This document shows, piece after piece, positions 1 through 32,000 of a stretch of DNA of 32,000 nt. Source of the stretch: an uncultured Chloroflexia bacterium (GTDB taxonomy: Bacteria; Chloroflexota; Anaerolineae; Anaerolineales; Anaerolineaceae). Under the pieces are notes generated by a model. The model saw only the letters and a program-made list of their open reading frames with translations. It made no database searches and was not told the DNA's origin. Positions within the stretch are counted from its first letter, which is position 1; each line of letters begins with the position of its first letter. Both the position numbers and the translations under genes were made by a program. Location: positions 4,020,001 to 4,052,000 of the forward strand of contig OY969938.1 in the NCBI GenBank assembly GCA_963704755.1, in the 5' to 3' direction.

Positions 1-1
1 G

Positions 2-43
2 ACCGGCTACCTGGTCGGGAAAGGAAACGAACCGCTGAAATGA
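2..43 (+). CDS. 3' end of upstream phage gene (by position probably terminase large subunit), partial
   Basis: An open frame enters from the left edge (...TGYLVGKGNEPLK*). Its TGA at 41-43 overlaps the portal ATG at 40-42 (ATGA). Identity is inferred only from synteny, as the gene preceding the portal. Confidence 0.3.
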   Translation, partial: TGYLVGKGNEPLK

Positions 44-1302
44 TCACCCAGCTTATTCACCGTTCGCTGCACAACCAGGTGAGACCGACCTGGACCATCC
101 CGGAACTGGCCAACGGCGGCTACTCGCTGCCGACCCTGGCCGGCCAGACGGTGACCCCGGAATCGGCCAAACGGATCGCAACGGCCTACCGCTGCGCCAA
201 CACGATCAGTGACGACATCGCCATGATCCCGCTGCAGCAGCTCGTCTCGCGGAAGCCCGGCGAAGTGCAGCGGATCTACCCGGACGGGGTGCGGCGCAAT
301 ATGGCTTATGCAGTCGAAGTCCAGCCCAACCCCTACCAGGTGCCTTTTATTCTAAAAAAGACGGCCATCCTGTGGCTGCTCTTCTGGGGCGACGCCTATT
401 TCTGGTTCAGGCCACGGACACGCGAGCTCTACGTGCTGGCCTCGAACGCGACCGAACCGGTGATCCAATCGGACGGCAGCCTGTGGTACCGAACCACCCT
501 GGCCGACAGCTCGACCGAAATGATCCCGGAGGTGGAGGTGCTGCACCTGATGATCAACTCGACCAACGGCATCAACGGCCGGAGCGTCATTAGCTACGCC
601 CGCGAGACCCTGGGCAGGCGCCTGGCGGGCACGGCGACCCAGGGCTCGATGTACCAAAAAGGCCTGATGCCCGGCGCGGTGGCCACGATGAAAGGGAAAG
701 TCGATAAAGAGGCGCGCGACAAAGTGCGCGAATCGTACTGGGAAGCAGCCTCGGGATCGGGCAACGCCGGCGGAGTGGTGGTGCTGGACGACAAGGTGGA
801 GAAGTTCGACCTGGTCCAGATCAAACCGGTGGACGCCCAATTCCTCGAATCTATCGAAGCCACCGATGTCGAGATCGCGAATTTCTTTTCCTTCCCCCTG
901 TACAAGATCAACCAGGGCAAGCAATCCTACGAAGCCAACGACCAGCAGGACGAGGATTACATGCGCTCGACCCTGGACCCCTACCTGGTGCAATGGGAAC
1001 AGGCGGCCAAGACTCACTGGCAAACGCTGCAAGAGCAAACCTACAGCTACTGGCGCTTCAACCGGGACGCCTTTTTACGGATGAACGCCAGGGCGCGGGC
1101 AGCTTACCTGAAGGACAAGATTCTATCGGGGCAATACAGCCCCAACCAGGCGCTGGCCATCGACGACATGCCGTCTTACGTGGGCGGCGATTACCACTAC
1201 ATCCCGTCGAACATGGCGGTCATTCTGGAAGACGGCAGCATCCAGGTGCTGGCCAAACCCGGACAGGGAAACACCGATGCTTCTCAAGGAGAGAATATAT
1301 GA
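40..1302 (+). CDS. phage portal protein (HK97-family type)
   Basis: 420-aa ORF. The N-terminal region ...AYRCANTISDDIAMIPLQQ..., the length, and the position directly before the prohead protease and capsid genes are typical of HK97-family portals. Confidence 0.85.
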   Translation: MITQLIHRSLHNQVRPTWTIPELANGGYSLPTLAGQTVTPESAKRIATAYRCANTISDDIAMIPLQQLVSRKPGEVQRIYPDGVRRNMAYAVEVQPNPYQVPFILKKTAILWLLFWGDAYFWFRPRTRELYVLASNATEPVIQSDGSLWYRTTLADSSTEMIPEVEVLHLMINSTNGINGRSVISYARETLGRRLAGTATQGSMYQKGLMPGAVATMKGKVDKEARDKVRESYWEAASGSGNAGGVVVLDDKVEKFDLVQIKPVDAQFLESIEATDVEIANFFSFPLYKINQGKQSYEANDQQDEDYMRSTLDPYLVQWEQAAKTHWQTLQEQTYSYWRFNRDAFLRMNARARAAYLKDKILSGQYSPNQALAIDDMPSYVGGDYHYIPSNMAVILEDGSIQVLAKPGQGNTDASQGENI

Positions 1303-2060
1303 AACAACCCATTCGCTGTTTCGAGGGGAACGCAAAACCCCACGAACCGTTCTGGCGGTTACGCAACGCAGCCGAAACCGAAAGCGGGGAGGCAGAAGTC
1401 GAGCTTTACGGAGTCATTTCGGAATATTCCTGGTACGAGGACGACGTAACGCCCAAGATGTTCAAAGACGACCTGACCAAGCTGGGCGGAGGCGGGCCGG
1501 TGACCCTTCGGATCAACTCGGGCGGCGGAGACGTGATCGCGGCCAGCGTGATGCGGACGATCATCAAAGATTACACCGGGCGGGTCACGGTGAAGATCGA
1601 CGGCCTGGCCGCTTCGGCGGCCGTGGTGATCGCCCTGGCGGGCGACCGGATCCTGATCCAGGACACGGCCTACATGATGATCCACGACCCCGGATTTTCG
1701 GTGATGTTCGCCTACCTGGATATCGCCACCCTGCAAGGGATGGTCGATACGCTCAAAAGCGTCAAGGCGGGGATCCTGGACACCTATTCCGCCAGGACCG
1801 GGATTGGGGCCGACCGGATGGGGCGGATGATGGCCGATGAAACCTGGATGAGTGCAAACGAGGCGGTGAAACTGGGCTTCGCCGACGAAGTGATCGGCGG
1901 GGAGCGGGCGGCCCAGGATAACCAGGTCCTGGAAGAAGCCCTCAAGAACTACGTGCACGTTCCGGCCGGGCTGCTAAACCTTCAACAGCAGCCCGAGCCG
2001 GTTGAAACCATCGATCCCGAGGTTTTGCGCCTCCGGGACGAAGCCAAACTTCTCAGATAA
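1299..2060 (+). CDS. prohead (head maturation) protease, ClpP-like serine protease family
   Basis: ATG 1299 overlaps the portal stop (ATGA). The product MKQPIRCFEG...LRINSGGGDVIAASVMRTII...IDGLAASAAVVIALAGDRILIQDTAYMMIHDP resembles the ClpP/S14-type phage head protease core. The ORF track's longer 993 start lies inside the portal gene and is rejected. Confidence 0.85.
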   Translation: MKQPIRCFEGNAKPHEPFWRLRNAAETESGEAEVELYGVISEYSWYEDDVTPKMFKDDLTKLGGGGPVTLRINSGGGDVIAASVMRTIIKDYTGRVTVKIDGLAASAAVVIALAGDRILIQDTAYMMIHDPGFSVMFAYLDIATLQGMVDTLKSVKAGILDTYSARTGIGADRMGRMMADETWMSANEAVKLGFADEVIGGERAAQDNQVLEEALKNYVHVPAGLLNLQQQPEPVETIDPEVLRLRDEAKLLR

Positions 2061-2069
2061 GGAGAAACC

Positions 2070-3449
2070 ATGAGAAATCTCAAGCCCTATTTCGATGCCG
2101 TCCAAACGGCGGAGGCGCGCGTGCGAGACCTGGCCGCGCAAATCGACGACCTGTTCACCTCTGGCAAGACCGATGAGGCGGTAGCACTGCGCCCGCAACT
2201 GGACGAGGCCAAGGCGAAAGCCAAAGACGCCAACGATTTGTACCTGTCCATGCGAAACACAGACGACGGCGACGGCGTCCCCGGCGATGGCCGGCGGATC
2301 ATGCAGGTGGACGAGAAGGACCTTGCTATCGGCATGACGCCCAATGAAATCAAGAATTACAGCCTGCTGCGGATGATCCGGGCGGCAGCGGACGCTCGCT
2401 CGAACCCGCACGCCTGGGACGAGGCCGGCCTGGAGTTGGAAGCCAGCCGGGCGATGGCCAAGAAGCTCGGGCGCGAACCGCAGGGGTTCTTCATGCCCTG
2501 GGACATCATGATCAGCCCGGTCAACCGGCAAGGCGGAGGAATGCGGCTTCGTAATACCCAGCAAGCCGGCGACCCCGAGTACGGCGGTTACCTGGTGCGC
2601 ACCGACCTGCTGATCAACTCGTTCATCGACGTACTGCGCAACAAGATGATTACCCAGCAAGCCGGGGCGCGGGTGTTGACCGGCCTGGTCGGAAACATCG
2701 ACATCCCCAAGAAAGGCCAATCCTCGACCGCCTACTGGATCGGGGAAGGGACGACCCCCAACAAGTCCGACCTGAAATTCGGCCAGATCGAAGCGCGGCC
2801 GCGCACGGTGGCGGCTTACCTGCAGCTCACCCGGCGGTTCTTGAAACAGGCCTCGATGGACGCGGAAATGATGGCCCGCGACGACCTGGCTACCACCCTG
2901 GCGGTGGCCATCGACCAATCCGGGTTACACGGATTGGGGGCAGCCAACCAGCCTCGCGGCGTGCAATACACGACCGGGATCGGTTCGGTAGTGGGCGGCG
3001 AAAACGGCGCAGCTCCGGATTGGGCCGACATCGTCAACCTGGAGACTGAGGTGGCGGTGGACAATGCCGACACCGGCAGCCTGGCTTACATCACCAACGC
3101 CAAAGTGCGCGGCAAGCTCAAGCAGACCCCGAAGGTATCCGGGACAGACGCGCGGATGGTGTGGGACGAGAACAACTCTTCCACTCCGTTGAACGGCTAC
3201 CCGGCCTACGTGACCAACCAGGTGAGCTCCACCCTGAGCAAAGGAACCAGCGTGAACACCTGCTCGGCGATCTTCTACGGGAATTGGGAAGACCTGGTGT
3301 ACTGCTTGTGGGGCGGGCTGGACGTGATCGTCGATCCGTACACCAATTCCACATCGGGCGACGTGTTGATTACCTCGATGCAAGATGTGGACGTGGTCGA
3401 GCGCCGGGCGCAATCGTTCGCGGCCATGCTGGACGCCTTGACTAACTAA
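2070..3449 (+). CDS. major capsid protein, HK97 fold, with N-terminal coiled-coil delta (scaffold) domain
   Basis: RBS AAGGAG precedes the ATG. The 459-aa product has a charged, helical N-terminus (AEARVRDLAAQIDDLF...EAKAKAKDAN). No separate scaffold gene lies between the protease and this gene. The C-terminal part (...TTAYWIGEG...LQLTRRFLKQA...VNTCSAIFYGNWEDLVYCLWGGLDVIVDPYT) is typical of phage major capsid proteins. Confidence 0.9.
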   Translation: MRNLKPYFDAVQTAEARVRDLAAQIDDLFTSGKTDEAVALRPQLDEAKAKAKDANDLYLSMRNTDDGDGVPGDGRRIMQVDEKDLAIGMTPNEIKNYSLLRMIRAAADARSNPHAWDEAGLELEASRAMAKKLGREPQGFFMPWDIMISPVNRQGGGMRLRNTQQAGDPEYGGYLVRTDLLINSFIDVLRNKMITQQAGARVLTGLVGNIDIPKKGQSSTAYWIGEGTTPNKSDLKFGQIEARPRTVAAYLQLTRRFLKQASMDAEMMARDDLATTLAVAIDQSGLHGLGAANQPRGVQYTTGIGSVVGGENGAAPDWADIVNLETEVAVDNADTGSLAYITNAKVRGKLKQTPKVSGTDARMVWDENNSSTPLNGYPAYVTNQVSSTLSKGTSVNTCSAIFYGNWEDLVYCLWGGLDVIVDPYTNSTSGDVLITSMQDVDVVERRAQSFAAMLDALTN

Positions 3450-3465
3450 CGTAAAGGGAAAACGA

Positions 3466-3507
3466 TACCTCCTTCTTCTCTTGTATTTCCAGGAGAAGAG
3501 GGAGGTA
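3466..3507 (+). terminator. stem-loop after capsid gene (pyrimidine arm / purine arm)
   Basis: TACCTCCTTCTTCTC (3466-3480) pairs with GAGAAGAGGGAGGTA (3493-3507): 15 bp including one T-G pair, with a 12-nt loop. There is no clear U-tract, so its function (partial terminator or mRNA stabiliser) is inferred. Confidence 0.35.
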
Positions 3508-3534
3508 CAAGAAATTCTGAAAATGAGGTGAAGC

Positions 3535-3957
3535 ATGTTCAGTGTTTTGAAAAACAGCAAGATCACAATCTGCGCGTTGAAGGCCGCCGATAACGAGACC
3601 CTGACCGGGACCATCCTGGATATGCAGGGCTACGATACGGTGGCGTTCATCGCGGGCGCCCTGGAGGGCGAGGCCGGCGCGCCTTCGGTGAAAGCCCAGG
3701 AGGACAGCGACCCAGGCGGCGGGACGATGGCCGACCTGGCCGGCAGCGCGACGGCCTTCGCGACCACGGCTGCGGCAAAAGGGTTGGCCACCCTGGAAAT
3801 CCACCAGCCCAACAAACGCTACGTGCGCTCGATGGTAACCGTACCGGATTGGACGGCCAAACCGGTCTTCTGCCTGGCATTGCAGTTCAACGCCAGGGAC
3901 CTGCCAGTATCCAACGCCGGCGCGCTGCTCGTCAGCCCGGCCGAAGGTACAGCCTGA
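3535..3957 (+). CDS. hypothetical phage head-associated protein
   Basis: RBS GAGGTGA lies 5 nt upstream of the ATG. The 140-aa ORF has phage-like codon usage and sits directly after the capsid gene. I recognise no family. Confidence 0.6.
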   Translation: MFSVLKNSKITICALKAADNETLTGTILDMQGYDTVAFIAGALEGEAGAPSVKAQEDSDPGGGTMADLAGSATAFATTAAAKGLATLEIHQPNKRYVRSMVTVPDWTAKPVFCLALQFNARDLPVSNAGALLVSPAEGTA

Positions 3958-3969
3958 AGGCGATAAGCG

Positions 3970-4233
3970 ATGGAAGTCATCCTCTCACGCAGCGTAGCAA
4001 TCCACGGGGTGGGGTATGCAGCCGGAACCCGGCTGAACCTTACGGACGACGAAGGCAAGGTGCTGCTCTCGATGGGTAAAGCCACCGTGGCCCCAGCGCC
4101 GGTTTTGGCAGAAACGACACCCGAACCGGACCAGGAAGAAAGCGACCCGGTTCAGCCCGGCGAAGATGCCGTTTCCGCGGAAACGGCGGAGACGCCCTCC
4201 AAGGGCGGCAGGAAGAGCGACCGCAAGTCGTGA
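3970..4233 (+). CDS. hypothetical small phage protein with acidic/Pro-rich tail
   Basis: 87-aa ORF, co-oriented in the head module. The RBS is weak. I recognise no family. Confidence 0.5.
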   Translation: MEVILSRSVAIHGVGYAAGTRLNLTDDEGKVLLSMGKATVAPAPVLAETTPEPDQEESDPVQPGEDAVSAETAETPSKGGRKSDRKS

Positions 4234-4239
4234 TTATCT

Positions 4240-4278
4240 GCCCTCCCCTCCCCATCTTGTTTGTAGGGAGAGGAGGGC
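4240..4278 (+). other. stem-loop (C-rich arm / G-rich arm) between head genes
   Basis: GCCCTCCCCTCCC (4240-4252) pairs with GGGAGAGGAGGGC (4266-4278): 13 bp with one C-A mismatch. No U-tract follows. Confidence 0.3.
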
Positions 4279-4297
4279 TCGACCGGCAGGAGAAGGT

Positions 4298-5314
4298 ATG
4301 GCCAACGCACAGATTTATTGCTCGGTCAACGAGCTGATCGAAGACCTGAATTTACCCGGCGACGAACCCCGCCTGAACCAGCGCATCCGGGAAGCCAGCC
4401 AGTTCATGGTGCGCCACCTGGGCAGGTTCATCCCGGCCCAGGAGACGCACACGTTCAGCGGCACTCGCTGCGCCGGCGACGAACACCGGGGCTATCGGGA
4501 AACGCTCGACCTGGGCGAGCCGCTGCTCTCGATCCGCGAGGTGCGGGTGGATGGGGCGGCGGTGACCGATTTCAGCGCAAAACCCTCCAACCGCTGCTGG
4601 GCAAACGGACCCTACACCTGGCTGGAGCGCGAGGCGGGCTGGGGCACCGCGGTGGAGATCGACGGGACCTGGGGTTTATACGACGAAACGGAGGACCTGG
4701 AAACAGCGGCCGACCAGGCCAGCGCCGCCGGCACGCTGAGCCTGAACAAAGGCAGCCTGCTCTCGCCGGGTATGGTGCTGCTGCTGGGCGACGAACAAGA
4801 GCTGGTGACGGCCGGAAACGGCGGGAGAGGCAGCCCGGCGGCCACGCCGGCAACCTCGCTGCTGGATGGCGCCATCGATAACGCGAGCGAAGAAATCGGG
4901 GTGGACAACGGCAGCGAATTCTTCGCCGGCGAGGTGCTGCAGATCGAGACGGAGGACCTTTACGTCCGGAAGATTGGAGGAAACCGGCTGGTCTGCGCGC
5001 GGGGCTGGAACGGGACCACCAAAGCCGGCCATCCCGACGATACGCCAATCGCGGTTTACCGAACCTACAAGGTCGCGCGGGGCGCCAACGGTACGGCCGC
5101 GGTGGATCACACGGCGGAAGCGGTACGACGCTGCCTGCCGCCGGCGGACGTGCGCTGGCTGGCGGTGCAGATCACAGCCCTGATGAAAAAGAAAGCCGAG
5201 ACCGGGTTCGGCGGCCGGGCGGGAACCCCGGAGACCGGCGACACGTTCTACATCAACGAATTCCCGCGGCAAATCAACGAGATCCAGGCGAATTACACAA
5301 TCCCCTATTTGTGA
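4298..5314 (+). CDS. putative head-tail connector/adaptor protein (enlarged)
   Basis: ATG 4298 follows GGAGAAGG. The ORF track's upstream extension from 4166 overlaps the previous gene and looks non-coding. The N-terminus MANAQIYCSVNELIEDLNL... resembles gp6-like head-tail connectors. The position between capsid and tail genes fits. Confidence 0.55.
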   Translation: MANAQIYCSVNELIEDLNLPGDEPRLNQRIREASQFMVRHLGRFIPAQETHTFSGTRCAGDEHRGYRETLDLGEPLLSIREVRVDGAAVTDFSAKPSNRCWANGPYTWLEREAGWGTAVEIDGTWGLYDETEDLETAADQASAAGTLSLNKGSLLSPGMVLLLGDEQELVTAGNGGRGSPAATPATSLLDGAIDNASEEIGVDNGSEFFAGEVLQIETEDLYVRKIGGNRLVCARGWNGTTKAGHPDDTPIAVYRTYKVARGANGTAAVDHTAEAVRRCLPPADVRWLAVQITALMKKKAETGFGGRAGTPETGDTFYINEFPRQINEIQANYTIPYL

Positions 5315-5320
5315 GGCCGA

Positions 5321-5845
5321 ATGGTCGAATACGACATCGAAATTCCAGACGAACTGAAGAACCTAAACCTGGCGGCGAATTACATTCGGGCCAGAAAAAA
5401 GCGCCTGGTGCCGGCAATGGAGAAATCCGTCAGCGCAGCGAAAGCAGTCGTCACTCCCCTGGTGCCCGTAGGCGTAACCGGCGCAGCGCGAAGATCAATC
5501 GGCAGCACGGTGGGGCAGACCCCCTACCTGACGATTGGCAAAATCACTTCGTCGATGCGCCGGCCTAACGTCTACATCTACGTTTTGAACGCCGGGCGGC
5601 CGGCCGGTAAGAAACAGCCGCCGGTCAACGATCTGGTCCCCTGGGTGATCGAAAAGGGGTTGGCTTCCGACCCGGTGATGGCCAAACGAATCGCTTTCCT
5701 GATCGCGCGCTCGATCAAGAAGAAGGGCATCAAAGGGTTGAGTTTCATGTGGCAAGGGCTTGACCAGGTGAAAGAGAAGATCGAGGCCTTTCACCAGCAG
5801 GCCATCGACGACATCATCCAAGACCTGGGAGAGAACCATGATTGA
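5321..5845 (+). CDS. putative HK97 gp10-like head-tail/tail component
   Basis: 174 aa, with RBS GTGAGG. The size, position and N-terminal pattern (...LVPAMEKSVSAAKAVVTPLVPVGVTGAARRSIGS...) resemble the HK97 gp10 family. This assignment is by memory only. Confidence 0.5.
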   Translation: MVEYDIEIPDELKNLNLAANYIRARKKRLVPAMEKSVSAAKAVVTPLVPVGVTGAARRSIGSTVGQTPYLTIGKITSSMRRPNVYIYVLNAGRPAGKKQPPVNDLVPWVIEKGLASDPVMAKRIAFLIARSIKKKGIKGLSFMWQGLDQVKEKIEAFHQQAIDDIIQDLGENHD

Positions 5846-6282
5846 AAACTGGATCGACGAGGTGGCCAGAAAAGTTGGGCAGGTGAGCGACGGGCGGGGC
5901 GGGTTCGTGCGGGCGTACCTGCTATTCGAGAAAGCCGAAGTGCCCGAGGCTTTGACCGTGTTCCCTTGCGCAATTACCTACCCGGAAGACGTGGTGATGC
6001 AGAGCCCCGAACTCGGGGCCGAACGTAGATACCTGGCGCGGAATCACCGAGTTTCACCTGGCGCCAGGCAAGAAAAAGAGCGACATCCCCTATATGATCC
6101 GGTTCTTTGCGCGGATCCGGGCGGCCTTCGCGGTGGACCGGGACCTGGGCGGAAAAGTGCAATATTGCAAGCTGACCGTCGAAGGGCCTTCCATCGAAGG
6201 GCCGGTGGCGTTCGACCCGGACACCGAGATCACCAACCAGGGGCTGATCGCGCATTGGACGGTACGCGAACGCTTTAGTTAA
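5838..6282 (+). pseudogene. tail-completion/terminator-position gene split by a +1 frame change near the G4 run at 6015-6018
   Basis: The frame starting at 5838 reads plausibly to about 6017 (MIENWIDEVARKVGQV...ITYPEDVVMQSPELG) and then becomes Arg/Gly/Pro junk. The +1 frame is open from 5998 and reads plausibly to the stop at 6280-6282 (...VDTWRGITEFHLAPGKKKSDIPYMIRFFARIRAAF...HWTVRERFS). Confidence 0.6.
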
Positions 6283-6295
6283 ACAAGGAGTCACT

Positions 6296-7552
6296 ATGGA
6301 CGGAATCAAAGATTACGAGAAATTCCAACTTGGCCGAGAGATCAAACACGGAGGGTCTGCCGGAACGACGGCAGCGGCTTCGGCGTTGATGCGCGGCCAG
6401 TGGGTGGGGTCGGACGACACGCCGATCAACTACCCGACCGAGTACATCGGCTTCAAGATCGAGACCACCCGCGGGTACAAACCGTACGTGCTGGGTTCGT
6501 TCAAACAAGGGCCGGACCCGCTGACCTTCGAACAGATCCCCTACATCCTGGCAGCCGCAATCCGCGGGATCGAAATCGGCCAGGCGGACGGGGCGGGATC
6601 CGGGATGATCTACGACTATCCCTGGCCAACTACCGACGACAGCGTCGAGCGGTCCGCCAATACCATCAGCTTCAGCAGCGCGACGAAAACGATCAGCGAC
6701 AGCGCAAACGGGCTGGGGTTCCTGCAGCCGGGCGACCTGATCCGGATCAGCGGGGCGGGCGAAGCCGGAAATAACGAGATCTTCACGGTGGCCACGGCCG
6801 GGGCCGGCGCGGTGACCGTGGCCGAGGACATCACCGACGAGGCGGCCGGGGCGACGGTAGCCATCGAGGCGCTGACCCAGTTCTATACGGCCGAGGGAGG
6901 CAACAACGCGCGGATAGAGCGCTCGGCTTATTCGTTCCCGACCAGCTTCGATCTTTCCGGTAAGGGCGGAGCCGATGCGGACGCGGTCATGCTCTCTTCG
7001 ACCTGGACCACGCGCCAATGGGTCAAGGCGAGCGGGTTCACGACCGGGATCGGGCTGCCGCCGGTCAGCGAGGCGCTGTTCAGCATGGCCAGGCTCTACA
7101 TCGACGCCATCGATGGGGAGATGGGGACAACCGAACTGCCGGACACCCTGGCCGGCTTCGATTACAAGGCCAATACCGGCCTGGCGCACCAGTTCTCCGG
7201 AAACGGAAACCTGTATTTCGCTAAAGCCCAGCGCAAAGGGAAAGTGCAGCTTTCCTGCGCAATCTCGCTGTACCAGAACCCGGCCGGGTTGGCGGAATAC
7301 GACGCCTGGCGGGAACAGACACCGCGCCTGATCCGCATCCGCATCGACGGACCGAACTTGAGGACGGCCGGCTCGATCTACAGCCGGAAGGCTATCCTCC
7401 TGGACATGCCGGGCACCTGGGATAAATTCCCCAACCTGGACGACATCGACGGTGCCGAAGTGCTGCCGGGACAGTTCCGGCCGGCCTACGACCCGACCGC
7501 TGGAATCGGGCCATCGATCAGGGTGGTCAACGAACTGGCATCTTTACCCTAA
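6296..7552 (+). CDS. putative major tail protein (with inserted domain)
   Basis: RBS AAGGAG. The 418-aa gene lies immediately upstream of the chaperone pair and the tape measure, which is the canonical major tail protein position. No sequence family was recognised directly. Confidence 0.55.
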   Translation: MDGIKDYEKFQLGREIKHGGSAGTTAAASALMRGQWVGSDDTPINYPTEYIGFKIETTRGYKPYVLGSFKQGPDPLTFEQIPYILAAAIRGIEIGQADGAGSGMIYDYPWPTTDDSVERSANTISFSSATKTISDSANGLGFLQPGDLIRISGAGEAGNNEIFTVATAGAGAVTVAEDITDEAAGATVAIEALTQFYTAEGGNNARIERSAYSFPTSFDLSGKGGADADAVMLSSTWTTRQWVKASGFTTGIGLPPVSEALFSMARLYIDAIDGEMGTTELPDTLAGFDYKANTGLAHQFSGNGNLYFAKAQRKGKVQLSCAISLYQNPAGLAEYDAWREQTPRLIRIRIDGPNLRTAGSIYSRKAILLDMPGTWDKFPNLDDIDGAEVLPGQFRPAYDPTAGIGPSIRVVNELASLP

Positions 7553-7563
7553 GCAGAGGAGTT

Positions 7564-7857
7564 ATGGAAATCAAAACCATCGAACACAAAAAATTAGGCG
7601 TCAAAGCGGTAATCAAAGTTTTGACCCAGCGAGACCTGGAAGCCTTCGGCGCTGCATATTCCGAGGAAAAGACAAATTCGGCCAGCCAGATGCGTGGAGC
7701 GAACACGCGGGCGGCAATCAAGGCGGGCTGGTTTGCAGAGCTGGAACCGGCCATCAAAGCAGAGGAAGTCGGCGACCAACCGCCGGCAGTCGTCTGGATC
7801 TTGGGCGACTTCGTCGACCAGGCTTACCGGGAGGCTACCGCGATCCCCCCGGAATGA
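7564..7857 (+). CDS. tail assembly chaperone (G-like)
   Basis: RBS GAGGAG. The 97-aa acidic protein sits between the major tail protein and the tape measure. It ends ...AIPPE* just after a C6 run. Confidence 0.65.
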   Translation: MEIKTIEHKKLGVKAVIKVLTQRDLEAFGAAYSEEKTNSASQMRGANTRAAIKAGWFAELEPAIKAEEVGDQPPAVVWILGDFVDQAYREATAIPPE

Positions 7858-8144
7858 TCTTGGCGGCGGCCGAATGTGGGCGAAACCCAAAGGCGCCGCC
7901 GCCTTACGAATTACGACTGGCCTGGCAGGCCATTGGGTACCACGCGTTACCCGAACCAGGCGGGATCCTGGACCAGCCGGCCGGGCTGCTAGACCGGATG
8001 ACCCACGCTTGCAACGCCTGGCAGGCTTACCGGTCTTACAGCCAGCGGGACCCTTATAAAACCGAGGAATGGATCAAAGCCAACCCCAGCCTGCACGCGT
8101 TGAAGCTGCGGATCGATAAATTGAGAGAAGCGCGACATGCCTAG
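7854..8144 (+). CDS. second tail chaperone ORF (T-like), either ATGA-coupled or the -1 frameshift extension of the preceding gene
   Basis: This ORF is in the -1 frame relative to 7564-7857. Its ATG 7854 overlaps the TGA at 7855-7857. The product MILAAAECGRNPKAPPPYELRLAWQAIGYHALPEPGGILDQPAGLL... is 96 aa and ends 8 nt inside the tape measure gene. Confidence 0.55.
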   Translation: MILAAAECGRNPKAPPPYELRLAWQAIGYHALPEPGGILDQPAGLLDRMTHACNAWQAYRSYSQRDPYKTEEWIKANPSLHALKLRIDKLREARHA

Positions 8145-9480
8145 TTTCGAGATCAACATCAAGACTACCGACGACCCACGGGGCGTCCAAAGCGCGACCG
8201 AAGAAGCCAACAAACTGACCGACGCGATGGGCAAGCTGTTGGAACGAGCGCAGCGGAAAGAAGAATACAAAGCCGCCAAAGAAGCCATTGCGGGGATGAG
8301 CGACGAAGAAAAAGCTGCCGCGCTCGCCGCGTACGAAATGGAAACGGCCCACGAAAAGCTGGACGCGGAATTAAGCAACGTCGAGAAAGCGGTCGCCGGT
8401 ACTCGAACGACGATTTCGGGGCTGGATTCAGAAATCAAGATCTTAGGGAAAAGCGTCGGAACCTCAGCCGATTTTTTAAGCGGGTTGGGCGCTTCAATCC
8501 CCCTGAGCCCGATGATGCTGCTGGGGCAGGCTGTCCAATCGGCAGGATCGATCCTTGAAAAATCGATCAGCGGTTACGCGGCTTACGCAGAGCAAGTGGA
8601 CGAGATATCTTCCTATACCGGCATGGCGAGCGAAGAGACCAGCCGGCTGATCCAGGTAAGCGATGATTACCGGATCGAGGTCAGCACGCTGGAAATGGCG
8701 CTGAAAAGCATGGCGGAAAAAGGGACGGTCCCCACGCTCGCCGGTCTGGCCAGTCTTTCGGACCAATACCTGGCCATTCGGGACCCGCTCAAGCAGGCCC
8801 AATTCTTGACAGATAACTTTGGAAGATCGGGCGTAGAAATGGCCCGCCTCATGGAATTGGGGTCCAAGCAATTATTGGATTCGGCTGACGACGTTTCGAA
8901 GTACATGGTGATCACCGGAAAATCGAGAAAGGAAGCCATCGATTTCATACAAACCCTCGATGATTTTACCGATTCAGCCTTAGCGCTCGGTTATGCCATT
9001 GCTGAAAAATTATTACCATCGATTACCGCGTTTATAAAATTGTTACTTAACCGCGATGCAGCAAGCGCTGCCGCATTTCTAAACACCTTATTCGAGGGGA
9101 CCTGGCTAGAATCGTCGGCCTCAAAAGCGGCGAGAGCTTCAGAGGAAAGCAACAGTCACCCTCACGCGATCAATCCGGGTGACCCGGATTACGACCCTCA
9201 CCACACGAATGGCGCGAGAGCCAGCGGTGGGCCGGTGCAAGCCGGCCGGCTATACACGATCAACGAAAACATGCCGTGGACCGGGCCGGAAACCTTCGTG
9301 GCGCCGGCGGATGGAATCATCTACCCTTCACTTGGAGCCGGCCAGCAGGCATTGGGAAGCCAGGCCACGCAGGTAATCAACGTGCAATTTAATTACCAAC
9401 CGACCGTCAGCCTGGCAGACCGGTACGAAGCCGAACAGAAACTGGTCCCCTACATCAAGAGCGCGCTGAGAAACCTATGA
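8137..9480 (+). CDS. tail tape measure protein (short, 447 aa)
   Basis: The gene follows the chaperones and has a helical, Ala/Glu/Lys-rich N-terminus. Its C-terminal motif ...GGPVQAGRLYTINENMPWTGPETFVAPADGIIYP... resembles the Y-x-V-G-E-x-GPE-x-F-x-P motif common at tape measure C-termini. Confidence 0.75.
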   Translation: MPSFEINIKTTDDPRGVQSATEEANKLTDAMGKLLERAQRKEEYKAAKEAIAGMSDEEKAAALAAYEMETAHEKLDAELSNVEKAVAGTRTTISGLDSEIKILGKSVGTSADFLSGLGASIPLSPMMLLGQAVQSAGSILEKSISGYAAYAEQVDEISSYTGMASEETSRLIQVSDDYRIEVSTLEMALKSMAEKGTVPTLAGLASLSDQYLAIRDPLKQAQFLTDNFGRSGVEMARLMELGSKQLLDSADDVSKYMVITGKSRKEAIDFIQTLDDFTDSALALGYAIAEKLLPSITAFIKLLLNRDAASAAAFLNTLFEGTWLESSASKAARASEESNSHPHAINPGDPDYDPHHTNGARASGGPVQAGRLYTINENMPWTGPETFVAPADGIIYPSLGAGQQALGSQATQVINVQFNYQPTVSLADRYEAEQKLVPYIKSALRNL

Positions 9481-10991
9481 GATACGGCAGTTTCGCGTAT
9501 GGAGATGGGACGAAATATGGCGAAAGCCCGCACGATACCCAGCTTTGGGCTGTGGTGGTCGATTGGGACGGAGATGGAAAATACGACTATGCCAACGAAG
9601 CGATTAACGTAACGAACCTAAAAATCACGCGTGGCAGGAATTACCTTCTAGCCTCCGATGGAAACGGGTTCGAACCGATCAGCAGCGGGTCGTTGACCCT
9701 GGAAATGGACAACGCCGACGGCCGTTACAATCCGTTCAATACCAGCTCTCCGATCTATCCATACGTCAGGCCGGGAGTGAAGATTGCCGTAATGACCCGG
9801 CTGCCCGGCTCCGGTGAAACCTACCCGGTTTTTACCGGGCAAATCGACGACCTCGCGCCGATTTCGGGAAGCTACGAGCGGGTCAAGATCGTCGCCCAAG
9901 ACGGGCTGGAGCGGCTGGGGCAGGAAATCGTCCTGCCTATCCAGGCCAATATTCGCCTGGAAGAAGCCATCAGAGCAGTTTTGAACGCAGCGGCCTGGCC
10001 CTGGGAAGTGGAACTCGAATCGTCGCCAGACATCATCCCCTGGTTCTGGGCGCCCAGCGGGATTGTTTCGCGGGACCTGATCCACGACGTGGCCGACGCG
10101 CACCTGGGTCTGTTCTTCGTCGCGGCGGATGGGACGGCTGTGTTCTATACCCGTAATCACGACCAGAGCTCGGCCAAGCTGCGGATCGAACAAGGGCAGC
10201 TTGCGGGTGAAGTAATGACACGCTCGCCCTGGGAAGTGATCAGAAACCAGATCGCGGTGACCTGCCATCCGAGGGCAGCCCAGGCCACAGAAGTCGTGTG
10301 GGAACTTTACGACAAGCCGGCCATCGCTCCTGGCGAGACATACGAAACCTGGGGCGTGTTCTCTGCGAACGGCGAAGAAGCTCCGATCAGCGGATATCAG
10401 ACGCCGGTCTCCGGAACGGATTACCAGGTCAACTCGGCCGCGGATGGGAGCGGAACGGATCTGAGCGGATCCTGCACCGTGGTCGCAATCGTATATGCCA
10501 ACCAGGTGCATTTTCTGGTGACAAATAACAGCGGAATCAGCGGGAACATCATTCTCCTGCGATTACGCGCAAACCCGTTGATCTCCAGCTCGGCCAAGAC
10601 GGTTCTATCCGATCCGGCCAGTCAGACGTTTTATGGGCCAAAATCCTTAACGATCAATTCCCTCTTTTTGCAAAATTCGAATTTGATCGCGGATATCGCC
10701 CATGCGCTCTCGCTGCTGCTGACCGACCCGCAGATCTACCCGACGGTCACGATCACCTGCCGGCCGGAGATCCAATACGCGCTCGACCTGTTCGACAACG
10801 TCGACCTGGTCATCGACAAAATGGGCATTCAGAAAACCTACCGGCTGGCGTCTATCGAGCACCAGTGGTTGGGAGAAAACGGGCAGGATTCGACGTCCGT
10901 TTTCGGCTTCGAGCCGATCAGCCCGAATCCGCTAGATGTGGTGTGGACCTTCCCGGCTCAGATCGGGATCGACACGATCTTTTCTTTCTAG
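9477..10991 (+). CDS. putative distal tail / baseplate protein
   Basis: The ATG overlaps the tape measure stop (ATGA at 9477-9480). The 504-aa gene occupies the position after the tape measure. No family was recognised directly. Confidence 0.55.
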   Translation: MRYGSFAYGDGTKYGESPHDTQLWAVVVDWDGDGKYDYANEAINVTNLKITRGRNYLLASDGNGFEPISSGSLTLEMDNADGRYNPFNTSSPIYPYVRPGVKIAVMTRLPGSGETYPVFTGQIDDLAPISGSYERVKIVAQDGLERLGQEIVLPIQANIRLEEAIRAVLNAAAWPWEVELESSPDIIPWFWAPSGIVSRDLIHDVADAHLGLFFVAADGTAVFYTRNHDQSSAKLRIEQGQLAGEVMTRSPWEVIRNQIAVTCHPRAAQATEVVWELYDKPAIAPGETYETWGVFSANGEEAPISGYQTPVSGTDYQVNSAADGSGTDLSGSCTVVAIVYANQVHFLVTNNSGISGNIILLRLRANPLISSSAKTVLSDPASQTFYGPKSLTINSLFLQNSNLIADIAHALSLLLTDPQIYPTVTITCRPEIQYALDLFDNVDLVIDKMGIQKTYRLASIEHQWLGENGQDSTSVFGFEPISPNPLDVVWTFPAQIGIDTIFSF

Positions 10992-11000
10992 GAGTAAATC

Positions 11001-11360
11001 ATGGACGTTATTACAGCAAAAACTATCGCCAGACGAGACGGCTGCAAAACCGTAACCGATTGGATCAAAAAAGCAGCGCTCAGAAGGAATGTCCGAGTAT
11101 CTCCGGCCGTTTGCGACGCCCAGGTGGTGGCGCGGATCGACCACGGGCGCTGGATCGCCGACTGCGAGTGCAAAGGGGCCGAATACGTCGATCCGGACGA
11201 GCCGGTGTTCTTCTGCTTTTCGTGCCTGAACGCCGGATGCCGGGGAGCGCTGCGGCCGGTGAAATTCCCGCCGGCGGAGATCCGGGAACAGATCGAGACG
11301 ACGCTGAGCGAGGAAAACTACAACAGTTGGAATGAGGAGGAGGAGCCTTATGAGCTATAA
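11001..11360 (+). CDS. small Cys-rich (zinc-ribbon-like) phage protein
   Basis: RBS AGGAG. The 119-aa product contains CECKGAEYVDPDEPVFFCFSCLNAGC (a CxC ... CxxC pattern). Confidence 0.5.
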   Translation: MDVITAKTIARRDGCKTVTDWIKKAALRRNVRVSPAVCDAQVVARIDHGRWIADCECKGAEYVDPDEPVFFCFSCLNAGCRGALRPVKFPPAEIREQIETTLSEENYNSWNEEEEPYEL

Positions 11361-11931
11361 CCCGGTGCCCACCGTAGCGACCGGCGACCTGTGGACGGCC
11401 AGCAACCACAACACCTACATCCGGGACAACTTCGCGGCCGGCGTCCCCGACATCTTCGCCGCTGCAGGGGACCTAGCCTATGCGACGGGTGCAAACGTTG
11501 CAGGGCGCATGGGAATTGGGTCAGCGGGAAACAGCTTGCTGGTCACCCCTGGTATTCTCCCGGCTTGGGGGTTCAACCCGGTGTTCTTCGTGCCGGCCCT
11601 GGGGAATACCTCCTGGGATGGGGACGCGAAATCGACCGGAATTACGACGATCACCGCGAACAGTTTTCACGCGAGCATCCCCGCGACGGCTCGAGCCCTG
11701 ATTATTTCCGTTTCAGCGCAATGGAATACGATCTCTGGCGATCCGGTTGTACTGGTTGGGCCCAAGGGTCATTCCGGAGAAAACTGGGTGATCGCGCGAA
11801 GTCCCGGTTATCCGAATTTCTTCTCTGATGCCGTCGGCCCTATCCCATTAGTCGGCGGCCAATTCGACGTCGACTGCCAGGTAGCGGGACCGACAGCCGT
11901 TTATTTAAAAGTGTTAGGCTACCTGCCATAG
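11350..11931 (+). CDS. putative tail fibre / receptor-binding protein 1
   Basis: ATG 11350 is preceded by GAGGAGGAGGAG, and the ORF track's 11332 start is less likely. The N-terminus MSYNPVPTVATGDLWTASNHNTYIRDNFAAG resembles conserved tail-fibre N-terminal anchors. Confidence 0.55.
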   Translation: MSYNPVPTVATGDLWTASNHNTYIRDNFAAGVPDIFAAAGDLAYATGANVAGRMGIGSAGNSLLVTPGILPAWGFNPVFFVPALGNTSWDGDAKSTGITTITANSFHASIPATARALIISVSAQWNTISGDPVVLVGPKGHSGENWVIARSPGYPNFFSDAVGPIPLVGGQFDVDCQVAGPTAVYLKVLGYLP

Positions 11932-11939
11932 GAGGAAGA

Positions 11940-12677
11940 ATGCCTTCAAATTACCCCTCTTCCCCGGATATTTTCACCAGCAAGATCGACAACTTCGACG
12001 ACGTGATGGCGGCCGACATCAACAATTTGCAGGACGCGGTTGCCGCAATCCAAAGCCTGTTAGGGGCGCCTCCCCTGGGATACTACCAAATCGCCGCCAG
12101 CGGGACTTACGTGAATGCGACGAGCTTTACTATTCCCGGGAACCTCACCGTCTTCTTGGCCGGATTTGCAAAATTTCGTTGTGCGAACAGCGGAACAAAA
12201 TATGGCCATATCTTGTCGAGTTCCTATAATGCGGGAACGAATTTGACCACTGCTAATTTGGTTCCAAACTCGAATTTCAGTTTGACCAGTGCGGCGATAA
12301 CCAATATTGATATCAGTTATGGCAACCCGCCAGATTTTCCGAAGCGTTTCAGTTGGACTCCTGCGTTCAGTGGATTTTCTGGCGCAGTTTCTGGAACAAG
12401 CGCCTTCAGTATCAGTAACGGGAACTGTCACATCATTATGGACGTTGCCGGTCCGAGCAACGCTACTACGTTTACGGTGACCCTTCCGATAGTTCCTGGA
12501 ATCAACGGGAACATTCTCGTTCGGGTATTGGATAACTCTGCGATAGGTGCGAACACAGGTCTTCTCGGTATAACCAATGGCAACTTGACTGCAAACGTTT
12601 ATCCATTGTTAGGTGGTGGTTCATGGACAACATCGAACAATAAAGGATTTCTGCTGGATGGATTCTATGGAATATAA
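11940..12677 (+). CDS. putative tail fibre / receptor-binding protein 2
   Basis: RBS AGGAGG. The N-terminus MPSNYPSSPDIFTSKIDNFDDVMAADINNLQDAVAAIQSLLG matches the common prophage tail-fibre N-terminal motif. The rest of the gene has clearly lower GC. Confidence 0.6.
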   Translation: MPSNYPSSPDIFTSKIDNFDDVMAADINNLQDAVAAIQSLLGAPPLGYYQIAASGTYVNATSFTIPGNLTVFLAGFAKFRCANSGTKYGHILSSSYNAGTNLTTANLVPNSNFSLTSAAITNIDISYGNPPDFPKRFSWTPAFSGFSGAVSGTSAFSISNGNCHIIMDVAGPSNATTFTVTLPIVPGINGNILVRVLDNSAIGANTGLLGITNGNLTANVYPLLGGGSWTTSNNKGFLLDGFYGI

Positions 12678-12959
12678 AAATAATTCTTGTCTTAGCATAA
12701 CGTATAAAGCAGGCACACCGTAAATTGGGATTCACAGGTAAGCTGGATCGTCGTCTGTCTAATCGGCATTTTTCCACTCTCCAGTATCAAAAAAACAAAG
12801 ATGTTGCGAATTTTTCGTCTCGCCCCCAATAATGTTTAAAAGCGAAGGCCAGACCTGCCAGGGCCTGGCCCTCTCACCAACCGACTGCACGCACAGCCGG
12901 TAGGCTTCGAATGTTAAAGAAAATTCAATCTCACGACGATCAAAAAAACTGGGCAAAAG

Positions 12960-13034
12960 TGGGCGCGAGAGGGCTCGAACCTCCGAACCTCACGGATGTG
13001 AACCGTGCGCTCTGACCAACTGAGCTACGCGCCC
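12960..13034 (-). tRNA. tRNA-Val (anticodon CAC)
   Basis: The reverse complement is GGGCGCGTAGCTCAGTTGGTCAGAGCGCACGGTTCACATCCGTGAGGTTCGGAGGTTCGAGCCCTCTCGCGCCCA. It folds into a cloverleaf: acceptor GGGCGCG/CGCGCCC, D stem GCTC/GAGC, anticodon stem CACGG/CCGTG with loop TTCACAT, T stem GGAGG/CCTCT and T loop TTCGAGC, with discriminator A. CCA is not encoded. The variable loop looks 6 nt long, which is slightly unusual. Confidence 0.85.
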
Positions 13035-13045
13035 GTAGTGGCGTG

Positions 13046-13074
13046 ATTATAGCAGACCTACCCCGCTTTGACAA
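13046..13074 (-). promoter_or_regulatory. sigma-70-type promoter for tRNA-Val
   Basis: On the minus strand: TTGTCA (13074-13069), a 17-nt spacer, then TATAAT (13051-13046). The tRNA 5' end lies 11 nt downstream of the -10 box. Confidence 0.6.
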
Positions 13075-13080
13075 GATTTT

Positions 13081-13851
13081 TCAGCCGAACCGGCCGGTGA
13101 CGTAATCCTGGGTTTCTTTCACTTTCGGGTTGATGAATAACTGTTTGCTCTCGCCGTATTCAACCAGGCGGCCCTGCAAGAAAAAAGCGGCGTAATCGGC
13201 CATGCGGGCGGCCTGCTGGACGTTGTGCGGCACCAGCACGACCGTGAATTTCTCACGCAGGTCCAGTAACAAACCTTCGATCCGGGCGGTCGAGACCGGG
13301 TCCAGGGCCGAGGTCGGCTCGTCCAGCAAGATCACCTCGGGTTCCAGGGCGAACACCCGCGCCAGGCACAGGCGCTGCTGTTGACCGCCCGAAATCGCGC
13401 TGGCCGGGTCGTTCAAGCGGTCATAGACCTCGTCCCACAGCGCGGCCAGGCGCAGAGCGTGTTCGACCGCTTCATCCAGGCGGGATTTTCGTTTTTCACC
13501 GGCAAGTTGCAGACCATAAGCCACGTTGCCATAAATCGTCAGCGGCAGGGTTACCGGGCGGGAAAAGACCATCCCAACCTTACGGCGCAGGGCGATCACG
13601 TCCGTTTTCGGGTCGAGAATGTTTTCCCCGTGGAAAAGGACTTTCCCCGAGAGGTGTGCCACGTCGGCCAGGTCGTTCAACCGGTTCATCGCCCGCAGCA
13701 GGGATGATTTTCCACCCCCGGCCGGGCCAAACAAAACGTTGACCGCGTTGGCGACGATCTTTAAATCAATATCGTGCAGGCTTTCGACCCCATCCGAGTA
13801 AGTCAGGTTTAGTTTTTGAATATCTATCCGGGTTTCCATAGCGGTCACCAT
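13081..13851 (-). CDS. pstB: phosphate ABC transporter ATP-binding protein
   Basis: The product has Walker A GPAGGGKSS, the signature SGGQQQRL and Walker B ILLDEPTSALD, with PstB-typical length and context after pstA. The ATG overlaps the pstA stop (ATGGTGA). An alternative ATG exists at 13839. Confidence 0.93.
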   Translation of the reverse strand: MVTAMETRIDIQKLNLTYSDGVESLHDIDLKIVANAVNVLFGPAGGGKSSLLRAMNRLNDLADVAHLSGKVLFHGENILDPKTDVIALRRKVGMVFSRPVTLPLTIYGNVAYGLQLAGEKRKSRLDEAVEHALRLAALWDEVYDRLNDPASAISGGQQQRLCLARVFALEPEVILLDEPTSALDPVSTARIEGLLLDLREKFTVVLVPHNVQQAARMADYAAFFLQGRLVEYGESKQLFINPKVKETQDYVTGRFG

Positions 13852-14708
13852 TGGCGGCGGGCGCGGGCCCGGTTGCGGATGAGGGTGGCGATCAAATTCA
13901 TGCCTAGAACGAACACCAACAGCACCAGCACGGTGCCGTATTGGATCTGCACCGGCATACCCGGCACCGAGGTGGAGATCACAAAGATGTGATAGGGCAG
14001 GGCCATGGTCGCGTCCAAAGGCGAGGAGGGCAGGCGCGGCAAAAAGAAAGTCGCCCCGGTGAACAGGATTGGGGCAGTCTCGCCGGCGGCCCGTTCCAGG
14101 CCCAGGATGATCCCGGTGACCACACCCGGCATGGCCTGGGGCAACGTGATCCGCCAGATGGTCTGCAAACGCGAGCCGCCCAATGAAGTGCTGACGACTC
14201 GGAACGAGTTGGGTACCGAGCGCAGGGCCTCTTCGGTGGTGCTGATAATGACCGGCAGGGTCATGATCGCGAGGGTCAGCGAAGCCGAGAGGATACTGGT
14301 GCCAAAATGCAGGAACAGCACAAATAAACCCAGGCCAAACAAACCATACACCACCGAGGGGATACCGGCCAGGTTGGTGATGGCAATGCGGATCAGGCGG
14401 GTGGCGCGGTTATCGGCGGAGTATTCGGCAATATAAATTCCGCCGGCTACCCCCAGCGGCACGGCGAAGATGGCAGTGCCCAGGGTCAGGTAAAACGTGC
14501 CCAGGATGGCCGGAAAGATGCCCCCGGCGCGCATCCCGTCACGCGGCATGCTCGAAATGAATTCCCAGGAAATGCTGGGGATGCCCCGTACCAGGATGTA
14601 CACGATCACTGCAATGACCGGCAGCGCCGTCAGGAAGGTGATCAACCGGAGCAGGTTGAAGCCGATCTTTTCGTTGCGTTGGGCGTTGTGGGTTTTGCTG
14701 ATTTCCAT
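13845..14708 (-). CDS. pstA: phosphate ABC transporter permease
   Basis: 287-aa multi-TM permease with an EAA-like motif (...LGLERAAGETAPILFTG...), located between pstC and pstB. Confidence 0.9.
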   Translation of the reverse strand: MEISKTHNAQRNEKIGFNLLRLITFLTALPVIAVIVYILVRGIPSISWEFISSMPRDGMRAGGIFPAILGTFYLTLGTAIFAVPLGVAGGIYIAEYSADNRATRLIRIAITNLAGIPSVVYGLFGLGLFVLFLHFGTSILSASLTLAIMTLPVIISTTEEALRSVPNSFRVVSTSLGGSRLQTIWRITLPQAMPGVVTGIILGLERAAGETAPILFTGATFFLPRLPSSPLDATMALPYHIFVISTSVPGMPVQIQYGTVLVLLVFVLGMNLIATLIRNRARARRQW

Positions 14709-14719
14709 CGCGGCGGTCC

Positions 14720-15616
14720 TTAAGAGAGCAGGCGTTCAGCGCGTTTGCGGCTGCGCAGGGTGAGCGAAGAGGCCAGCACGTTGACCCCCAGTGAAAGCAA
14801 GAATAAGACGATGCCGATGAAGAACAACACGTGGTAATGCGGTGACCCGGTAGCCACTTCACCCATCTCCGAGGCGATCGTCGCGGTCATGGTCCGTAAG
14901 GGCAGGAAGAGCGCGTTCAGGCCGTGTGGCAGCACCGGCGCGTTGCCGGTGACCATCATCACCGCCATGGTCTCGCCAATCGCCCGGCCGACTCCCAGCA
15001 TGATCGCGGTCAACAGCCCGGATTTGGCTGCCGGAACGGTCACGCCCCAAATGGCCTGCCAGCGGGTGGCCCCCAGGGCCAGCGCACCGTGACGGTAGTT
15101 GGGCGGCACCGTGTTAAGCGCGTCCTCGGCGATGGAAACGATGGTCGGGATGGCGATGAAACCTAGCAGTACCGCCCCGGTAAAACCGGTCAGCCCGGTC
15201 GGCAAATTCAAGGCCGTGCGGAAGAACGGCGCAACCAGCTCGATGCCCAGGAAGCCAAGCACCACCGAGGGCAGCCCGGCCAGCACCTCGATAATCGGCT
15301 TGAGCAGGTTTTTAATCCACAAGGGGGCTACTTCCGAAAGATATACCGCTGTGCCTACCCCAAACGGCACCGCAATCACAATCGCGCCTACCGTGACCAG
15401 GATCGACCCGGTCAGCAAAGGCAAAATGCCGAAATAATCTTCAATGGGGTACCAGGTGGAACCGAATAAATTGGCCAGGCTGGTATCCCCCAGGGCAGGC
15501 AGGCCTTCGCGCAGCAGAAAGATCAGGATGAGCGCCAGGAACAGGATCGACGAATAGCCCGTGATCTTGATCAGCAAGGTTATCCAGGTTTCTGGTTTAC
15601 GAAAATCCCATTCCAT
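14720..15616 (-). CDS. pstC: phosphate ABC transporter permease
   Basis: Multi-TM permease (...GVGRAIGETMAVMMVTGN...). The start at MEWDFRK (ATG 15616) follows GGGAGG and lies just downstream of the pstS stop. The ORF track's start at 15655 would overlap pstS by 35 nt. Confidence 0.88.
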   Translation of the reverse strand: MEWDFRKPETWITLLIKITGYSSILFLALILIFLLREGLPALGDTSLANLFGSTWYPIEDYFGILPLLTGSILVTVGAIVIAVPFGVGTAVYLSEVAPLWIKNLLKPIIEVLAGLPSVVLGFLGIELVAPFFRTALNLPTGLTGFTGAVLLGFIAIPTIVSIAEDALNTVPPNYRHGALALGATRWQAIWGVTVPAAKSGLLTAIMLGVGRAIGETMAVMMVTGNAPVLPHGLNALFLPLRTMTATIASEMGEVATGSPHYHVLFFIGIVLFLLSLGVNVLASSLTLRSRKRAERLLS

Positions 15617-15620
15617 CGCC

Positions 15621-16508
15621 TTAGCCTCCCGACCCATCCGCGTGAATGGGTACAAAGCCCAGGTGGGTAACGATGTCCTGCGCCTCCGGCGAGGTCATCC
15701 AGTCCAGGTAGGCTTTGACCGCCTCGCTCGGGTTTTGGGAGGTATAAACGTACAAATCGCGGGAGATGGGATATTGGTTCTGGTTCACGGTCTCCGGAGA
15801 TGGCAGTACATACGGCCCGGCGGCATCCGAGGCGACCGCGATCACCTTGACTCCATCGGTCACATACCCCAGACCGTCGTAGCCAATCGCGTTGGGGTTC
15901 TCGCTGACCTCGGAAATGATGCCCTCCGAGGAAGGCAGCAGCAGGGTATCCCGCGAGAAAATGACCTTACTGTCCGGGTTGCCCAGGCGGATAACCAACT
16001 CCAGAAAATAAACGTGCGTTCCGGAATTGGTCTCGCGTGACAGGCGCACGATCGGCCGGTTATCACCCCCTAGTTCCGACCAGTTGTTGATTTCACCCCG
16101 GTAGATCATCGAGATCTGCTCCAGGGTCAGGTGATCGATGGGATTATGCGGGTTAACGATCACCGCAATGGCATCCCGCGCAATGACATGTTCCTGTGGC
16201 TCGATCCCATTCTTCTCGGCAGCCGCCACTTCTTCGGTGCTGATCTGGCGGGATGCGTTAGCGATATCCACCGTGCCAGAGATCAGGGCGCTCAATCCGG
16301 TGCCCGAGCCGCCGCCTGTGACCGAAATTTGCACAGCCGGGTTCAGCGCGGAGTATCGTTCGGCCCAGGCCAGGGCCAGGTTGACGATCGTGTCCGAACC
16401 TGAGTTTTGGATATAAGCGTTTGGTGACGAGCCAGAGACAGATCGGGAAGAACAGGAGCTGAGTATGAACGGGATAAGGATAAAGAAGGCAACCCAGCAG
16501 CGTTTCAT
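15621..16508 (-). CDS. pstS: phosphate-binding lipoprotein, PstS family
   Basis: Signal peptide with lipobox (MKRCWVAFFILIPFILSSC) and a PBP fold with the ...VTGGGSGTGLSALISGTVDIANASR... motif. It is the first gene of the pstSCAB operon. Confidence 0.9.
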   Translation of the reverse strand: MKRCWVAFFILIPFILSSCSSRSVSGSSPNAYIQNSGSDTIVNLALAWAERYSALNPAVQISVTGGGSGTGLSALISGTVDIANASRQISTEEVAAAEKNGIEPQEHVIARDAIAVIVNPHNPIDHLTLEQISMIYRGEINNWSELGGDNRPIVRLSRETNSGTHVYFLELVIRLGNPDSKVIFSRDTLLLPSSEGIISEVSENPNAIGYDGLGYVTDGVKVIAVASDAAGPYVLPSPETVNQNQYPISRDLYVYTSQNPSEAVKAYLDWMTSPEAQDIVTHLGFVPIHADGSGG

Positions 16509-16535
16509 AAACAGGGTAGATTATAAACGATATTT

Positions 16536-16646
16536 GTAGCTGCTCGGGCCATCGTTATAAAGTTACCGAATTTGAGGTGTGTGCGAGGGTGAAGCCCTCG
16601 CACACACCTCAAATTCGGTTTTTAACCCGTTAAGCCGGGCAGCATG
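16536..16646. repeat. modular palindromic element, copy A (core type I)
   Basis: Outer repeats are GTAGCTGCTCGGG (16536-16548) and CCGGGCAGCATG (16635-16646). The spacers are 16 and 15 nt. The core hairpin spans 16565-16619: ACCGAATTTGAGGTGTGTGCGAGGG, loop tgaag, CCCTCGCACACACCTCAAATTCGGT (25 perfect bp). Confidence 0.8.
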
Positions 16647-16688
16647 TCCAAAGAGTTTTTGTTGCCAATGCAAATTTTCAGATTGTGT

Positions 16689-16705
16689 TACAATCCCGGC
16701 CAATG
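16689..16705 (+). promoter_or_regulatory. extended -10 (TGTTACAAT) placed 8 nt before the ATG; near-leaderless start
   Basis: The sequence reads TGT-TACAAT (16689-16694), then cccggcca, then ATG at 16703. No Shine-Dalgarno sequence is present. Confidence 0.4.
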
Positions 16706-17278
16706 AACCGCCAGATCAACCCGCGCCTGTTGGCGTCCGAACCCATGCAGCGCTGCAAATTAAGCCAGTGCAAGGGTGCTTGCTGCCTGTACGGCGTCTG
16801 GCTGGATGAGGTCGAGTGGCAGGATATCCTGGCCAACGCCGGCCTGATCCTGCCTCACATGCCGCCCGGCCTGGACCAGCCAGACGAATGGGTCGACGGC
16901 CGCCGCGATGCGGACGAGTTTTCGCAGAGCGGGTCGGTGATCCACACCCGCGTCATGACTGACAAAAAGCATTATGGCGGGACCGCCTGCGTTTTTTTAC
17001 GGGATGACCATAAATGCGCCTTGCAGGTCGCCGGCCAGGCCGCCGGGCTGCACCCCTGGCGTTTCAAGCCGTTTTATTGCGTTCTTCACCCGCTGGACCT
17101 GGACGAGCAGGGCCGCATCACCCTGGATGAGACTGCCGAACTGCTGGACGAGGAGGGCAGTTGCCTGCGCCCATCCGACCAGGAAATACTCTTACTGGAT
17201 ACCTTCGAAGAAGAGCTGCGCTATTTATTGGGGGATGAAGATTACCAGGCCTTGCTGGCGGGAAAGAATACGGCGTAA
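16703..17278 (+). CDS. Cys-rich protein, CxxCxxCC/YkgJ- or DUF3109-like putative metal-cluster protein
   Basis: MNRQINPRLLASEPMQRCKLSQCKGACCLYGVWL... plus later ...GGTACVFLRDDHKCALQ...KPFYCVLHPL match the Cys pattern of the UPF0153/DUF3109 clan (from memory). The GTG at 16685 lies inside the promoter-like sequence. Confidence 0.6.
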   Translation: MNRQINPRLLASEPMQRCKLSQCKGACCLYGVWLDEVEWQDILANAGLILPHMPPGLDQPDEWVDGRRDADEFSQSGSVIHTRVMTDKKHYGGTACVFLRDDHKCALQVAGQAAGLHPWRFKPFYCVLHPLDLDEQGRITLDETAELLDEEGSCLRPSDQEILLLDTFEEELRYLLGDEDYQALLAGKNTA

Positions 17279-17291
17279 ACTAAAAAGAGAC

Positions 17292-17402
17292 GTTGCTACT
17301 CAGGCTGATTCGGAAATTTGGGACGTTTTATTTGTTTCCCGCATGTTTGACTCGCGAAAAACAAATAAAACGTCCTTCTTTTTGGGGTAGCTGAGCAGCT
17401 CC
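17292..17402. repeat. modular palindromic element, copy D (core type II); probable bidirectional terminator
   Basis: Outer repeats are GTTGCTACTCAGG (17292-17304) and CTGAGCAGCTCC (17391-17402), with 16- and 15-nt spacers. The core spans 17321-17375: GGACGTTTTATTTGTTT pairs with AAACAAATAAAACGTCC (17 bp), plus 3 more bp beyond a 2x2 internal loop. TTCTTTTT follows. The element lies between convergent genes. Confidence 0.7.
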
Positions 17403-17415
17403 CAAGAAATTTGAT

Positions 17416-18855
17416 TTACTCCCCCTGGCCCAAAGAATAACCGCGCTGGCCGTCGAAAGTAAATAAATTTACTGTTTGGATAATCTCAAACCCGGCCGCG
17501 ACCACTCGCCCGAGCAAGGCCAGGATATCCTTGTTGGTCAGGGCCAGATCCTCGCTGGAAAAGCGGCAGCGCCAGTGGTCCGTACAAAACGTTTCCGGGA
17601 GCCCATCCGGGTACACCCGCACCCCGCGGTTGGTGATCAGGCCCAGCTTGAGGCAGCCGTCGTTCAACGCCTCCATGCGCCGGCCAATCACCTGCGGATC
17701 GCGCTCACCCTCGTCCCAATCGACGAACACATCTACCCCAACCAGCGTTTTTTGATGTTCGACTGCCGGGGTAAGTTTGAACTTAATTTCGCCTCCCCTG
17801 AAATGGGCCGGCGGTAGCCGCTGAGGCGCCTGGCCCAGGCGTTCGATGACCGCCTCCGCGAACCTGCCGGTGGTTACCTTCTCGCGGCTGACACCCGGGC
17901 GGTAAATATCGGCGGTGTGATAGCCGTCCTCCAAAGTGCGCAGCCAGGCATTCTGGATGGTCTCGGCGGTAGGCGCGTAGCCCAACTGGACCAGCATCTG
18001 GATGGCCGCCTGGAGCAGCCCGGAGGGGTTGGCAATACCCCGGCCGGCGATATCTGGCGCCGAGCCGTGGATGGCCTCGAACATCGAGGCCTGCCGGCCG
18101 ACGTTGGCCGAGCCGGCCAGGCCCACCGAACCGGCTACCTGGGCCGCCACGTCGGAGAGGATATCGCCGTACAGGTTCATGGTCACTACCACGTCCAGGC
18201 TTTCCGGGCGAGCGGCTGCCAGGGCGGTGCCAATGTCGATAATCTGGTGGTCGGCTTTGATATCGGGATATTCCTGGGCTACTTCGATGAACACGCGATG
18301 GAACAGCCCATCGACGATCTTCATGATGTTGTCCTTGGTCATACAGGTGACCCGTTTGCGGTCGTAAGCCCGCGCGTACTCGAAAGCAAAACGGATGACG
18401 CTCTCCGAGCCCGGCCGGCTGATAAGCTTCATGGCCTGAGACACTTCGCAGGTCTGCTGGTATTCGATCCCGCCGTATAAATCTTCTTCATTTTCACGGA
18501 CGATCACCATCTCGATGTTGGGAAACGCCGAAGCCACAAAGGGCATATAGGCCTTGCACGGGCGCACGTTGGCAAACAGCCCCAATGACTTACGCAAGGT
18601 CACGTTGATGCTCTTGTAGCCCCCGCCCAGCGGGGTGGTGATCGGCGCTTTGAGCAGGATGCGGTTGCGGCGGATCAGGTCCCAGGCCTCGTTGGGAATG
18701 CCCGAAGTGATCCCCTTGAGGAAAACTTTCTCGCCGATTTCGATCTCGTCATATTCCAGGGGCGCCTGGGCGGCCTGCAATATGTCGATCACCGCCCGCA
18801 TGATTTCCGGGCCAATTCCATCCCCATAGGCTACAGTAATCCGGGTTTTCTCCAT
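17416..18855 (-). CDS. icd: isocitrate dehydrogenase (NADP), long form with C-terminal extension
   Basis: The product has a beta-decarboxylating dehydrogenase core: MEKTRITVAYGDGIGPEIM...NLYGDILSD...GSAPDIAGRGIANP. About 140 extra C-terminal residues resemble the Thermus-type ICDH architecture. Confidence 0.85.
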   Translation of the reverse strand: MEKTRITVAYGDGIGPEIMRAVIDILQAAQAPLEYDEIEIGEKVFLKGITSGIPNEAWDLIRRNRILLKAPITTPLGGGYKSINVTLRKSLGLFANVRPCKAYMPFVASAFPNIEMVIVRENEEDLYGGIEYQQTCEVSQAMKLISRPGSESVIRFAFEYARAYDRKRVTCMTKDNIMKIVDGLFHRVFIEVAQEYPDIKADHQIIDIGTALAAARPESLDVVVTMNLYGDILSDVAAQVAGSVGLAGSANVGRQASMFEAIHGSAPDIAGRGIANPSGLLQAAIQMLVQLGYAPTAETIQNAWLRTLEDGYHTADIYRPGVSREKVTTGRFAEAVIERLGQAPQRLPPAHFRGGEIKFKLTPAVEHQKTLVGVDVFVDWDEGERDPQVIGRRMEALNDGCLKLGLITNRGVRVYPDGLPETFCTDHWRCRFSSEDLALTNKDILALLGRVVAAGFEIIQTVNLFTFDGQRGYSLGQGE

Positions 18856-18882
18856 TCGGCAGTCCTTTCGGTACGAGATGAA

Positions 18883-18925
18883 GCGTATCTGATTTGGGCG
18901 GCGAAGCCGCCCAAATCAGATACGC
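18883..18925. repeat. perfect 20-bp hairpin with GCGAAGC apex in the icd upstream region
   Basis: GCGTATCTGATTTGGGCGGC, loop gaa, GCCGCCCAAATCAGATACGC. AAAAATTATTTTTT follows on the + strand. It lies 27 nt upstream of the icd ATG, between divergent genes. Confidence 0.75.
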
Positions 18926-19061
18926 AAAAATTATTTTTTCAGCGGTTCTAAATCATACCTGATCCGAGTTAGATTATCCAGATATCTTTCCTTAACCAAT
19001 GCCCAAATCCTACAATTTTGATAGGACCAACCTGTATAGCTGTTGAGGCGGGCGTTCGGTA

Positions 19062-19076
19062 TATAATCAGCCTATG
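19062..19076 (+). promoter_or_regulatory. -10 box TATAAT 6 nt upstream of ATG (leaderless-type start)
   Basis: TATAAT (19062-19067), then cagcct, then ATG at 19074. There is no SD. The start is supported by an immediate signal peptide. Confidence 0.5.
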
Positions 19077-20162
19077 CCCAAAGCTAAAAAATGGTGGTGG
19101 ATTTGGCCGGCTGCGCTGATGCTGATCTTGAGCAGTGCGGCTTGTGAAGCACGCGGCGTGCCCGGCTCGCGGCTCTTGACTCCCATTGGACAGGTCGTTG
19201 TGGTCACGGCCACCCCGGCGCCGACCCTGCCCGCCACCGAAACCGCTCTGCCCGTGGATACGGCCGCCCTGGCGATCGCCGCCGCGCTTCCGAGTGAAAC
19301 TGCCCAACCCACATTTTCCGAAACGGCGCCGCCTACTACGGAATTATCACCGACTGCCAGCGAGACGGCTACTTTTGGTCCCAGCCCCACGGCTTCCCGC
19401 ACGCCCACACGCACCCGCCGGCCGACCAGCACACGCCTGCCCAGCCGGACGCCGCTGCCCAGCCGCACACCGACCTTGACCATGACCGCCACGCCCCCGC
19501 TGGCGATGATGCGTATTCAAAAACCGGGGCCGTATTCCAAAGTGTCCTCGCCCATCGACCTGGAAGCCCTGATAACGCCCGGCGACGATGGGTACATCTA
19601 CGTCCAGTTGATCGGTGAAGATGGCAGCATCATCACCCGCCAGGCTTTGGACTTCCACACCTATTTGAACCGCCATTTCTATATTAACCCGCATATCCCC
19701 TTCGATATAAAAGCCGCCTCCGAGACGGCCCGCCTGGAAGTGAGCATTCAGGACAGTTTTGGGCGGCCTATTTACCTGAGTTCTGTGGACCTGGTATTGA
19801 TGAGCCTGGGCAACCCGGAAATTTACCCCCAGCAAGTTGTGCAGGAGCCCTACCTGATCCGTTCCCCCCGGGATGGCGAAACGGTCAGTGGTGGAGTGCT
19901 GGCGGTGGATGGACTGATCGGGGCGGTCAACGACCAGCCCTTGCAGTTCGAGTTGATCGATGAAAACGGCCAGGTGGTCGGCTCGGCCAGCCAGGATATT
20001 TCCCAACCCTATGGGGACCTATCTCACGTGCCCTTTACCGTTTACATCCCCTATTCGGTGACCCAATCCACCAACGTCCGCCTGACCATTCGCCAGGATT
20101 CGGGCACGCGCATCCCCGGCACGGTCTGGCTGCAAAGCATGCTTTTGACCCTGGAGCCCTAA
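19074..20162 (+). CDS. secreted lipoprotein with Pro/Thr-rich linker and two Ig-like (Gmad2-like) domains
   Basis: Signal peptide with lipobox-like motif: MPKAKKWWWIWPAALMLILSSAAC. A ~100-aa P/T/S/R low-complexity linker follows. The C-terminal repeats (...PGPYSKVSSPIDLEA...YVQLIGEDGSII... and ...IRSPRDGETVSGGVLAVDG...FELIDENGQVVG...) resemble Gmad2-type Ig-like domains, recalled from memory. Confidence 0.6.
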   Translation: MPKAKKWWWIWPAALMLILSSAACEARGVPGSRLLTPIGQVVVVTATPAPTLPATETALPVDTAALAIAAALPSETAQPTFSETAPPTTELSPTASETATFGPSPTASRTPTRTRRPTSTRLPSRTPLPSRTPTLTMTATPPLAMMRIQKPGPYSKVSSPIDLEALITPGDDGYIYVQLIGEDGSIITRQALDFHTYLNRHFYINPHIPFDIKAASETARLEVSIQDSFGRPIYLSSVDLVLMSLGNPEIYPQQVVQEPYLIRSPRDGETVSGGVLAVDGLIGAVNDQPLQFELIDENGQVVGSASQDISQPYGDLSHVPFTVYIPYSVTQSTNVRLTIRQDSGTRIPGTVWLQSMLLTLEP

Positions 20163-20169
20163 AGAAAAC

Positions 20170-20220
20170 CGAAACGGAGGGGTATGACCGGGTAAAGCCC
20201 GGTCATACCCCTCCGTTTCG
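20170..20220. terminator. perfect 23-bp hairpin between convergent genes (terminator, at least for the minus-strand gene)
   Basis: CGAAACGGAGGGGTATGACCGGG, loop taaag, CCCGGTCATACCCCTCCGTTTCG. On the minus strand it is followed by GTTTTCTTT. On the + strand an A-tract precedes it. Confidence 0.7.
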
Positions 20221-20225
20221 AAGGA

Positions 20226-20972
20226 TCATTCCGAGGCAGTCAACTGGATAAAGCGGGGGTTTTCAGAAAGCGAGGCCAGGTCCGGGTCTTCGCGGGCCAA
20301 CTGACTGCCGGCCGGGAATAGCTCCAGGGCTTTTTCGAGCTCGGCCAGGGCCGGATCGGGTAAAGCGACCGTGGCATACAGGCAGGCCAGATCGTAGTGG
20401 CCCACCCCCTGGATCAGCGGGGTTGTACCGACCTTCTCCAGGTCCTGGGCAGCCATTTCTACCAGGCGTGTGGCACTGGGGGATGCCCCCAGCCCACGGT
20501 AGGCTTCGCATAGGTGCCCGAGCGGGTGGATGTAGCCATTGTTCAATATATAGCTGAGGAAAGGCATGCCGGGATGGGCCAGGTTGCGCGAAGGGTCGCT
20601 CAGGTCTCGCTCTTTGAACTGGCCAAGCGCATCGACAAACGCGATCATGGTATCCTCGGCCTGTTTTTTGATGGTAGGCAAGGAAACGTGAACGAATTCA
20701 CTGAAGTTTTGCCGGTTGACCATTTCATATTCCGGGTAAGCGGGTGGCTCTTGTCCACGGGCCAAATAGGCCATCACCTGGATTGCCCGCCGGCGCCAGT
20801 ACATATTGTGGGCCAAAACATCTTTGGGCGACCAGTTCGTAAAGGTCCCTTCCGAGCTTCGTTCGGATTCGCTCAGGCGGTGGAGAAATTCTCCCTCCGC
20901 CCGGTAAGCATGCCGGACGATCTCGATCACCTGTTTGACCAATGGATCCCGTTCCAGGATTACTTTTTTCAA
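20226..20972 (-). CDS. DinB/ClbS-like four-helix-bundle protein with TPR-like C-terminus
   Basis: ...FTNWSPKDVLAHNMYWRRRAIQVM... resembles the DinB/DfsB-type motif. The start appears to be TTG (20972-20970) after GTGGTGAAG. There is no in-frame ATG for 56 codons. Confidence 0.55.
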   Translation of the reverse strand: MKKVILERDPLVKQVIEIVRHAYRAEGEFLHRLSESERSSEGTFTNWSPKDVLAHNMYWRRRAIQVMAYLARGQEPPAYPEYEMVNRQNFSEFVHVSLPTIKKQAEDTMIAFVDALGQFKERDLSDPSRNLAHPGMPFLSYILNNGYIHPLGHLCEAYRGLGASPSATRLVEMAAQDLEKVGTTPLIQGVGHYDLACLYATVALPDPALAELEKALELFPAGSQLAREDPDLASLSENPRFIQLTASE

Positions 20973-21000
20973 TTCTTCACCACTTTCTTAAGAAAATAAC

Positions 21001-21142
21001 CACGGATGGGCACAGATGCACACAGATGATTTTTAAAAGGATTAATATCGTTTCGAAATTGTAGTTTTTGTGGGGTTTCGCCTCGCAAAAACTACAATTT
21101 CGAAACGTATAAAGAATCTATGTCCATCCGTGCTCATCTGTG
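21001..21142. repeat. hairpin F (21049-21107) flanked by five 10-bp-phased CACRGATG octamers
   Basis: The octamers are CACGGATG (21001), CACAGATG (21011) and CACAGATG (21021) on the left, and inverted CATCCGTG (21125) and CATCTGTG (21135) on the right. In the core hairpin CGTTTCGAAATTGTAGTTTTTGTGGGG pairs with CCTCGCAAAAACTACAATTTCGAAACG: 25 Watson-Crick plus 2 G-T pairs, with loop tttcg. Confidence 0.75.
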
Positions 21143-21151
21143 GCATTTTGT

Positions 21152-21571
21152 TTATTCGCCGATGATTTTGATCAGCACGCGCTTGCGCCGGCCGCCATCG
21201 AATTCGCCGTAAAATATCTGCTCCCAGGGGCCGAAATCCAGTTTACCGGCCGTGATGGCAACCACCACTTCACGGCCCATCACCTGGCGCTTCATGTGGG
21301 CATCGGCGTTATCTTCGCCGGTGCGGTTGTGCTGGTAGGAAGACACCGGCTCATGGGGGGCCAGTTTTTCCAGCCAACGGTCGTAGTCCTGGTGCAGGCC
21401 GCTTTCGTCATCGTTGATGAATACCGAGGCGGTGATATGCATGGCGTTGACCAGCACCAGCCCTTCCTGGACCTGGCTGTCCCGCACAGCCTGTTCTACA
21501 TCCGGGGTGATATTGACAAATCCCCGCCGCGCAGGGATGTTAAACCAAAGTTCCTTGCGAAATGATTTCAT
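21152..21571 (-). CDS. yjbQ: YjbQ/UPF0047 family protein (secondary thiamine-phosphate synthase-like)
   Basis: [29 protein letters not shown]...[30 protein letters not shown]...[41 protein letters not shown] is a characteristic YjbQ sequence. ATG 21571 follows AAGGTGGA. The ORF track's start at 21580 is a GTG inside the RBS. Confidence 0.88.
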
Positions 21572-21610
21572 CCGATCCACCTTTTAAGTTCTTTGTTTGG
21601 TCCATTGATT

Positions 21611-21722
21611 GTAACTGCTCAGGCAAGTGCGCAAGTCGAGGGTGTTTTTATTATTTTTTGTGCGCGAAGCGCACAAAAAATAATAAAAACACCCTAAACC
21701 TCTGCGGTAGCTAAGTAGTTAC
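21611..21722. repeat. modular palindromic element, copy E (core type II)
   Basis: Outer repeats are GTAACTGCTCAGG (21611-21623) and CTAAGTAGTTAC (21711-21722), with 16- and 16-nt spacers. The core spans 21640-21694: GGGTGTTTTTATTATTTTTTGTGCGC, loop gaa, GCGCACAAAAAATAATAAAAACACCC (26 perfect bp). Confidence 0.8.
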
Positions 21723-21734
21723 CATTGATTTATT

Positions 21735-21806
21735 GTAACTGCTAAAGACCCCGAAATTGAGGTGTTTGCGCGGGCTCTGCCCGCGCAAACACCTCAATTT
21801 CGGGGT
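21735..21806. repeat. modular palindromic element, copy B (core type I, left spacer absent, right outer repeat not evident)
   Basis: GTAACTGCTAAAG (21735-21747) directly abuts the core at 21748-21806: ACCCCGAAATTGAGGTGTTTGCGCGGG, loop ctctg, CCCGCGCAAACACCTCAATTTCGGGGT (27 perfect bp). Confidence 0.75.
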
Positions 21807-21980
21807 AAGTCGAAACCTCGCTGCCACAGTGCCTTTTTCCCTAATCCACTATTCTCCATTTTCTCTTCTCCCTTCCTCCGAATTTGTGGTACAAAATAGA
21901 GGACAGGAAATATGGACAATATCGATAAATATATATAATTAATTGTCCCCCTTGTCCGGGACAGTCAGGATGATCGAAAC

Positions 21981-24779
21981 ATGAATCTGGAAAAAGAGTT
22001 TCAGGGCCCCAACCTTGGCTATATTCTGGAACTTTATGACCGCTACTGCGAAAACCCCGCGCAGGTGGATGAAGCTACCCGCAAATTGTTTGCTCATTGG
22101 GAGCCGGCCCGGGTCGAGGGTTTGCCCCCTCAAGAATTCAATTTCCAGGCCCTGATCGGGGCCGCCAACCTGGCCCAGGCGCTGCGCGCTTACGGCTACC
22201 TGGCCGCCAGGCTGGACCCGCTGGGGACTCCGCCTACCGGTGACCCGCTGTTGAACCTGGATTTTTACAAAACGACTGAGGCAGACCTGTCCAGGCTGCC
22301 GGCCGGGGTCATCTTTTCTAAGGCGGATAGCCGCCCGGCAGGAGAAAATGCCCTCCAGGCTGTTCAAAGGCTGCGCTCGATCTACTGCGGGACGATTGGA
22401 TATGATTACGGCCACATCCGCATTCCGGCCGAAAGGGCCTGGCTGTATCAGGCCGCGGAATCTAGCAGGTTCCGGCCGCCGCAACTGCCCGTTGATGAGA
22501 AACGGTTGCTGGAACGCTTGAGCCAGGTCGAGGCCTTCGAGCTGTTTCTGCATCGCCTGTACCCGGGTAAAACCCGCTTTTCCATCGAGGGCCTGGATAT
22601 GCTCATCCCCATGCTGGACGAGATCGTTGGGGCGGCGCTGCAGGCCAAAATTTGCGCGATCCTGGTGGGTACCTCCCACCGCGGCCGCTTGAATATCCTG
22701 GCTCACGTCCTGCAGAAGCCCTACAGCGAAATATTGGCCGAGTTCCGCGACCCGCGGGGCCGCTCGATGACCTGGGGTGAGATCGGCTGGACCGGCGATG
22801 TGAAATACCACATGGGCGGCTATAAATCGCCCCCCAAGGGGGATGCCATCGACCTGGTCATCCATATGCCGGCCAATCCCAGCCACCTGGAGCAGATCGA
22901 CCCGGTCATACAGGGGATGGCCCGGGCGGCCAATACCGCGGTGGACCAGCCTGGCCCGCCGCAATACTATGAGAATGCCTCTCTGCCGATCCTCATCCAT
23001 GGCGACGCTTCTTTCATCGGCCAGGGCATCGTCACCGAAACGCTGAACCTGTCACGCCTGCCCGGCTACACCACCAGCGGCAGCCTGCACATCATCGCCA
23101 ACAACCAGCTCGGCTTCACCGCTAATGATAGCGAACTGCGCAGCAGCCTGCACGCCAGCGACCTGGCTAAGGCCTTCGAAATGCCCATCCTGCACGTCAA
23201 CGCCGACGACCCCCTGGCCTGTATCGAGGCAGCCCGCACCGCCATCGCTTACCGCCAGCAGTTCCACAAAGATTTCGTGATCAACCTGATCGGCTACCGC
23301 CGCTACGGGCACAACGAAGGCGATGAACCGCGTTTTACCCAGCCGGTCATGTACCAGAAGATCGACCAGCACCCCACCGTGCGACAATTATGGGTCAAAC
23401 AGCTTGGCGGGCAGGGCCTGGCCACGGCGGATGAGGCGGAGCAACTCCTGCAGAAGTATTTACAAAACCTGCAGGCGATCAACGAGAAACTGGACGCCGA
23501 AAAGGCCTTGGACGAGCCGGTGCCGCCGGTGCCCCCCCACGGTGCGGCTCAAAAGGTCAAGACGGCGGTCAGCCTGGACCGGCTGAAGGAATTGAACCGG
23601 GCCATGCTCACCTTTCCGGCCGATTTTCACCTCAACCCCAAGCTGAAAAAAGCCATCGAGCGCCGCCGAGAATTGCTAGAGGAACCCAACGCGGATAAGG
23701 TCGATTGGGCCAGCGCGGAAGAGCTGGCCTTCGCTTCGATCTTGCAAGACGGCGTTGCCATCCGCCTGACCGGCGAAGACAGCGCCCGCGGCACGTTCAG
23801 CCAGCGTCACGCCGTCTTTTTCGACGGCGAAAACAACGCCGGTTTCATCCCCTTGCAATCTTTTCCCCAGGCAAAGGCCTCCTTCGAAGTGCTCAACAGT
23901 CCGTTGAGTGAGGCCGGTGCGATTGGCTTCGAAGTGGGCTATAACGTCCAGGCGCCCGGACGGCTGGTCATCTGGGAGGCCCAGTACGGCGATTTTATCA
24001 ACAATGCCCAGACGGTCATCGATGAGTTTTTGCTCTCCGGGCGGGCCAAATGGGGCCTGACCCCTTCGCTGGTATTGCTATTACCCCACGGCAACGAGGG
24101 CATGGGCCCGGACCATTCCAGCGCCCGCATCGAGCGCTTCCTGGGGTTGGCCGCTGAAATCAACGTGCGCATCGCCTATCCTTCCAGCGCAGCCCAATAT
24201 TTCCACCTGTTGCGCCGCCAGGCGCTGCTGCTGCGCACCGACCCGCTGCCGCTGGTGGTCTTTACCCCCAAGGGACTGCTGCGCCACCCGCTGGTCGCGT
24301 CAAGCCTGGAAGATTTCACCGGTGGGGGCTGGCAGCCGCTCATCGATGACCTCGAACTCCCGGGCGAACGCGAACGCGTCAAATCGATGGTCCTGTGCAG
24401 CGGCCGCATTTATGTCGACCTGGCCGCCAGTGAGCTGCGCAAGGCCTATCCCAATGTGGCCCTGGTGCGGGTCGAACAACTTTACCCCTTCCCCGAAGCG
24501 ATGCTCGCGAAGATTCTGGCCGGCTACCCCGGTTTGGAGCACATCCTGTGGGTGCAGGAAGAGCCGCAAAACATGGGCGCCTGGGATTTTCTACACCCGA
24601 CGCTGCACCGCCTGGCCGGCAAAAAGCTGGCCCTGGATTGCATCAGCCGGCCGGAAAGCTCCAGCCCGGCGGAAGGATCATCCACTCTGCGCGGCATTAA
24701 CCAGCAGGCCCTGATCGAACAGGCTTACCAATTTGAAAAACAAGCCCACACCGCAAGTGTGGTAATCAAAAGAGGTTGA
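21981..24779 (+). CDS. sucA: 2-oxoglutarate dehydrogenase E1 component
   Basis: 932 aa. ...[41 protein letters not shown]... and ...[14 protein letters not shown]... are hallmark SucA segments. The E2 gene follows immediately. Confidence 0.93.
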
Positions 24780-24780
24780 C

Positions 24781-26016
24781 ATGGCAATCAAGATTGAAGT
24801 TCCCGAGCTGGGAGAATCTGTGATCGAAGCGACGGTTTCCGCCTGGCACAAAAAAGAAGGCGACTTCGTAAACGTCGGTGATGTTTTGGTCGAGCTGGAA
24901 ACCGACAAAGTCAACCTGGAAGTCGGCGCCAAAGGTTCCGGCGTGCTGACCCACATCAAGGCCGCCGAGGGCGACAACGTCAAGATTGGGGAAGTGCTGG
25001 GCGAGATCGAAGAATCCGCTGGCCAGCCTGCACTTAAAGAAGCCCCCGCTCAAGCCGTTTCCCAGGCGGAATCCTCTAACCATGACCGTCATGAAGGGGA
25101 AAAGCAAAAAGCCAGCCTGGTGACGCCGGTCGCCGCGCGGATCGCCCAGGATAAGGGCATAGACCTCAGCCGGGTAGCCGGGACGGGCCCCGAAGGGCGG
25201 GTGACCCGCGAAGACGTGGAACAATTTATGCAGGAAGGACGAGAACCGGCCCCAACGGAGACGCGACCGCCGGTTGAATCGCCTCGGATGGATGCAGAGT
25301 TGGCGGCAGGAGACGAGCGCCGCGTCCAACGGCGGCACATGTCCCGCCGCCGGCGCACCATCGCCCAGCGCCTGCTGGAGGCGCGCCAGACCACCGCCAT
25401 GCTGACGACCTTCAACGAAATCGATATGAGCGCCGTGATGGACCTGCGCCACCGTCGTAACGAGGAGTTCCAGGCCCGCTATGGGATCAAGCTGGGTATC
25501 ACTTCTTTCTTCGTCAAAGCGTCCATCAGCGCACTGAAAGCCTTTCCCCTGGTCAATGCCGAGCTGCAGGGCGACGAGATCCTGCTCAAACAGTACTACG
25601 ATATCGGTGTGGCGATCGGCGCGGAGGAGGGCCTGGTGGTGCCGGTGATCCGCTCTGCCGACCGGCTGACCTTTGCCGAAATCGAAAGCCGGATCAAAGA
25701 GCTGATCGCCAAAAGCGACCAGGGCAAACTTTCGGTAGATGACCTGCGCGGAGGAACGTTTACGATCACCAACGGAGGCGTGTTCGGTTCATTGTTCAGT
25801 ACACCCATATTGAACCCGCCCCAGGTGGCCATCCTGGGCCTGCACAAGATCGAAGAACGTCCCATCGCCTTGAACGGCGAGGTCGTCATCCGCCCGATGA
25901 TGTACGTGGCTCTGAGCTACGATCACCGCTTGATCGATGGCCGCGAAGCGGTCCAGTTTCTGGCCCGCATCAAACAACTGGTGGAAGACCCGGAACGGCT
26001 GCTGCTGGAAGGTTAG
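24781..26016 (+). CDS. sucB: 2-oxoglutarate dehydrogenase E2, dihydrolipoyllysine-residue succinyltransferase
   Basis: The product has an N-terminal lipoyl domain ([12 protein letters not shown]), a peripheral subunit-binding domain ([30 protein letters not shown]) and a catalytic C-terminus ([14 protein letters not shown]). Confidence 0.92.
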
Positions 26017-26031
26017 CTTTTTCGGCCGAGG

Positions 26032-28182
26032 TCAGCGGTTGGAGCGCAGCGGGCTGATCCGCTTGCGGGCCAGGAAGAATTCTTGCGAATTCAGCGGCGA
26101 TTCGCCATCCGCCGGGGTCACATACTGGAAAGTGCCATCCGGGTTCATCTGGCGCGCTTTGACGTTATCCGACAGGCCGACTTCCAGAATCTCATCGTGG
26201 ATGCGCTGGACCATACTTTTATCCTCGATCGGGAAGAGCACCTCGACGCGCTGGTTGAGGTTGCGCGGCATCAAATCGGCGCTGCCCAGGTAGATTTTTT
26301 CCTCGCCGTTATTGTGGAAATAATAGATACGGCTGTGCTCCAAAAAGCGTCCCACGATCGAAATAACACGGATGTTCTCACTCAACCCGGGGATCCCCGG
26401 CTTGAGGCTGCAAATTCCGCGTGTGATCAAGTCGATCTTCACCCCGGCTTGAGAGGCCTTGTAGAGCAGCTCGATCATGGGTTTATCGACCAGGGCGTTC
26501 ATCTTGAAGATCAACCGGCCGTTGCCATGGTTGCCCTGGTGCTCGATTTCCTTGAGGATCATTTCTTCGAAACGCTGGCGCAGGTTGATCGGTGCGATCA
26601 GCAGCTTGCGGTAATCATTTTTCAAAGAGTAGCCGGTCAGGTAATTGAACAGGTCGGTAGCGTCGCTGGCGATGTCCTCATCGCAGGTGAACAGCGAAAG
26701 GTCCTCGTACACCGTGGCGGTGATGTGGTTGTAATTGCCCGTGCCCAGGTGGACGTAGCGCCGGATGTGGTTGCCCTCCTTGCGGATTACCAGGGCGATC
26801 TTGGAGTGGGTCTTCAAGCCCAGCAAGCCGTAGGTCACGTGGACGCCTTCCTGCTCCAGCAGCCGCGCCCAGCCGATATTGCTTTCTTCGTCGAACCTGG
26901 CCTTCAACTCCACCAGCACGGCTACCTGCTTGCCGTAATCGCGGCGGGCCTGTAAAAGCGCCTTGACCACCGGCGAGTTCGATCCGGTGCGATAGAGGGT
27001 CTGTTTGATGGCCAGCACCTCGGGATCCTTGGCCGCCATGCGTAGGAATTCGATGATCGGCTGAAAGGAATCATAGGGGTGGTGCAGGAGGATATTTTTA
27101 TCGCGGATCGCCGAAAAAATGACGTCCTCGTCCGAATCGTTGTTCAGGCGCAGCGGGCCGGGCGTGTAGGGCACAAAAGGGTGGTCTTTCAGATCGATGC
27201 GTTCGATGCGGGTCAGCGCAATTACACTGCGCAGGCTGAGCGGGCTTTCCAGAACATAGACGTCGTTTTTGTCCACCCGTAAATTGCTGATCAGCAGATC
27301 TTTAAGATTGGAGGGCATGTCCTTTTTGATAATCAGGCGGACTACCGCTCCAAAACGGCGCTTGCGCACGTTGGTCTCCATCGTTTCCAGCAGGTCGGAG
27401 GCTTCCAGCTCCTGGATTTCCATATCGGCGTTGCGAGTGACGTGGAACAGGTGCGCTCCCAGCACATCCATCCCGGGAAAAAGCGCTTGCAGGTTGGCTG
27501 AAATCAAGTCGGCCAGCCAGACGAAATAATGGTGGTAGGGCACCGTGCCGTCTTTGCGCACACTGCCGGAGGAGCGTTTGATCGGGATAAGCTGTGGCAG
27601 CGAATTGGGTACTTTCACCCGGGCGAACAGCGGTTGGCCTTTGCGGCTTTCCAACATCACCGCCAGGTTCAGGCTAAGGTTGGAGATGTGCGGGAAGGGA
27701 TGGCCCGGATCGATGGCCAGGGGCGTTAAAACCGGGAAAACGATCTCGTTGAAGTAGTCGTTGGCGATCTCTTTCTGGTGGTCGGTCAGGTTCTTGTACT
27801 CGCGCACGTGGATCCCGGCCTGGTCCAATTGCGGCAGCAGGTCTTTATGCCAGACTTCGCGGGCTTCGGTCATCAACCCCAGGGCGACTTTGCGGATCTC
27901 AACCAATTGTTCGGCAGCCGTCATGCCGTCGATCGAGAGGTCCGCCACACCTTCCTCACGCTGCATGATCAAACCGCCTACGCGGACCATAAAAAACTCT
28001 TCCAGGTTAGAGCCCACGATAGACAGGAATTTGATCCGCTCCAGCAGCGGGTTGCTCTGGTCTATGACTTCTTGCAGGACCCTGCGTTGGAACTCCAACA
28101 GGCTCAGCTCGCGGTTGATATAAAGAGAAGGGTTCTCCAAATCGAACACAACCGGTTTTACTTCTTGTTCTTCCGTGGGCAT
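26032..28182 (-). CDS. ppk: polyphosphate kinase 1
   Basis: MPTEEQEV...NPSLYINRELSLLEFQRRVLQE... and later ...HSKIALVIRKE...LGTGNYN... and ...GRFLEHSRIYYF... are PPK1 hallmarks. ATG 28182 is chosen because the ORF track's 28257 start overlaps the upstream gene. Confidence 0.9.
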   Translation of the reverse strand: MPTEEQEVKPVVFDLENPSLYINRELSLLEFQRRVLQEVIDQSNPLLERIKFLSIVGSNLEEFFMVRVGGLIMQREEGVADLSIDGMTAAEQLVEIRKVALGLMTEAREVWHKDLLPQLDQAGIHVREYKNLTDHQKEIANDYFNEIVFPVLTPLAIDPGHPFPHISNLSLNLAVMLESRKGQPLFARVKVPNSLPQLIPIKRSSGSVRKDGTVPYHHYFVWLADLISANLQALFPGMDVLGAHLFHVTRNADMEIQELEASDLLETMETNVRKRRFGAVVRLIIKKDMPSNLKDLLISNLRVDKNDVYVLESPLSLRSVIALTRIERIDLKDHPFVPYTPGPLRLNNDSDEDVIFSAIRDKNILLHHPYDSFQPIIEFLRMAAKDPEVLAIKQTLYRTGSNSPVVKALLQARRDYGKQVAVLVELKARFDEESNIGWARLLEQEGVHVTYGLLGLKTHSKIALVIRKEGNHIRRYVHLGTGNYNHITATVYEDLSLFTCDEDIASDATDLFNYLTGYSLKNDYRKLLIAPINLRQRFEEMILKEIEHQGNHGNGRLIFKMNALVDKPMIELLYKASQAGVKIDLITRGICSLKPGIPGLSENIRVISIVGRFLEHSRIYYFHNNGEEKIYLGSADLMPRNLNQRVEVLFPIEDKSMVQRIHDEILEVGLSDNVKARQMNPDGTFQYVTPADGESPLNSQEFFLARKRISPLRSNR

Positions 28183-28219
28183 CGATCGCAACTCACTTTC
28201 TACGCTTTTCCTGGCCGGC

Positions 28220-29326
28220 CTACAGGTTCTTCCTGCGGGCGATGTTTCCCAACACAATCAGGGCCACACCCAAAAGAAAAACACCAATCAATATGCCCCA
28301 CACCAGGCGCGAGGAGCCGGCCTGGAATAAACCTGCCGTGCTGAGGTGGTTATTCGCCTCGGCCGTAGGTGTAAATTCAGGTGTGTCCTCTAAGGTTGGG
28401 GTGAGGCTGTCGACCTCAGACAGCACCGGCCGTGGGGTCAGGGTGGGGGCTTTCGTCGGCGTAACCTGGCTGTCGTCAGTTGTCGGGGTTAGTTGGGCTG
28501 TCCCTTGCGGTGTAGACTGGCTGGCTGGCAATGTTGCGGAGCCCAATACCGTCGCCCGAGCCGTGCCCGATGGTAATGGGATGACGAGCTTTTCGTCAGG
28601 GTAAACAGTCTGATCTTCCGGTGAAAGGCCGTTTACATTAAGAATATCCACAATTTTGACACCGTAGGCGATGGCAATGGCCCATAGCGACTGCCCATAC
28701 TGGACCTGGTGGATGATTCTGCCATCTGTGCCAGGTGTGGCTAAAACAACCGGAGCGATGAATTGCGAAATCGCTTCTTCAGTTGGCACGTCCGCAGGCG
28801 TTTCGCCCGGCGCCAATGTGTGAGCGGTGGTGGCCGTTGGGGCAGCGCCGCTGCCGGTATAAGCTGCCTGGACGATGTAGTACACCGAGCCGTCCGAGGC
28901 AGTGGCGACGCCGGCCCCGATATCCCGGTAGCTGCCGTTGACCATCGGGATCATATGATCCGCGTCCGACCAGATATAGGCAATTTCATCGATGGTCATC
29001 GGGCCGATGGCAAAGTTTTCGGTTGCATAGGCAATCGATCCTCCGCCGTAGCCGGCCGCCATAACCCGTCCGCGAACGTCGCCGATGTGCCAGGTCATAT
29101 TATTGGCCGCCATCGTTTCAGCAGTTTGCTGGGCTGTGCTCATCAAAATACTGTTCACGTTCAGGGCGGTCAGGCCGTTTCCGGCCCGGTCATTATTGAC
29201 CAATGCGATCAGATCGCTGGCGCTAACCTGGTTTTCTTGTTGGGCTCGGACGGTTCCGGGGAAAGTGAGGGCTAAAAGTGCCCCTAAGCAAACGAAAAAA
29301 CTCACCAATCTATGCCTGAATGTCAT
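28220..29326 (-). CDS. secreted CAP/SCP (YkwD-like) + LysM domain protein with P/T-rich linker and C-terminal TM anchor
   Basis: Signal peptide MTFRHRLVSFFVCLGALLALTFPGTVRA. A CAP-like region follows (...LIALVNNDRAGNGLTALNVNSILMSTAQQTAETMAANN...). The LysM domain is IHQVQYGQSLWAIAIAYGVKIVDILNVNGLSPEDQTVYPDEKLVIP. The C-terminal helix is LVWGILIGVFLLGVALIVLGNI. Confidence 0.75.
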   Translation of the reverse strand: MTFRHRLVSFFVCLGALLALTFPGTVRAQQENQVSASDLIALVNNDRAGNGLTALNVNSILMSTAQQTAETMAANNMTWHIGDVRGRVMAAGYGGGSIAYATENFAIGPMTIDEIAYIWSDADHMIPMVNGSYRDIGAGVATASDGSVYYIVQAAYTGSGAAPTATTAHTLAPGETPADVPTEEAISQFIAPVVLATPGTDGRIIHQVQYGQSLWAIAIAYGVKIVDILNVNGLSPEDQTVYPDEKLVIPLPSGTARATVLGSATLPASQSTPQGTAQLTPTTDDSQVTPTKAPTLTPRPVLSEVDSLTPTLEDTPEFTPTAEANNHLSTAGLFQAGSSRLVWGILIGVFLLGVALIVLGNIARRKNL

Positions 29327-29338
29327 ACGGTTATTATA
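29324..29338 (-). promoter_or_regulatory. -10 box TATAAT 6 nt upstream of ATG (leaderless-type start)
   Basis: On the minus strand: TATAAT (29338-29333), then aaccgt, then ATG (29326-29324). There is no SD and the -35 is weak. Confidence 0.45.
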
Positions 29339-29395
29339 CTGAACTCCCGAATTCTGGCTGAAAATTGATTTCTTAGAAATACGTCCGGCACCGGC

Positions 29396-31360
29396 TTAGA
29401 GGTTTTCTTCACCCGGTAGAGGCTGTTGAGATTGATATATCGATATCCGGTTCCGCCCACCTTCTTTGGCCTGGTACAGCGCCTGGTCAGCCTGGCCGAT
29501 CAATTGTTCGAGCAGGACTTGCTTACCCGGGTGGTAACAGGTCAGGCCGATGCTGATGGTGATAGTCGCCTGGCCTTTGGCGGTCATGACAACGATATTT
29601 TCGACCTGCCGGCGCAGTCGTTCGGCGATATCGGCGGCATCCTCGATACCGGTCTCCGGGAGCAAGATCACAAATTCCTCGCCGCCGTAGCGGCCGATGA
29701 TATCGAACATACGCAGGCTGGTGCGGCAGCGCGAAACCAACGCTTCAAGGACCTGGTCGCCAACCGGGTGACCGAAGGTATCGTTAATTTTCTTGAAGTG
29801 GTCGATATCGACCATGATCAAGGTCAGTTCCCGATTGTAGCGGAAAGATCGTTCGATCTCGCTTTGAGCCAGTTGGAAGAAATAGCGCCGGTTGTAGACC
29901 CCCGTTAGCGAATCGGAAATGGCCATTTCGCGCAGGCGATTCTCAGCCTGTTTGCGTTCGGTGATATCGCGAAAACTGAATAACCAGCCCATTTCTTCGC
30001 TTTCAACCATGTAGGGGGTCACGTTTAATTCGACGGCATAGCCGTTCTCAAGGTCGAACGCCTCGATTAAATTCTTGCCCGGGCGTTCGATCATGCGTTC
30101 GAGCAGGCTGTAATACATATTGGGATTGGTGATCTTTTGGGCAATCACATCCAGGGCGCGGATACCGGGCATGCGCGCCCAGTTATCGTTCAATTCAAAC
30201 ATCGCCTTCAGATGGCTGTTGCTCAAAATCACATTCATTTCACGGTCGATGACGAACATTCCACTTACGGTCGATTCGATCACCGCCCCGGTGAGCGCTA
30301 CGGAACGGCGCAGGTCTAGCAGGGTCTTCTTCTGTTCGGTGATATTGCGAAAAAGCAGCAGGTAGCCGGTCCGTTCCTTTTCGTTGTTAATTATCAGGTT
30401 CGCCCGGATCGAATAGAATTCTTCCACACCGCGTACGCGCAGGGCGATTTCTTCGGATTTCTGGTCATTATTGTAGCCTTCCGTATACCAGGATTCGGCC
30501 AGCGGGAGAATGTCACCAACTTTTTTGCCGATCAAACGGGGGAAGGTCATGCCGGAAATCGCCAGCGCAGAAGGGTTGGCATCGATAACTCTTTTTTGGT
30601 CATCCAGCACCAGGATTGCATCGGACATTTTCTCGATCAAGGTCTCGCGCGCAATCGGCACGATATCGAACAGGCGGAAACGGAACAGCGCCAGCCCGAT
30701 GACCAGGTTGCTGATCCCAAAGGTAATGGGGGTCAGCTCCTGCAGCTTAATCTCGACCATCCCGGTCGCCGTCACGATTGAAGTGATCCAGGGGATGAGT
30801 ATCGCAGCCAGGACGACCGCAACCTGGATGCGGTATAGCTGCGGTGCAGTCATGTAATTGACCACCAGGAACAGGCTGGCCAGGACAATCAAGGTGTAGG
30901 CGTAAATGGTATACAACCCAAAGGCCGGTCCGTCCACAAAAACGAGTTTGGGCAGGGTCTCGCTGTATTGGATAATGGGGTTGGTGCGAAATAAATGGGT
31001 AAATAAATCGGTCCAGACCAGCAGCAAAACCAGGATGGCCAGGGGTAAGAGGTATTTCCAGTTCAGCCGGCTCAGCGGAAATTCGCGATAATTATAGTTG
31101 AGCGCGAATCCCAGGTAAAACAATGGCGCAAATACCGCACCCAGGAATTGCACATTGTTCCAGAACAACATTGTTGAAAGCTGTGTGCTCAAAAGCTGCA
31201 GGGTGTAGGCGAGGGTCCAGATAGCCTCGCTTATGGCAATTAATGCAAAAGGAGTTGCAGCTCGAACATTTCGCCTGTGCCAGGCGATTCCTCCAACCCA
31301 TATTGTTATCCCCGCTGATACCAGATAAGGGAGGATCAGTAATAAATTCCGATAGTTCAT
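29396..31360 (-). CDS. membrane sensor diguanylate cyclase (N-terminal ~7 TM domain, two PAS-like domains, GGDEF)
   Basis: The N-terminal ~230 aa are hydrophobic helices. The middle has PAS-like segments. The C-terminal GGDEF domain has an active-site GGEEF and an I-site RMFD five residues upstream (RMFDIIGRYGGEEF). Confidence 0.85.
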   Translation of the reverse strand: MNYRNLLLILPYLVSAGITIWVGGIAWHRRNVRAATPFALIAISEAIWTLAYTLQLLSTQLSTMLFWNNVQFLGAVFAPLFYLGFALNYNYREFPLSRLNWKYLLPLAILVLLLVWTDLFTHLFRTNPIIQYSETLPKLVFVDGPAFGLYTIYAYTLIVLASLFLVVNYMTAPQLYRIQVAVVLAAILIPWITSIVTATGMVEIKLQELTPITFGISNLVIGLALFRFRLFDIVPIARETLIEKMSDAILVLDDQKRVIDANPSALAISGMTFPRLIGKKVGDILPLAESWYTEGYNNDQKSEEIALRVRGVEEFYSIRANLIINNEKERTGYLLLFRNITEQKKTLLDLRRSVALTGAVIESTVSGMFVIDREMNVILSNSHLKAMFELNDNWARMPGIRALDVIAQKITNPNMYYSLLERMIERPGKNLIEAFDLENGYAVELNVTPYMVESEEMGWLFSFRDITERKQAENRLREMAISDSLTGVYNRRYFFQLAQSEIERSFRYNRELTLIMVDIDHFKKINDTFGHPVGDQVLEALVSRCRTSLRMFDIIGRYGGEEFVILLPETGIEDAADIAERLRRQVENIVVMTAKGQATITISIGLTCYHPGKQVLLEQLIGQADQALYQAKEGGRNRISIYQSQQPLPGEENL

Positions 31361-31662
31361 TCCATTGATATTTCGATGTGCTTATCTAAATTTTGAGGCT
31401 GCCAGGTTTGCCTGGGAATAGCAGTTTTTGCGTTTTACGTAGTCAGCAGGTTCCGCCAAAAAACCACCCTTTGCAACCTAAGCTTGAGGAGAAATAAACT
31501 CCAATTATCATAACGGATTATCGGAATTTTGGGTTAATAGTTTTGCAAGGTGGGCAGCGGGGACTTGTTTAATCCAATTAACTTGTAATAACGGCGTTTC
31601 GCCCCCCATCCCCGCTTCTCCCCAAATCAAAACCCGATTTAGAGGAAAGGGCCGGATTTGTC

Positions 31663-31690
31663 TTGACATTCTAATCGTCGCAGCTAAAAT
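31663..31690 (+). promoter_or_regulatory. sigma-70-type promoter
   Basis: TTGACA (31663-31668), a 16-nt spacer, then TAAAAT (31685-31690). A palindrome AGTGTA-gatag-TACACT (31691-31707) follows immediately. The next + strand ATG lies ~190 nt downstream. Confidence 0.55.
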
Positions 31691-31745
31691 AGTGTAGATA
31701 GTACACTAAAAGACCCGACCAGAAGCCCTGGTCGATTTGTCGAAA

Positions 31746-31864
31746 TTGCGTAATTGCTCAGAATCCTGTTGAAAAGTCCCTGAATTTGAGGTGTATGCGG
31801 GGGCAAAGCCCCCGCATACACCTCAAATTCAGGTTTCTTACCCCCAGGTCGAGTAGTTACGCAA
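31746..31864. repeat. modular palindromic element, copy C (core type I)
   Basis: Outer repeats are TTGCGTAATTGCTCAGA (31746-31762) and TCGAGTAGTTACGCAA (31849-31864), with 16- and 15-nt spacers. The core spans 31779-31833: CCTGAATTTGAGGTGTATGCGGGGG, loop caaag, CCCCCGCATACACCTCAAATTCAGG (25 perfect bp). Confidence 0.8.
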
Positions 31865-31884
31865 CAACATTAAAGGAGCAAAAA

Positions 31885-32000
31885 ATGAACAACAGCCTGG
31901 CCGAGAGCAGTCGACCGTTTTTAGATTTCCTGGATACCTGGATAGAGCGCCTGCCGGACATCCAGTGGGACGATATTTTAAGCGACCCCCGCCGTACCGG
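31885..32000 (+). CDS. 5' end of a hypothetical protein gene, partial (runs off window)
   Basis: RBS AAAGGAG lies 6 nt before ATG 31885. The frame is open to the window end (MNNSLAESSRPFLDFLDTWIERLPDIQWDDILSDPRRT...). No family was recognised. Confidence 0.5.
   Translation, partial: MNNSLAESSRPFLDFLDTWIERLPDIQWDDILSDPRRT

What the first reader, a model, noticed from the sequence alone, without database searches (positions are those of the whole stretch)
16536..31864. Family of modular ~111-bp palindromic intergenic elements with fixed geometry and interchangeable core hairpins
Five copies share one architecture, all in the same orientation on the + strand.
- Left outer motifs: A 16536 GTAGCTGCTCGGG; D 17292 GTTGCTACTCAGG; E 21611 GTAACTGCTCAGG; B 21735 GTAACTGCTAAAG; C 31750 GTAATTGCTCAGA.
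- A spacer of exactly 16 nt follows in A, C, D and E.
- The core hairpin is exactly 55 nt in A, C, D and E.
- A 15-16-nt spacer follows the core.
- The right outer motif is the imperfect inverse of the left: A CCGGGCAGCATG; D CTGAGCAGCTCC; E CTAAGTAGTTAC; C TCGAGTAGTTAC.
- The cores fall into two unrelated sequence types: type I GAAWTTGAGGTGTNTGCGNGGG (A, B, C) and type II GGRYGTTTTTATT... (D, E).
Conserved termini around a swappable, size-constrained palindromic core do not match any repeat class I can name (REP/BIME, ERIC, Correia, BOX, RUP, attC). No transposase or RAYT-like gene is in the window.
Basis: seen in the sequence. Interest (0 to 1): 0.8.

Follow-up and report, generated by a model that had tools for sequence, protein, structure and literature searches.

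The report
Miniature transposons with ISBst12-type ends
The five ~111-bp palindromic repeats are miniature, gene-less transposons (MITEs) whose ends match those of ISBst12-group (IS66-family) insertion sequences, so they belong to a familiar class of mobile DNA rather than a new kind of repeat.

Summary
Window copies A (16536-16646), D (17292-17402), E (21611-21722) and C (31750-31860) are 111-112 bp. Each has a 13-nt terminal motif, a 16-nt spacer, a 55-nt hairpin, a 15-16-nt spacer and an inverted terminal motif. B (21735-~21810) is truncated.

- E is flanked by a perfect 8-bp direct repeat, CATTGATT.
- In Anaerolineaceae genomes and in metagenomes the termini GTAACTGCTCAG...CTGAGYAGTTAC bracket 104-123-bp elements. 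Of 121 elements, 77 have 8-bp flanking duplications with at most 2 mismatches; the shifted-flank control has 0 of 121.
- The same termini and 8-bp duplication bound full-length single-gene IS66-family/ISBst12-group elements. Examples are a 1565-bp metagenomic IS with exact ends, Geobacillus pHTA426, and the published ISDge4.
- The "swappable core" is real: the scan returned 35 unrelated interior types. A transposase that needs only the ends would explain this.

One point is unexplained. The core palindrome stays perfectly Watson-Crick after the termini and flanking duplications have decayed.

Verdict: a new member of a known kind, of moderate interest.

The parts
16536..16646 (.). MITE copy A, type-I core, old copy. 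Left end GTAGCTGCTCGGG (16536-16548). Core hairpin 16565-16619 (25-bp perfect stem). Decayed right end CCGGGCAGCATG (16635-16646). No flanking duplication left. Lies between the divergent starts of pstS-like 15621-16508(-) and DUF3109 16703-17278(+).
   Evidence: (HMM E=2e-17)
17292..17402 (.). MITE copy D, type-II A/T-rich core. Left end GTTGCTACTCAGG. Hairpin 17321-17375 (20 of 22 pairs, 11-nt loop). Right end CTGAGCAGCTCC (17391-17402). No clear flanking duplication. Lies between the convergent 3' ends of DUF3109 and icd.
21603..21610 (.). Left copy of the 8-bp target-site duplication CATTGATT of copy E.
   Evidence: (read directly)
21611..21722 (.). MITE copy E, type-II core, youngest copy. 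Perfect left end GTAACTGCTCAGG. 27-bp perfect stem 21639-21695. Right end CTAAGTAGTTAC. Inserted 12 bp upstream of copy B.
21723..21730 (.). Right copy of the 8-bp target-site duplication CATTGATT of copy E.
21735..21810 (.). MITE copy B, type-I core, truncated. Left end GTAACTGCTAAAG directly abuts the 28-bp perfect stem 21748-21806. The left spacer and the right end are missing.
   Evidence: (HMM E=7e-15, core only)
31750..31860 (.). MITE copy C, type-I core, full length (111 bp). Ends GTAATTGCTCAGA / TCGAGTAGTTAC. 26-bp perfect stem 31779-31833. Flanking 8-mers match at only 4 of 8 positions.
   Evidence: (HMM E=3e-23, model 1-111)
21049..21107 (.). Possible degenerate relative of the type-I core (27-bp stem, 25 pairs). 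It has no ISBst12-type ends. It sits inside a different 142-bp palindromic element (20996-21137) whose arms are three 10-bp CACRGATGNN repeats.
   Evidence: (HMM E=0.026)

Best explanation

Each copy carries the 12-14-bp terminal inverted repeat GTAACTGCTCAGSC. That is the sequence found at both ends of full-length ISBst12-type elements, which encode a single ~450-505-aa DDE transposase (DUF6444 + zf-IS66 + DDE_Tnp_IS66).

Inferred mechanism: a transposase of that type, encoded elsewhere in the genome, binds the two ends, mobilises the 111-bp unit in trans and inserts it with an 8-bp staggered cut, which produces the 8-bp target-site duplication.

Because only the ends are needed, the interior is free to vary.

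In this window E is a recent insertion (intact end, perfect duplication). A, C and D are older copies with decayed ends. B is a truncated copy.

Shown here: the architecture, the target-site duplications, the identity of the ends with autonomous ISs, and the multi-genome distribution.

Inferred: trans-mobilisation in this organism, and the role of the central hairpin. The hairpin is kept as a strict Watson-Crick palindrome longer than the ends survive. The two candidate causes are arm-to-arm correction or selection on a strand-symmetric hairpin.
For: 1. Independent genomes. The type-I core alone (18-mer scan) retrieves 26 complete palindromes, mostly from one Anaerolineaceae MAG. Nearly all have GTAACTGCTCAG...CTGAGCAGTTAC at a fixed 111-bp span and perfect 8-bp flanking repeats, e.g. 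GACTCCTC, AATTGAAG, CTTATTTT.

2. Termini-only scan of metagenomes. It returned 126 elements of 104-123 bp. Of 121 with enough flank, 59 have identical 8-bp flanks and 77 have at most 2 mismatches. With flanks taken 20 nt further out, 0 of 121 have at most 2 mismatches.

3. Window copy E has the duplication CATTGATT.

4. Autonomous partners with the same ends and duplication length.
- Published ISDge4 (IS66/ISBst12 group): TIR 5'-GTAACTGCTCAGCA, 8-bp direct repeat, shown experimentally to transpose (PMC12898284).
- Geobacillus pHTA426 IS66-like transposase, flanked by GTATCTATTCAGCCC/GGGCTGAATAGTTAC and the duplication GACGAGTT.
- Metagenomic ISs of transposases P0067, P0027 and P0092.
- A clean 1565-bp IS with exact GTAACTGCTCAG/CTGAGCAGTTAC ends, duplication CTTTGCTG and one 493-aa transposase (L239).

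5. Interiors fall into 35 unrelated clusters under identical termini.

6. 78 of 83 type-I-like copies are intergenic.

7. No Rfam family matches.
Against: - No ISBst12-type transposase lies in the window. The rest of the 4.87-Mb source genome could not be scanned, so an active partner in this organism is inferred, not shown.
- Four of the five window copies lack a recognisable target-site duplication.
- No empty orthologous site was obtained. The nearest relatives are about 72% identical at protein level and not syntenic.
- Simple neutral decay of a dead transposon does not explain why core stems are far better preserved than the termini or duplications.
Confidence: 0.92

Rival explanations
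1. The central hairpin is the functional unit: a host-selected, strand-symmetric hairpin such as a bidirectional terminator, insulator or transcript-stabilising hairpin. The ISBst12-type ends are merely its vehicle. Solo hairpins in the window (18883, 20170, 21049) would be the same module without the vehicle.
For: - The core helix is paired in 96% of cells, and 22 of 24 pairs show double (compensatory) changes across 86 copies.
- Stems carry 2.7% mismatches per pair, against 11% per site in the termini and 24% in the duplications of the same copies (Fisher p = 4e-7 and 3e-14).
- A, B and C each have a different, perfectly paired apex although their ends have decayed.
- The type-I consensus has CTTTTTC-type runs 3' of the hairpin on both strands.
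- The pattern scan flags A, C and 20170 as terminator-like.
Against: - Location is not terminator-biased: 50 tandem, 19 divergent, 9 convergent. In the window, A, E+B and C sit between divergent gene starts.
- Stems of 25-28 bp are far longer than typical intrinsic terminators.
- The internal-clock test rests on 19 copies that were ascertained through one intact arm.
- Many MITEs with the same ends have no central hairpin at all.
- This reading adds to the MITE reading rather than replacing it.
Confidence: 0.2
2. REP/BIME-like palindromic units spread by a RAYT (IS200/IS605-like tyrosine transposase), not by a DDE transposase.
For: - The elements are intergenic long palindromes.
- Some hairpins occur bare, without the outer motifs.
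- Copy A starts with GTAG.
Against: - REPs are 20-40 bp, carry no terminal inverted repeats of this kind and make no target-site duplication. Here an 8-bp duplication is the rule.
- The ends equal those of DDE-type ISBst12 elements.
- No RAYT lies in the window.
Confidence: 0.02
3. A structured non-coding RNA or cis-regulatory RNA family transcribed from one strand.
For: - Very stable folds (z = -5 to -12).
- Strong covariation in the core helix.
Against: - No Rfam family matches. The only matches are sub-threshold generic miRNA-hairpin hits.
- In the core, G:T (45) and A:C (35) mismatches are equally rare, so there is no wobble tolerance on either strand.
- Copies occur in both orientations and in every kind of intergenic context.
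- The spacers do not pair well (47-51%).
- Target-site duplications show the copies arrive by insertion.
Confidence: 0.03
4. Integron-like attC recombination sites bracketing gene cassettes. A and D flank the single DUF3109 gene.
For: - A and D flank one small ORF.
- attC sites are imperfect palindromes of 57-141 bp with conserved ends and variable centres.
Against: - The ends do not fit R''/R' (RYYYAAC/GTTRRRY).
- No integrase gene or cassette array is present; the neighbours are housekeeping genes (icd, sucAB, pst).
- Insertion with an 8-bp duplication is not attC chemistry.
- The DUF3109 gene in relatives sits in other contexts without such sites.
Confidence: 0.01

Closest known systems
ISBst12-group insertion sequences of the IS66 family (ISBst12, ISDge4, the ISGka4-family element on pHTA426)
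   Same: - Terminal inverted repeat: GTAACTGCTCAGCA in ISDge4, GTAACTATTCAGCCC in pHTA426, and exact GTAACTGCTCAGC in metagenomic relatives.
- An 8-bp target-site duplication.
- Ends beginning 5'-GTAA, which from my own memory of ISfinder is typical of the IS66 family.
   Different: - The window elements are 111 bp against roughly 1.55-1.65 kb.
- They encode nothing and must rely on a transposase supplied in trans.
- Their interiors show no similarity to the subterminal regions of the ISs examined.
Classical bacterial MITEs: Correia/NEMIS (Neisseria), ERIC/IRU (enterobacteria), RUP (Streptococcus), MITEAba12, Nezha
   Same: - About 100-150 bp and non-coding.
- Terminal inverted repeats and a target-site duplication.
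- The whole element folds into a long hairpin.
- Dozens of intergenic copies, mobilised in trans by an IS transposase.
   Different: - Different terminal sequences, duplication lengths (TA or 9 bp in those families, 8 bp here), parent IS family and host phylum (Chloroflexota/Anaerolineae).
- One 12-bp end here is shared by at least 35 unrelated interiors across many environments.
REP/BIME elements with RAYT transposases
   Same: Abundant intergenic palindromes whose stems evolve by compensatory change.
   Different: REPs are shorter, have no such terminal inverted repeats and make no target-site duplication. They depend on a Y1 HUH transposase, not a DDE enzyme.

Membership tests
MITE (generic) | Small (under ~500 bp) with no coding capacity | tested here: met
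   The copies are 111-112 bp. No ORF is possible, because the interior is a hairpin.
MITE (generic) | Terminal inverted repeats | tested here: met
   The 12-14-bp TIR GTAACTGCTCAGSC is seen in the window and in 150+ external copies.
MITE (generic) | Target-site duplication of fixed length flanking the element | tested here: met
   8 bp: CATTGATT for E. Of 121 elements, 59 have perfect and 77 near-perfect flanking duplications, against 0 of 121 in the shifted control. A, C and D have lost theirs.
MITE (generic) | Multiple dispersed copies in a genome | tested here: met
   There are 5 copies in 15 kb of the window. Copies lie on at least 45 contigs of one Anaerolineaceae MAG, and several contigs end inside a copy.
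MITE (generic) | Presence/absence polymorphism (empty sites) at orthologous loci | tested here: inconclusive
   The closest DUF3109 homologues are at most 79% identical, and the one relative whose contigs were fetched (72% identical) is not syntenic. The only identical contig is the same strain (L235).
IS66 family, ISBst12 group (as parent of the MITE) | Ends identical or near-identical to those of autonomous ISBst12-group elements | tested here: met
   L239: a 1565-bp IS with exact GTAACTGCTCAG/CTGAGCAGTTAC ends. P0067, P0027 and P0092 ISs. pHTA426. ISDge4.
IS66 family, ISBst12 group (as parent of the MITE) | 8-bp target-site duplication, as for the autonomous elements | tested here: met
   IS duplications: CTTTGCTG, GACGAGTT, ATAAAAAG, CTTTTGTT, and CCTCGATG (published). 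MITE duplications are also 8 bp.
IS66 family, ISBst12 group (as parent of the MITE) | Cognate single-ORF transposase (DUF6444 + zf-IS66 + DDE_Tnp_IS66) in the same genome | not testable with these tools
   None lies in the window.
IS66 family, ISBst12 group (as parent of the MITE) | Transposase binds and mobilises the element | not testable with these tools
   This requires an experiment.
REP/BIME (RAYT-dependent) | 20-40-bp palindromes, no target-site duplication, associated RAYT gene | tested here: not met
   The units are 111 bp with an 8-bp duplication. No RAYT lies in the window.
Integron attC | R''/R' core sites (RYYYAAC...GTTRRRY), an adjacent intI gene and a cassette array | tested here: not met
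   The ends read GTAACTG.../...CAGTTAC followed by unrelated bases. There is no integrase, and the neighbours are housekeeping genes.
Rfam RNA families | Match at or above a family's gathering score | tested here: not met
   Only a tRNA passes in the whole window. The relaxed search gives only sub-threshold miRNA-hairpin look-alikes.
Intrinsic (bidirectional) terminator | GC-rich hairpin followed by a U-run, placed at gene 3' ends | tested here: inconclusive
   A hairpin plus T-run is present in A, C and 20170 and in the type-I consensus. Placement is not biased to 3' ends: 19 divergent against 9 convergent.

The most novel reading that the evidence does not exclude
The 55-nt core may be more than passive cargo.

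After insertion its two arms co-evolve, so it remains a perfect Watson-Crick palindrome while the transposon ends and target duplications decay. The cause would be either arm-to-arm templated correction or selection on a strand-symmetric DNA/RNA hairpin.

On this reading, hairpin cores, iterated-repeat arms and ISBst12 ends would be separate modules that get reshuffled. The same genome region holds solo cores and a core set in a different frame (20996-21137).

That would make these MITEs vehicles distributing a functional hairpin module, for example a bidirectional insulator or terminator, across Anaerolineae genomes.
Probability: 0.18. Interest if true: 0.55.

Novelty: new member of a known kind. 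Interest (0 to 1): 0.35.

Why it matters
- It turns an apparently unclassifiable repeat into an annotated mobile element, which can be masked or annotated in Anaerolineae/Chloroflexota genomes and MAGs. In the data seen here, several MAG contigs and one read-assembly contig end inside a copy.
- It links the element to a specific and very widespread transposase clade. ISBst12-type transposases gave about 8,000 hits (7,999 of the 8,000 candidates scored) at E <= 1e-50 in the protein collection. A perfect recent insertion (E) predicts an active ISBst12-type transposase in this genome.
- One 12-bp end is shared by at least 35 unrelated ~105-150-bp interiors across many environments. This shows clearly how little sequence a transposase needs.
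- The excess preservation of the core palindrome is a testable case of either intra-palindrome correction or host co-option.

Tried and rejected
- Exact-protein look-ups for the source contig. The ORFs as first delimited (197-aa DUF3109, icd) were not on record. With the right start, the DUF3109 protein is on a 4.87-Mb contig, but only a 2.4-kb read assembly identical to the window was returned.
- Search for a full-length IS among the 215 loci fetched around MITEs. Long TIR pairs with duplications gave only nested or tandem MITEs and an 866-bp non-coding variant. phmmer with an IS66 TnpC found only an unrelated classical IS66 in an alphaproteobacterium.
- D. geothermalis plasmids (NC_008010, CP000358, NC_009939) are not in the plasmid collection.
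- tblastn of a classical IS66 TnpC against plasmids was saturated by enterobacterial IS66 and gave no information on ISBst12.
- Empty-site test through DUF3109 homologues failed. The relatives are too distant and not syntenic.
- Literature searches for MITEs in Anaerolinea or IS66-derived MITEs found no prior description of this family.
- The arms of the bare hairpins and of the D and E cores have no close matches in any fetched locus.
- Considered and rejected: attC, REP/RAYT, an ncRNA family, and chance.

Full report
**What is in the window**

Reading the stated coordinates confirms the description.

| Copy | Coordinates | Length | Notes |
|---|---|---|---|
| A | 16536-16646 | 111 bp | type-I core, decayed right end |
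| D | 17292-17402 | 111 bp | type-II core |
| E | 21611-21722 | 112 bp | type-II core, intact left end |
| C | 31750-31860 | 111 bp | type-I core |
| B | 21735-~21810 | ~76 bp | type-I core, truncated |

- A, D, E and C share one frame: a 13-nt left motif, a 16-nt spacer, a 55-nt hairpin, a 15-16-nt spacer and a 12-nt inverted right motif.
- In B the left motif directly abuts the hairpin and the right motif is missing.
- The hairpins are exceptional. A, B, C and E have perfect stems of 25-28 bp with 3-5-nt loops. D has 20 of 22 pairs.
- DNA folding z-scores are -5 to -12.
- The outer 13-mer with up to 3 mismatches occurs 16 times against 5.2 expected, and no shuffle reached 16.
- The window also contains three long perfect hairpins without the outer motifs, at 18883-18925, 20170-20220 and 21049-21107.

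**Context**

- Positions 1-12.9 kb are a prophage structural block (portal, ClpP-like protease, HK97-type capsid) ending beside a tRNA gene.
- The rest is housekeeping: a pst phosphate-transport operon, DUF3109, icd, UPF0047, sucA/sucB, ppk and a GGDEF protein.
- There is no transposase of any kind in the window.
- DUF3109 homologues named by their sources are Anaerolineaceae or Longilinea, so the organism is an Anaerolineae-type Chloroflexota.

**The family exists elsewhere with the same geometry**

- I scanned one genome per species for one arm of the type-I core alone, saying nothing about the outer motifs. Dozens of hits fell in Anaerolineaceae MAGs.
- Around nearly all of the 26 complete palindromes the outer motifs appear at the predicted distance. 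The unit is GTAACTGCTCAG...CTGAGCAGTTAC, 111 bp in total.
- The unit is flanked by perfect 8-bp direct repeats, e.g. GACTCCTC, AATTGAAG, CTTATTTT, CTTATTTG.
- Window copy E has the same signature: CATTGATT at 21603-21610 and again at 21723-21730.
- A profile built only from external copies finds C at full length (E=3e-23), A (2e-17) and the core of B (7e-15).

**Terminal repeats plus target-site duplication make it a MITE**

- Of 121 with enough flank, the immediately flanking 8-mers are identical in 59 and differ at no more than 2 positions in 77.
- With flanks taken 20 nt further out, none of 121 has fewer than 3 mismatches.
- The duplicated 8-mers are 65% A+T.
- Of 83 classifiable type-I-like copies, 78 are intergenic.

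**The autonomous partner**

- A literature string search for the terminal 12-mer returned one relevant paper. [quoted passage not shown] It makes an 8-bp direct repeat and was seen to transpose (PMC12898284).
- I checked this on sequence. On Geobacillus kaustophilus pHTA426 the "IS66-like element ISGka4 family transposase" gene is bounded by GTATCTATTCAGCCC and GGGCTGAATAGTTAC, with GACGAGTT duplicated on each side.
- That transposase has thousands of homologues with the domain set DUF6444 + zf-IS66 + DDE_Tnp_IS66.
- Contigs carrying three of them show the same ends and 8-bp duplications.
- The cleanest case is L239. It is a 1565-bp element with exact GTAACTGCTCAGC...GCTGAGCAGTTAC ends, the duplication CTTTGCTG and one 493-aa transposase gene.
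- The window elements therefore carry the ends of ISBst12-group ISs and make the same duplication. By the standard logic for MITEs they are mobilised in trans by such a transposase.
- Whether one is present in this genome could not be tested. The intact end and perfect duplication of E predict that it is, or was until recently.

**Why the cores are "interchangeable"**

- The 126 termini-selected elements (111 distinct) fall into 35 interior clusters with no detectable similarity to each other. The types seen include:
  - type-I hairpins;
  - a CGAAAAAAGGGTGTGCG hairpin variant;
  - a GTCATTGCGAG...CTCGCAATGAC type;
  - interiors made of inverted arrays of 9-10-bp repeats;
  - a type II-like A/T-rich hairpin (L120, 112 bp, duplication TTTTTTGG), clearly related to window copy E;
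  - a 142-152-bp type with a doubled end, mirroring the second internal end-like site seen 33 bp inside the P0067 IS.
- The simplest explanation is that only the ends are needed for transposition. Any short DNA between two ends can then spread, and different ISBst12-type parents or captures seed different families.
- The "fixed geometry" is a within-family property. Type-I-like copies are 110-113 bp in about 90% of cases.
- By-catch elements not selected for size range from 68 to 866 bp, with modes near 110-122 and 140-152 bp.

**The core hairpin: shown and not shown**

- On 86 aligned type-I-like copies the 24-pair core helix is paired in 96% of cells, and 22 pairs show changes on both sides. 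The termini are paired in 75% of cells and the spacers in about 47-51%.
- Among core mismatches, G:T (45) and A:C (35) are equally rare. There is thus no wobble tolerance and no strand bias, which argues against a one-strand RNA.
- An internal-clock comparison used copies ascertained through one arm only (n=19). Mismatches were 24% per site between the two duplication copies, 11% per site in the termini, and only 2.7% per stem pair (Fisher p = 3e-14 and 4e-7).
- In the window, A, B and C have decayed or missing ends and no duplications, yet have perfect stems with three different apices.
- Taken together, this suggests arm-to-arm correction or selection on a strand-symmetric hairpin. The sample is small, and part of the "terminal mismatch" may be subfamily difference rather than decay.
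- A terminator role is suggested by T-runs after the hairpin on both strands. It is not supported by placement: 50 tandem, 19 divergent and 9 convergent sites. In the window, A, E+B and C lie between divergent gene starts.

**Comparison with known families**

- No Rfam family matches.
- The elements are not REP/BIME. REPs have no such ends, make no duplication and depend on a RAYT.
- They are not attC sites. The end consensus is wrong, there is no integrase, and insertion creates a duplication.
- They are not Correia, ERIC or RUP. Sequence, duplication length and parent IS all differ.
- They work like those MITEs, and they qualify as MITEs derived from the IS66 family/ISBst12 group.
- I found no prior description of this MITE family in the searchable literature. 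ISfinder itself could not be consulted.

**Verdict**

- Class: a new member, probably a large set of new members, of a known kind.
- Interest is moderate. The main value lies in annotation, the link to a very widespread transposase clade, the breadth of interiors sharing one 12-bp end, and the unexplained persistence of the perfect core palindrome.

Noticed in passing
window 1-12900 and 12960-13034: The first ~12.9 kb is a prophage structural module: portal 40-1302, ClpP-like prohead protease 993-2060, HK97-type major capsid 2070-3449, then ORFs without Pfam hits. It ends next to a tRNA gene on the minus strand, a likely integration site. It contains no MITEs or long hairpins.
   Followed up: partly
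window 18883-18925 and 20170-20220: Two solo perfect hairpins (20-bp and 23-bp stems, GC-rich apex, GAA/TAAAG loops) lack ISBst12-type ends. The second starts 8 nt after the stop codon of ORF 19074-20162 and is followed by a T-run on the minus strand (terminator-like). Its arm resembles the type-I core (CGAAACGGAGGGGTATGACCGGG against CGAATTTGAGGTGTTTGCGGGTG). No copies were found in any fetched locus.
   Followed up: partly
window 20996-21137: A 142-bp composite palindrome. A type-I-like 27-bp-stem hairpin (21049-21107) is flanked by inverted arrays of three 10-bp CACRGATGNN repeats, and there are no ISBst12-type ends. Similar iterated-repeat arms occur as interiors of ISBst12-ended MITEs in metagenomes (L122, L136, L137, L160, L171). 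This hints that hairpin, repeat-arm and end modules get recombined.
   Followed up: partly
L225, L227, L229, L232 (about 10-200 nt after the transposase stop): In several metagenomic contigs the right end of the ISBst12-like IS is interrupted exactly after CCAGGCTGAG. Unrelated sequence carrying an IS110-family (DEDD) transposase gene follows. This looks like site-specific insertion of an IS110-type element into the IS end.
   Followed up: no
L226, L231, L239 (right IS end): The stop codon TGA of the ISBst12-type transposase lies inside the right terminal inverted repeat (GGC TGA GCAGTTAC). The conserved end therefore doubles as the end of the coding sequence.
   Followed up: no
L123 1028-1179; also L128, L189, L199, L207, L210: A 142-152-bp MITE type carries two tandem copies of the end at one side (GTAACTACTCAGCG...19-30 nt...GTAACTGCTCAG...). 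The 8-bp duplication flanks the outer pair. This mirrors the second end-like site 33 bp inside the left end of the P0067 IS.
   Followed up: partly
L235 (Logan ERR11571143) = window 14942-17348: An independent read assembly is identical to the window over 2407 bp and stops exactly at the centre of the copy-D palindrome. Several contigs of the DAIQPZ01 Anaerolineaceae MAG likewise end inside a copy. In these cases assembled contigs end inside a copy of these repeats.
   Followed up: yes
L017 695-764: A 70-bp internally deleted copy keeps both perfect ends and the spacers but lacks the core hairpin.
   Followed up: no

Follow-up and report, generated by a model that had tools for sequence, protein, structure and literature searches.

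The three Type I hairpins A, B and C, found in a 32,000-nucleotide stretch of Anaerolineae DNA (hereafter the window), each lie at the center of one copy of a non-autonomous, non-coding mobile element (MITE). The family is dispersed through the intergenic DNA of the source genome and of related Chloroflexi in metagenomes. As to how the two arms of these MITE hairpins have stayed matched, we favor selection on the hairpin, with template switching supplying the double changes in one step, and would give this reading a probability of about 0.6. The first-pass annotation missed the context of the hairpins, which are not free-standing: each is the core of a MITE with ends of the IS66/ISBst12 type, and in well-preserved copies the element is flanked by 8-bp duplications.

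What had been described for the arms themselves holds at all three sites. The stems are perfect, with neither mismatch nor wobble, and the arms of A, B and C differ at exactly four positions (C/C/T, T/A/T, G/T/A and A/C/G), each of which is complemented on the opposite side. Stem lengths of 25, 27 and 25 bp had been given; that of A is borne out, while one pair has to be added for both B and C (28 and 26 bp), and the loops measure 5, 3 and 3 nt. The window stems have predicted folding energies of -54 to -60 kcal/mol and no wobble among 149 perfect pairs, a perfection beyond what selection for stability alone should maintain. Chance is excluded as the origin of the hairpins, since the arm pattern occurs six times in the window against 0.00 expected from 100 dinucleotide shuffles, and six perfect hairpins, every stem at least 20 bp long, compare with none in 30 block shuffles. 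The motifs GAGGTG and CACCTC do lie within the arms, but the Shine-Dalgarno/anti-Shine-Dalgarno meaning once attached to them is unsupported: across 23 copies their conservation does not exceed that of adjacent stem positions, and no tie between them and translation was found.

The complete element is about 115–120 bp long (measured elements span 111–119 bp), intergenic and bounded by outer inverted repeats (GTAACTGCTCAG...CTGAGCAGTTAC). It consists of GTAACTGCTCAG, a variable spacer of about 16–20 nt that ends in a GAAAG purine tract, a hairpin of 25–28 bp, and a mirror-image spacer and repeat; at the Type I apex sits a GC-clamped loop of 3–5 nt. Most copies match GTAACTGCTCAG and CTGAGCAGTTAC at 9–12 of the 12 positions, on one side or on both, with repeat and core a constant distance apart. 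The window has five elements with these IS66/ISBst12-type ends (Table 1), of which A, B and C carry the Type I core and the others Types II and III. None of the five contains an ORF of 80 aa or more.

Table 1. Elements with IS66/ISBst12-type ends in the window (positions within the 32,000 nucleotides)
Element	Position	Strand	Repeats, duplication and hairpin	Setting
Type I element A	16536–16647	.	left inverted repeat GTAGCTGCTCGG (16536–16547); core 16565–16619; degenerate right repeat CCGGGCAGCATGT (16635–16647)	divergent genes, minus-strand PBP-like solute-binding protein / plus-strand DUF3109 protein
Type III-core element (label coined here)	17292–17402	.	repeats GTTGCTACTCAG (17292–17303, 9/12) and CTGAGCAGCTCC (17391–17402, 10/12); 22-bp hairpin 17321–17375	fills convergent gap, DUF3109 gene / isocitrate dehydrogenase gene
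Type II-core element, complete	21603–21730	.	repeats GTAACTGCTCAG (21611–21622, 12/12) and CTAAGTAGTTAC (21711–21722, 10/12); 8-bp target duplication CATTGATT (21603–21610 and 21723–21730); perfect 27-bp hairpin 21639–21695	
Type I element B, truncated	21735–21806	.	left repeat GTAACTGCTAAA (21735–21746); core 21748–21806; right repeat missing	divergent genes, minus-strand YjbQ / plus-strand 2-oxoglutarate dehydrogenase E1
Type I element C	31746–31864	.	left repeat GTAATTGCTCAG (31750–31761); core 31779–31833; right repeat TCGAGTAGTTAC (31849–31860)	between promoter-like site (31663–31690) and ATG at 31885

The Type II core is unrelated to Type I, and the Type III hairpin contains two transition mismatches side by side. 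Element B starts 4 bp past the duplication of the Type II element; its left repeat abuts the core, the spacer being absent, and it has lost its right end, yet it bears the longest perfect stem. In C the inverted repeat reaches outward to TTGC at 31746, with GCAA following the right repeat. The evidence for mobility comes from other copies only: A has no recognizable target duplication, C has none, and B lacks one end.

Exact 8-bp target duplications (8/8) flank the window Type II element and two copies from elsewhere (CATGAAGC at L129 and TATTATCG at L138); imperfect ones were seen at L142 and L127 (7/8) and at L128 (6/8). Members of the IS66 family have ends that begin with GTAA (GTAAGCG) and make 8-bp duplications, and GTAACTGCTCAG begins with GTAA as well. 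The reference ISDge4 of Deinococcus geothermalis (IS66 family, ISBst12 group) encodes a single 449-aa transposase, is bounded by GTGACTACTCAGCA and GTAACTGCTCAGCA and duplicates 8 bp of target; the 12-mer end of the elements is identical to the first 12 nt of GTAACTGCTCAGCA. A related Chloroflexi contig (L146) carries a full IS66-family element at 2963–4548, with ends GTATCCGTTCAG and CTGAACGCATAC, an 8-bp duplication AAACCAAA and a 478-aa transposase that matches PF03050 (DDE_Tnp_IS66) at E = 9.6e-32; of the 12 positions of the consensus element end it shares only 9, and the core sequence is absent from it. The ISDge4-identical ends, the 8-bp duplications and this insertion sequence with related ends together identify the elements as MITEs. 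Since their ends and duplication are of the ISBst12-group type, an IS66-family transposase of that group presumably moves them in trans. Within the window of the source genome there is no autonomous insertion sequence with exactly matching ends.

Like MITEs derived from IS66/ISBst12 elements, those described here are small, ORF-free, intergenic and multi-copy; they are set apart by the perfect 25–28-bp central hairpin and by at least three unrelated cores on the same ends. REPINs, which are REP pairs mobilized by RAYT, are likewise dispersed intergenic palindromes with long hairpins. Their movement by RAYT, an HUH tyrosine transposase, is not known to make a target duplication, whereas the present elements show an 8-bp duplication and DDE-type inverted ends, and no RAYT gene was seen in the window or the examined loci; on these counts they do not fit the REP/REPIN type. 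Compensatory changes on both sides are common in REPINs (PMC3116915). Another likeness is to bcr1 of the Bacillus cereus group, ERIC, Correia and SPRITE, which are about 100–160 bp long and have flanking direct repeats. ERIC has a conserved central inverted repeat. In bcr1, base-pair compensatory changes keep a double-stranded RNA structure, and SPRITE contains a terminator-like hairpin (PMC3184786). These families differ from ours in hosts, ends and duplication (5 bp in bcr1, TA flanks of the ERIC type; PMC3184786), and stems of such length and perfection are reported for none of them. The matched arm changes are real, but there is precedent for them in two bacterial palindromic repeats, REPINs and bcr1.

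We also weighed integron attC sites, CRISPR repeats and retron msd but rejected them: no array, integrase, cas gene or reverse transcriptase is in view, extrahelical bases are absent from the stems, and the duplicated target sites indicate DDE transposition. In Rfam 15 no family matches the hairpins at gathering or permissive thresholds; only tRNA passes the gathering threshold, and generic miRNA-precursor matches to the hairpins fall far under it. Our literature search found no description of ISBst12-type MITEs or of MITEs in Anaerolineae.

Outside it, the Type I family has at least 20 more copies on 15 distinct contigs, adjoining unrelated housekeeping genes in all gene orientations. The 23 distinct copies analyzed comprise the three of the window and 20 from elsewhere, and apparent core conservation is inflated, as 18 of the 23 were found through an intact consensus arm. 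The metagenome search used one arm only and left two variable sites unconstrained; at each of these the opposite arm is complementary in 17 of 18 copies. Among all 23 copies, related sequences of which 18 were selected by one intact arm, the paired cells make up 94.4%, where shuffles give 86.9 ± 0.6, and both sides have changed at 15 of 27 pairs (39 cells), against 4.9 ± 1.4 in shuffles, with none of 500 shuffles equaling the observed value. Controls in shifted register gave at most seven pairs with changes on both sides. Helix covariation of the repeat is real and goes beyond both shuffled and shifted controls; the pattern noticed in three hairpins extends across the 20 further copies. Copies that were recovered solely through their ends have many more compensated changes in the arms.

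Where do the differences between A, B and C come from? Each variant corresponds to a core type that is met again in other genomes, so the compensated differences were probably inherited from different source copies and not made at these loci. Comparison at strain level adds little: between L126 and L147 0.46% of sites differ and neither element is affected, and between L126 and L139, which are about 2.6% apart, the element has changed once, at the apex. Contigs of relatives anchored on YjbQ have no synteny with the window, and neither these nor the contigs anchored on DUF3109 supply an ortholog of element A, B or C. Scans of viral contigs yielded no complete element, and plasmid BLAST gave chance matches only (E = 5). 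A scan of genome contigs with a loose pattern returned 109 stretches, none a clean hairpin by the exact-complement test. Solitary arm matches (L124/L141, L125 and L132), in which the partner arm is absent and no transposase is nearby, were set aside as chance matches or remnants.

Two explanations had been offered for the matched arms, selection on a nucleic-acid structure and a mechanism that copies one arm from the other. Both survive, and the data do not separate them. In the reading that we favor, arms would stay complementary since copies that lose the hairpin are not retained or propagated, selection acting on the DNA or the RNA hairpin. Candidate roles of such a hairpin may include joining the ends for transposition and transcription termination or insulation, among others. 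The double changes would probably arise in one step, when replication switches template within a strand at the palindrome (quasipalindrome correction), and two independent hits would not be the route. Template switching is an established way of making and repairing perfect stems, and one event of this kind can produce compensatory changes at several bases (PMC8794818). It resembles the present case in its perfect reverse-complement stems and equals the copying mechanism proposed earlier, but it is a process of mutation and no family of elements, and its action here is read from patterns. Among interior compensated differences 10 of 13 are of transversion type, while 8 of 11 uncompensated ones are transitions (Fisher p = 0.038, from small, non-independent counts; p = 0.13 with all columns). 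This suggests a one-step origin, because compensated transversions cannot pass via a G-U intermediate. The symmetry of length variants at the apex and the wobble-free perfection of the window stems point the same way.

Template switching might also do everything. The arms could be matched purely by intrastrand switching or repair at replication, with correction far outpacing point mutation and the hairpin a neutral by-product, a view that we consider unlikely. It would account for stems perfect far past the need for stability, for compensated interior changes that are chiefly transversions, for symmetric length variants at the apex (GGGC/GCCC, GGTGC/GCACC and GGCGC/GCGCC) and for the unrelated window hairpins (18883–18925, 20170–20220 and 21639–21695), which are also perfect over at least 20 bp in a window without any perfect hairpin of 12–19 bp. 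It also fits the four examined copies with two interior mismatches (window 17321 and 21049, L129a and L134b), where both lie within 3 nt, and its mechanism is documented. Such a process should, however, put no brake on drift: cores ought to drift freely, yet near-identical ones occur in contigs of 44% to 65% G+C with unalignable spacers, and the core sequence is no more variable than the ends. Uncompensated interior mismatches stand in 9 of 23 copies, and two copies have fully decayed; examples of decayed copies are L127b and, recognized by eye, L090 from an Anaerolinea MAG. Moreover, the partly syntenic DUF3109-anchored contigs of relatives (~72% amino-acid identity) are almost without long hairpins, which argues that the hairpins arrived with the elements and were not formed genome-wide. 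Similarly doubtful is the broader notion of self-repairing palindromes, in which template switching would rewrite an arm often enough to give long-lived perfection as well as new cores. If true, it would explain the unrelated perfect hairpins on identical transposon ends and make these MITEs a natural system, present in many copies, for measuring one-step compensatory evolution directly from population data. The idea that the whole element is a concerted palindrome, its left half copied from the right, was rejected: outer halves are as similar within a copy (0.561) as between copies (0.556).

Slightly less probable is that the core serves the host as an RNA element, that is, a bidirectional intrinsic terminator, an insulator or an mRNA-stabilizing hairpin under host-level selection on RNA structure. 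The GC-rich apex and the A-rich GAAAG and T-rich CTTTTC kept 5' and 3' in most copies have the look of a terminator, a simple terminator scan flags A and C on the plus strand, there are precedents in SPRITE and other terminator-like elements carried by MITEs, and some metagenome copies lie 30–40 nt past the end of a reading frame, at its stop codon (L123, L133), or in the gap of a convergent gene pair (L136). Against this, metagenome copies occur in every gene orientation, and A, B and C all lie in divergent, promoter-containing gaps, none after a gene end; C even sits between a strong promoter-like site and a start codon, a place in which termination would do harm. TTTTT follows the A stem directly and C has TTTCTT, but B is without a T tract, and the consensus CTTTTC is short and 2–4 nt away from the stem. 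Selection at the RNA level should also allow G-U pairs and not hold 25–28 pairs perfect. A strand bias of G-U mismatches was dropped as a sign of RNA selection, as the G/T-rich arm turns nearly any single transition into a wobble in the orientation that the search recovers.

We think it very unlikely that the palindrome is a double-stranded DNA site for a dimeric protein, be it the transposase or a host factor, with conserved half-sites and a hairpin that never forms. The arms are highly conserved despite unalignable spacers, and pattern-selected copies vary mainly at two positions, as such a site would have it. Conserved half-sites predict no covariation at the free sites, though, where 17 of 18 copies are complementary at each, nor the many other compensated changes in end-found copies; and because Types II and III place wholly different cores on the same ends, the core is not the transposase recognition sequence. 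Finally, the argument that frequent uncompensated mismatches elsewhere would expose A, B and C as recent duplicates, perfect for want of time to decay, is partly borne out by the mismatches in nine of 23 copies, and the Type II element with its intact 8/8 duplication is indeed perfect while other copies have decayed, but such an origin is hardly credible since A, B and C differ only in compensated ways, at four positions, with flanks that are unalignable even between copies sharing identical cores, degenerate or missing ends, no target duplications, and variants known from other genomes.

These results give the conspicuous intergenic palindromes of Anaerolineae and other Chloroflexi a concrete annotation, as a MITE family for which we found no earlier description. 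They also carry a warning for the discovery of RNAs by covariation, since a palindrome that is mobile passes the helix test without being a structured RNA gene. Whether compensatory changes stem from selection or from template switching is an open question in RNA evolution (PMC8794818), and the family provides a data set for it, with many copies, perfect stems, a few decayed members and target duplications by which they can be dated. For the host, perfect 55-bp palindromes in promoters or 5' leaders, as with element C, may influence the expression of adjoining genes.

The Type I core, the central hairpin sequence shared by elements A, B and C of the window, is present as a mismatch-free hairpin in all three, as the first-pass annotation had claimed. 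Its four arm differences (C/C/T, T/A/T, G/T/A and A/C/G), each complemented in the other arm, are likewise borne out; the stem length it gave for A was right, but those for B and C were each one pair too short. The arm pattern matches six times in the window, once per arm, against 0.00 matches expected from shuffles. Perfect hairpins also number six, every stem being at least 20 bp long, and none appeared in 30 shuffles; folding energies of the hairpins, predicted as RNA, range from -54 to -60 kcal/mol.

Stems of 12–19 bp are unrepresented among these six, and the first 16 kb of the window, with one long plus-strand operon-like block and four minus-strand genes, hold no perfect hairpin. Loops of GAA or TTC closed by C-G (GCGAAGC or GCTTCGC) are frequent in the window and at the metagenome loci L122–L142. 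GCGAAGC is an exceptionally stable DNA mini-hairpin motif, and it could nucleate fold-back.

Hairpins and neighbouring features in the window
Feature	Position	Stem (bp)	Loop (nt)	Pairing	Remarks
tRNA-Val gene	12959-13034				minus strand; within the first 16 kb, which hold no perfect hairpin
Hairpin A	16565-16619	25	5	perfect	Type I
Type III hairpin	17321-17375	22		two mismatches	
Hairpin	18883-18925	20		perfect	GCGAAGC apex; divergent gap, 28 nt before the start codon of isocitrate dehydrogenase
Hairpin	20170-20220	23		perfect	starts 8 nt past a stop codon, between convergent genes
Hairpin	21049-21107	27		two mismatches, both G-U on the plus strand	arm CGAAATTGTAGTTTTTGTGGGG similar to that of Type I
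Type II outer repeats	21611-21622, 21711-21722				complete element
Type II hairpin	21639-21695	27		perfect	
Hairpin B	21748-21806	28	3	perfect	Type I
Promoter match	31663-31690				sigma-70-like, strong (TTGACA, 16 nt, TAAAAT; 11/12); upstream of element C
Hairpin C	31779-31833	26	3	perfect	Type I

What kind of element carries these hairpins? At 16–20 nt to the left of each Type I hairpin lies a motif close to GTAACTGCTCAG, the 12-mer consensus of the outer inverted repeat. Its right-side complement is found in A and C and is missing from B, where the right end and the left spacer have been lost although the perfect stem is the longest. The core has a purine tract (GAAAG) before it and a pyrimidine tract (CTTTTC) after it. 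The same outer repeats surround the Type II and Type III hairpins, whose sequences are unrelated. Directly outside its repeats, the Type II element carries an exact 8-bp direct repeat, CATTGATT, and the duplications of metagenome copies match at 8/8 (L129, L138), 7/8 (L142, L127) or 6/8 positions (L128); none is recognisable at A and C. Small size, lack of an ORF, terminal inverted repeats, a target duplication of fixed length and dispersal in many copies mark the elements as MITEs. The Type II element, its duplication intact, is inserted just 4 bp short of where the truncated element B begins on the left (21603-21746), and in this juxtaposition family members cluster side by side.

The end sequence identifies the family of the putative parent transposon as IS66/ISBst12 type. 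IS66-family ends begin with GTAA, and the family characteristically makes 8-bp duplications (PMC11946415); ISDge4 of Deinococcus geothermalis, an IS66-family member of the ISBst12 group with a single 449-aa transposase, has the ends GTGACTACTCAGCA and GTAACTGCTCAGCA and an 8-bp duplication (PMC12898284). A related Chloroflexi MAG contig (L146, GCA_936417505.1) holds a full IS66-family insertion sequence of 1,586 bp (2963-4548; 2955-4556 with duplications), with ends GTATCCGTTCAG / CTGAACGCATAC, duplication AAACCAAA and a 478-aa protein matching PF03050 DDE_Tnp_IS66 (E = 9.6e-32). With ends at 9/12 against the consensus and no core arms it is ruled out as the direct parent. It does show an IS66-type transposon to be active in the clade. 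The ends of the Type I copy in L123 (ATGCGCATTCAG) are nearer to this variant than to the main consensus. The first-pass interpretation is supported in part, and lacked this key context of an IS66/ISBst12-type MITE.

An initial scan of the collection with a loose pattern returned 109 stretches and no clean hairpin; one of the stretches, L090 from an Anaerolinea MAG, is a decayed copy. A stricter scan of metagenome contigs, requiring one arm and leaving the two most variable sites free, yielded 21 loci, comprising 14 distinct hairpin loci, some duplicates of these and three solitary arms. The latter are exact Type I arm matches (L124 2364-2384, the same as L141; L125; L132) with neither partner arm nor transposon ends nearby, and are either chance matches or half-elements. 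Five more copies, picked regardless of core sequence, emerged when the same contigs were scanned with the outer repeat or a perfect hairpin as the target.

The opposite arm is complementary at each of the two free sites in 17 of 18 copies (T-A 10, A-T 4, G-C 3 at one; G-C 12, C-G 2, A-T 3 at the other). An alignment of 23 distinct copies, 18 of which were ascertained through an intact arm, has 94.4% paired cells against 86.9 ± 0.6% in shuffles. Both sides have changed at 15 of 27 pairs, compared with 4.9 ± 1.4 when shuffled; none of 500 shuffles came as high, and shifted-register controls reached 7 pairs at most. Copies found by their ends show both-arm changes at many positions beyond the original four: the inner stem of L129b, 18 bp long and perfect, is divergent in sequence, and L130a has a compensated C-G to T-A change. 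The interior is fully Watson-Crick in 14 of the 23 copies.

Are the three perfect window copies merely recent duplicates, as the first-pass annotation would have concluded from uncompensated mismatches elsewhere? Such mismatches do occur in the interiors of nine of the 23 copies, two of them decayed (L090, L127b), but the inference fails. The A, B and C variants match core types present on other contigs as well: the C core differs from that of L138 in the outermost pairs alone, the B type recurs in L123, and copies with identical cores have unalignable spacers. Left and reverse-complemented right outer halves are 0.561 identical within a copy, 0.556 between copies and 0.512 when shuffled, so that concerted evolution of the outer halves is ruled out. 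Since these halves are not concerted, and A, B and C lack ends or duplications while their stems stay perfect, the complementarity belongs to the core in particular, and it endures in copies of old or immobile appearance.

The gene content of the window is that of an ordinary chromosome (isocitrate dehydrogenase, 2-oxoglutarate dehydrogenase E1 and E2, YjbQ, a GGDEF sensor, a solute-binding protein), and the named relatives of its proteins belong to Anaerolineae and other Chloroflexi. The closest relatives' contigs found (~72% amino-acid identity) are part-syntenic with the window and almost without long hairpins. A role as transcription terminator fits in part: A and T tracts flank the hairpin and some metagenome copies lie in suitable contexts, but A, B and C all stand between divergently oriented gene starts, in promoter regions, and C has a strong promoter-like site on one side and a start codon on the other (ATG at 31885, ~50 nt after the hairpin). 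If that promoter is used, hairpin C would fall within the 5' leader. Regarding the arms as protein half-sites explains neither the covariation at unconstrained positions nor the unrelated cores beneath identical ends.

Which forces, then, keep the arms paired? Two fit, selection on the hairpin and one-step templated copying, and we think that both act. That selection would act on the hairpin is suggested because all core types found between these ends, irrespective of sequence, form long GC-clamped hairpins, because variation in the core does not exceed that in the ends, because each copy is close to perfect or else heavily decayed, and because the hairpins came with the elements, the relatives being without them. 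Templated copying would proceed by intrastrand template switching, for which there is precedent (PMC8794818). It is suggested by a stem perfection far beyond what stability selection could enforce (no wobble among 149 perfect pairs in the window), by symmetric length variants at the apex, by mismatches no more than 3 nt apart in each of four double-mismatch copies examined, and by the equal perfection of unrelated stand-alone window hairpins. In addition, compensated interior differences are mostly of transversion type (10/13) and uncompensated ones mostly transitions (8/11; Fisher p = 0.038, but 0.13 over all columns); the contrast is weak, the counts are non-independent and 18 of the 23 copies are arm-ascertained. 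A transversion-type compensated change has no route through a G-U intermediate. That the cores are self-repairing palindromes, kept perfect by template switching, we hold to be rather unlikely (probability about 0.25).

No Rfam family matches the hairpins, and we found no paper on ISBst12-type or Anaerolineae MITEs. Among dispersed palindromic repeats, compensatory changes between the two arms have already been reported for REPINs (PMC3116915) and bcr1 (PMC3184786), and SPRITE is a known case of a MITE that carries a terminator-like hairpin (PMC3184786); the Type I family is therefore a new addition to a known class. Its target duplications exclude it from the REPINs. The family is unusual in having central stems that are both very long and perfect, cores that are modular, and core conservation no lower than that of the ends.

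Further hairpins lie outside this family. The one at 21049-21107 is framed (20996-21137) by outer inverted repeats of another kind, CACGGATGGGCACAGAT / ATCTATGTCCATCCGTG (82%), and may represent a second MITE-like family with a related core. With no IS66-type repeats around it, the hairpin at 18883-18925 is not a MITE, nor is it a clear terminator. That at 20170-20220, terminator-like in the scan and with a T-rich tail on the minus strand, is probably a terminator of the ordinary kind, if a very long one. Contig L146 holds another repeat family (8896-8987 and 10066-10160), whose members have the motif CCCCCTGGCCCC...GGGAAAAA in common, each time followed by a perfect hairpin, with a 19-bp stem in one member and a loopless 27-bp stem, a 54-bp perfect palindrome, in the other. 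In these genomes, the tendency to carry long perfect palindromes is a more general one.
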